Assembly: GCF_963921235.1 (NCBI RefSeq)
Contig: NC_086108.1
Coordinates: 89,468,001 to 89,532,000 of the forward strand
Reading direction: 5' to 3'
From: Mobula hypostoma
Taxonomy: Eukaryota
Length of the DNA stretch: 64,000 bases
Part shown: one piece after another, positions 1 to 64,000 of the stretch
How the letters are laid out: the number at the start of each line of letters is the position of its first letter
Position numbering within the stretch: the first letter of the stretch is position 1
Notes under the pieces: generated by a model
What the model was told of the DNA's origin: nothing
The model's database searches: none
Seen by the model: only the letters and a program-made list of their open reading frames with translations
Position numbers and translations under genes: made by a program

Positions 1-149
1 TCGTTTCATTGCTGGCATTCGCAGTAGTTGTCCATGTACCACCCTGCACTCCCTGGGCCATACTGTCCTTGGGCTTTTAGCTTTTACCAACACTTGCATA
101 TCTTTGGGGTGCATTTGGTGAACTTCAATCATTTCCCCGAGCTTGCACC

Positions 150-420
150 AGAATTCTGAATTCCACCAACACTCCAGATATCCAAAATTAATGTCAATCA
201 CCACTGACTCTGGACTGTATTCATGCATATGCAGACATCTCAGGACAATGGGTTACTTCTTGGTTTGCAATCAAATCCATTCTGCAGTTCCAAGAACACC
301 ATTGTTCTAAGCTGCATTTTAACCTTAATCAACAATTCACATTCATGTCTGAAGACTGATTACTGTTGAAATTAATGTTTGCTATACACCATAACTCCAG
401 AATACACCTCAACACTTACC
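150..420. repeat. Old duplicated segment, copy 1; copy 2 is 8740-8860 plus 12107-12430, split by a CR1
   Basis: Colinear diverged matches by eye: TCATGCATATGCAGACATCTCAGG-CAATGGG, CACATTCA..CTGAAGACTG, CTGTTGAAATTAAT.TTTGCTATA, CTCCAGAATA. Confidence 0.75.
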
Positions 421-499
421 GATCTGGAATTTCTTACCATTCTTAATTTCCAATTGGATTTCATGCTGACTACCTCATAGATCTTATAGACATTCCGTT

Positions 500-1243
500 T
501 TAAGATGGTGCTGGTGAAACGCAGCGACTATTTGCCAGTAGCAAACAAAACAAACAAAACTACTAACTACTTTTTTAATCACACTGTTTCTGGTAAAAAA
601 AAATCAGTGTAATCAATAACCTGCAACTTTCCTTTTGGGGCTGATCTGTTGAACCACCTGTAAGACCTGGCATTTTTGCTGTGTGAGCTCAAGCTTTGTG
701 GCTTAGCATGTACGGGCCAAACCAAGGTGTTGGGGCCCGCGCCTGAGAGCATATCGAAGCAGCAGGCCCAGGTCCGAGAGCAAGAAATAACCTGGAGCAT
801 TAATTAATTACTTTTCTTTCTATCTTCTATATTATGTATTGCACTAAATTGCTGCTGCTAAGTTAATAGATTTCATGGCACGTGCTGGTGATGATAGGCC
901 TGATCCGGTTTCTGAACGTCAGGCTGGGCTGATTGGAAAGGTCAGCGTGTCAGGGATGGGCCGGTTCAGCTCGCTGCACCACGCCATTTCCTCATCTCAG
1001 TGCTGAACTGAGGCTGTGGTCTGCAACTAATGAGCTGCACTGAAGGCTGGCTTTGTGGCTGTGGACTCACTTTCATGAACTTCAGTTCTGAATGTTGAAT
1101 GCTTACTTTTATTTTTGCACGATTTCTCTTTTTTTTCATAGGTTCTATTGGGTTTCCTTGGTCTTTAGCTGCCTCTAAGGAGAGGAATCTCAAGCTTGTA
1201 TATGGCATATATACTTTGATAATAAATGTACTTTGTACTTTGC
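500..1243 (+). mobile_element. Non-autonomous retroposon(s) ending in the Rex/Babar-type 3' tail, probably composite
   Basis: Ends in ATACTTTGATAATAAATGTACTTTGTACTTTG, the tail seen after Rex1-like RT fragments elsewhere (about 24920 and 41560). Confidence 0.5.
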
Positions 1244-1684
1244 AATGATTGACTCATGTTTGTTCTTCTCAACAAGTGAAAACATTCTCTCCAAATCCAT
1301 TCTAGTCAACTCTTGAAGTTTAAAGATAACTATTTATTGAGTCAGACCTCAGCCTTCCTTCCTCATGAGTCCTTCCTTTATAAAAGAACATCACATTTAC
1401 CTTCCCTGCATTTTCTCCTACACTGCCCTCATATCCATTCTGCGTCACAGCCATTGATCGTGCATCCAGTATGGACTAACCAGGGTTTAATTCAGTTAGA
1501 ACATAGGGCATTACAGCACAGGAACGGCCATTCCGCTCATAGTGTTATGTCAAAGCAATTAAGTTAGTAATCAAATGCTCAAGTAACGTAATGCCTCTGC
1601 CTGCTGAAAGTCCATAAAGATGCTGAAGTTATAGAAATTACACATCTTCTCTTGGGCATTGGCTAACTTGATTCCTCTACCTTT

Positions 1685-2552
1685 TTGAACAAATGATTTG
1701 GATGTTTCAATTGATGACATTGTGGCCATGTTTGCAGATGATTCAAAGATAGGTGGAGGGGCAGGTCGTGTTGAGGAAGCAGGAAGTCTGCAGAAGGATT
1801 TAGATAGATTAGGAGAAAAGGCTAGGAAGTAGCAGATAGAATACAATGTAGGGAGGTGTATGATCACGCATTTTGGTAAAAGGAGTAAATGTGTAAACTA
1901 TTTTCTAAATGGGGAGCAAATTCAGAATTTGCAAAGGGACCTTGGATTTCCACTGTAGAATTCCCCCAGGGTTGATTTGCAGGTTGCAACAGTTTTAAGG
2001 AAGGGAAATGCAATGTTACCATTCATTTTGAGAGGACTAGAATATAAAGGGAAGGATATAATGCTGAGACTTTATAATGAACTGGTAAGATCACATTTGG
2101 AGCATTGTGAGCAGTTTTGGGCCCCATATCTAAGAAGGAATTTGCTGGCATTAGAAAGAGTCCAGAGGATGTTTTCAAGAATGATCCTGAAAATTAAATG
2201 GTATATAATATAATACAATATAATATAAGCGTATATAATATAAGGAGAATATAAGGCGTGTTTGATGGCTCTAGGCCTCTACTTGCTGGAGTACAAAAGG
2301 AGGATCTCATTGAAACCTACCAAATATTGAAAACCCTAGATAGAGTGGATGTGGAGAGGATATATCAAACATTGGGAGAGTCTAAGACCAGAGGGCACAG
2401 CCTAGAATAGAAAGACGTCCATTTAGAATAGAAATGAGGAGGAATTTCTTTAGCCAGAGGGTGGCAATTCGGTCAAATTTATTGCTTCAGATGACTGTAA
2501 CCACCAAAGTATTGGACGGTCTAATTCTGCTCCTACGTTTCCTGGTCTTATC
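1685..2552 (+). mobile_element. CR1 LINE 3' fragment, degenerate
   Basis: FADDSKIGG, LVRSHLEHCEQFWAPYL and LERVQR motifs, followed by a CR1-type 3' UTR. Confidence 0.9.
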
Positions 2553-3233
2553 ACTCTTATCCAAAATTCTTATCATTCAGGCAACAGAAGTATAGACGTA
2601 AGGATAGTTAAGCACTTGGTAAAAAAATGGCTCACATAAGATCTCACATTTAAGCTTATTTCTGGGACACCTCTGCACATAGGGAGCAGTTATGATTAAG
2701 TTCAAGTTCAAATTTTAAATTTAATTGCCATACGAAACAGCATTCCTCCAGGACCAAGCTACAAAACACAATATCAACAGTCACACTCAACACAGAGCAC
2801 ATATAGTTAAGTTAGCACATACAGTTACAATAATAATAATAACCCCATTCCGAGAAATGGAGGGATTCCTTGTGGCAATACAGGATCAGGTGATTAACAC
2901 AAAATAATTATCTAAAATATACAATAATAGACCAACAAATTCAAGACAATAAATGCAGAAAATACCAAGAGAAACCAGAAACAATCCAACACATTACAGG
3001 ATCCTGCAGCAGTTTAACTCAATCTGCTTACTTACACAGGCCCAATCAAGCAGCAAATATCATTCACCAAAATCTTGCTTTAAAATACAAACTCATAAAA
3101 GACACTATAAATACAAGTCTGATCAAGTTTTACAGCCAAAGTCCTACCAATTATAATACAACTGATCAATTATTACAGATAAGACAATTGATAATAATTG
3201 TCCAGATATAAAATTACAGGATAAACAAGCAAG

Positions 3234-3652
3234 TGTCACGGTTCCGACCGTTAAGTCCCCATTTTCTCCTAATTCCCTTTGATGGCGGTACACCTGGTTC
3301 TCATCAAGACCTGCAGAATAAAAACCCCAGCTTTGTATCTACTGGTTGCCAGATCGTTGTTTTAGCCACTGTGGTAATTAACGTTCCTGGCCACTTAGGA
3401 TTGTGTATTCTAAGTTTTACTTCAGTACCGAGGTTTACCTGCGTAACTCTGTCTCTCCACATCAAGAGAAGTATTGTTTACCGCTTGCCTTTCTACGCTC
3501 CGTGTCAAGATAAGTTTTCTGCCTGCTTCCTACTTTCCTGTTCACCCTCCTGTTTGCTGCTCAGCTCCAGCCACTCTCACACCCTCATCTGCATCCTAAC
3601 TCAATCTCCGTGCCAGTGTCCTGCGTTTGGGTTCGCCCCGCTCCTTGCAACG
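3234..3652 (+). mobile_element. Solo LTR (Gypsy-like), 419 bp
   Basis: Starts TGTCAC and ends TGCAACG (CA>CG); perfect 5-bp TSD GCAAG at 3229-3233 and 3653-3657; 3' end resembles that of the LTR at 45061-46603. Confidence 0.8.
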
Positions 3653-4331
3653 GCAAGAACAAATTACTTAATAGATATAGCCATTCCAAACACACACGGC
3701 ATAGAGAAATCAATAAGTGAAAACAACAAAAATATGCTGAATTAAAAGAGGAAATTAGAAGACTATGGGACATGAACAGAGTATACATTGTCCCAGGAGT
3801 AAAATCTACAACTGGTATCAATCACTACACAATAGCATTAAACAATTAGGCCTACACAGTTATATTTATGTAGATCTCCAGAAAGTCTCAATACTAAACA
3901 CCACTAGAATAGTTTGAAAGTTCATAGAAATTGAGAAATGAATGCCCAGTGCGCTTGGCTATGCTAGTACCTCAGATTTTACCAGCTTGAGCTGAGAAAA
4001 AATAAATAATAACAAGTTCATGAGTGACATGGCCTGAAGATTGGTGGTGCATGGGATGTTGTCCTGGAGCTATGTTTCTGCAAGAACAAGTACTCAGCAG
4101 TTCCTCATCATGTGCTAGTGCAGCCACAGATGAACACAATCCATCTGGTCTTCCTGGGAGCAAACACTGGCAAGCAGCATGATAAGAGGGCCCAGCCCCC
4201 AACCCAACGCGCTTACCACACCTCTGCTCCCCCCACAGTTCCTCCGGTGCCTCCTTCCCTTGGTGGCTGCAATGGCTAATGCCATGTGTTACATACCTCA
4301 TGAATATCTTGTGACTGTCTTATGAGGATGA

Positions 4332-5153
4332 TGTAATGGTCTTGCGGAGGTCACATGATGTAATTTTCCTGCCGATGTGAGGTCATGTGATAACCTGTTC
4401 TCACCAGGTATATAAGAGTAGACCCCTGGTGACGCAGTTAGATTTCAGTTAAATCGTCAGTGAGGTACTCCGCTATGCTGCTTATTTGCCTTATGACGCA
4501 GTTTAATTTTTAATTGGAGTTTTACTGTCTATTGTAAGGTACAGAAGTGTTGGGCTGGCAGTTTCACCAATAGCTGCCAGATTTGTTGATTATCTTTTCA
4601 GTAGTATTGGACAGTGAAGACGGAAACCTGAAGGAGTTGTTCGGCAGTATTGGAGAGGATCGACCATTATTGAATTCATTCAAGAAAGAGTGATCTGCAT
4701 GAGATAACCTCTGCCTCTGCTAAAGCCGAAAAGGTTGTGCAGCGTCTCTTCTACAGAGGAAAAGGTCAGTTCCTCTTAAGCCGTTTATTTCCATCATCGT
4801 GAATCCTGTGGACAAGACAGATTCCGACTGGGATCAGCGTAACGTCAAGTCTTCGAGGAATTCTTTACTTCAGGAAAGTCTCTCCTAATTGACTGTATAA
4901 GTCTCTTAGACTTTAAAATTTACCATTCTAAGAACTGTGTTCTAATTTACCACTTTAAGACTGTGTTCGCATTTACCGCTTTAAGAACTAGTACTGAGTC
5001 TGGCGGTTTGTTAAATGGCCGCATAGCAGTTTACTTCCGGTTAAGGTTTTCGTTTGTTTATCTTTTTACTAATATTAAGCAGAGTTTAATAAATGTTTAT
5101 TTGTTTCTAAAACCTGCCTCATTTCTATATTCATTGTTGCCGGTCACGTGACA
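4332..5153 (+). mobile_element. Probable solo LTR, about 820 bp
   Basis: TGTAA...TGACA termini, TATATAA near 4409, AATAAA near 5089, CpG richer than flanks; flanking 5-mers only partly match (GATGA/CATGG). Confidence 0.65.
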
Positions 5154-6264
5154 CATGGCATGAGAGCCTGGCTCCTGTAACGTCAGAGGCCAAACAGCTC
5201 TCGCACCATCAGCCTTGCTAATGAACTAATGAACTGGACTTGCGGTTACAAGAAAAATGTCTAAGACAATCATTTGCATAGATTTTTGGAATGTGCACCA
5301 CCTTCAAAGCCTTCCTCCCAGGCTGACTCTAGCAGGCATGTCTCCGTATGCAACAATCCTATGCTGCTCTGCTCCACCACTATCCAGCAACTAGCTAGTG
5401 AGGTAGATCTGCAGTAACTGGTGTCCTTAATATCCAGCAGTGTCTTACGATCTTAGGGAAGACATAAAGGATGAATAATGGGTTGGACCCAGAGAGGCTG
5501 CTGTGACCAAACACTCAGCTACCCTACCGGCAAATAATAAGAGCCAATTATTCTGTCAAACTGATAACTTGAATTCTTGACATAGATGCTCTGGGGGCTC
5601 TAGTTAATTGGAGGAATCAGTTTAACCAATGCCTGAGAGAGATGTGCAAGTTCTGTAACCTTCATACATTAATCATCTTCCACTGAAAAGTCACAGGTCC
5701 ACACTTAGAAACCCAGGATTCCCAAGTACAGGTTGAAGTTGAAGCTCAGGATTCGCAAATATAGTTTGAAATCTGGTTTATGCTAATGATAACTATCAAT
5801 CACAGCATATGGAGTCCAATGGGACAGCACAGATTTCAAAGATTATGCAGCACTTAAGTTGGGAAATCTGTCCATGGACCTGCAGGACTATTAAAATCAA
5901 TGGGAAGAAGTGACGTTCTTAGAGTGGTGATTAGCTAATTTCACCTTTACTGGTCACCACACCATATGGAAGATAGTGGAGGAGAGGGTGCAGAGGAGAT
6001 ATGCCAGGATACTAATCAGAATGGAACATGTCTGCCATGAGGAGAGACTGAAGAGGTAACCTTTGAACCTTTGAAAAAAGATGTACGAGTTAGGGTTAGT
6101 AAATTGTTGGCATATTATGTTGGTGCTAGAAGCATGTAGACACTTGAGGGCTGCCCCCAGCATATGTCAAACTGTGTTCGCCACTGATACAAACACATTT
6201 CACTGTATATTCAGATGTTTTGATGTGCATGGGACAAAGGAGGCTAACTTCCTGCATCTCTAAT

Positions 6265-8146
6265 CCATAAGACCATTAGACCATAAGATATAGGAGCAGA
6301 AGTAGACCATTCTGCTCATCGAGTCTGCTCCGCCATTCAATCATGGGCTGATCCGATTCTTCCAGTCATCCCCACTCTCCTGCTTTCTCCCCATACCCTT
6401 TGATGCCCTGGCTAATCAATAACCTAAATATCTCTGTCGTAAATGCACCCAATGACTTTGGCAACAAATTCCACAGATTTACCACCCTCTGACGAAAGTA
6501 ATTTTTCTGCATCTCTGTTCTAAATGGACATCTTTCAATCCTGAAGTCGTGCCCTCTTGTCCTGGGCTACCCTACCATGGGAAATAACTTTGCCATATCT
6601 AATCCGTTCAGGCCTTTTATCATTCGGAATGTTTCTATGAGATCCCCCCTCATTCTCCTGAACTCCAAGGAAAACAGCCTAGGAGCTATCAGACGTTCCT
6701 CATACAGTAACCCTTCATTCCTGGAATTATTCTTGTGAATCTTCTCTAAACTCTCTCCAATATCAGTATATCCTTTCTAAAATAGGAAGCCCAAAACTGC
6801 AGACAATACTCTAAGTGTGGTCTCATGAGTGCCGTATAGAGGCTCAACGTCACATCCCTGCTCTTATATTCTATACCTCTAGAAATTAATGCCAACATTA
6901 CATTCGCCTTCTTCACCACCGACTCAACCTGGAGGTCTGCACAAGGACTCCCAAGCCCCTTTGCATCTCTGCATTTTGAATTTTCTTCACATCTAAATAA
7001 TAGTCTGCCCGTTTATTTCTTCCACCAAAGTACATGACCGTACACTTTCCAACATTGTATTTCATTTACTACTTGTTTGCCCATTTCCCTAAATCATCTG
7101 TCTCTCTGCAGGCTCTTTGTTTCCTCAACACTACCCCCTCCTCCACCTATCTTTGTATCATTGGCAAATTTAGCCACAAATCCATTAATCCCATTGTCCA
7201 AATCATTGACACACATCATAAAAGCAGCGGTCCCAGCACCAACTCCTGTGGAACTCCACTGGTAACTGGCAGCCAGTCAGAATAGGCTCTCTTTATTCTC
7301 ACTGTCTGTTTTCTGCTGATCAGCCAATGCTCCCCCCATGCTGGTAACTCCCCTGTAATTCCATGAGCTCTTATCTTGCTAAGCAGCCTCATGTGTGGCA
7401 CCTTGTCAAAGACCTACTGAAAATCCAATTACACTACATCCATTGCATCTCATTTTTTCTACCCTGTTTGTAATTTCCTCAAAAAATTGCAGTAGGTTAG
7501 TCAGACAGGATTTTCCTTTCAGGAAACCATGCTGGCTTTAGCCTATCTTGTCATGTGCCTCCAAGTACTCCGTAATCTCATCCCTAACAATCAATTCCAA
7601 CAACTTCCCAACCACTGATGTCAGGCTAACAGGTCTATAGTTTCCTTTCTGCTGCCTCCTGCCCTTCTTAAATTGTGGAGTAACATTTGCAATTTTCCAG
7701 CCATCCAGTACAGTGTCAGAATCTATCGCTTCTTGGAAGATCATTGTTAATGCCTTCGCAATCTCTCCAGCTACTTCCTTCAGAACCTGTGGGTGCAATC
7801 CATCAGGTCCAGGAGATTTATCCACCCTCAGACCATTAAGCTTCCTGAGCACCTTCTCAGTCGTAATTTTCACAGTACATACTTCACTTCCCTGACACTC
7901 TCAAATGTCTGGTATACTGCAGATGTCTTCCACTGTGAAGACTGATGCAAAATACGCATCCAGTTCCTCTGCCGTTCTGCGTCTCTCATTACAATATCTC
8001 CAGCATCATTTTCTATTGGTCCTATATCTACCCTCAACTCTCTTTTACCCTTTATATACTTCAAAAAGCTTTTAATATATTCTTTGATATTGGTCGCTAG
8101 CTTCTTTTCATAATTTATCATTTCCTTCCTAATGACCTGCTTAGTA
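6265..8146 (-). mobile_element. CR1 LINE, 5'-truncated ORF2 (RT) plus 3' UTR
   Basis: KSPGPDGLHP, GNYRPVSLTSVVGK, SGVPQ.LVLGPLL; (TCTTATGG)n-like tail at about 6265-6288. Confidence 0.93.
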
Positions 8147-8291
8147 TCCGTAATCTCTATTTCTCCCTGGAGTTTGGGAGGGTTCTGGGGTTCATAGGGT
8201 AGATTGCAGGAAACATTTCCCTCATATCAGAGGTGAATAAAACTAGAGGGCATAGATTTAGGGTAAGGAGTATATATACAAAAAATCTATT

Positions 8292-8632
8292 TATGATATC
8301 CCCCTATGTCTTTTGGTTCCACACATAGATGACCATTCTGGTCTTCAGGAGGACCAATTTTGTCTCTTGCAATCCTTTTGCTCTTAACATATTTGTAGAA
8401 TCTCTTAGGATTCTCCTTCACCTTGTCTGCTAGGGCAACTTCATGCCTTCTTTTAGCCTTCCTGATTACTTTCTTAAGTGGTCTCTGGCACTTCTTATAC
8501 TCCATAAGGACCTCATTTGGTCCTACCTGCCTATACCTGTGATGCACCTCCTTTTTTCTATTAAGCAAAGTTTTAATATTCTTGAAAACCAAGGTTTCCT
8601 CTACTTGTCATCTTTACCTTTTATTCAGACAG
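8292..8632 (-). mobile_element. CR1 ORF2 internal fragment
   Basis: IRKAKRRHEVALADKVKENPKRFYKYVKSKR, typical of the CR1 endonuclease-RT linker. Confidence 0.85.
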
Positions 8633-11199
8633 CCTGTTAGAATAACAGGTAAAGGTAACAAGTGTAGGAAACCATGGTTCGATAGTTATAGTGCATTCAA
8701 AACGCTTCCTCTGATTTACAGATGATTTTCAAACACCTAGATCTTCCCTCCAGCACTGCCAAAATGAGTGTTAATCACAGCTGTCTTTGAGCTGCATTCA
8801 TATATATGCAGACATCTCAGGTGAATGGAGTGTTTATCGTATTCATGCACAAGCAAAAAAGGAAAGAGGGATGGTAGTTTGCCTCCCAAAGCCCGCAATG
8901 TTTCTGAACGCATCCACAATATCCTGAAAAGGGAGGGAGAGCAGGAAGGGAGGGTACATATTGATACCAATGACATAGGTAGAAACAGGAAGGAGGTCCG
9001 GAAAAAATAATACAGGGAGTTAGAAAGGAAGCTGAGAAGCAGGACCTCAAGGGTAGTAATCTCGGGATTGCTGCCTGTGCCTCGTGACAGTGAGGAAAGG
9101 AATAGAATGAGGTGGCAGTTAAAAGTGTGGCTGAAGAATTGAAGCAGGGGGCCGGGATTCAGATCTCTGGAAAATTGGGACCACTTCTTGGGCAGGTGGG
9201 ACCAGTACAAAAGGGATGGGTTGTGCTTGAATGTGAGGGGGACCAAGACTCCTGCTGGCAGGTTTACTAGAGCTGTTGGAATGATTTAAACTGATACAGC
9301 AGGGGGGGGATGGGAGCCAGTGTGATGGAGCTGAGGATGAGCCAGCAGGTTTACAAGTAGATGATGGGTGTAACATGAATGTAAGGAAGGACAAGCCAAT
9401 GATTGGGTACAAATGCAGACAGAGCAAAGAGTTAAGTTGTAGCACATAAGCAAAATTCAAAAGGGCGAGGAATGCAGGACTGAAGGTGCAGAATTTAAAT
9501 GCGCGTAGCATTTGGAATATGGTGGATGAACACATGGCACAATTAGAGATTAGTCAGTATGATGTTGTGGGTGTTACTGAGTCATGACTGAAAGAATGAA
9601 AGACTGAAAGAATAAAAGCTTAACGTCAAAGGATATATTTTGTATTGAAAGGACAGGCAGGAAAACACAGTGTTGCTCTATGGGTAAGATATGGAATTAC
9701 ATCTTTAAAAAAAGGTGACGTAGGGTTAGAGAATACTGAATCATTGTGGGTGGAGTTAAGAAACTGCAAGGGTGAAAAATAAAACATTATGGGAATCTTA
9801 TATAGGCCTCCAACTAGTAGCCAAGATGTGAGGTTGAGATTGCAAAGGGAGCTTGAAAAAGCATGTAATAAAGGTAATGATGCTATTGTAATGGGGGATT
9901 TCAGTTTGGAAAGGGATTGGGAAAATCAGCTTGGTGTCGGATCACAAGAGAGAGAATTTGTTGAATCCCAATGAGATGGCTTTTTAGAGCAGCTTGTGCT
10001 TGAGCCTACTCGGGGAAAGGCTATCTTATGGATGTTGTGTAATAACCCAGACCTTATTCGGGTGCTTAATGTAAAGGAACCCTTAGGAGTCAGTGATCAT
10101 AATATGATTGAATTCACACTGCTATTTGAGAGGGAAAAGCATAAGTTACATGTATCAGTATCACAATGGACTAAAGGGAATTACAGAGGCATGAGAGAGG
10201 AGCGTTCCCATGTGAATTGGAGAAGGATACTGACGGGGATGATGGCAAGGCAGAGATGGCTGGTTTCTTGGAATGGTTCACAAGGCGCAGGATAGACATG
10301 TCCCACAGAAGAATAAGTTCTCAAATGGCAGGGCTAGGCAACCAGGGCTGACAAGGGAAACTAAGGACTGCATAAACAACGAAAGGGCATATAAGGTAGC
10401 AAAAGCAAATGGGAAGTTCAATGATTGGGAAGCTTTTAAAGTCCAACAAAAGAAAACTAAAAAAAGCTACAAGAAGGAAAAGATGAAATATGAGGGCAAA
10501 CTAGCCAATAATATAAAACAGGATACCAAATGTATTTTAAGTTATATCAAGAGAAAAAGGGATGTGAGGGTTGATATTCAACCACTGAAAAATGATGTGC
10601 TTGAGGTAGTAATGGAGGACAAAGAAATGGCAGATGAATGTAATGGATACTTTGCATCTATCTTCACTGTGGAAGACCCTAGCACTGTGCCAGAGGTCTG
10701 TGAGTGTCAGGTACAGGAGTGAGTACCATTGCTTTTACAAAGGAAAAAGTGCAAGGCAAACTCAAAGGTCAAAGGTGGATAAGTCACCTGAACCAGCTGG
10801 ACTACATTCCAGAGTTCTGAGGGAGGTTGCTATTGAGATAATGGATGCATTGGTCATGATCTTTTAAGAATCACTTGATTCTGGCATGGTCCCAGAGGAC
10901 TGCAAGACGGCAAATGTCACTCCACTCTTTAACAGGATTGACACTCTTTAACAGGAGTGGAGGAAGGGAAAAGAAAGGAAATTATAGGCCAGTTAGCCTA
11001 ACCTCAGTAGTTGGAAAAATGTGGGAGTATATTATTAAAGATGAGGTTTCGAGATACTTGGAGACTAATGATAAAATAAGTCAAAGTCAACATGGTTTCT
11101 GTAAAGGGAAATCTTGCCTGGTAAATCTATTCTTCGAGGAAGTAACAATCAGGGTGGACAAAGGAGAGACAGTGGAAGTAATTTACATGGATTTTCAAA

Positions 11200-11480
11200 A
11201 TCCTTTTTCTCCCTCTGTCCCTCTCACTATACTCCTTTCCCATCCTCTGGGCTTCATCCCTCCCCCTTTCTTTCTCCCTAGGCCTCCCGTCCCATGATCC
11301 TCTCATATCCCTTTTGCCAATCAACTGTCCAGCTCTTGGCTCCATCCCTCCCTCTCCTGTCTTCTCCTATCATTTTGGATCTCCCCCTCCCCTTCCCACT
11401 TTCAAATCTCTTACTAGCTCTTCTTTCAGTTAGTCCTGACGAAGGATCTTGGCCCGAAACATCGACTGTACCTCTTCCTA
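11200..11480 (+). mobile_element. Penelope-like terminal fragment inside CR1
   Basis: Closely matches the reverse complement of about 20346-20620, which is linked to a GIY-YIG-type C-terminus. Confidence 0.8.
11431..11468 (+). ncRNA. Minimal type I hammerhead ribozyme motif (Penelope-associated)
   Basis: TAGTC-CTGACGA-A-GGATCTTGGCCC-GAAAC-ATC-GACTG: CUGANGA and GAAA boxes, stem I AGUC/GACU, stem II with one mismatch, NUH triplet AUC. Confidence 0.7.
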
Positions 11481-12106
11481 CAAACGCAATGTTGGCTTTT
11501 ATTTGAAGGGGAATAGTATATAAAAGCAAGGAGATAATGCTGATGCTTTATAAGACACTAGTCAGGTCGCACTTGGAATATTGTCAACAGTTTTGGGCCC
11601 TCTTATCTCAGAAAGGATATGTTGTCATTGGATGATTTTGGGAATGAAAGGGTTAACATATGAGGAGCATTTGGCAGCTTTGGGCCTGCACTCAGGGGAA
11701 TTTATAAGAATGCAGGGGGATCTCACTGAAACCTACTGAAAGTTGAAAGGACTAGATAGGGTGGATGTGGAGAAGATGTTTCCTATGGTGGAGGTATCCA
11801 GAACCAGAGAGTATAGCCTCAAAATTCAGGGGCGACCTTTTAGAACAGAGATAAGGAGGAATTTTTTTAGCCAGGGAGCAGTGAATCTGTGGAATGATCT
11901 GCCACAGACTTTAGTGAAGACCATGTTCGTAGGTATATTTAAAGTGAAAATTGATGGTTACCTGACTAGTCAGGGCATCAAAGGATATAGCAAGAAGGCA
12001 GGTGTAGGGGGTTGAGTGGGATCCGGTATCAGCCATGATGGAATGGTAGAGCAGACTCGATAGGCTGAATGGCCTAATTCCTCTCCAATGTCTTATGGTC
12101 TTATGG

Positions 12107-12262
12107 ATCCCTCTGGCCAATGGGGTGATTATTGCAATCATGCATATGCAGACATCTCAGGTCAATGGGGTGTTTTTTGCAATCATGCATATGCAGACAT
12201 CTCACGTCAATGGGGTGTTTATTGCAATCATGCATATGCAGACATCTCAGGTCAATGGGGTA
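12107..12262. repeat. 45-bp minisatellite, about 3.5 units, with about 1.5 more at 8793-8856
   Basis: Unit TGCAATCATGCATATGCAGACATCTCAGGTCAATGGGGTGTTTAT repeated in tandem. Confidence 0.92.
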
Positions 12263-13134
12263 TTTCCTGGTCTGCATTCAACCCCAGTCTGCAGCTCCAG
12301 AAAGATTATTTTTCTGACCTACATTTTAAATTCAATCTACAATCCACATTCAGACCTGAAGACTGGTTGCTGTTGAAATTAATATTTGCTATATTCCATA
12401 TCTCCAGAATATGCCCGAACACTGATAATCTTATTAAGACAGTGGACAAATGAATCATTTAGAAATATCAATTGCAAATATGATTGTTAAATTTCTGGCT
12501 ACTTAACAGCTGATTACTAATAACAAATATATTAAAGTAATAAGTTTTAAATTGCCTTCTTTTTGACTGATGCTGTTGAAATAGATAATTTAAGTAAATA
12601 AGCTTCTTTTAATTAATCATTTCAGCACTTGGATGTGGATTTCTGACACAGCATTGTGCCCACGCCATAATATGAGAAGAGAAAGTCTGTCTCACTGTCC
12701 TGATTAAAAGGATACTGTTTTTCAAATATAAGTAAATAGATTCCATTCAAACATCTGTAAATCTCAAATGATGATCTTCTTTGAAATACTTATGGCATTA
12801 AATAAATACCACAGAGTAATCAATTGTCAGAAATAATCTGAAAACGTGATGTACACTTCTACAGAAGCCACTTTTATCCTGAAAATACTAAATTACAAAA
12901 TTCTGTAAACTGAAGAACATGATTTCAATTATCTCATGTAGAAGTACGGACTCAAACAGCTGTCAAAAATCTTAAATAATGTAATACAAATAAAAGAATG
13001 TTATGATGGTGGAATTTTGAAACACAAGTAGAATATCCTCAAAATCCTCAGCAAATCTGCTTCATCTGTGAAGTAAGAAATATTGTTTCAATATGATGAA
13101 TCTTCTTTGATGGATAAGCATGCTTCTGGGTTAA

Positions 13135-13600
13135 GGATTTCAACAAGGAAGCTTGCCTCCTGACTTTCTGACTAACCCCACCATGGGGAACCTTGTCAAA
13201 TGCCTTACACCACATCCATTGCTTCATCAATTTGTTTTGTCACTTCTTCAAAGAACTTAATCAGGCTCATGAGGCACGATCAGCCTCTCACAAGTCCATG
13301 CTGACTATCCCTAATCATACTATGCCTCTTCAAATGCTCATAAAATCTGTTTCTCAAAATCTTCTCCAATAGTTTGCCCACCACTAACTTAAGACTAACT
13401 GGACTATAATTCCCAGTGTTATCCCTACTCCCCTGCTTGAACATTAACTGGCCTATCACTGTGGTTCCCATCCCTCTATCCAACAGTTTAATGGTATAAA
13501 CCCTCCTCAACAGTTCTAGCAGACATACCCACAAGGATATTGGTCCCTCTCGAGTCCAGGTGTAACCTGTTACTTTTGTTCTTTTGTACCGTATATCCCA
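13135..13600 (-). mobile_element. CR1 fragments
   Basis: GNYSPVSLKLVVGKLLEKIL, SQHGLVRG, KAFDKVPHG. Confidence 0.85.
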
Positions 13601-13655
13601 TGATTCTATATCCAAAGGTCTATGTTTTGGACTATGTTTCCAGTACCACCTAATT

Positions 13656-13873
13656 TGTGTTGTTGTTCAGTCATTTAGTCAAAACCAACTCTTCATGACC
13701 TCATGGACCATAGGGTCCGTATGGTTTTCATGGCAAGATACAGAAGTAGACTACCAGGCCTTTTTCCTGCACAGATACTGCTGCTGCTCAGGTTGGGACC
13801 CATCTGGATTTGACTCAAGACCATCTGCCTTGAAGTCCAGCACTGATGCCACTACACCACCAGCTGGCCCCCT
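13656..13873 (-). mobile_element. tRNA-headed SINE with an RTE/BovB-like tail
   Basis: Minus strand: A-box-like TGGTGTAGTGG, B-box-like GAGTCAAATCC; 3' end GTCCATGAGGTCATGAAGAGTTGG...GACTGAACAACAAC; 9-bp TSD CACCTAATT at 13647-13655 and 13874-13882. Confidence 0.8.
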
Positions 13874-14151
13874 CACCTAATTACAATCACCTAAATGCAA
13901 ATGTTCCCATAATTGCACTGAAACCCAGTCAGCGCATGATTGAATAGTGAATTGCAATACTATTCATCAGTAGCTATCAATATGTGACAGCCAAAAGAAG
14001 GGAAGGAGGCCACTGAGTCACTCTGTACCTGCAGGAGAAATATTTCTCATTAGAGTTTATTTAAACAAAAGGCCATCCAGCTGAAGAAAGATATGGCAGA
14101 GATATGGAACTGTCTCTGTTTTTGTACTTGTCTAGCAGTCTCTTAAATTTC

Positions 14152-15075
14152 ACAGTGGAGTTGGGGTCGCAGGGCACCTAAATGAAATGAGATCTTCCCA
14201 AGCACAAGATCATTTGGGCAGAGCTTTGGAGAATGGCGTCCTTCCACATTTCTTTTCTCCCTACACCATCACGGCTGCACACATTCGGGCTAAGAGCCAA
14301 CTCTAACTGCAAGCTTTGTGGTCAGCGGGGTTCACTGGCACTCATACTGTCAGGATGCAAAACAGCTTTAGCACACATATGGTATAGGTGGCACCATAAC
14401 AAGGTCCTTCTGTCCCTTGCTGACACACTGGAGTGAGAGAGGTATAGAAAGAGACCAGTGGCAGAGAGGCAAACAGGGCAATCATTTCCATCAAGAAGAG
14501 GGCCACGCCAGTCGTATCAAAGAGGCCTAAATCCAATCTGCTGCAAACAGCCAAATCATGGGAGATGAGGGTCAATGTGGGGAGGAAGCTGCAGTTCTCA
14601 GGAGTGGTGCAAACCACACTTCAACCAGACATCATACTGTTGTCCACTGAAGACAAGAAAATCATCCTGGTGGAGTTCACAGTACCATGGGAGGAAGGAT
14701 ACGAAGAGGTTCATGAGAGGCCCTGAAGTACCGGTTCTTAGTCCAGGAGTGCAGGGACAAAGAATGGCTGATGTGGCTATTCTCCGTGGAGATCAGGGTT
14801 CCCAGCAAGGCTGGCATGAAGGTTGCTGTCTGTGCTGAGCCTTGATGGAAAGAACAAGAACCAAGCAGGCCGCAGGATGGGGGAGGAAGCAGAAAGAGCC
14901 TCTTGCTGGATATGGAGCAGGCGAGAGGAGTTGAGCAGTGACTTGGCCACCACCACTGACCCACCAACTGGAGTGTGTAGTGGTTAAGTGTCAGAACACT
15001 CTGTGAAGGTTGGGCACCACCTGACACCATCTGCTCCTGGCCAAAGGCTACAGTTACCTCATCAGGTAATTTAAG
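14152..15075 (+). mobile_element. 3' fragment of a restriction-like-endonuclease non-LTR retrotransposon (HERO-like), degenerate
   Basis: Degenerate CCHC knuckle CKLCGQRGSLALILSGC, RWHHNKVL, and LQPDIIL...LVEFTVPWEE (PD..E nuclease motif) across frameshifts. Confidence 0.8.
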
Positions 15076-15569
15076 AGAGCACCCCGGTCGGTGTATGATA
15101 CAAGCATGCTTTTGGAATGAGTCATTATGAAGTGGGGTTCATCACCATGAATACATTTACAGGCATGCTTTTATTGTTCTGCCAAATTTGGTCATAATCC
15201 TGCCACATCTAATACCTAATCAAGGAAGTCAGATGATTGAATGTTTACAATTTGCTCTAGGAGATCCCTGTATCTTTCTCTTTTCGTCTAAATAGTCATA
15301 AATCCTGTAAAGGTGGAAGCTGAAGTAGTTTCATTGGGATTTGAATCTCATATCTTTTATTTCCCAGCAGAGTTGTTGCACTTTGATATACATTTTGTAA
15401 TATGCCTGTTCGGGAATGGTCATTGGCTCTTGGTTGAAGCAATGAATCTCTCAACACACAAACCATCTTTTCATATCCATTTATTAATCTTTTTGCATTG
15501 AAATTATGCCCAGTTCAGTAAGATTTCAATACCTAAGGAGGGAATTATCATGAAAACATTGTATCTAAG

Positions 15570-15803
15570 AATCACAAACATGAGAAAATCTGAAGATGCT
15601 AGAAATCCAGATAAGCACATAAAATGCTGGAGGAACTCAGCAGGCCAGGCACTATCTATGAAAATAAATAAACAGTCGATGTGTCAGGCCGAGACCCTTT
15701 ATTAGGAAGGTGAAGGGTCTCAGCCCAAAATGTTGATTGTTTACTGTTTTCCATTGATGCTGCCTAGCCTGCTGAGTTCCTTCAGCATTTTGTGTATATT
15801 GTG
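15570..15803. mobile_element. Fold-back mini-element made of two inverted Penelope-like termini
   Basis: AAAATGCTGGAGGAACTCAGCAGGCCAGGCA pairs with TGCCTAGCCTGCTGAGTTCCTTCAGCATTTT; 11-bp TSD TTGTATCTAAG at 15559-15569 and 15804-15814. Confidence 0.85.
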
Positions 15804-16150
15804 TTGTATCTAAGTGTTTTATCTGCGTGTAGTCTCTAAACAGTGTTGAATGTTTTAATATGCAAATACCTTTTAATTATAGAACTGGTACAAGGTCTCT
15901 TTTTCAGTAAGGGCTTTACTTAAGGATTAGACATATCCTAAATCCGGAACTGGATTTACAGTAGATAGAACTGAAACTAATAACAGCCTAATGTGTACTG
16001 TGATATTTTGAAAAAGGCATAAACCCAGAATTTATAGTACAGCATTTACTATAAAACCTATCGAGCTCACTAGCGTAATATTACAGGTTTAGATTTAGAT
16101 TCATTAAGGATCTGTTGCATAACAGCATTAAAGCACAGCCATATGCACAG

Positions 16151-16154
<4 letters not shown>

Positions 16155-16202
<48 letters not shown>

Positions 16203-16288
16203 ACACACACACATGCACAGACACATACACACACGCAAGCACACACACACAGACAAACACATACATACACACAAACACACACACACAC
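16155..16288. repeat. (CA)n microsatellite, imperfect
   Basis: Direct reading. Confidence 0.97.
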
Positions 16289-17544
16289 CTTTGACTTCCA
16301 AACCCTTCTGACCCAGGAGCCTTGACTATCGGGTCCCGCCTTCCAGACTCACCGACTTCCGTCTTCAAGGCTCAGGATTCAACCTTCGTTATCGACTCAA
16401 GGACTCGCCAATCACGGCTTGGCTTCAATCTCTGGACTCGCACAGTCTTCCAACTCCGGGACTTGCCAACATGGCAGGGTCATCCTTGGCCCAGTTTGTG
16501 AAGAAATGTATTGAAACATTAAAATAATCCTAAATGTTACTCTTAAGTAGCTGGCAAATGGATGCCTGTACAATAAGTAGGAATACTAAGATTGGAGGAA
16601 TATTTAGATTTAGATTTTTTAATAATCAGAATGAAAATTGTAAACCCTCCACCCTCTCTCAAGTTCTAAGGAAGGGTTGCTGACCACATCTTTCCACATA
16701 TGCCGCTTGACTGGTTGAGTTCCTCCAGCATTTCTGTTACAGTTTGGTCTTACAGATAATGTGGATGATTCTGACAACCCAATGACCTGTAAAGGAACAT
16801 TGTAAATTCTCACCTATTGGTACATCTCCATAAAGGAATGACAGACATGAGCTTTTTGTTCCTCTTGGCTGAAAGGATAGGCTTCTTTTCATGGACAGAC
16901 TCTTCTAGAATAGTGTCCCGAAAAAGAATCTACTATAAATATATCATCGAGACTTCCACCCACATCATCTTCTCTCCTGCTTTTAATTTGCTATACTTAT
17001 TAACTTGTGAAAAATTATCTATAAAAATTACTGCTTACCTGTAGCCATAACTTAAGACTGGGTCCCTGATAAACTAGCCTGACATTTCTGCAGCTCATTA
17101 AACACTCATATCTTAGTAATATCTGGTCTTCTGATGTAAGGGCACATCTGACCAGGACGAAATCTTCAGACACGGATCATCTTCAAAAAGTATTGATAAC
17201 TTCTAAAAAATCCAAAATATTTTCTATAGAATCTCCAAGATAGAGATGTTCTCTGTATTTACTAGATAATTTGCAGGGAGAAAAGAAAACATTTCACTGT
17301 CATAGCTAAAAATAGCACAGGCCAGCTGGTTAGAAACACAATGTTGCTCAACACAAAATAGCTGACATTTTCCAGCCCTGTTTTTTTTGTTGTAATAAGG
17401 TAACTATGCAGGATTTGGTAACACATAGATATTGCATCCATTCCTAACAAAGGGTGTTGTAACTGACCATCCATCTATAATAGTGTTGATCACTTTAGCT
17501 AGATTTTCCTGAGGAGAAAGTATCTTGCTATTCCTCTTTAGCTC

Positions 17545-17630
17545 TATCTATCTATCTATCTGTCTTGTCTATCTATCTTTCTATCTATTAACCTATCTAC
17601 CCATCTACTTATCTCTTATCTATCTATCAA
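17545..17630. repeat. (TATC)n microsatellite, imperfect
   Basis: Direct reading. Confidence 0.85.
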
Positions 17631-18104
17631 ACATTTTTCTATCTGTTTATTATTTGTTTGTTTATTTACTCATTCATCCATTCATTCATTTATTTATGGT
17701 AACTTAGTAACTTTTATGTCTTGCACTGTATTGCTGCCACAAAACAACATATTTCACAGCATATGTCAATGAAATAGACCTGACTCTGATCTTGTTTCTG
17801 ATTCTGATGTGTCTAAGGCAATTATTTGTGTGGCCTGTGACTTTGTTAGGATGAGAGTTAGTCTACTATCATAATCTGAAGGTAAGCAATAGTAAAACAG
17901 CCTGAGAAACACCAAAACTTCAGATGCTGCTTAACTAGTTGATTTTACAACTAGACAATTAGCTGCAAAGAATAGAGCATAAGCTTACAGTCACCTGTGT
18001 CTACTGTGGGTCAGTTTCTCATCAGTGAATAAAGAAATTAAGTCAATCTAAACTATATGTTAATAGCCCTCCAAAACCTTCAGCAAAAATGCTCATTTGA
18101 AAGT

Positions 18105-18990
18105 TTTTATACTTTATACTTTATTGTCACCAAACAATTGGTACTAGAACGTACAATCATCACAGCGATATTTAATTCTGCGCTTCACACTCCCTGGATT
18201 ACAAATATTAAATATTAAAAATAGTTAAAATGAGTAAATATTAAAAATTTAAATTATAAATCATAAATAGAAAATAGAAAAATGGGAAGTAAGGTAGTGC
18301 AAAAAAAACGAGAGGCAGGTCTGGATATTTGGAGGGTACGGCCCCAGATCCGGGTCAGGATCCATTCAGCAGTCTTATCACAGTTGGAAAGAAGCTGTTC
18401 CCAAATCTGGCCATACGATTCTTCAAGCTCCTGAGCCTTTCCCCAGAGGGAAAAGGGACAAAAAGTGTGTTGGTTGGGTGGGTCGTGTCCTTGATTAGCC
18501 TGGCAGCACTGCTCTGACACTGTGCGGTGCGAAGTGAGTCCACGGACGGAAGATTGGTTTGTGTGATGTGCTGTGCCATGTTCACGATCTTCTGCCGCTT
18601 CTTTTGGTCTTGGACAGGACAACTTCCATACCAGGTTGTGATGAACCCTAGAGGAATGCTTTCTATGGTGCATCCATAAAAATTAGTGAGGGTTTTAGGG
18701 GACAGGCCAAATTTCTTTAGTTTTCTCAGGAAGTAAAGGCGCTGGTGGGCCTTCTTGGCAGTGGACTCTGCTTGGTTGGACCAAGTCAGGTCATTTGTGA
18801 TATTGACCCTGAGGAACTTGAAGTTTTTGACCTGTTCCACTTGTGCACCACCGATGTAAATTGGGTCGTATGGTCCGCTACTCCTTCTGAAGTCAACAAC
18901 CAATTCCATCGCCTTGCTGATGTTGAGGGATAGGTTATTGTCTTCGCACCATGCCACCAGGTTCTTAATTTCCTCTCTGTACTCAATCTA
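18105..18990 (-). mobile_element. Rex1/Babar-type LINE 3' part; 200-aa frame still open
   Basis: WCEDNNLSLNISK.MELVVDFR, KKAHQRLYFLRKL, LTNFY.CTIESI, RFGNSFFP. Confidence 0.88.
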
Positions 18991-19489
18991 CTTCTCAATC
19001 CACAACCATCCTATCTAGTTCCCATTTGAGAGTTCCAATGAACCTACTTCCACCACCCATTCCTATATCACCTGGAAGGAAAATAAATCTCATCTTCCCT
19101 CTGTTTTGTATTTGAGTTATCTGAAATCTGTGTCATATAGACAGCAATTTCTCTATCTATGAAACAGATTCATTTTATCAGCTCCATCAAGATCCTTCCT
19201 TATTTTAAACACATCCCCTCTCAACCATCTCCGTTTCAGATATGTGTCAAACTTCCTGTCAAAGCACTTCTAGCATCACCTTTCCCTCTGACTCATTTTC
19301 AATAAACCCATAGCGAAGTAGTATGTTATCGCACTTCAAATGTCAAGGAAACTACAAAGAAAGAAAAGCAAAAGGTTTCCACTAAGATATTTACAGAGAA
19401 TTATGAAGAAAATCATTAATACAACAGCCTGTTTACAGTTGTGGATTATTGTCATAGAGTCATACAGTTACAGTTCAAAGCACAAAAAT

Positions 19490-19955
19490 GTTAAAGTTCA
19501 AAGTAAATTTTATTATCAAAATATGTATACATATGTAACCATATATAACCCTGAGGTTCATTTACTATCAGCGTACGCAGCAAATCCATAGAATAGTAAC
19601 GATAACAGGACGAATGAAAGATCAACCAGAGAGCAGAAGGCAACAAACCCTGCAGATGCAAATATAAATAAATAGCAATAAATAATGAGAACATGAGATA
19701 ATAAGATACAGTCCTTAAAAGTGAGATCATTGGTTTTGGGAACATTTCAAAGATGGTGCAAGTGAGTGTAGTTATCCATTTTTATTCAAGAGCCTGGTGG
19801 CTGAGGGGTAGGAACAGTTCTTGAACCTGGTGGTGCGAGTTCTCAGGTTTTTGTACTTTCTACCTAATTGCAGCAGTGAGAAGAGAGCATGACCTGGATG
19901 GTGGGGATCACTAATGATGGATGCTGCTTTCCTGTGACAGCGTTTCACGTAGATG
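19490..19955 (-). mobile_element. Rex1/Babar-type 3' end
   Basis: KAASIISDPHHPGHALFSLL..GRKY..LRTRTTRFKN, plus the GATAATAAA...TTTACTTTGAACTTT tail. Confidence 0.85.
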
Positions 19956-20259
19956 AAATGAGGATGTTGGCCCGCCAAATTCACACTGACCATCAGGTAT
20001 CCATTTACATCATTAGTACAGTCATGCTATTTTATTCCTTCCACATTTCCATCAACTCGCCCTGATTCTATCACTCACTTACACATTTGGGACAATGCAA
20101 AGTGGCCAATTAACCTTGCAGCCCACGTGTGTTTGTGATGTGGGAGTAAGCACAGGAAACCCGTGTAATCGCAGAGAAAAGATGCAAATTCCACACCCAC
20201 AACACCAGTCGTCTGCATTGAACAAACCGCTGGAGCTGGGAGGAACAAATGTATGTCTG

Positions 20260-20897
20260 CAAACATGAGGAATTCTGCAGATGCTGAAAATTCAAGCAAC
20301 ACACATCAAAGTTGCTGGTGAATGCAGCAGGCCAGGCAGCATCTCTAGGAAGAGGTACAGTCGACGTTTCGGGCCGCGATCCTTCGTCAGGGCTAACTGA
20401 AGAAAGAGCTAGTAAGAGATTTGAAAGTGGGAGGGGGAGGGGGAGATCCAAAATGATAGGAGAAGACAGGAGGGGGAGGGATGGAGCCAAGAGCTGGACA
20501 GGTGATAGGCAAAAGGGATATGAGAGGATCACGGGACAGGAGGCCCAGGGAGAAGGAAAAGGGGGAGGGGGGGAACCCAGAGGATGGGCAAGGGGTATAG
20601 TCAGAGAGACAGAGGGAGAAAAAGGAGAGAGAGAGAAAGAATGTGTGTATATAAATAAATAACGGATGGGGTACGAGGGAGAGGTGGGGCATTAGCGGAA
20701 GTTAGAGAAGTCAATGTTCATGCCATCAGGTTGGAGGCTGGAGAAGGCAATGTTCATGCCATCAGGTTGGAGGCTACCCAGACAGAATATAAGGTGTTGT
20801 TCCTCCAACCTGAGTGTGGCTTCATCTTTACAGTCGAGGAGGCCGTGGATAGACATATCAGAATGGGAATGGGACGTGGAATTAAAATGTGTGGCCA
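20260..20897 (-). mobile_element. Penelope-like element 3' fragment (GIY-YIG C-terminus plus terminal repeat), inserted in a SINE-like host
   Basis: ATHFNSTSHSHSDMSIHGL...RLEEQHLIFCLGSLQPDGMNIDFS; near-TSD TGTAT(G/A)TCTG; internal 36-bp-period duplication at about 20713-20775. Confidence 0.85.
20358..20395 (-). ncRNA. Minimal type I hammerhead ribozyme motif; catalytic core intact
   Basis: Minus strand TAGCC-CTGACGA-A-GGATCGCGGCCC-GAAAC-GTC-GACTG; one mismatch each in stems I and II. Confidence 0.72.
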
Positions 20898-21002
20898 CTG
20901 TATATCTGTGCCACTTCCAAAATCATTTGGGTAGATGACAGACAAGATAAAACAAGTTTGGGGGATACTTATAGTCACAAGTATGAATGTTTAATGTTTG
21001 GG

Positions 21003-21870
21003 AGGGGCACGGTAGCATTGCAGTTAGTGCAAATGTTTGCCAATGCCAGCAATCACCGATTTAATTCCTGCTGTAAGGAGTTTGTACATTCTCTCTGAAA
21101 CCGGGCAGATTTCCTTCCACCTTCCAGAGTTGTACAGGTTAGGGTTAGGGTTGGTAAATTATAGGCATGCTATGTTGGGACCAGAAGCATAGTGACACTT
21201 ACAAGAGAAAATCTGCAGATGCTGGAAACCCGAACAACACACAAAAAGTGCTGGAGGAGCTCAGTTGGCTAGGCAGCATCGATGGAAAAAATACAGGCCA
21301 CCCTCAGGCTGGAGGAGCAACAGCTTATATTCCATCTGGGTAGTCTCCATCCTGATGGTATGAACATTGACCTCTCGAACTTCTGGTAATGCCCTCCTCC
21401 CCTCACCACTCTCTTACCTTACCTCCTTGCCTGCTCATTGCCTCCCTCTGGTGCTCCTCCCCGCTTTTCTTTCTTCCATGGGCTTCTGCCCTCTCCTATC
21501 AGACTCCTGCTTCTCCAGCCATGTATCTCTTTCACCAATCAACTTCCCTGCTCTTCCCTTCATTCTTCCTCCTGCCAGTTTCACCTATCACCTTGTGTTT
21601 CTCTCTCCGCTCCCCCCAGCTTTTAAATCTACTCCTCATCTTTTTTTTTCCGGTCCTGCCAAAGGGTCTTGGCCCAGAACGTCGACAATGTTCTTTCTAT
21701 AGATGCTGCCTGACCTGCTGAGTTCCTCCAACATTTTGTGTGTTTTGCACAATGACACTTGCTGGCTTCACCCACCATAATCATCAGACTTTATTGGTTG
21801 TTGACACAAAAGACACATTTCACTGTCTGTTCTGATGTTTGGATGTGCATGTGACAAATAACTGATACAT
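21003..21870 (+). mobile_element. Degenerate tRNA-derived SINE interrupted by a Penelope insertion
   Basis: Head GGGGCACGGTAGCA...GTTAG; body TGTAAGGAGTTTGTACATTCTC; resumes after 21760; related tail at about 6100-6250. Confidence 0.6.
21201..21746 (+). mobile_element. Penelope-like fragment with a short inverted 5' arm (21201-21296)
   Basis: LRLEEQQLIFHLGSLHPDGMNID; decayed hammerhead at about 21652-21688; near-TSD GCA(T/C)A(G/A)TGACACTT on both sides. Confidence 0.82.
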
Positions 21871-22389
21871 TAAAGCAAAATTAGCACAATTAATCACAGC
21901 ATAAAAGTCCACTCATTTTTCCTATCAAACCAATGGTGCTCATCTTTCAGTCAGAGTCTATTGTAACCTCATCATTCTATTAAATAAACAGCGAGGAAAG
22001 AACACTCACAGTGAATTACAAAGTTTTTTTCTCTCATGGCATCCAACCACTAGAGGGAGTGGAAAATGTTACGTAATCTTATGTAAAAATTTCATCAGTC
22101 CCTCACCTTATTGGTGGATGAAAACTTATATATATGAAACATGGTTAAAAAAAATAAACACTATATTAAAACTTTATACCTGACACTCCATATTTATTAA
22201 TTTAATCTACTTGGCAGTTTCTTCATTATGAACAGCATTTCTCAATTTATGCTAGAAAATCACCAGTAGTCAGTAATACTTCCTCTCACAGTGAATCCTT
22301 CTTCACTACGTCAGTTGCATAGCAAGTCTGGAAAATCATCGTCTTATGATAATAATATTGGCACCATTTTGTTTCTTCATCTTCACTTC

Positions 22390-23851
22390 AATACGTTCTA
22401 AGGCCTTGGCCTCAGTACCTCCTTGTACAATTGGATCCTCGATTTCCTCACTTGCAGATCCAAGTCAGTCCAAATTCACAGCAACATCTCCTCCACAATC
22501 TCCATCAGCACAGGTGCAGTATAAGATTGTGTGCTTTACAATGATGGCTGTGTGGTTAAGCACAGCTCCGATGCCATATTCCAGTCTGCTGACGACACCA
22601 CTGTCGCAGGCCAAATCAAAGGTGGTGATGAATCAGCACAGATGAAGAAGATTGAAAATCTGGCTGAGTGGTGCCATAACAATGTCCTCTTACTTAATGT
22701 TGGCAAGACCAGGAAGCTGATTATTGATTTCAAGAGGAAGAAACTAGAGTTCCGAGAATGAGTCTTCATCAGAGGGTCAGAGGCAGAGAGGGTCAGCAAC
22801 TTTAGCTTCCTCATTATTATTATTTTGGAGGACCTGCCCTGGCCCAGCACGCAGGTAGAACGATAAAGAAAGCACGGCAGACCCTCTATTTTCTTCGGAG
22901 TTTGCAGAGATTTAGCATGACATATAAAACTTTGACAAACTTCTATTGATGTGTATTGGACAGTATATTGACCGGTTGTATCACATCCTGGTATGGAAAC
23001 ACCAATGCCCTTGAACAGAAAATCCTACAAAAAGTAGTGGATTCAGCTCAGTCCATCACAAGTAGAGCACTTCCAACTATTGAGCACATCTATGTGAAAC
23101 GTTGTTGCAGGAAAGCAGCAACCATCATTAGGGACCCCATCTTCTCGTAACTGCCATCAGGAAGAAGGTTCAGGAGCCTCAAGACTTATGCCACCAGGCT
23201 CAGGAAGAGTTATTACCCCTCAACCATCAGGCTGTTGAATCAAATTGAATAACTTCACTCAATTTCAGTTGTCCCATCACTAAAATGTTCCCACAACCTA
23301 TGGACTAAACATTAAGGACTCCTCATCTCATCTTCTCGATGTTTATTGCTTATTTATTTATTTATTGTCTTTTTCTTTTGCATTTACACAGTTTGTTGTC
23401 TTTTGCACAGTGGTTGAATGCACCACGTGGCCAAGTGGTTAAGGTGTTAAACTAGCGATCTGAAGGTCGTGAGTTTGAGCCCCAGCCGAGGCAACGTGTT
23501 GTGTCCTTGAGCAAGGCACTTAATCACACATTGCTCTGCGATGACACTGGTGCCAAGCTGTATGGGTCCTAATGCCCTTCCCTTGGACAACATTGGAGAG
23601 GGGAGACTTGCAGTATGGGCAACTGCTGGTCTTCCATACAACCTTGCCCAGGTCTGCACCCTGGAGAGTGAAGACTTTCCAGGCACAGATCCATGGTCTC
23701 GCAAGACTAACGGATGCCTTTTGAATGCACAAGCTGATGCAGCCTTTCATGGATTCCATTAAGGTTATTGTTCTGTTATGGATTTATTGATTATACACTT
23801 AAGAAATAAATCTCAGAGTTGTGCATGGTGGCATATAGGTACTCTGATGAT
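22390..23851 (+). mobile_element. Rex1/Babar-type LINE RT 3' half and 3' UTR; tail resumes at about 24916-24945
   Basis: ADDTTVAG, LAEWCHNN.LLLNV.KT..LIIDF, SILTGCITSWYGN. Confidence 0.88.
23424..23720 (+). mobile_element. tRNA-derived SINE
   Basis: A box TGGCCAAGTGG, B-box-like GAGTTTGAGCC, GTGTCCTTGAGCAAGGCACTTAA body; 10-bp TSD TTGAATGCAC at 23414-23423 and 23721-23730. Confidence 0.88.
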
Positions 23852-24915
23852 AGTGGCCACCCATTTTAATTCCACTTCCTATTTCCATGCTGAAATGTCA
23901 GTCCATGGCCTCCTCTACTGTCACGATGAGGCCACAGTCAGGTTGGAGAAGCAATACTTTATATTCTGTCTTGGTGGCCTCCAATCTGATAGCATGAACA
24001 TTGATTTCTTGAACTTCGGGTAAAGCCCCCGCTTCACAATTCCCAGTTCCCATTTCCTTCTCTCACCTTAACTCCTTACCTGCCCATCACCTCCCTCTGG
24101 TGCTCCTCCCCTTTTCTTTCTTCCATGGCCTTCTGTCTTCTCCTATCAGACTCCCCCTTCTCCAGCCTTGTATCCCTTTCACAAATCAACTTCCCAGCTC
24201 TTTATTTCATCCCTCCCACCCACCTCCCGGTTTCACCTATCACTTTGCATTTCTTCCTACCCTCCCACCATCTTCGAACTCTGACTCCTCATCTTCTTTT
24301 TCTCCAGTCCTGATGAAGGGTCTTTGCTTGAAACATCATCAATACTACTTTTCCATAGATGCTGCCTGGCCTGCTGAGTTCCTCCAGCATTTTGTGTGTG
24401 CTGCTTGAATATCCAGCATCTGCAGATTTTAAAACCACAAACACGAGGAAATCTGCAGATGCTGGAAATTCAAGCAACGCACATAAAAGATGCTGGTGGA
24501 ATGCAGCAGGCCAGGCAGCATCTGTAGGAAGAGGTACAGTCGACGTTCCGGGCTGAGACCCTTCGTCAGGACTAACTGAAAGAAGAGATAGAAAGAGATT
24601 TGAAAGTGGGAGGGGGAGGGGGAGATCTGAAATGATGGGGGGGAGGGGGATGGAGCTAAGAGCTGGAAAGTTGATTGGCAAAAGGGATACGAGGCTGAAG
24701 AAGGGAGAGGATTATGGGGCGGGAGGCCTAGGGAGAAAGAAAGGGGGAGGGGAGCACAGAGGATGGGCAAGGAGTTATAGTGAGAGGAACAGAGGGAGAA
24801 AAAAGAGAGAGAGAAAAAAATAATAATTGATTAATAAGGGATGGGGTACGAAGGGGAGGTGGGGCATTAATGGAAGTTAGAGAAGTCAGTGTTCTGCAGA
24901 TTTTCTCTCGTTTGC
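23852..24915 (+). mobile_element. Penelope-like fragment (+) with a second one nested antisense at 24431-24892
   Basis: VATHFNSTSYFHAEMSVHGLL...RLEKQYFIFCLGGLQSDSMNIDF; inner insert flanked by 12-bp TSD TCTGCAGATTTT (24419-24430, 24893-24904). Confidence 0.85.
24537..24574 (-). ncRNA. Minimal hammerhead motif with intact stems and one core substitution (GAAA>GGAA)
   Basis: Minus strand TAGTC-CTGACGA-A-GGGTCTCAGCCC-GGAAC-GTC-GACTG. Confidence 0.6.
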
Positions 24916-27900
24916 TACTTTGATAATAAATTTACTTTGGAACTTGTTTGGAACACTAAACTCTGGTTTTGCCAGATCCTAGGTGTATTCTGACCCACTG
25001 GCCATCAGTATCTCAGCTGCACTGTAGTTCATGTGAAATATGAGAATTACCTTTTCATCTTTTCCAATCTATTAAGTTGCCCTTTCTGCCAACCTGTTTG
25101 AGGCTGTTTGACATGAAGGTCTGCACCCTCTCTGAACTCCCAGTGTTCAACTGATTCCATTATCCATCACAAGCATTACTGTACAGCCAAGATAATAGAA
25201 CAAGGAACACAGAACACTGCAGCAAAATGCAGACCCTTCTGCCCACAATGTCATGCCAACTTTTTAACCTACTTTTGTCACAGTCCTGACTGAAGAGCAG
25301 CAGGCATCCATGTTATGGCGTTCCAATTCCCGGAGTGTGGACAGTTCTTCTGTCGCTTTAAGAATCAAATTACCAATTATTGCTAGCCACGTTCCTTCAT
25401 GAAAGGTCTGTACTTGAAGGCCTCGTGCTGAGCACTCAGTGCTCAATTGCAATAGTTCTCATACCACTGTTTGTGATTCTGCTTTTGAATTTTGTATGTG
25501 TTGTCTTCTTTATTTTGAGTAGAGTTAATTCTAGACTTAACTCTGAATCTGGATTCATCATCATCCATAGCTCTCTAGTTACAGCTCTAAGATCAATCTA
25601 ACCCATCCTTCCTACAAAGTCCTCCATTTGTTTTAGATTCATTTGCCTATCCAAGAGTTTCTTAAATGCTCCATATGTACCTGCCTCTATCATTACCCCC
25701 TGGCTGGGCGCTCACCACACTCTCTGAGTAAAACACTTACCTCTTGCATTTCCCACCCCCCTCCACTTTCCTTCAATCACCTCAAAATTATGCTCTCTGT
25801 TAATCACCATTTCCTACCTGGGAAAACATCTTTGGCTATTTTCAGCTTTGAAATGATTCCTGAGACGTAAAAGCATCGATAGGAATGTTTCTATCCACCT
25901 GAAGGCTTCATTTACTTGGTTGTTTTTTTCAATAAATGGACCTGTAAAATCCATATGTTCCTGCATCTGTTTGTTGAACCAGGGCTCAGGACTGAAAGGA
26001 GTTTGTCAGTGATGGAGCAGGAACTTAATCAATGCCTAGACAGCGAAAAGGACATATTCCCACAGAGATGCCAGTTGCCAAAGGTTACGGACTTGTTAAT
26101 TGCTAATAGGATTAGATAGGAAACTGAAAGTAAGCAAAAATCACTCTTGAGGATAAGAGTTTGCGACTCTTTTCTTGAAAGGATGGAGCAGAATTTGGGA
26201 AGTGGGGTTAACCTGGAGTACTTTATTGATTGGCATAATCATAACGAACTGTATGCCCTCCCTCTGTGTTGTAAATATCTCTGATTCTGTAATAATCTCC
26301 TAACTTTGTCATAGTAGGTGGCGGACCCACTAACCCAAGCTACTGAATTCCACTGAAGGAGTTACAGTGTGTGCTCGTGCAGCGTTCACCAACACAGCCT
26401 CTTATTATGAAAAGCTATTCTTCAAGTGTGAAATCAGAACTGCAGCTGACAATGACCTGAAAGCAAATACACACTTTGTGAATAGAACGGAGGGAAATGA
26501 CATCTGGATAGAACTGGGATTAATTGACTGGAGCTGATCAGGATTAATCCCTTTGTGTCAGATTTAATAACCTGCTCCTAAAGCAGGACTCATAGATTCA
26601 CAGAGAGGAACTGCAAGAAACAGGCTCTCCAGCCCATTTAGTCCATGCCAAAAAAACGCTTAAACTACCTACTCCCAACAGCCTGCCCCTGGACCATAGC
26701 CATCCATATCCCTACTATCCATGTACCTATCCATACTTCTCTTAAACATTAAATCATGCAGCTCATTCCACACTCTCACAACCCTCTGAGTGAAGAAGTT
26801 TCCCCTCCTGTTCCCCTTAAACTTCTTACCTTTCAGGATTCATTGGTTCACCCTTAACCCAAGAACCCTGGTTGTAGTCCCACACAACCTGAGTGGAAAA
26901 GGATGTTTGCATTTACCCTATCTATACCCCTCATAATTATAATTTAAGGTCTGTAAAAATCTAAGATGATAGTGACTGGCCAGCAGGAATAATCAGCCTA
27001 TAGTTGTCCTCAGTTTTTAACATCACCCTTACATGCTATCAACTCACTACTCAGCCTCACAAATTTAATTTAAGAAAGAAGTTTTACAGCAGAGGCAGAT
27101 GGAGGATTCCCCTAATCACTTCAGAATGGAGGGGAGGAGATAAAGTTAATGAGAAGAAGTTAAATACTGCAAGCTCTTCAAATATCAATTACATTTCTTT
27201 GATTATTCATTCCATTTTGTTCTTTTAATGTAATATCTTTTCCCAACCCATTCACACATCTGTATACACATATAATCCTATGCAATTCATTTAATTGCTC
27301 ACTGACCACAGGGGAGCCCAGTTTGGCCATTTCTCATTTTAAAATTCTCATCCTTACAATTAATTCCTCTGTAGCACATACCTTTCTGATCTCTGCAGCC
27401 TCCTCCTGAACTACTGAAAACTCCATTTGTGGTGCTTTCTAAATCCCTGATTTTGTTTTTATTATTTCACTATTGCCCTGTAAGCTGTCTTAGCTCTGAG
27501 CTCACTTAAATCCACCTCTTTGCCCCCACCTCCTCCTTTAAGAATAATATTAAACCTTGCATTCCCACTTTTCCTAAGATGTGGACCCGTGTTAAATTGC
27601 GTTTAATTGCCTCTATCTGAAATGTACGCGTATATAGAAATACGTAAATGCAGTTTATTGCATTTTGCTGATGCGTTGTCTCACTCTAATAATAAAGGAA
27701 GCCACTCTGGTGATACATAACAGCCACCACGCTTGAAGTGAGCAAGATTGATTTTGACTGCGGTTGAGAAGACGCATAAAAGGTGATTGTAACTTTCATC
27801 ATCACTAACATTATGAAAATGCTCCTATTGTTAGCCTGACATTGATCACTGTTGTCAAACCTCAGTAAACAGTAGTGGTCAAATTAATTAATAAAACAAC

Positions 27901-27977
27901 TACCATCCTTCTGAGTTATAATTCCATTACATGTTATGCATTTGCAATATTGCAATAAAATATAATATTCATCAATG

Positions 27978-29620
27978 TCAAAGTCAAGTTTATTGTCATC
28001 TGTACAGTACATATATGCACAGATGCAATGAAAAATTTGCAGCAGCATCACAGACACAAGATCATATAAGCAGCATTCACAACAAAAACATAAATTAAGC
28101 ACCAATTATACTGGACAACAATTTTCTTTTCAAATGTGTTGCTTCCTTTGATTTTTTTTTGGTTATGATAGACCACTTGAAGCTGAACACAAATATAACT
28201 TCAGATCCCTTGCATCATGTAGGAATTGGGAGAAACAAGAAATTGACTTTTATTGAATATAATGTATTTGACTGCATAATGGTGCTGATGCTTTGCAATA
28301 GTTTAACTAAGGTAAGAATGTTTTGTTGATGATTTTCCATTGTACTCAGTGTCTAAGGCTTCTCGGTTAAACGTCCATCAATAATCAGCCAGCATTGATG
28401 GATTCCAGTTGCCCTGATACCGTTTCTCCAAGACTACAATGTCCCGGTGAAATCTTTGAACATGCTCATCACTGACAGCTCCAAGATTTGCAGGGAAGAA
28501 TTCTAAATGGGAATGCAGAAAATGAATCTTTAGTGACATGTTGCACTTCATGGTTTTGTATGCTTGAAGCATGTTGTCAACCAGCTGCATGTAGTTTTGT
28601 GATCTGTATTTACCAAGAAAATTTTTAACAACTTCCTTGAATGTCTTCCACGCCATTTTCTCTGGTCCCACTAGAAGTTCTTCAAATTGCCAGATGTTAA
28701 TGACCTGTTGACTTGTGGGCCAACAAAAATGCCTTCCTTAATCTTGGCATCAGTTATACTGACCAGAAATATGAACTGAAATAACAAATACAGGCAATTT
28801 TCTAAAAATGGTGTGTGATAGGGAAATTTCATGATGATTTTCGTGATCAGCAGGCTGAAATCCATAAAATACACACAAAAGTATTCCGGAAGCAAATCGT
28901 TGTTGTCCAGTGTTATGCACAACTTTTCAAAGAAAACACAATTCGAATAAAAGAAACAAAGTTCATTTTTGCACAATGTGGTCAAAGCAGTCATAGGGTT
29001 AATAAGCCATAGTGATTAGGGTTTTTCTAAATGGTGCAAGAACCCAATGGCTCAAGGAACGTAGATATTCTTGAAACTGGTGGTGTGGAAGTTCAGGCTT
29101 CTGCCCCTCCATCCAAATGGCGTGGCCTTGATGGTAGGAATCTTTGATAATAAATGTTGCTTTTTGAGACAGTCCCTCCTGTAGATACTTTCGATGGTGG
29201 GATGGGATGTGTGCATGATATATAGGGCAGAGTCCACTGCTGTCTGCAGCTTCTTACTTTCCTGTGCATTCAAATTGTCGTACCAGATTATGATGTAATC
29301 ATGACATCTGTAGAAATTTATTAGAGTGGTCGACAATGAACTGAACATCTTTAACTCCAAAGAAAATAAAGACACTGGTGTGTTTTCCTTCTCATTACAT
29401 CTACAGTATATGCTGGGTTAGGACGGTCATATGATATGTGATTACACAGAACTTTAAAGCTGCTGACTCTCCCCACCAGCAATCCACCAATGTAGATTGA
29501 TGCATATTTATTCTTCTTCCACTTCCTGAAGACTATGAGCAGCTCTAGTTTTGCTGAGTGAGAAGTTGTTTTCGCAACATCATTCAACCATGCGACCTAT
29601 CTCACCAACTCCTCACTCAT
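27978..29620 (-). mobile_element. Degenerate Rex1/Babar-type 3' fragment, host of the Chapaev3 insertion
   Basis: LINFYRC, IIIWYDN.NAQESKKLQ..VDSA; tail GACAATAAACTTGACTTTGAC. Confidence 0.78.
28109..28912. mobile_element. Non-autonomous Chapaev3-like (CMC superfamily) DNA transposon, 804 bp; transposase C-terminal remnant on the minus strand (about 28320-28760)
   Basis: 13-bp TIRs TACTGGACAACAA / TTGTTGTCCAGTG (one mismatch); TTA TSD at 28106-28108 and 28913-28915; KIKEGIFVGPQ...MSLKIHFLHSHLEFFPANLGAVSDEH..RFH.DI...EKRYQG. Confidence 0.8.
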
Positions 29621-32600
29621 AATGCTTTATCATTCCTTATGCTGAAGGAACTAGTGAAGATGGAAAAAAAACTTTGAAAATATATTAAAACTTCCTTTTA
29701 AGCTAGAACCACAATTTGTGTTGCCGTTATTTTAAAAATTCATGTTCAATCGATATCAAATGTTTAAAAATATAGGCATCAGCGAGATGAAAGGGGATGT
29801 CATCTTCAGACCAAATGGGATTGTAGAGGCTATGATACAGGTACTTACAATCATGAAAGATAATGTGAGAGAACAGGACTGTTTATCTATATATTTTCCA
29901 GTTGTATCCTTAACCACTGCTCCCTCTAAGCTGCACAGGTGACTAAAATGCTTCCGCGCACTTGCCTTCGTTGCCAAGCAGATGGAAATAGGCACAGCTA
30001 GAAAATGTTTACAAAACATGAAAGATTGTCTTTGTTGTTCTGTATTTAATTATACCCTTCAATCAATAAATAAAATCAAAAGGATGTGATTTTTCACTTT
30101 TCATTCTAAATATTCATAGTATGCATACTACAAAAAAAATTAAAGTGCCATGCAATTTTCAGTCTGTATAAAAAATTCCTGTTCAGAGCAATAGTTGGTC
30201 CATGCAGCTGTAATAAAAATAGAGGGAATGTTGCCCTTAACTTAATTTTTTCTTGCTTCATTCCTATATCTGCTGGACATTTCCTACCAGGTTGACCTGG
30301 TCTTAAATGTACCTTTATTTGTTTTCTCTCTCCCTAACCTACTAATCAGATGGCTTTATCATTTTTGAATCATGGCACCCCAAGCCTCACTCTATCAGAG
30401 TTATTATCTTTGGGCTATTCCTCCGCACCCCCTACAATACATAAAACTAACTAATTTTCCCTCTTTTTCTAGCCCTTCAACCTGAAACATTACCCCTGAT
30501 TCTCCTTCCACAGATACTACATGATCTGCTCAGTGTTTCCAGCACTTTCATTTTAATATCCAGTATCTAGATTTTCTTTTTTGGATTTTCTTAGGTACTG
30601 AGGAACTGTTGCCGCTGGTTGAATACTCGAGATCAGGGAATATGGTGTGAAGGTGATTTACAAAAGAACTAAGTTTCTTGCGCAGTGAATGGGTCAGCTC
30701 TGGAATGTATTCCCAGAGTGACAATGGAGGACAATTCAATTGGAACAGTCTAAAAAGAGCTGGATGAAAGGAAGATACTGATAGGAAAGAAGCTTCAAAG
30801 AGCAGGTTCGTGATGTGGGACTAGTTGGATTGCTCTTGTATCGAGTCAGTATGGACTTGACACATTCTATATTGTAAGTGTTCTTAAATTTCAGAATCAG
30901 AATCAGGTCTACAATCACTGACATATGTTGTGAAATATGCTGTTCTGTAGCAACTGTATGGTGCAATGCATAATAATTACTATAAGATAATAATACATAA
31001 AAGGGTAAATAGATAGTGCAAGAAGAGTTTTTGTGTGACTGTATTTGTGCTTGCAATTTTGAATGTGCTGTGTATGTGCTCCTTGGCCCCAGAGGAACAC
31101 TGTATCATTCAGCTGTATTCATGTATAGTTGAATGATAATTAAACTTGAATTTGAAAACTGTCTCGGACCAAAATGTTGACTGCTTATCCATTTTTATCC
31201 ATGCTGCCTAACCTGCTGAATTCCTCCAGGATTTTGTGTGCGTTGCAAAATAATGAGATGGTGTTCATGGGTTCATGGACTGCTCAGACGCCTGATGGTG
31301 GAGGCGAAGAAGATGTTCCGAAAACACTGAGCGTGCGTCTTCAGGATCCTGTACCCCCTCCCTGAATGGTGAGGGTCCTTCATGATGGGTGCTGCCATCT
31401 TGAGACATCACCTTTTGAAGACGGTGAGACTACAACCCTCTGCAGCTTCCTCTGATCCTGTGATCAGCGCCTCCATTTCATATAGTGATGAAACCAGTCA
31501 GAACTATGTGTTAGAATGTGGACATATTTTTTGAATGAGAAAATGTACCTTAAAACATAGAAGGTTTCTACAGTATATGATCACGTCCCTTTTTGAATGC
31601 TGACTAAAATGTCTATGCCTTTTCTGATCTTTGGATATTCAATCCAGATTAAATACCCTGTTTTAGATATTTAATCCAAAGGTTGTTGCATTCCTTTTTA
31701 AGTAATTAAAATCAGTCTTTCCTTAATTTAAGGGACAGGAATAAGACAGAAACACTGAATGGTTATTATTTCTTCCAAAATTATAGCTGAATCAAAATAG
31801 ACCTGATCAGGAATAACACTTGCTCTACTTTCAACTGAATTTTTTTTCCATCCGTTTGCATTTTGTTTTCCAGTATCTCTTAGTGACACCATGGCAACAA
31901 CACTGACATCCTTGTTTCAAGTTCCACTTTTACATCACACTCTTTCATATCATGATGAATATGCAATGGGGGGATCTGAAATCAGAAATATATTTCTCTA
32001 TAATCAGATTTAACCTGAGGTGCAAATCTTGGGGTTAGGAACACAAGTAGGGTCCTGAACTATTCAGTATCTGAATCATTAGCTGTGAGTGACTTTAAAC
32101 CCTAGGGCTTCATTTATGCACTCTGATTCCAAGTCTGATGCTCTGATACCACTGTCAATGTGTGAGAATCATGTTGGTGGGAGGTATCAGACCCTTCCAG
32201 CAACCTGATGTGATAAGAAAAGGACTTGGCAATGGCAGTGTAGAGGGTTGTAATTTGGAGAGGAGAGCCAAGTGGTAATCCCAGGGCAGGTGAAGTCCAA
32301 GGAGCCACTGAAAATAGTATTGCAAATACTTAATAACAATCATTGAGTCATAGAGAGATACATTGCACAAACAGGCCCTTCAGCCCTCTAAGTCCATCCT
32401 GACCACTTATTTACACTAATACTATATTATTTTTATTCTCACCTCACACATTCATATTCTGCCCCCATTCCAAAACTCATTATTGACTGCACCTTTGACT
32501 AACCCACACACCTTTAGGTTGTAGAAGGATACCAGTAGACGGGGAAGAAACCCACAGAAATTGTGTGAGCTCCACATATGCCGCACTGAAGTCCATATTG

Positions 32601-33779
32601 AATTCTCTCACACTGTGAGGCAGCAGCTTTGCCAGATGCATGACCGTGTTGCTCAAAAGTATTTCAGAACTTTAGGGAGTACAACAGCGAGCACTTCTGT
32701 TGACATTGTGCTCATCAGTGTCAATGACTGATGATGGGTCCAACTGTGAGCGATTCTTATCCAGATCCACTGTTGAAATGGAGTGCACACACTGAAGGCA
32801 TCATTGGAACTGGCTTGGGCAAATGAGTTTTTGCTGTATGCTTAAGATTTCCTTTGTCTCAATTGTTTTTGTACCTTTTGTAGAAGTTGGATGGTTGATG
32901 ATAAACGAAATATCAAGAATGAACCTGCACTGGACACCACCCATGAGATGCCCCATCAGAGCTCAAAATCAAAGCATTCTTCCTGAGCACCTTTCCAGCA
33001 GGAGAGGTGGCTAATGCTCAGAATTTGAAATGTAGTTACTGTTGCTACGAAGACAAATGTGGGCATAAAATGGAATTATTTTCATCCTACTCACTGTATA
33101 ACAAACCAACCGCTTTTCTGCTGCACAGTCTCACAGTGCCTGGCAGGTTATTTAAAATACAAGATGAGCATTTGCAGTGCTCAAGTTGCAATATTTCATG
33201 CTTCCAGTTGGTACAGGATGGAAGCGGCAAGGCCTAGAGATGGGCTGCCGAATGGAACTGTTCTGATCCATCAGTTCAGTAAAGAGCCAATTGCACGGTT
33301 GTACTATCTCCTGCCACGATTTCGGTTATGAAATATGGCCGTTCAGTTCATTCATTCACAGGATATGAGAAACACAGGAAAACCAAGCAGTTAATATCTT
33401 TTATTTTTTTATTTAGGGAAACAGCGTGGAATAGTCCCTGCCGGCACTTCGAGCCATGCTGCCCATTTAACCCTAACCTAATCATGGGGCAATTTACAAT
33501 GACCAATTAACCTACTAATCTGCATGCCTTTGGACAGTGGGAGGAAACCAGAGCACTTGGAAAAAACCCATGCATCCGCAGGGAGGTCTTACAAACTCCT
33601 TACAGAGGATGCTGGGATTGAAATCTGAACTCGTTCCACCCGAGTTGTGGTAGCAGCACACTAACTGCTATGCTACTATGGTGCCCAAATACGCATATCT
33701 ATGCCAGTAACCTGACCATGACTTCAGATAAGGCTTGGGTTATAGCAGGGCTTGGAACAATCACTAACTCATTCCATTA

Positions 33780-34572
33780 TAAACACAAGAGATTTGCAGA
33801 TGCTGGTACACCAACCAAATGCTGGAGGAACTCTAACTTCTGGTAATTTCTCCCCCTCCTCCTTCCCTCTTCTTCCATTTCACTCTGGTTCCCCTCTTAC
33901 CACTTCCCTTCTCATCTGCCCATCTCCTCCCCTTGGTGCCCCTCCTCCTTCCCTTCCCCCGTGATCCACTTTCCTCTCCTAGCAGATCCCTTCTTCTTCA
34001 GCTCTTTAGATTTTCCATCTATCACCTCCCAGTTTCTCACTTTAGTCCCTTCTCCCCCACATACCTTTCCTATCACTTTCCAGCTTGTATTCCTTTCCCC
34101 TACCCCACTTTCCTATCCTGGCTTCTTCTCCCTTCCTTTCCAGAGGAGACACCGAGGTGGTGTTGGAGAGAGCAGAGGCCTCTATGAGCACGCTGTAATC
34201 CATTCTGGGTTGGGGGCTGGCTCTTCCATTGGTGCTGCCCTCCAGTGTTTGCACAAAGAACAAGCTAGACCAAAAACAACATCTCATGCGCCATCAATCT
34301 ACGGGTCATGCCACTCAGGGACTTACTCTATATATATTTTTTGTGACTGTATATTTCCAGCTATCTTAACTATATCTGTTATATGCTGTATGCTGTTGCA
34401 CTGAGGCCCTGAAGGAACGCTACTTTGCTTGGCTATATCCAAGTATTGTTAAATGATATGTAAACTTAACCTTGACCTTGATGAAGAGCCTAGGCCGATA
34501 CATTGACTGTTTATTCCTTTTCATACTCAGCTACTTGACTTGCCGAGTTCCTCCAGCATTTTGTATGTGTAA
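33780..34572 (+). mobile_element. Decayed Penelope-like terminus with a short inverted arm, interrupted by another retroposon tail at about 34145-34480
   Basis: GATTTGCAGATGCTGG...AATGCTGGAGGAACTC at left and GAGTTCCTCCAGCATTTT at right; C/T-rich body. Confidence 0.65.
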
Positions 34573-34984
34573 ACCATTTTACTATTGTGTTTACAACTTC
34601 TTTTTGTGGTATCATAACAACTGTCTGCAAGCGCAATTATGAGTGAATTTTCATCTATTCCCCCTTCTGAACAGAACTATGATGATCAATATTGGTGCAC
34701 TGTTGCGAAGCCCAAAGTGAATTAGACTTACTGATACTATCCATGGAGTGATTTGGACAACAGCATCTACTTTTCTAATTATCATTTGCTGTTCTCCACC
34801 TTTGCACCAAAAGGCTACCTCTTAAACTCATTAACTGAATCCTTCAGTATGTCTGTTGCTAAGGAAGTGAAACACAGGGCACTTTGCCTGCCTGTTTATA
34901 ATACTCCATCCCGGCATTGAAAACTCAGTTTCATTGCATTACCCTTATGCAATCAGACCATTTATTTCATTCTTGACATATTCT

Positions 34985-35290
34985 CCCTATTGCAAAGTAT
35001 TATATAAGCCGTGATTGCACCAGAGAGGGCGTAAAGGAGATTTATGAGGATGTTTCCAGGGCTGGCAAATTGCAGCTTTGAAGAAAGATTGGATAGGTTA
35101 GAGTTATTTTCTTTGGAACAGAGGAGAATGGGGAGATATTTAATCAAGGTGCATTAAATTATAATGACCTAAGTAGAATAAGAGGTAAGGACCTCGTTCT
35201 CTTAGCAGAGGTGCAAAAAAGCCAGAGCATATATTTAAAGGAAATGTTGCCCAAGGGATTGTAGGTATCTGGAACTAATTGCCTGAGATT
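34985..35290 (+). mobile_element. Old CR1 3' fragment
   Basis: Degenerate ER..RRFMRMFPGL...EERLDRLELFSLEQRRM. Confidence 0.7.
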
Positions 35291-35679
35291 GTAAGGGAAG
35301 AAATCCTCAACACAATCCAAAGTTTATCAATACTATCTAGAGTATCGTCAGATTCAATGTAAGAAGATGTCTGGGTGAGGACTTTATCTGGACCATCAGA
35401 ATAGAGAGGAGTAACATTAATAAACAGACTAACAGATAAACAATGGAAATACTTAAATCTGAGTTTGTAGCATATTGCTACAGAGAGGTAGGAAGCGTAT
35501 CAAGCAATAGGTAAATAGATTAAAGTGTAATTGAAACTGAGAAGGGAGGCAGATGATAAAATTAAGAAGCACCAATATTAAAGAAAATCATTATAAATAT
35601 GAAAACTGTAGCAAAGGAGTAAACAAAAAGATTGGTGTGGGTTAAAAAGATTAGAAACTAATCTAAATAATTCTAAGGC

Positions 35680-36143
35680 TTACATAAAATGCTGGAGAAA
35701 CTCAATAGGAATGGCACCATCTATGGAGGGGAATAAAGAGTCGATGTTTTGGGCCGAGACCCTCCATCAGGAATGGAAAGGAAGGGGTAAAAAGCCAGAA
35801 TAAGAAGATGGGGGGAGGGGTTGGAGTATAAACTGGTAGATGATGGGAGAAGTCAGATGAGGGGGAAGGTGGGGAATGAAGTGAGAAGTCTTGAGGTGGT
35901 AGATGGAAAAGGCAAAGAGCTCAAGAAGAAGGAATCTGATAGGAAAGGAGAGAGGACTGTGGGAGAAAGAGAAGGAGGAATGATACCGGAGGGAGTTGAT
36001 AAGCAATGAGGAGAAGAGGAGGGGGAAGACTGGAGTGAGAATGTATCCTCTTTAATTCTCTCCATAGATGGTGCCTTACCTGCTGAGTGCATTCAGCATT
36101 TTGTGTGTGATTTCCAGCATACTCGGAATCTCACATGTTAACA
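35680..36143 (-). mobile_element. Penelope-like fold-back insertion
   Basis: Inverted termini; decayed hammerhead at about 35738-35772; 11-bp TSD AATTCTAAGGC at 35669-35679 and 36144-36154. Confidence 0.82.
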
Positions 36144-37139
36144 AATTCTAAGGCCTTTTATAATCAGATAAAAGTATTTCCATGGTTTTAATTTTTTTTT
36201 AATTTTGTTTCAAATTTATAGCATTTGCAATTTGTTTTGATTTTCATAAGCCCACTCAGCAATGATGGTTGCATCTACGTGTGTAGATCCTATTTGATGC
36301 TGATATGAACTAAATATTGTACTGCAATTTTTAAACAGTGTACTGCTGAAACAAAGTGACAATACATTTTTTCTGCCCTGTTGATGATTAGTAGCTTACT
36401 AGTAGGTGAGAACAAATTATGCCAGAGAATTTGATTGTCCAGATTCAGATTCCCACCTTTTGCAACTTTTCTGTTTTCTGGCAAACCCTGACAAATTATT
36501 AAAATGAAATTCAGTTCAAGGAAATAAATTCTCCAACATAATTTATAATCATTAAACTGAGAGCATAGAGAGCACCTCCACCAGGGCAGCACTTTGTATA
36601 TCTGGAGACCTGCCAACAGCAATGGAGAAAGCCATTGATTAAAAGAAAATGACTGCCACCCTCTACCTCCCTGCATCTTAAAGATTTAAAGACACAAGTT
36701 ACATTTATTATCAAAGTATGTATACAGAATACAATTCTGAGATTCATCCTCCTGAAGGTAGCCATGAAACAAAAAAAATAAAGAGACGTCATGGAGCCCA
36801 TTCAAAGAAAATATCAAACACCCAACGGCATAAAAAGAACAAATTGTGCAAATGGCAAAAAAACAGGCGAACAACACATAGAATATCAAACATCGAACTA
36901 GGAGTTAAAGGAGTATTCAGTTTAGTTCAGTTCAGTTTAGTCAGCACCATGCCACTGGCTGACTGCAAGCCACAGAGCTAATATTTGCTGAAATGCCCCA
37001 GTCCGTATCGATCGCCCCGACCAAACCACTCAAAAACAGCAAAGATGAAGAGTAAACAGAATCCAGAAACAGATGCGACATGGATCCCAAGACTCCTGCA
37101 TTTTTCTCCGACAGCACCTATCAAGAGGGAGAAGAACAG

Positions 37140-37305
37140 TGCGTACAAAATCCTGGGAGAACCCTGCAGGCCAGGCAGTATCTATGGAAAAGAGTACAGT
37201 CGACCTTTCGGGCCAAGACTCAAGATGCTGCCTAGTCTGCTGAGTTCCTCCAGTATTTTGCATGTGTTGCTTGGATTTCCAGCATCTGCAGATTTTCTCT
37301 TGTTT
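37140..37305. mobile_element. Small Penelope-terminus fold-back
   Basis: GCAGGCCAGGCAGTATCT pairs with AGATGCTGCCTAGTCTGC; left arm stops inside hammerhead stem II. Confidence 0.72.
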
Positions 37306-38834
37306 TGTGAAGAGGAAGAGAAAGACTGGTAAACCTAGGCAGAATTTGTTGAACACCTGCCCTTCCTTCACTCTTGTCTTAATCAACTTTAGCCCTCAGG
37401 TATGAATTAAGAAGAGATGAGAAACCCTACTGCCTCTCAGAAATCCCATACTCACCTTCTGAGTTGTTCTACAATTAATCTTGCACTCACACTGCTACAA
37501 CACCTAAAGTAATGCAAGAGATCCCTCGCGATAACACAGGTAGCCAACTAAATGTCCACTGCAAACATTTACAAAGGGCTTTGACTCACGAATTTTAAAG
37601 GCAGGGTCAATATGAGCACTGTGAAGATTTGGCAGCATCCTGAAGGGGGCAAGAAGAGAAAAGGACCGTCTGCAAGGTCCTAAAATGCTATTGTATCCAA
37701 AACGATCCATGGTAAGCTAACATAACGAAAAGGGGCTGCTGTCTGGAACCCACGTAACACCGTTTAATCTTCTCATTGACCAAGGACAACCAATGGTTTG
37801 GGATCTGGCTGAGGCTAACTCATGAGCCTTATTACTGTGGCTTTACTTATCATTACTGTGCCCACCAATGGAAAGCGATATAGCTTTGTTAGAAGGCCGT
37901 GAGCAAAAGATCCTTTAAACACTAAATACAATCATTTAGCTACAATTCAAACCAAGCAGTTGAAGTATGAGATGAAGTCAAAATCTCATCATTTTTTCAG
38001 GGTTCCTGTTGCAATGTTACTCAGGAACATTCCAGATATGCACTCTCCAATCAATATGTAGTAAACTGGGGGAGAACACTACTGGGACTTGGAGCACTCC
38101 TGTAATTGAATTTATACTTTCGAGGTTATTTCTCCAGGTATTTTCTCAAGTATAATGTCAGAATAAATGAATTAATACGTTCTGGATATGATCACACCAT
38201 GTATATTTAATTAAAAGGTTTCTTCTCTATTAAAATTGAATAGGCAGTGGTGGTAAATGATTCAAGAATCATTCTGCTGGATCCCCTCTCATTTATAACC
38301 AGTATCGTTTTTATTGTTATTGTAGTTGTTGAACATGCTACATGCTGGAAGTCACATGATTTGTTAATTAAATTTTGACAATTAGCGGGGCACTGTCATC
38401 ATGACCTCAATGCATTTCACACAGCAGATCCTTGGGATCCAGTGACCAATGGAAGAAACACTGCTTTCCCGTAACCAGCGAAATAAAGGATTGCACCATT
38501 GAGGGGAATTATCATTCAGTGTAATGGAGGCTTTTATTGAAAGTGTTATCAAGTGATATTTTTCAGCCATACCATTTCCACTGATTATAAACCTTAATTT
38601 CACCAGGAACTTTTGGTTCTTGAGATTATTATATTCTTGGCTCAAAACCTTTGCAACTCAGCAGACAGACAAGATGAAACTGAATTTGTGGTGAAAGACT
38701 CTGAACTTGTTATCCAGACAAAAATTGACCAAGCAGGGAATCACAAAGCCTTACAAAAATTAGAGTCAATGGAAATAAAATTTAAACACTTGAGCCGACA
38801 CAACAGAAGATGGCTGTTGCTATGGACATCCCAT

Positions 38835-39260
38835 CATGTCAACCACAACCTAACGCTGGAAGAGTTCCTCAGAGCGGTTTCCAAGGTCCAGTCTCCTTCA
38901 AATGCTTCATCAGTTAATTTTCTTCCATTATAAAGGGAGAAATGAAATGAGTTCAACTCTAACAAGACTTAAGAAGACAACGTGGGGTTGATAGTGCATC
39001 CCCCATTCACTGTTATCAACAATGGTACACCAAGGCTGCTGTGTGCACCATCCTCAGGATGCACTGCAGTAACTTGGCAAGTCATCTTTTGTCAGCAAGC
39101 AACCTTTCCTACTTTGAGGTTCAGAAGAGACATGTACATAGATATGCCACCATGTTCTAGTCCCCTGCTCCGTCGCATATATGACAGCAAGGATGATAGA
39201 ACCTGAGAAAGTGACACTTCTCAAAGACAAGTATGAATGGGAACTATGTACAGGTTTTAT
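38835..39260 (+). mobile_element. Very old LINE RT remnant; clade not assigned
   Basis: Degenerate VPQSGFQGPVSFKCFIS..SIIK ([14 protein letters not shown]) and AAVCTILRMHCSN. Confidence 0.45.
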
Positions 39261-39632
39261 CATTCATGCACACAACCTATAAATAAGAAACATGGAATTG
39301 TGTGAATTCAATGCAATACAGAGGTCCCACCTCACCCCATCCATTATCCCAATTTGAATAAAAGAAGTTTACCCTTGTTTACAAATACTGAAAATCACAA
39401 TACACATTAAGATTAAGCATTAAATTGAAGAGAGCAAGGAAAAGTAAGAAGAAGGAAAAATCCAATCAGCAACAATTCATAATTCAAATCCAATAATCAC
39501 ATTATCTTCCATTTTTTTTTCAGCGTAGAGAGGTTGATGACAGTCATGAACGATCATTTACCCGTACTTTTTCGTTGGTTATTCAAGTGTCATTTGAAAA
39601 CATGCTTGAAACAAAGTTTACTTCTTAAAATA

Positions 39633-39768
39633 TGCAAACACGAGGAATTCTGCAGATGCTGGAAATTCAAGCAACACACATCAAAGTTGCTGGTGAACGC
39701 AGCAGGCTAGGCAGCATCTCTAGGAAGAGGTACAGTCGATGTTTTGGGCCGAGACCCTTCGTCAGGAC
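39633..39768 (-). mobile_element. Isolated Penelope-like 3' terminus that starts at the hammerhead motif
   Basis: Near-identical to about 20260-20393; minus strand GGTC-CTGACGA-A-GGGTCTCGGCCC-AAAAC-ATC-GACTG. Confidence 0.82.
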
Positions 39769-40419
39769 CAGGTCTTATTCATCTCTACATCTCACTGAGT
39801 AAATATTCAGAGAAGACAATCAGAAAAATGGCTTGGTGCTTTCTCTGCAAATTTCAGCAAATATAACACATGCACCACTGCCTGTCCAGTCAAAAATTTG
39901 CTCGCTGTGAGTTGGTAAGTGGCCAAGAACATCCAAGGTATGATTCTCAGCCTGAGTTAAGGAATTTCGGCCTGAACAATGAATCTCTGCAAGACATGGT
40001 AACTTCAAGCATACAGACAATAAATATTAACAATATATCTTGCATTGATTTATTTCATGGGCAGAGATTTACATCTGGCATTTTTGGAGGCACATATCAA
40101 ATACATAATATACATACACATACATACACCTTTAACATGTTTACTGATTGTTGAGGAGGAAATTCCTTGCTATCTCTGTTGTACTTAAAAGGCAATGATA
40201 CACTACAGGTTCCTGAATACAAAATGGAGATAAATGTACTGATATTTAGTTGTGGTGATGTTAGTTAGGGGATAAATATTCAACAGGACTCTCCTGTTCT
40301 TTCTCAAATTATGCCATGTGATAATTTACAACCACCTGAACAAGGAGACACCTTCTTCAAATTTGGCACTTTGCTCTACATTCAACTATCAACTTGAAAC
40401 AAGCATGCATGCCAGACTG

Positions 40420-41990
40420 TAGTTGTCGAGTATTGTTTGCAGTTTTGGGCCACTTATCTAGTTAAGGATGTGCTGGCATTGAAGAGGGTCCAGAGGAGGT
40501 ACACGAGAGTGATCCTGGGAATGAAAGGGTTGACATAGAAGGTGTGTTTGATGGCTCTGGACCTGCTTTCCTTGCTTTATACTTACGACTGTGAAGCTAA
40601 ACACAGCTCCAATGCCATGTTTAAGTTTTTGGACAACATCACTGCCGTTGGCCCAATCAAATGTGGTGACGAATCAGCATATGGAGGCGGGAAATTGAAA
40701 ATCTCACTGAATAGTGCCACAACAACCTCTCATCCAATTTCAGAAAGACAAAGAAACTGATTATTGACTTCAGGAGGAAAGTGGAGGTCCATGAGTCAGT
40801 TCTCATCGGAGGATCGGAGGTGGAGAGGGCCAGCTGCTTTAAATTCCTCAGTTTTATCATTTCAGTGGATCTGTCCTGGGCCCAGCATATAACAGCAATA
40901 TGAAGAAAGCACAGTAGCACCCCTACCTCCTTAGAAGTTTGCAAAGATTTGGCATGATATCTAACTTTTTGACAAACTTCTATAGATGTGTGCTAGAGAG
41001 AATATTGACTGGTTGCATCATGAATTGGTCTGGAAACACCAATGCCCTTGAATGGAAAATCCCACAAAAGTAGAGGATATGGCCAAGTCCATCACAGATA
41101 AAGCCTTCCCAACCACTGCTCCATCTGCATGGAGTACTGTTGCAGGAAGGCAGCATCCATTATCAAGGACCCCTCCCCACCACACAGGCCATGCTCTCTT
41201 CTCGCTGCTGTCATCAGGAAGAAGGTACAGGAGCCTTAGGACCCACATCACCAGGTTCAGAAACAGTTATTACCCCTCAACCATCAAGCTCTTGAACCAG
41301 TGGGGATAACTTCACTTGCCCCATCACTGAACGTTCCCATAACCCATGAACTCACTTTCAAGGACTCTTCATCTCATGTTCTCAATATATACTGCTTATT
41401 TATTATTATGATTTCTTTTCTTTTGTATTTACACAGTTTGTTGTCTTTTGCACATTGGTTGTTTGCCTGTCCTTTTGGGTGGGGCTTTTCACTGACTCTT
41501 GGGTTTACTGTGTATGCCCGCAGAGAACAAATCTCAGAGTTGTCCATATATGTATTTTGATGTTAAATTTACTTTGAACATTAAACTTTTTGAGCATTGC
41601 ACTTGCTGGGGTATAGAAGAATGAGGGTGAATGAGGGGGGATCTCATTGAAACCTATTGAATATTGAAAGGTCCAGACAGTGTGGATGTGGAGAGGATGT
41701 TTCCAATAGTGGGGGAGTAGGATCAGAGGGCACAGCCACAGAATGCTAGGATGTCCCTTTAAACAGAGATGATGAGTAATTTCTTTAGTTGGAGGATGGT
41801 GAGCCAATGGAATTCATTGCCACACAGGGCAGGGATGTGAGGGCTAATCATTGGGTATACTTCAAACTTTGGTAGGTTCTTAATTAATAAGTGCGTCAAA
41901 GGTTAAGGGGAGAAGGCAGGAGAGTGGAGCTGAGAGGGATAATAAATCATCCATGATGGAATGATGAAGCAGACTTCATGGGCTGAAAGA
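40420..41990 (+). mobile_element. CR1 3' fragment split by a Rex1/Babar-type insertion (about 40570-41585)
   Basis: CR1 QFWA...KRVQRR breaks at about 40565 and resumes at about 41600; the insert encodes LSLLYTYDC.AKHSSNAMFKF and GHALFSLLSSGRRYRSL. Confidence 0.82.
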
Positions 41991-43237
41991 ACTAGTGATT
42001 TACTGTAATGGATCATGAGCTCATGTCTTAGGATTGAAATTGGTCCCACAGCTTTTAGATTCAGCTGAGAGAGTTCTTCACCTGAGCCAAGACTAATATA
42101 GTTCCACAGCATAATGCTATATAGCTAAGGTTTCCACTTAGGTCAGAAAGCTGAAAACAAAGTTTGTATTTTTTTCAGATTGCAAACTAAATTGGGCTTT
42201 TCTTGGACAATAATAACGAGTTCATCGGTTTGGTTTGAATTCCACTGCAATGGTTATTTTTACATGCATAAAAATTAGATATTTTATGAGGTTATTATAT
42301 ATGATAGTGTGGTGTTCCAGTAATTGATTACCAGGCTCCGCACTTTGGAGGCCGTCTGTAATGAAAAGTGACGTATTGATTGGTTTCAAGGGCTGATAAA
42401 AATACTGCAAGTGAGAATAAAAGGTCCCTTTTTGGAGATAATACAACTTCATACAATCGATAAAAGCCTGCCAGAGGAGCACGGACATTTTGCGAGATGT
42501 TGGGGGTGGGGAATATGAGTATTACCATTCAGAAACAGATATGATCAGAACTGATGCAACAGGGAAGAAAATTACGGGCTTGTGCGATTGAGGAAAACGC
42601 GGCGACCCGTCAGTAAACAGCGTCTAGCTCCCTCACCCACACATCCCTTCCTTCGAGTTGACAAGGGGCAGGACATCCCAGTGAACTGACGAATATCATC
42701 GATTCAAACAGCTAGGTCCAAAAATCATGCCCGGCACATGAACTTTTAGGACATGTTGTTTGAAACGGCGTGCCGATTCGAAGCTGTGAGTGTGTATGCT
42801 CAACCAGATGTTGAAGGCACTGAGAAACATCAGTCCAGAGCACTGAAGACCCGGAGTGCTGGCAGAGAGACAGGGAGAGAGAAAGAGGAGGAGGGGACAC
42901 TTTGCTGGTCTCCCAGTCAAGGGCTGGAGCGGAACACGTTACATTCATTTATTTCAGGCTTGGTTCGGCTGTGAGGGCAGCGTTTACACCAGAGAGACGG
43001 TGGATGTACAATGTGCAGGAAAATCGGTCCTTTTAAATGGATAAGCCGCTTTAATGAGTCACTGAAAGTGGAGACCTGTCTGATGAATCCTGCAAGTGTA
43101 CTGGAGCCATAGTTGCCGTGCCATCGGAAGTGTGGAATATACGGAAATTATAAAACATCTAATACAAGGGGGTTGTGTTTTTAAAAAATATTTATCAACA
43201 CTAATACTCCATCAGCCCGACTCTGTACTCCACGACC

Positions 43238-43441
43238 ATGCTGTATTTCCAGATGGTTATAATGGCTGGGACCGTTATGTTAGCATATTACTTCGAATAC
43301 ACTGACACTTTCAGTGTCCACATCCAGGGATTTTTCTGCCATGACGACACTTACACCAAGCCCTACCCGGGACCCGATGAGGCCAGTGCCATTCCGCCAG
43401 TTCTCCTCTATTCTCTCGTCGCTGGGGTCCCCCCTGTGATG
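43238..43441 (+). CDS. PLPPR5: Phospholipid phosphatase-related protein 5, first coding exon (68 codons, phase-0 donor)
   Basis: MLYFQMVIMAGTVMLAYYFEYTDTFSVHIQGFFCHDDTYTKPYPGPDEASAIPPVLLYSLVAGVPPVM matches the vertebrate PLPPR5 N-terminus as I recall it; Kozak ACCATG; in-frame TAA at 43202; donor G|GTAAGT at 43441/43442. Confidence 0.93.
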
Positions 43442-43702
43442 GTAAGTTTGCAATGGAATGGAAGAGCGAGGGCGCAGCGGAACATAGGTTTCGCCCCGTT
43501 CTCTCGCCTCCACTGATGTGCTCCCTGCGCGCCTCTCCGAGATAGGCAGCTGCTTTTGTTTTTACCTCTAGAAAATGCTGGTTATTGTTCGTCCTGGAGT
43601 AAATTCGTTTGGTTAAAAAGAATGAAATCCCCGCCATGGTTATAATTCGCCTAATCGCACGGAGGTCTTCCATACAGTTAACGCCCGCGGATGGAACAGC
43701 CG

Positions 43703-43726
43703 GTGTGTGTGTGTGAGTGTGCGCGA

Positions 43727-43775
<49 letters not shown>
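43703..43775. repeat. (GT)n microsatellite in intron 1
   Basis: Direct reading. Confidence 0.97.
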
Positions 43776-43776
<1 letters not shown>

Positions 43777-45502
43777 TCCCGAAGGTTAACAACTGGCGAT
43801 GATGTCTTCTCGAAGACCGATCAGTTTGCGAAGACTGACTGAGAAGCGGGTCTTCCTGGGAGTTGTGAATGAACGGGGCTGAGACGGTCCCGCGTTTCAA
43901 ATTAAAAGTCGGGGTGCTGAAATCGATTCACTGGAGAAGAACTGCACTGAAACGTTAGAACAAGCCTGGCGCGCACTCAGACACCTGGGGACCTGGGGAG
44001 GGGTGGGGGGAGGTGAGGGAAGGTTATTAAATAAAACATGCGCTTAGTGAGAGAAATGACAGCAAGGCCTGCCTTGGTGAACCGGGCGGAACTTCACATT
44101 TATTGGTGTTTAGCACAGTGGGTTTTGGTTAATACGTTTCGACCTGTCACTTTTCAAAAGTAAGCGGCCGAGAGACTAATTATTGCGGGTAGAAGTGGGG
44201 ATTGCGAGCTTTCAAGGCGTTGACCTGGTACATATACTCCTCCCTGGTCGATGCCAGTTCAAATATTTGGCAGCGTGCAGCTGTCCGAGCCTCTTCTGTT
44301 GCCGCTGCCAGCTATGAACCTTAAAACTACGGAGCAGTGTGGGGTAATGTCTGGGTTACAGACCGTGTGGGAGTGTTGGGGCGAGTGGGAAGCGAGTGCG
44401 ATGGAAAGCGCTCGCCGTTGGATCTAGTATCAGATTGTTTGCCATAGATATATACAAACTGCCACAATTATTTACTCAGCAGGAGTAAATCATCCAGTTA
44501 TCAATTTGGATGAGGCTTAACGGGCAGATGATGAAGGGAGAGAGGAATGCCAACCAAACAAGCAATAGATCTGTTTTATATCCATTTTTATACAGTGAAT
44601 GAACTGCTTTTTGGCATTATACCCACAATACCTACTTGTACATTTGAGAGGAAGTGAATCATTCTCATTATCTGAATAGTTAGAAGGTATCTTCTGAATA
44701 AATCACAACAAAATCTTTTGGCAACCATTTCTATTTAGAATATAGAACAGCCCAGTAAAGGCCCTTTGCTCCGTAACTTTGTGCCAACCCTTTAACCTAC
44801 TCCAAGGCCAATCTAACTTTTCCCTCCCACATAGCCCTCCATTTTTCTTTCATTCACTTGCCTACCTAAAAGTCTCTTAAATACCTTTAATGTACAGTAC
44901 TGTGCAAAGGTCTTAGGCGCGTATATATAGCTAGGGCGCCCAAGACTTTTGCGTAGTACTGTATTTGTCAACTTGGAGAGGAGAGCCAGTCTATAAATCT
45001 GCTGGGGGCAAAGGATGTTGGGAACGGTGAGGGTGGAACGTTGTGGGAAGGCTGCGGGACTGTCACAATGGCGGGGCATTGGGAGCAAGGGTGGACCCAA
45101 ATGCAAGACACATCTTGTGAGGTTACTTAGATTTAGTTTATTGTTCGATACCAGGAGAGCAAGACAGAAGCAGGAATAGCAAACTGGACAAGGACTCAGG
45201 ACTACGACTAGGCTGGGACCAAGGGTCTGGGCTTGGACTTGGAATCGGCTCCCAGAACGAGAGGAGGCATGAAGAGGTTAAGGTATGGACTCCAAGCCTG
45301 AGACTGGGCAAGGACCCAGTACTTGGGTCTTGCCTCGGGCTCGGACCGCAGAGCCAGGCATGGACATGACATGGGCCAGGGAGAGGAGGAACATGGAAAA
45401 CAGAGCCTCGGTCTCGGGAGAGCAGATACATGGAACCATGAACACATACACAGAACACAGAGTCGGGACCCCTCCTTGGGTACAGGACATAGGGCCGGGA
45501 CT

Positions 45503-45784
45503 CATGACCCTCCACAGGGCAACGGCAAGACAGCCTGACTTACCCCATGGAGGTGAGGACAAGACAAGACAAGACATGACTCCCCGCAGGGCAACGGAAA
45601 GACAGTCTGACTTACCCCACGGAGGCGAGGACGACATGACAAGACATGATTCCCCGTGGGGCAACGGCAAGACGGCCTGACTTACTCCATGGAGGCGAGG
45701 ACAAGACAAGACATGACTCCCCGCGGGGCAACGGCAAGATGGCCTGACTTACCCCACAGAGGTGAGGACAAGACAAGACAAGAC
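45503..45784. repeat. About 70-bp tandem repeat, 4 units, inside the LTR
   Basis: CATGACTCCCCGC.GGGCAACGGCAAGAC.GCCTGACTTACCCCA.GGAGG.GAG(GACAA)n. Confidence 0.93.
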
Positions 45785-45929
45785 CAACACGAATGGACAC
45801 CAGACAGTACCTATCTAGCTCCGGTGATGGAACTAGACCGAAGTGCAGGCGGGGGCTGCAGACGAGGGCTAGAGACGAGAGGGGTAGAGAAGGGTTTCAG
45901 ACAAGGGGGTAGGACAGGAATCACAGACC

Positions 45930-46195
45930 GCCAGGGCCAGGACTTGACTCAGAACTGGGAAGCCACTAGGGCCAGGACTTGACATGGTACTTGAATGCCG
46001 CCAGGGCCAGGACTTGACATGGTACTTGAACGCTGCCAGGGCCAGGACTTGACAGGGTACTTGAACGCCGCCAGGGCCAGGGCTTGACAGGGTACTTGAA
46101 CGCCGCAAGGGCCAGGACTTGACATGGTATTTGAACGCTGCCAGGGCCAGGACTTGACATGGTACTTGAACGCCGCCAGGGCCAGGACTTGACTT
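45930..46195. repeat. 35-bp tandem repeat, about 7.5 units, inside the LTR
   Basis: Unit GCCAGGGCCAGGACTTGACATGGTACTTGAACGCC. Confidence 0.95.
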
Positions 46196-47269
46196 GGAAC
46201 CTCCAGGTAGTGGCGAGCTCTCGACTCGGCCTGGGAACAGAAGACAGCGGTTCTTGATTCCCTCTGGCGGGTTAACTGACGGACCCACCTTGATGAAGAA
46301 ATTTGCAGGCTCACTTCGGCGAGGTAACTGGATAGGGTTGCTCCGGTGAGGAAAGGTGAATTACCGGCACTCGCTTCGGCAGAGACTAGGCTTGTTCCGG
46401 CCAGCTGACATTGGCACGCCGTGACTTTGCAGACGCTCCCACACCGAAGGGCTGAAAGCCGGAGACTATAAACTACCGGTTCAGCCAAGTGTTAATTGCC
46501 TCTAATCACCAAAGTCGAGGGACACGGGAAAACAGGGAATCAATGGTCCGGATCGTAACACAAACAAGGTAAATTTAAAGGGACCCCGATCTGGACCATG
46601 ACAGGGACACGTGGCAGAGAAGGAGTGCCAAGGGTGGGAGGTGGTGTGGTGCAGATACACACGGCCCTGAGATACCAGGCAAGGTTATTAACTACCAGAT
46701 AATTGGTTTATTGATCATTACAGCATGTCTCTCTGGTGCTTCCAGCTCCCTCCATCTCCCTTCCCCTTTTCTCAACCATGATCCCCTTCTCCCTGCGCCA
46801 TACCACTCCCGGTACTCAATAGAAAACCATATCAAAATCAGTTTCATCATCACTCACATATGTCATGATATTTGTTTTTTTTGTGGCAGAAATGCAGCGC
46901 AATACATAAATTACTGTAGCACTGTGCAAAAGTCTTAGGCACCCTAGCTATGTATATGAGCCTAAGAATTTTGCACTCTTCTGAATCTACCTCTGCCACC
47001 AACACTGGCAGAGTGTTCTGACCAAACTCTGTGTGAAAATCCTACTTCTGACATTCCCCCATATCTTCCTCCAATCACCTTAACTTCATGCCTCCTCGAA
47101 TTAGCCATTCCCCCCCAGGGAAAAAGACGCTGGCTGTCCACTCATTTGCTCTTACTATCATGCACACCTCTACTAAGTCATCTCTCATTCTCCTTCTCTC
47201 CAAAGAGACTTTACTGTGTTATAAAAATAAGTAAATTTTTCAAAGGATGAATAATCTGACAATGTTCAG

Positions 47270-48085
47270 GGTAATTTCATAAATCTGATGGTAGAGGGGA
47301 AGAAGCAGTTTCTAAAATGTTGAGTATGGGTGTTCAGGTTCCTGTACCCCCTCACCAAAAGTAGTAACATGAAGAGGAAATGTCCCAAATGATGGATGCC
47401 ACCTTCCTGAGGCACTGCCTGTTGAAGATGTCCTTGGTAGCGGGTTAGACTGAGCCAGTGATGGGCCGGGCTGAATCTACGACCCTCTGCAGCCTATTGT
47501 AATCCTGTGCACTGAAGGATTCAAAGCAGGTTGTGGTGGAATCAGTCAGAATGTTCTCCACTGTACATCTGTAGAAATTTGAAAGAGTTTTAGGTGGCAT
47601 ACCAAATCTCCTCAAACTCCTAATGAAGAAGAGCTGTTGACATGCCTTCATTGTGATTGCATCAGTGTGTTGGACCCAAGACAGATATTTTGAGATGTTG
47701 AAATCTAGCAACTTGAAGCTGTTCACTCTTTCCACTGCTGACCCCTCAATGAGGACTGCTGTGTGTTCTCCCAACTTCCTCTTCTTTAAGTCCGCAATCA
47801 ATTCTTTGGTCTTACTAACGTTTGGTACAAGGTGTGATGATTGTCAGCAAGGAGGAGGTGATAGTACACATTTGCACCAACTGTGGCAACCCACTGAGGA
47901 AGTCTGGGATCCAGTTGCAGAGGAAGCTACAGAAGCCCAACTTTTAAACTTGTTAATTACTACTGAGTGGATGATGGATCACCAAGCTATAATCAAAAAA
48001 CAATAGCTCAACATATATTTTTCTGATGTCCAGGTGTTCCAGGTGTTCTGAGTGGAGAGCCAATAAGACTGCATCCATTGTAGAA
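47270..48085 (-). mobile_element. Rex1/Babar-type LINE fragment
   Basis: VERVNSFKLL, KACQQLFFIRSLRRFGM, LSNFYRCTVENILT. Confidence 0.85.
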
Positions 48086-48913
48086 ATTTCTGATAACTGT
48101 CATTTGGGGAGAAGATTCCTGATCTCTACAACCCTTTTTATGTATGCATGCTTACTGATTTCACTCCTCTTTGATCAAGGATAAATTATAAGATTTATCT
48201 TTACAGTAGACTTTTTTCTGGAGTTCAGTCTCTGTTTCTTAATTAATTCATTTGCATTTTATAATTTCAAAAGTTTAATTTGGATCCAAAAGCAAACCCA
48301 TGCAATTTTCCCTCATAGTTTAACACTTTAAACATTTTTATAATCACAATAAAACTTCAATGCATCCATTTACATTGCAATATAATTATTTATCAAGTTC
48401 AATGCCCAAACAATACAGATGGAAATAGACAAAGACACAATGAAATAAAGGCTAACCTTCATTTGTTGATTTATATCAATGGACAACTAAAGCCTTTCCT
48501 TCACCATGCCTCAGTTTTTTAGTATTGAGTAGATAGTCTGATTTACCTTTCTCAATTTTCGCAGTACATAACAACATGTTTAACCATAGTTTAATCAACT
48601 CTATTCTTCATATTTCTCCAAGTCTCTTTGATTTTCATTCTTCCTTTGATGGTTATAAATATCATTCACACAATTTACTGTGGTTCTTTTTGATAACTGC
48701 ACAATTGAATACACAAATCTCTAATCCTTCATACAAGTCAATAAAATATCTGGTGAAAAATAAATTTCATAACATAGATTCAATGGGAATTCTACTTATC
48801 ATAACCCATCAATAACTGTACGTCCATTAATATAGCGCCTCTAACATCGCTAAAAGAAACACAGCCAAGTTATGGGGTTGGAATAGATTGTGTTGACATT
48901 TGCTGTTAATTTT

Positions 48914-49282
48914 CAAAGTTCAAAGTAAATTTATTATCAAAGTAAGTATATTTCACCATATGAGATTCACTTTCTTGCAGGCATTCACAGTAAAACAAAG
49001 AAATACAACAGATTCAATGAAAAACTACACAAAAAAGACTGACAAACAACCCATGAGCAAAAGAAGACAAATGGTGCAAATAAAAGAAAATAAACAAGTA
49101 AATAAATAATACTGAGAACACGAGGTGTAGAGTTCTTGAAACTGAATCCGTCGGTTGTGGAATCAGTGCAGTTGAGGTGAGTGAAGTTATCCACACTAGT
49201 TCAGGACCCTGATGACTGAAGGGTAATAACTGTTCTTGAACCTGGTGGTATGGGACCTACGGCTCCTGTGCCCCCTTCCCGA
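48914..49282 (-). mobile_element. Rex1/Babar-type 3' UTR fragment; similar piece at about 58742-59185
   Basis: CAAAGTTCAAAGTAAATTTATTATCAAAG tail and GTTCTTGAACCTGGTGGT. Confidence 0.75.
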
Positions 49283-51034
49283 TGTTTGATATTCCTTGAA
49301 ATAGTTTTCATGCTTCCTTTTCATCCAGTTGATTGGTTTTCTTGTATTTGTCTGTATAAAGCTCTGCAATAATTTTCTGTTTACACTTCCCAGTATTTGA
49401 GTAGGCTTTTATTTTCTTATAGGAAGTTTGAAATATCTAGGATACTTCCAGGGCTCCTCAACATTCATGACTCTGCATATCCCTTCCTGTCATTAGCACA
49501 CCAGCCATCATCCTATTATGTTGAGTTGCTGTTGACAAGTTAGCTGACTGAAGACTTACTACATTGAAATCATGCACACTGCTTACTGATGATTAGTAGC
49601 CTATAGAGAATAACATAAAAATAACATTAAGGTTTACTTTCTGGCCTCCTTCAAGCTTTATGGATTGCTGTATAATGCTGGTCAGAAGGAGATTCTTAGA
49701 AATTTTTTCCCACTGTATTTTAGTCTTCTGCTTAGCCTGTCATTGATTAAAAACAAACAAACATTTTTTTTTCAACAGACCTAAATTACTTTTGATGGAG
49801 TATAATACTAAGGCAATTGACAGGATTAACACCTGATGTCAATATGGATAGATGTAGTTTTGGCAACTAGCCATCTCAGGATCATCTTGGCACAGTTCCT
49901 CAAGGCAGGATATTAATAAAATCTTCAGCTATTTAATTAATATCCTGTCCCCTTTCTCAAGTCCAGAAGTAAAGATGTTCTTTGTATGAAGTTCAGTTCA
50001 AATAATAAAGCACACAATGCATACATCCAGATAAAAAAGACAACCTACAACCATAATGGGTATACTTTCCATATTCTAACCATCCATATGGTAGTTAATG
50101 GCTGCCTTTAATAAGATATGGTCAGAATAACTACCCTTGATAGTTATTGAACCTCATTGCTAATTTGCTAAAGGTTGCAGGTAACCAGAAAATCATTTGG
50201 ACATGTTTCTAAACACTTCAGCATCTGTGCAGATTTCAAAATAGTTTTTTTTTTCTAAAAGGTGTGACTCTCCTCATAACTCCTTAATGCTTTTACAACC
50301 CCTGGGCAAGCCAAGAATTAAATGGTATACTTTCTGTTGGATGTCATTCTTAAGACATCCTATTAGTTTTTGAGGATGGGTTAGACACTGAAAGAAAGTT
50401 AGTTTTTGAGAATTATTGACCATGTATGGTAAAACTCTATTCAGGCCATGAACTTTGCCAATCCAGTCTAGTTCTCAGGTGGAAGTCAACTCCAAAGAAA
50501 ACATGCAGACTGTTTATGCTTTCCCCCATTTTCAATTATTAAAATGTGGGATAGTACTGGTTGTCTGAAGAAAGTAGTCCAGAGTCATACAGCATTTACA
50601 CTACTCTACTGGTATAGTCTCAGCTATAAGTAATTAAATAAGAGACCCTATCTCTCTTTACATCTCCATTTCTTGCTCCTCTCATTACATTTACCTTCTA
50701 TTTTGGCTATTCTCTTTCATGATAATTCCCTCTCTATCTAATATCTTTGTTTATCTATAATTTTTATAAATTCCATTGTATTTCTTTATTTTCCAGTAAA
50801 CACTTGAAAGAAAATATTCTCTATGCTGTATAAGGGAGCATATATATACTTTGGATAATAAGATTACTTTGATTTTGTTTGCCTAGTCAACCACATTGAA
50901 ATCAGATGGCTGTTTCAATTGAGATCTCCATTTGCTAAATCCAGGAATGTAGTTAATTACATATACACCAGCTGAATTCAATCCTCCTATTAGGCTAGAT
51001 CTTCCTCAAGTTATCCGTAAGTAGAATATTTACA

Positions 51035-51309
51035 AATGGGGGGGTGTCCTTTTAGAATAGTGAAGAGGACCAATTTATTTGGCAGAGAGTGGTAAATCTG
51101 TGGAATTCATTGCCATAGGTGGCTGTAGAGGCCAAGTCATTGGGTATATTTAAGGCAGAGATTAATTGATTAATTAATTGATTTTTGGTTAGTCTGGGCA
51201 TGAAGGGATACAGGGAGAAGGCAGGAGATTAGGGCTCATCAGCCCCAATGGTGGAGCAGACTTAATGGGCCAAATGGCCTAATTCTTCTCCTGTATTTTA
51301 TGGTCTTAT
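51035..51309 (+). mobile_element. CR1 3' UTR fragment; similar piece at about 52105-52435
   Basis: GTGGTAAATCTGTGGAATTCATTGCC...GGCCTAATTCT...TTATGGTCTTAT. Confidence 0.8.
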
Positions 51310-53734
51310 CCAAGATTTGAAATTGACCTTACTCTGTATATATATATACCACTGCCTTTTATCCTTTTCATGCACTCTGTGCACATTTGCTTAAGTTACT
51401 AATTTACAATAGTGCACTTAGTCATGTATATTGAACACTTGCCTTAATGAGTAGAGTTGCAACAACACTTAAGCAGTTAAATGCCATTTTAAGCAAAATA
51501 GTCCACTTAATTAGTGTCATATTCATTGTTGTGGGAGCACAACGTGGATTGCAATGGTACAGACAGAAGATCCATTTCCATGCTCCCAAGGGCACCAAGT
51601 GATGGAGCATATTTGATTGCTTTGATGGGGATGTATCAATAGAGGATGAACAGGCAAATTCTTCAAATGTTGGTATGAATTTTGCTTATGTTTTTGCAAT
51701 TTCTGTTGATAAGCAAAATAATTTGTGAAGATGTGTCCTAATATCATCAAATTACAATGAAAATTATCTTGGTTAGGATATGAAGAATGTGTTGTTACTA
51801 GAGTGATTTTTTTTTTGTTTGCTGATTCCAGTCAGCCTTTAATATGCTGTTTGAAATAAGCTCTGATGCATTATGTTGTTTCCAACTGCTGTATGTTTTG
51901 ATCATTTCAACACTACCATTAAGTTCTTCCAGTAGAATTAATACCATTTATATGTTCAGAGTATACATTAAATTGAATATTATTTAAAATAATCCCCTCA
52001 TACTGAATTTTTATTTGTTAGCATGAATTAAGATATGTGTTTATTGCATTGTTGAAAATCTTTAACAAATGAAAATATATTTTAAAAATAGCACAATAAC
52101 ATTGATGTTATTCTATAGTGGGGGAGCCTCGGACCAATGAGCAGAGCTTCAGGACAGAAAGGCATCTGTTTAGAACAGAGATGAACAGGAAATTCTTTAG
52201 ACAGAGGATGGTGAACCTATGTAATACATTTTCACAGATGGCTGCTCAGATGAAGCCATTGGATATATTTAAAGCAGAGGTTGATAGGTTCTTGTTTAGT
52301 AAGGGGTGTCAAAGTTTACAGGGTGAAGGCAGGTGAATGAGGTTGAGAGGGATGATAAATCAGCTCTGATCGAGTTTTGGAGCAGACCCAATGGATGTAA
52401 TCACCTAATTCTGCTCCTATGTTTTGTGGTTTTGTATCATTAGTGAAATCTTCCTTTTACACACAAATGTATTTGTTGATTAAGAAAGCTCCTTAGCCAT
52501 GATCTTAAAAAGATGTTGCTTTTTGGTATTTTGGTTATGGTTATATCTAAATCTTTAGCATCTATACTGTTCATGAATTTTATTTAAAAATTCACTAATG
52601 TTCAACATGTATTTTAACTGTTTAAGAACAAGTCATCATGTAATGGTAAACATGTTTATTTCCTTGGGTAACAAGTGACTTGAGGTACTGCCTATGTTAA
52701 CAATGCCTACTTTTAATTAGGTAAGGAAAGTGGATAAGAGAAAATACATTTCTTTTAGTAAAATGTCAGAATAGTGTGGCTGTTGAGGAATCAGTTGCTT
52801 ATAACTAGCGCATCAGAAACCATGTTTGTCAAATGAATTGTAGATAGTCCCACATTGTTGCATAATTACTGCATGTAGGCAATAAACTTGAAGGTTTTAT
52901 ATAATCAACATGGCAAGAATGTTTATACAGGACTTCTTTATACAAAAGTTGATGCAATTAACTGTGTCATATTCAGTCAGTTTCAGAAAGACTGGACTTC
53001 CTATCAGCAAAAGAAAACTCCTCAGGTTGCCAGAGTTGTAATTCCTTCCAATTTAACTCCTTAAGTAGCCAGGTCAGTTGTTTGCCTGTGCAAAAACATT
53101 TTATAAAAAATTATTCAAATGAATTGGATTTATGACTAATACTGTAGCAGAATGTTTACTTTTCAGTAAACACTTTTGTGATGATGTAATTAGACTGCTC
53201 ATTTCTAATTCTTATGCCTGTTTTATTTATTTCAATATTTTGCAAATATCAGCCTAAGACTCAACCTCTGGAGTAGCATCATCATCACAATATCCAACAG
53301 AGGTGCTGATTTTATTATCAGTTTGAAAAGAGTTGGTGTCTGACAAATACTTAATTCAAACGTAGAGGATAAAGATAATGAGTGCTTTTTAGGAAAGGGC
53401 CAGCAATTATATTTTAGCATTCCATAATCCATGAAATTCCATTAAATCCATACAATGTTGAACCAACCTGCATCATACCTCAAGTGAAACAGCACCTGAT
53501 GTTATTAGCTGTAGTCAAAATATCTTTTGCAGCTCTATTCAAAAGATTGTCATAGTCTTTCATACCAGAAAAGGGTCTATAATGATAGCATTTAGTTCTG
53601 AGTTTATGGATAGCAACAAAAGCTGTTGCCCTTAAATAGAAGAAAATGTTCCATTGTGTTTACAGGAGAAGAATCAGACAACACTTAACAAGCTCATATG
53701 CATCTTTTATCGTAGCTCAAGGTGTTTTCGATAC

Positions 53735-56110
53735 ATATAGCAGCAGAATTAGGCCATTCAGCCCAATGAGTCTGCTCTACCATTCGATCATGGCTAATTT
53801 ATTTTCTCTCTCAATCCCATTCTCTTGCCTTTTCTCTATAACTTGTAATGCCTTTAATAATCAAGACCGCATCAAACTCAGCTTTAAATTACCCAACTAC
53901 TTTTCATTACCTTTGATGGTTATGGTTAATTTACTCTACAGGTTCACCACCATCCAGTTAAAGAAATTTCTCCTAATCTCTGTTCAGAAGGGGTGTCTTT
54001 CTATTCTGTGTGCTATCTGGTCCTAGACTCTCCCACTATTTAAAACACTATCTCCATGACCAGTCTATCCAGGCTTCTCAATATTTGCTAGGCTTTGATG
54101 AGATCCCTCTCCTTTTCTTCTAAATTCCAGTCAATACAAGCCCAGAGCCATGAAACACTCCTCATATGTTAACCTCTTGACCATTCATGGATTATTCTTG
54201 TACACTTCTTCTGGCCCCTCTCTCATGCCAACACACCCTTCCTTAGATATAGGGCCAAACATTGCTTGCAATACTCCAAATGTGGTCTCATCAATGCCTT
54301 AGAAAGCCTCAGCATTGCATCCTTACTTTTATATTCTAGTCCTCTCAAAATGAATGCTAACATTGCATTTACTTTCCTTACTACACACTCAACCTACAAG
54401 TTGACCTTTAGAGAATCCTACAGTGGAACTCCCCTTTGATATCATTTCAACAGTTTTGTTTCGATTTACAACCCCATCCTATTACAGCAATTTTTGGTTT
54501 GCCAATGATGGAACATAGCTCTTTATCCTCTTCAGCCTGTCGTATGATTACATTTGTCACATTATCGGCCAGAAGGTCCATTTTATTGAATTGGAAAGAG
54601 ACCAATCCTCCTACTACATTTCAATGGTTTTCTCAAACTATATCATGTTTAAATTTAGAAAAAAATCAGAAGTGTCACTTTTGATCCTTTGGTTAAATTG
54701 GAAGAGTCGTGGAAGCCATTTATTCAACATTTTCATATGATGTAGTTTGAGCTTTTCCAAATCCTTTTTATTAACTTAGAATATACGAATAGAGGAGCGG
54801 AGTTTATGACATTAATGAATGTATTCGATCTAATATATTGGGTCAGACCTGTTTTCTGTTTGTTTTTTTGGGGGGGGGGGTTCCTTTATGATATTTTTTT
54901 CTTTTTTTTTCTCTTGGTTAATTATATCAAGAGGTTGGAAGTTTATTACACTTGTATTATTTGTAGTTTCTCTTGTATATGTTTATTATCAATAATGTAA
55001 TTCCAACCTCTTTATATCACTATTGTTATTATGTTCATGAACTTGAAAACTAATAAAAAGATTTAAAAAAGAAAGGAACTCCCAAGTCCCTTTATGCCTC
55101 TGATTTCTGAATTTTCTCCCCATTCAGAAAATAGTCTACGCCTTTATTCCTTCTACCCAAATGCATGACCATACCTTTCCCTACGCTGTATTCTATCTTC
55201 CACTTCTTTACCCATTCTCCTAATTTGCACATACTTCTGCAGATTTCCTGCTTCCTCAACACTACCTGCCCCTTCACCTATCTTTGTATTGTTTGTAAAC
55301 TTGAGTATAGAGCCATCAATTCTATCAACCAAATCATTAACATATAATGTGAAAAATAATGAATCCACTACCAAAGTAGCAGAACATCACTAGTCACTAG
55401 GAGCCAACTAGAAAATCCCTTCTTTATTCCAACACTTTGCCTCTGCCTATTAGCTAATCTTTTGACATTATGATTATTCCAGTCCTCTGGAAACATTCCA
55501 GCATTTAGTGATTCTTGAAAGATCACTACTAATGCGTCCATAATCTCTTCAGTTCCCATTTTCAGAACCCTGGGGTGTAGTCCGTCTGGTCCAGTTGATT
55601 CATCTGCTGTGCCTTCAGACCTTTTAGCTTCCCCTTAATAATGATGAATACACTCAATTCTGCCCCCAACTCTCAAATATCTGACATGTTGCTGGTGTTT
55701 TCCACAATGAAGACTTGCATAAAATACCTACACAGTTCATCCACCATTTCTTTATTTCTCATTGTTACCTCACCAGCATCTTTTTCTGATCGTCTGGTGT
55801 ACACTCTCAACATTCATTTACTCTTTATGTGTCTGGAAAAAAAATTTTGGTGTCCTATTTTATATTGTTGGCTACCTTGCCTTATTTCATATTTCATCTG
55901 TCTCATTGCTTTTATAGTTATCTTCTGTTGTTTTATAAAAGCTTGCCAATTCTCTATCTTACCATTATATTTTGCTATATCGTATACCCTCTCTTTTGTT
56001 TTTATGCTGTCTTTGACTTCCCTTCTTATCCATAGCTGCCTCATCCTCCATTTTGACTGCTGCTGCTTCTCTGCAATGAACTCACCCTGCATTTTCTGAA
56101 ATACTCCCAG
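53735..56110 (-). mobile_element. Degenerate CR1 with internal deletions, interrupted by an L1
   Basis: EEIMDALVVIFQESL, LYVNDL, EWVKKWKIEYSVGK; CR1 3' UTR at about 53735-53830. Confidence 0.85.
54434..55074 (+). mobile_element. 5'-truncated L1/Tx1-type LINE with an A-rich tail
   Basis: PHPITAIFG...TLSARRSILLNWKETNPPT..QW......LNLEK; AATAAA plus A-rich tail; 9-bp TSD GGAACTCCC at 54425-54433 and 55075-55083. Confidence 0.85.
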
Positions 56111-56744
56111 TCATTTGTTTTTATTTAGCCATATGGCACGGAGTAGGCTTTTTCAGCCCTTTGAGCCCACAACCCTGTTTAACCCTAACCTCATCACAGA
56201 ACACTTTACAGTGACCAATTAACCTACCCATTATGCCTTTGGACTGTGGGAGGAAATCGGAGCACTTGGGGAAAGCCCACGCTTTCCGTGGTGTGGATGT
56301 ACGGAGACTCCTTACAGAACGGTGCCAGAATTGAACTCTGAACTCTTAAACCTAGTGCTTAATGCTTCCCTTCCACATAGCCCTTCATTTTCCCATGGGC
56401 TCGCCTAGTTTCTTAAATGTTCCTATTGTAGATGACTGTACCACCACCCCAGTGGCTCATTCCATGCACCTACCACTCTGTGTAAAACCACTTGCCATTT
56501 GCGGGGGGGGGGGGCGGAATCTACCCCTGACATCCCCCTATACTTTCCTCCTGTAACCTTAAAACTATGTACCCTCGTATTGGCCATTTCTGCTCTGTGG
56601 GAAAAAGTCTTTGGCTGTCTACTCTATCTATGGCTCTTATAATCATGTACATCTCTATTAAGTCACCTCTCAATCTCCTTCACTCCAAAGAGAAAAACCC
56701 TAGTTCACTCAAACTATCCCCATGGTCTCTATCTCCAATCCAGG

Positions 56745-57915
56745 TAATGTCAGGTGACAGGAAGCAAATATCACTCCACTCTTTAAGAAAGGAGGAAGAC
56801 AGCAGAAGGAAATTATAGACCAGTTAACCTGAACTCAGTGGTTGGGAAGATTTTGGAGTCAATTGTTAAGTATGAGGTTATGGAGTACTTGGTGACACAG
56901 GACAAGATAGGACAAAGTCAGCATGGTTTCCTTAAGGGAACATCTTGCCTGATGAGCCTGTTGGAATTCTTTGAGGAGATTACAAGTAGGATGGATAAAG
57001 CGGATGCAGTGGATGTTGTATATTTGGACTTTCAGGGGCCTTTGACAAGGTGCCACACATGAGAATGCTTACCAAGTTAAGAGTACATGGTATTACAGGA
57101 AAGTTACTGGCATTGTTAGAGCACTGGCTGATTGGTAGGAGGCAGTGAGTGGAATAAAAGGATCCTTTTCTGGTTGGCTGCCAGTGACTAGTGGTGTTCC
57201 GCAGGGGTCTGTGTTGGGACCGCTTCTTTTTGTGATTTATGTTTATATTTATATCAATGATTTAGATGATGAAATAGATGGCTTTGTTGCCAGGTTTGCA
57301 GATGATATGAAGATTGGTGGAGGGGCAAGTAGTGTTGAGGAAATGTGTAGGCTGCAGAAGGACTTGGACAGACTAGAAGAATGGGCAACAAAGTGGCAAA
57401 TGAAATACAATGTTGGAAAATGCATGTTTATGCTCTTTAGTAGAAGAAATAAATGTGCAGACCATTTTCTAAATGGGGAGAAAATCCAAATTTCTGAGAT
57501 GCAAAGACTTGGGAGTCCTTGTGCAGAACTCCCTAAAGGTTAATTTGCAGGTAGAGTTGGTGGGGAGGAAGGCAAGTGCAATGTTGGCATTCATTTCAGG
57601 AGGTTTAGAATACAAGAGCAGGAAAGTGATACTGAGGCTTTATAAGATAGTGGTGAGACCTCTCCTTGATTATTGTGAACAGTTTTGGGCTCCTCATCTA
57701 AGAAAAGATGTGCTGGCATTGGAGAGGGTTCAGAGGAGGTTCACAAGGATGATTCCGGGAATGCAAGGGTTATCATACGAGGAATGTTTGATATCTTTGG
57801 GTCTGTACTTGCTGGAATTTAGAAGGATGAGGGGGGAATCTCAATGAAACCTTTTGAATGTTGAAAGGCCTAGACATGGTAGATGTGGAAAGGATGTTTC
57901 CCATGGTGGGAGACT
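56745..57915 (+). mobile_element. CR1 RT fragment
   Basis: [45 protein letters not shown]. Confidence 0.93.
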
Positions 57916-60380
57916 CCCCTACCTCCTCTGACTCCAGGTTTTGTCTTCTATCCTTGATTGATCCTACCCTCACTCTAGTCACCCTCTTCACATATGTATA
58001 GAGCGTCTTGTCGTTTTTCTTAATCCTAATTTCCTAGGCATTCCCATGCTCCTTGCTAGCTCCGCCTACCTCTCCAGAGGTAGTATAAGAAATTGTACTC
58101 AAAGATGATTCAGGATTTAATATTGCAGACTATGAGGAACATAGAATGAAGAGGTGAAGTAAGAATATTGATCCAACAAACAAATAAAACATGGCAGAGT
58201 TATGATAATTTTCTATTATTTAGAAATGAGGAACAGTATTTATACTAGTGGTAGTAAAACTGTACCTCAACTTCCAAAAATACTGTTTGTATACTTGTTC
58301 TTTTACGTTTTTGAAGTGCATGCCCTTGTCTTGTAAATCTACTTTTAACCTAGATTGAATACTGTACCACTCCGTGCTCAATCAAATGCCATCATCAAAC
58401 TACCTACAATTATTTCATCCAGTCTTTCCAGTTTATGAAATATAGCTTATAAGTTTTTCAGAAACCCATTGCTTTTGTAAATTGCGATAACTTGCTGGAA
58501 TAATTACCCTGAAATGGACTACAGTTGTGGATAATGCAAAAAGTAATGAGAAGAATTAAATCTTGAAATATGCATAAGAGAGCATACTCAATTTTCTGTA
58601 GATCCAGGACTGTGGTAAAAGAAATGAGCAGGACTTGGGCTTGGAGAATGCACGAGAGCAACTAGTGAATGTTTCTTTGAAAGAGTGTTTATGACTATAA
58701 TCATTGTGTCATCATGGTTAGATTAATTACAGAAAGGAGCAAAAGTTCAAAGTAAATTTTATTATCAAACCATATACAACCCTGGGATTCATTTTATTGT
58801 TGGCATAATCAACAAATCTATAGAATAATAACTATAACAGAATCAAGAAAGATTGCCCTACTAGGGCATTCAGCCAGAGTGTAGATGACAACATTCTGTG
58901 CAAATACAAAAATAAGAAGAAATAATAAAAAAATAGGTAATAAACATCGAAAGCATGAGGTAATGTGTTCTTGAATGTGAGTCCATATGTTGTGGGAGAA
59001 TTTCAGTCATGTGGCAAGTGAAGTTGAGTGAAGTTTTCCCCTTTGGTTCAGGAGCCTAATGGTTGAGTGGTAGTAACTGTACCTGAACCTGGTGGTGGGC
59101 ATCCTAACACTTTTGTACCTCCACCTTGATGGCAGCAGCGCGAAGAGGGCAGGTCCTGAGCGATGTACGCTGCTTTCCTGTGATAATCATCGAAGGTCCA
59201 ATCATGTCTTTTTTGCCAAAAATCTGGCTAGAAGAATGAAATAAAAAATGCAAAGCAATTGCACACTTGAGGAATGGGAGTCTTTCCAAGTAAAGTGGTT
59301 AAGGTCCAGCTAGGCACTTTCCGTAATGAGGAATATTTGTTGCCAGAGTCCACTAGGTGAAAAAAGATGAACACTTAATCATCAATCTACATCGTCAGGG
59401 CTTTTATTTTTCTACCACACTGTATTCTCTCTGTAATTGTTACACTATATTCTTCATTGTCATTGTTTTCTTGATGTATTTATGTTTGAAATAATCTGTC
59501 TGAATGGCAGGCAAAGCTCCTTGTTCTATCTTGATAGATGTGACAATACTAAACCAATTACCAAGAAGCTGAGAGACAAAAAAGGAGGCTTACTACAATG
59601 GTAACACTCACAATAGTCCAGACAACTTTGTTTAATTGAGGAGACTTTGATAAAAGAGAAAAAGAGGGATAAAGGCATTATGAAAATGATATTTGCTTTG
59701 GGAAGTAAGAGTAAGAATTGTATAGACTCTGACAATGACTTTCTAACTGTCCTTAGATTACACTTCGTTTAGGGTTTCAAAGACCAATCTATCTTAACAT
59801 CAGTGATGGGAGACAATTGAAGGTGACATTCTGGGACAAAGCAGTTTGCCATTTGAAAAAAGCATGAATGGATAAATTAAAGTCAGCACAGATTCCTTAA
59901 AGGCAATTGATGATGGACAAACCTGTCATGCTGTTTGAAGTAACAAGGGATAGATGAGGGCAGTGTGCCTAACATGTGTATGTGAATCTTAAAATGATGC
60001 TTGAAGCATGTTAGAGAAACAAAACCCCATGTTGAGTAAATGGAGAGTGGAGATATGTTGATTTTTAAGACAGCTCTGCTTAAAAGGGTTGAAAAATAAC
60101 AGTGAGTACTAAAATTCAAAAGAGAATTTGAATATGCAGTGAAAGGAAGATATTACAGGGCTAAAGAGGAAAAGAAATGGAAGAGATGCTGATCTGGCTT
60201 TTACGTGCTTGCATTATCTCATAGTGCCTTCCAATCAATAAAGTGCCTCTAATATATAACGAGTTGACGATGGATATTGCATCCAAGCTGTCTAGATATG
60301 CAAGCCTGAGTGGTACGATATGGAGAGCAAGCTGTTGCCCATGTAGCAAGCACCTCTGCTCCATGCATCTGATGAACCCG

Positions 60381-60690
60381 TAGAAACATAGAAATCTACA
60401 GCACATTTGGCCCACACTGTTGTGCTGACCATGTAACCTACTCTAGAAGCTGCCTAGAATTTCCCTAGCATATAGCCCTCTATTTTTCTAAGCTCCATGT
60501 ACCTAATTAAGAGTCTCTTAAAAGACACTATTGTATCTACCACCTTCACTGGCAGTGTATTCCACACGTCCACCATTCTCTGAGTGAAAAACCTGCATCT
60601 GACATCCCCCTTGTACCTACTTCTAAGCACCTTAAAACTATACCCCTTCGTGTTAGCCAATTCAGCCCTGGCAAAAAGCCTCTGGCTGTG
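60381..60690 (-). mobile_element. CR1 3' end
   Basis: FFTQRMVDVWNTLP; (TTTCTATG)-type tail. Confidence 0.85.
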
Positions 60691-60694
60691 CCCA

Positions 60695-62137
60695 TAGGAT
60701 TGGAGGGTTGCGGATGTTGTTCCTTTATTCAAGAAAGGGAGTAGAGATAGCCCAGGAAATTATGGACCAGTGAGCCTTACTTCAGAGGTTGGTAAGTTAG
60801 TGGAGAAGATCCAGAGAGGCAGGATTTATGAACATTTGGAGAGGTATAATATGATTAGGAGTAGTCAGCATGGCTTTGTCAAGGGCAGGTCATGCCTTAT
60901 GAGCCTGATTGAATTTTTTGAGGATGTGACTAAACACATTGACGAAGGAAGAGCAGTAGATGTAGTGTATATGGATTTCAGCAAGGCATTTGATAAGGTA
61001 CCCCATGCAAGGCTTATTGAGAAAGTAAGGAGGCATGGGATCCAAGGGGACATTGCTTTGTGGATCTAGAACTGGCTTGCCCACAGAAGGCAAAGAGTGG
61101 TTGTAGACAGGTCATATTCTGCATGGAGGTTGGTGACCAGTGGTGTGCCTCAGGGATCTGTTCTGGGACCCTTGCTGTTCGTGATTTTTATAAATGACCT
61201 GGATGAGGAAGTGGAGGGATGGGTTAGTGAGTTTGCTGATGACACAAAGTTTGGGGGTGTTGTGGATAGTGTGGAGGGCTGTCGGAGGTTATAGCGGGAC
61301 ATTAATAGGATGCAAAACTGGGCTGAGAAGTGGCAGATGGAGTTCACCCAGATAAGTGTGAAGTAGTTCATTTTGGTAGGTCAAATATGATGGCAGAATA
61401 TAGTATTAATGGTAAGACTCTTGGCAGTGTGGAGGATCGGAGGGACCTTGGGGACCAAGTCCATAGGACGCTCAAAGCAGCTGCACAGGTTGACTCTGTG
61501 GTTAAGAAGGCATATGGTGTATTGGCCTTCATCCATCATGGAACTGAATTTAGGAGCCAAGAGGTAATGTTGCAGCAGCTATATGGGACCCTGGTCAGAC
61601 CCCACTTGGAGTACTGGGCTCTGTTCTGGTCGCCTCACTACAGGAAGGATATGAAAACCATAGAAAGGGTGCAGAGGAGATTTACAAGGATGTTGCCTGG
61701 ATTGGGGAACATGCCTTATGAGAATAGGTTGAGTGAACTCGGCCTTTTCTCCTTGGAGGGACGGAGGATGAGAGGTGACCTGATAGAAGTGTACATGATA
61801 ATGAGAGGCATTGATCGTGTGGATAGTCAGAGGCTTTTTCCTAGGGTTGAAATGGCTGCCACAAGAGGACTCAGGTTTAAGGTGCTGGGGAGTAGGTACA
61901 GAGGAGTTGACAGGGGTAAGTTTTTTTTTTACACAGTGGTGAGTGCGTGGAATGGGCTGCCGGCAACGATGGTGGAGGTGGATACAATAGAGACTTTTGG
62001 ATAGATACATGGAGCTTAGAAAAATAGAGGGCTATGGGTAAGCCTAGTAATTTCTAAGGTAGGGACATGTGTGGCACAACTTAGTGGGCTGAAGGGCCTG
62101 TATTGTGCTGTAGGTTTTCTACGTTTCTATGCTTCTA
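60695..62137 (+). mobile_element. CR1 RT plus 3' UTR, relatively young but with stops and frameshifts
   Basis: [52 protein letters not shown]; tail TTTCTACGTTTCTATGCTTCTA. Confidence 0.95.
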
Positions 62138-62159
62138 TCCACATGATCAATGTCTCTCA

Positions 62160-62608
62160 TCATCAACGGCAGAGACCGATACAGTTTGGTACCAGCAGCA
62201 TAGCAGGAGTTGCCAGTCAGCATTGGACTCAATGTAGGGCTGCCTTAGGGACTACAGTTCCAGATTTTTCCCTCTGGGTTTACTCCCAAAGCCTTCCCCA
62301 TAAGTGGGTACAGCTGCAAGGCAGTGGAGGTTTGAGATCAGAATTTTCTTTCTCCTAGATGAGCTGCCAATCACAACTGATGAGTCCTATCTGCCTGAAG
62401 TAACTGGTTTTACGGGGTAACCCACCTTTACCCCTTTTCCTGTCAATAGAATCGATTCAGTCAGGCTTTGTGGCAAAGCTACACGTGAAAGGCAGGAGCT
62501 CAACTTGGTTGTCAGAGACAATTTGGGGTGCAAGCCATTATGTGAATTAATAAGTAGAGGGAGCCTGTCCCCATTACCAACCCCAGCTATCACAACCTTA
62601 AAGAACCC
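62160..62608 (-). mobile_element. Possible RTE-type 5' UTR-derived repeat
   Basis: Minus strand CTCATCAG...TTGGCAGCTCATCTAGGAGAAAGAAAATTCTGATCTCAAACC resembles a block I recall from RTE 5' regions; no ORF support. Confidence 0.4.
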
Positions 62609-62699
62609 TAAAATATCAATACTATTTTATAACACCGTGGCCAAGTTCAGTAAAGTATGTTTCCACCAACAGCTCTGTTCAATGAAGAGTGTATTTTAA

Positions 62700-64000
62700 A
62701 ATTTACACTTGGAAAGACAAGTACTGATTAGAGATGGTCAGCATGGCTTAGTGCAGGAACAATCATGTCTCACCAATTTAAGTACTTTCAGGAGGTAGTT
62801 TAGAAGGATGAATGCTGCCTGTAGATATGATTGAAATTAATTTTAGGCAAGGCCCTATCTGATAGGATGATCCTGAAGGTTGAGCTGCATGGGGGTCCAA
62901 AATCAGCTTTGTAATACGAGGCAGAGGACTGTGGTGGAAAGATTATACGATTGGACGTCTGACTAGTGATGTACCACAGGATTCAGTGCCAGAATCCTTG
63001 GTGTTTGTAATTATTGGTTTAAAAACTGGATATGAATATAGAAATTATTACTAATAACCATGGATAATACAAAATTTGGTGATGTTGTGGACTTCCAAGA
63101 AGATTGTTTAAGGCTTCAAATCGAGCTGTGGATCAGATAGACCATTAACTGATGGGATTTAATCTCTACTAATGTGAGGTGATGCATTTTGGGAAGTGAT
63201 AGGGGTAGGACACATACAGCAAAAGGTACCAAGGAGCACTGATATACAGAGGACTCTTGAGGGTTTTTGTCCTTTGTTCCCTGAAAGACACAACAACAGA
63301 AGGATGAAAGTAATATGTGACTTGCCTTCATAAGCTGGCTTGGTACGTTATCTCTAGCCAATCACAATTTGAGGAAGTTACCAGGGAAGTGGATGAAGCC
63401 AAGGGAGTGGATGTTGTCTACATGGACTTTAGCTGGGTTTTGGAAAGATTCCGCATAAGAGGTTAGTCAGGAAGATTCATTTACTTGGTATTCAAGTTGA
63501 GGTAGTAAATTGATTTGGACATTGTCTTTTTGTGAGAGAAGCCAGAGAGTGGTAGTAGGTGATGCCTCTCTGACTGGAGGACTGTGACCAGTGGAGAACC
63601 ACAGGGATCGATACTGGGTCTGTTGTTTATCATCCAGATCATTGATATAGATGTCAATGTGATTAACTAAAAAGGCATCTTTGCAGATGACACCATGATC
63701 AGTGGTGTAGTGGACAACAAGAAAGACTATCAGAGCTTGCAGCAGGATCTGGACTAGATGGAAAAACAGGCTGAAAAATGGAAGATGGAATTTAATGCAG
63801 ACAAGTGTGAGGTATTGCACTTTGGTAGGACCAACCAGGGTAGGTCTTGAACAGTGAATGGTAGCGCACTAAAGAGTGTGGTAGAGCAAACGGATCTGGG
63901 AATACTGGTCCATAAGTCATTGAAAGTGGAAGCACAGGTAGATAGGGTTGTAAAGAAAGCTCTTAGCACATTGACCTTCATAATCGAAGTATTGAGTACA
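62700..64000 (+). mobile_element. Two successive degenerate CR1 RT fragments (about 62700-63350 and 63360 to window end)
   Basis: QHG, VYMDFS, PQG, FADDT and KWKMEFNADKCEVLHFGR remnants. Confidence 0.85.

What the first reader, a model, noticed from the sequence alone, without database searches (positions are those of the whole stretch)
11431..39768. Dispersed family of minimal hammerhead ribozymes in Penelope-like termini
Seen: a ~38-nt motif recurs at 11431(+), 20358(-), 24537(-) and 39733(-), with more decayed copies near 15672, 21652, 24305, 34480, 35738 and 37195. The consensus is (T)AGTC-CTGACGA-A-GGGTCTCGGCCC-GAAAC-GTC-GACTG. It has stem I AGUC/GACU, the CUGANGA box, one extra A, stem II GGG/CCC, GAAA, and a GUC cleavage triplet. 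Stem III shrinks to the palindrome ACGU with no loop. Established: minimal type I hammerheads occur in Penelope-like terminal repeats and are thought to cleave as dimers. Inference: this family brought a self-cleaving RNA module to about 10 sites in this window. The four best copies differ from consensus by about 2-3 substitutions, several of them CpG-type, and 20358 keeps the whole core. I do not know whether this family has been described in this taxon.
Basis: partly seen in the sequence, partly recalled or inferred. Interest (0 to 1): 0.75.

Follow-up and report, generated by a model that had tools for sequence, protein, structure and literature searches.

The report
Penelope retroelement ends with decayed hammerheads
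These repeats are cut-short end pieces of a very abundant Penelope-type jumping gene in what is likely a ray genome, and they carry an already described miniature hammerhead motif (a predicted self-cutting RNA) that is damaged in every copy in this stretch, so here they are likely inert debris.

Summary
It is the minimal type I hammerhead of Cervera & De la Peña 2014, sitting in the terminal repeats of a Penelope-like retroelement with a Neptune-type linker. Nine of nine full elements fetched carry it at both ends of an RT + GIY-YIG frame; one has an open 1,016-aa ORF. The family is huge: 36,060 + 5,457 exact 34-mers, and roughly 750,000 pieces by extrapolation. Corrections: no window copy is intact (20358 keeps the core but has mismatches in stems I and II), and the commonest young form has a G·U first pair in stem II. 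Cleavage was not testable. One non-trivial result: 47 of 103 young copies begin 21-60 nt upstream of the cut site, at the front edge of the ribozyme, and only 5 begin at or after it. So copies were likely made from uncut RNA whose 5' end lies there. The scan had already noted this family and this pile-up in this genome and in other shark or ray genomes. Verdict: new member of a known kind.

The parts
11201..11487 (+). Young-type element end: 3' UTR plus hammerhead at 11431-11468 (stem II mismatch, ACAU); broken off about 20 nt after the cut site by another repeat
   Evidence: (I1, D15)
20258..20900 (-). Young-type 5'-truncated element: last ~68 codons of the GIY-YIG domain (20695-20898, 79% identity), 3' UTR, hammerhead at 20358-20395 (core intact, mismatches in stems I and II), long 3' end
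24438..24894 (-). Young-type element end with hammerhead at 24537-24574 (A13G), long 3' end; tail-to-tail with the 24305 copy
39632..39768 (-). 137-nt stub that begins at the first letters of stem I; hammerhead at 39733-39768 (G12A, ACAU)
15575..15805 (.). Old head-to-head pair (15575-15707 minus, 15710-15805 plus); both arms start at the front edge of a decayed hammerhead
21201..21751 (.). Old pieces: 21201-21307 minus (end without hammerhead), 21288-21402 plus (GIY-YIG remnant), 21523-21751 plus (decayed hammerhead at 21651-21688)
23847..24429 (+). Old 5'-truncated element: GIY-YIG remnant 23847-24017 (70% identity), hammerhead at 24305-24342 with both core boxes but broken stems
34477..34571 (+). 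Old element end, decayed hammerhead
35680..35775 (-). Old element end, decayed hammerhead at 35738-35775
37137..37305 (.). Old head-to-head pair (37137-37221 minus, lacking the CUGANGA box; 37222-37305 plus, lacking the hammerhead)
16664..16734 (+).
30477..30576 (+).
31159..31247 (+).
33784..33833 (-). Further old piece (3' end only)
36040..36137 (+). Further old piece (no hammerhead core left)

Best explanation
The motif is the minimal type I hammerhead in the terminal repeat of a Penelope-like retroelement with a Neptune-type linker, and the window copies are 5'-truncated, mutated insertions of it that are likely inert. Shown: full elements are repeat-ORF-repeat, with one hammerhead 3.3-3.7 kb from the other; copies have two preferred 3' ends about 35 nt apart; they often carry an inverted second arm; and about half of the young copies begin at the front edge of stem I, not at the cut site. 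Inferred: the parent RNA likely starts 30-55 nt before the cut site. The element's RT likely starts inside the RNA at +67 to +73 or at about +103 and copies uncut RNA until it runs off that 5' end (giving 100-170-nt stubs) or falls off earlier. The ribozyme would cut only in the parent RNA, as a pair through the ACGU palindrome or with help from the element's protein, and would not be needed for insertion, as shown for the anole element.
For: RT motifs, DKG, C-x4-C-x2-C linker, and CxxC between GIY and YIG in single genomic copies. Pfam RVT_1 E 3.8e-6 and GIY-YIG E 1.1e-3 on a 1,016-aa open frame; GIY-YIG E 1e-4, above its cut-off, on L005. Hammerhead upstream of the ORF in 11 of 30 loci picked by the ORF's 5' part. 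Both hammerheads present in 9 of 9 of those loci fetched whole. Structure descriptor: 14 hits in 600 kb vs 0 reversed and 0 in 10 shuffles. Subfamilies clustered on the flank alone differ at N7, H17, loop II, 11.1 and the 2.1-1.1 pair, and the larger ones keep the core. U2.1 goes with A1.1 in 6 of 24 rows vs 2 of 271. 3' ends: 32 of 103 at +67..73 and 70 at +95..114, like the two RT start sites in PMC11167929. 5' ends: 47 of 103 at -21..-60 and 5 at 0..+21; 21 of 54 among copies without an inverted arm, rough P 1e-11. Same architecture as the published Acropora Neptune motif.
Against: No cleavage data for this family. The RT match is below Pfam's cut-off, and the GIY-YIG match is below it on L294 and L074. 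The covariation rests on few, old, related rows (one event). The flank 3' of the ribozyme is also conserved across subfamilies, so conservation is not special to the catalytic core. The predicted monomer fold is a rod that pairs the core with the cut site, and stems I and II have only about 0.1 pairing probability in 165 nt of context. The 5' pile-up is weaker and noisier in old copies (20 of 108 at -21..-40). The RNA start was not seen directly. Neptune vs Nematis was not tested by a tree.
Confidence: 0.88

Rival explanations
1. The motif descends from a hammerhead but no longer cuts. It is kept because it overlaps the promoter, a splice acceptor or the RNA structure that the element's protein binds.
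For: Copies are made from uncut RNA (5 of 103 begin at or after the cut site). In the anole element, ribozyme mutants insert normally and no RNA reads end at the cut site. The predicted monomer fold is an inactive rod. The youngest wave changed G10.1-C11.1 to G·U. The downstream flank is similarly conserved.
Against: The changes between subfamilies fall at positions the ribozyme tolerates (N7, H17, loop II, a compensated 2.1-1.1 pair). G10.1·U11.1 occurs in several published minimal hammerheads. The anole motif does cut when the protein is present.
Confidence: 0.2
2. The 5' pile-up comes not from the RNA start but from the copying enzyme stalling or switching template just after it has copied the ribozyme hairpin, or at a splice branch point or acceptor in the pyrimidine tract before stem I.
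For: A pyrimidine tract ending in CAG lies right before stem I. In Drosophila Penelope an intron ends at helix I. The ends are spread over 40 nt, not at one base. The pile-up is strongest in copies with an inverted arm.
Against: A hairpin should stop the enzyme on entry (near the cut site), not on exit. The upstream letters of the stubs share no common exon. The pile-up persists in copies without an inverted arm (21 of 54).
Confidence: 0.3
3. The short copies are an independent non-autonomous element (retrozyme or SINE) that copies itself from a self-cut circular RNA.
For: About half of the young copies are 100-170-nt stubs that begin at the ribozyme. Non-LTR retrozymes derived from such repeats were reported in the one chondrichthyan sampled.
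Against: The stubs have no fixed 5' end and grade into ORF-bearing copies. They share the parent's subfamily marks and 3' ends. No tandem array of the motif is in the window. They do not begin at the cut site.
Confidence: 0.05
4. The window copies were co-opted by the host to cut a local transcript.
For: 20358 keeps every core letter.
Against: All copies are damaged. The damage is of the CpG-decay type seen family-wide. Local density is ordinary. Copies point both ways.
Confidence: 0.02

Closest known systems
Minimal hammerheads (min-HHR) in pseudo-LTRs of metazoan Penelope-like elements (Cervera & De la Peña 2014, PMC4209133)
   Same: CUGANGA box, one extra base before stem II, GAAA + palindromic CG + UH, short open stem I, location in both terminal repeats, mostly single dispersed copies, pairs on opposite strands. 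The Acropora Neptune example has the same core layout.
   Different: No cartilaginous fish is among the species in their alignment. Copy number is far higher: about 81,000 intact by extrapolation (44,000-136,000) vs 4,000-9,000 reported for coelacanth and Xenopus. Stem II is short (4 bp).
Endonuclease-bearing Penelope-like elements, Neptune clade (described in Craig et al. 2021, PMC8557442)
   Same: Single ORF with RT, DKG, CX2-5CxxC linker and C-terminal GIY-YIG with CxxC and two histidines; partial tandems, inverted 5' copies, optional 30-40-nt tail.
   Different: Nematis shares the linker, and no tree with named references was built. Targeting to microsatellites was not examined.
Poseidon element of the green anole (Frangieh et al. 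2024, PMC11167929)
   Same: Two internal RT start sites that give two 3' ends; insertion from uncut RNA.
   Different: There the ORF starts inside stem II; here the conserved ATG lies about 138 nt after the cut site. Different clade (Poseidon has no linker zinc finger). A pile-up of 5' ends at the ribozyme's front edge is not described in the parts read.
Non-LTR retrozymes of animals (bioRxiv 10.64898/2026.07.22.740005)
   Same: Type I hammerhead derived from Penelope terminal repeats; reported in one chondrichthyan.
   Different: Retrozymes are tandem arrays with a ribozyme in each unit; these are dispersed truncated element ends.

Membership tests
min-HHR of metazoan PLEs | Core CUGANGA ... 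GAAA N N U H | tested here: met
   Family majority and 41,517 exact 34-mers; in the window only 20358 keeps the core with the palindrome
min-HHR of metazoan PLEs | One unpaired base between A9 and 10.1 | tested here: met
   14 of 14 descriptor hits
min-HHR of metazoan PLEs | G10.1-C11.1 opening stem II | tested here: met
   G-C in the window's young copies and in older subfamilies; G·U in the youngest (53 of 63), a variant also present in the published alignment
min-HHR of metazoan PLEs | Palindromic 15.2-16.2, no loop III | tested here: met
   CG in 12 of 14 hits; the other two are CpG-type changes
min-HHR of metazoan PLEs | Located in both terminal repeats of a Penelope-like element | tested here: met
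   9 of 9 full elements; 11 of 30 loci with the ORF 5' part reach the upstream copy
min-HHR of metazoan PLEs | Self-cleavage as a dimer or with protein | not testable with these tools
   Only assembled contigs were on hand, which cannot show RNA ends
EN+ Penelope-like elements | One ORF with RT and C-terminal GIY-YIG bearing the CCHH motif, and DKG | tested here: met
   (the RT score is below Pfam's cut-off)
EN+ Penelope-like elements | 5' truncation, partial tandem repeat, inverted 5' copy, 30-40-nt tail | tested here: met
   (45 of 103 with an inverted arm; two 3' end classes)
Neptune clade | CX2-5CxxC linker before GIY-YIG | tested here: met
   C-x4-C-x2-C in L005 and L074; feature as described
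Neptune clade | RT phylogeny separating it from Nematis | not tested
   No named reference sequences were on hand
Non-LTR retrozyme | Head-to-tail tandem units, each with a hammerhead | tested here: not met
   None in the window; not searched genome-wide
Rfam hammerhead families | Score at or near the family's gathering threshold | tested here: not met
   No hammerhead hit in the window or on an intact copy at E up to 10

The most novel reading that the evidence does not exclude
The ribozyme sits at the very 5' end of the element's RNA. About half of all young insertions are run-off copies made from an internal start 67-105 nt behind the cut site to that 5' end, often twice, head to head. The tens of thousands of stubs would then map the transcript start and show at genome scale that Penelope-like elements insert from uncut RNA. 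The ribozyme's job would be to clip off the capped first 30-55 nt and so take an RNA out of use, not to make the template.
Probability: 0.45. Interest if true: 0.5.

Novelty: new member of a known kind. Interest (0 to 1): 0.25.

Why it matters
As a catalogue item it extends a known ribozyme class to cartilaginous fishes at a very high copy number, and it warns annotators that these ends are transposon debris. The part with leverage is mechanistic. What the hammerhead does for Penelope-like elements is still open, and this family offers tens of thousands of near-identical insertions plus an intact ORF copy. Their 5' and 3' ends give a direct prediction for where the RNA starts and whether cutting precedes copying.

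Tried and rejected
Core-only pattern in the window: not above chance. Rfam: no hammerhead match; the miRNA-family matches at 24354-24526 are far below threshold and reflect the tail-to-tail hairpin. First fuzzy-match script timed out with no output. Sequencing runs: no RNA holder listed; the runs laid are contigs guessed to be RNA, so they say nothing on expression, ends or cleavage, and no spliced joint at the candidate acceptor stood among the joints shown. A pattern meant to pull out other hammerhead families returned mostly single-letter mutants of the same family; those 30 loci were dropped from the covariation count (328 of 378 rows kept). More divergent Penelope-like ORF remnants in the sample (33-69% identity) showed no recognisable second hammerhead family. 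No solved structure matches the ORF. No tRNA head, so not a tRNA-type SINE. Sequence look-up among earlier findings was empty. Rejected: copies beginning at the cut site as the main class (5 of 103); a spliced first exon on the stubs (no shared upstream letters); local clustering (density ordinary).
Full report
OBSERVATION. An ungapped scan gives 10 hits with at most 15 of 38 mismatches, against 0.2 per shuffle in 30 shuffles. The core boxes alone are not above chance (8 vs 7.4), and Rfam sees no hammerhead, even on an intact copy. No window copy passes a descriptor that needs the core, stem I of 4 bp or more and stem II of 3 bp or more. 11431 has a stem II mismatch and a broken palindrome; 20358 has the full core but a mismatch in each stem; 24537 has A13G; 39733 has G12A and a broken palindrome.

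WHAT CARRIES IT. The window lies in a 3.48-Gb genome. Thirty loci matching the 20358 copy share one fixed end about 100 nt past the cut site and run on for variable lengths on the other side. That side holds an ORF with RT motifs, DKG, a C-x4-C-x2-C linker and a GIY-YIG domain with CxxC between its two motifs. Pfam gives GIY-YIG E 1e-4 (above cut-off) on L005 and RVT_1 E 4e-4 on L017, and RVT_1 3.8e-6 with GIY-YIG 1.1e-3 (both below cut-off) on the 1,016-aa open frame of L294. Of 30 loci picked by the ORF's 5' part, 11 reach an upstream hammerhead at the same offset. I fetched 9 of those 11 whole, and all 9 have a second hammerhead 3.3-3.7 kb downstream. The conserved ATG lies about 138 nt behind the upstream cut site. 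Three window pieces keep the end of the GIY-YIG domain (20695-20898, 21288-21383, 23847-24017). The closest named protein relatives come from rays (Mobula hypostoma 88-95%, Hypanus sabinus 79-83%) and carpet sharks (63-72%), then unnamed or invertebrate sequences at about 43-56% (best 120 of 2,680 listed), so the host is likely a ray.

ABUNDANCE. Exact 34-mers: 5,457 with G10.1-C11.1 and 36,060 with G10.1·U11.1, reversed controls 0. An exact 33-mer behind the ribozyme occurs 33,777 times. Sixty 10-kb stretches, placed at round coordinates on large contigs, hold 129 profile hits (0 on the reversed sample), which extrapolates to about 750,000 pieces (585,000-927,000), and 14 descriptor-intact motifs (0 reversed, 0 in 10 shuffles), about 81,000 (44,000-136,000). 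The window's 18 pieces are therefore ordinary.

IS IT A HAMMERHEAD? It fits every sequence feature that Cervera & De la Peña list for minimal hammerheads (PMC4209133; I read parts 1-2 of 4 of the text, and parts 1-2 of 3 of supplement file 2; file 1 could not be searched). Their Acropora Neptune example has the same core layout, and G10.1·U11.1 occurs in several of their motifs, so the wobble in the youngest wave (53 of 63 spanning copies) is within the known range. Clustering 378 copies on the flank only gave subfamilies whose ribozymes differ at N7 (C or U), H17 (C or U), loop II, position 11.1 and, in the oldest small clusters (5-11 copies, noisy majorities), a U-A instead of C-G pair at 2.1-1.1. 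After dropping 50 rows from loci chosen for U2.1, U2.1 went with A1.1 in 6 of 24 rows against 2 of 271 (Fisher P 4e-6); these rows are related and amount to one event. Against a purely catalytic reading: the flank behind the ribozyme is about as conserved; the predicted monomer fold is a rod pairing the core with the cut site (-13.5 kcal/mol vs -7.3 for a partial hammerhead fold that I specified with a 3-bp stem II); and stems I and II have about 0.1 pairing probability in 165 nt of context. Among young copies that span stem I, 45 of 78 are intact, 42 of them with the G·U pair.

HOW IT LIKELY WORKS. I took 103 young copies by the exact 33-mer behind the ribozyme, blind to its state. Most come from the first 8 Mb of one contig, and five head-to-head pairs are counted as two copies each. 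Their 3' ends fall in two classes: 32 at +67..+73, 70 at +95..+114, 1 between; ends shorter than +67 could not be seen. This matches the 30-40-nt tail (PMC8557442, passages) that in the anole element is the stretch between two internal RT start sites (PMC11167929, parts 1-2 of 4). Their 5' ends are not uniform: 47 of 103 lie at -21..-60 from the cut site, 5 at 0..+21 and 5 at -1..-20; the stop rate per 10 nt is 0.12-0.17 there and about 0.01-0.02 further upstream. Forty-five have an inverted arm at the 5' end, and in most short pairs both arms end in the same zone. Among the 58 without such an arm, 21 of 54 still end there (rough P 1e-11). In 122 old copies the peak is weaker (20 of 108 at -21..-40) and the method noisier. 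Shown: the templates were uncut. Inferred: the RNA starts there and the enzyme runs off its end. In Drosophila Penelope the start lies 46 nt before a 75-nt intron (PMC2377424, passages) whose end meets helix I, so a ribozyme near the 5' end has precedent. The pyrimidine tract and CAG before stem I could be an initiator or a splice acceptor (consensus forms recalled, from no call); the stubs share no upstream exon. By analogy with the anole element, where the ribozyme cuts only with the protein and is dispensable for insertion, and with the weak dimer activity of the schistosome motif, cutting would happen only in the parent RNA. The dispersed window copies would be inert.

WHAT IS KNOWN. The class, its place in Penelope repeats and its dispersal as single motifs were published in 2014. 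That paper's alignment lists no cartilaginous fish. A 2026 preprint reports retrozymes in the one chondrichthyan it sampled (parts 1-3 of 5 read; supplements not seen). Searches for 'Penelope, Neptune, shark, retrotransposon' (0 papers), 'hammerhead ribozyme, chondrichth' (5), 'Penelope, elasmobranch, transposable element, genome' (4) and 'Penelope-like, pLTR, hammerhead, truncation' (4) showed no listing devoted to this family or to the 5' pile-up; apart from the papers named above I saw only these listings, and the library lacks most subscription journals. Earlier notes of this scan describe the same family, and the same pile-up, in this genome and in other shark or ray genomes. My counts were made before those look-ups, and the notes are not independent support.

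VERDICT. A real feature, correctly read by the first stage, and a new member of a known kind. The window itself is ordinary transposon debris. The family-wide 5' pile-up is the one testable lead. Interest 0.25.

Noticed in passing
L294:3625-7180 (G000:C68): A full element with two hammerheads and an uninterrupted 1,016-codon RT + GIY-YIG frame, so the family was active recently.
   Followed up: partly
genome-wide; L186:941-979: The youngest wave has G10.1·U11.1 instead of G-C (36,060 vs 5,457 exact copies), a CpG-type change fixed in the parent lineage.
   Followed up: yes
window 20396-20420, 24280-24307; L186:915-945: A pyrimidine tract ending in CAG directly precedes stem I in young and old subfamilies; it could be a splice acceptor or a transcription initiator.
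   Followed up: partly
window 24305-24574: An old plus-strand copy and a young minus-strand copy meet tail to tail 8 nt apart, forming a long hairpin that gives sub-threshold miRNA-family matches. The element may favour its own ends as targets.
   Followed up: no
window 11445 and 20380: Two separate window copies share the same G-to-A change in stem II (GGA for GGG); it could be a minor subfamily or a recurrent change.
   Followed up: no
L291:4600-4900 and L299: Some full elements are about 200 nt longer; L291 shows an internal duplication in the proline/serine-rich N-terminal part of the ORF.
   Followed up: no
window 1669-2400, 6468-7900, 10243-11131, 11482-11820, 56806-57940, 60698-62004: Many fragments of another, CR1-like (by recalled motifs) LINE family; one abuts the 11431 copy just after the ribozyme.
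   Followed up: no
window 18355-18987, 47445-47843: Decayed frames that match Pfam ALKBH8_N, likely remnants of a further non-LTR retroelement rather than a host gene.
   Followed up: partly
window 12111-12265, 45483-45769, 45893-46235: Tandem repeats with units of 45, about 70 and 35 nt.
   Followed up: no
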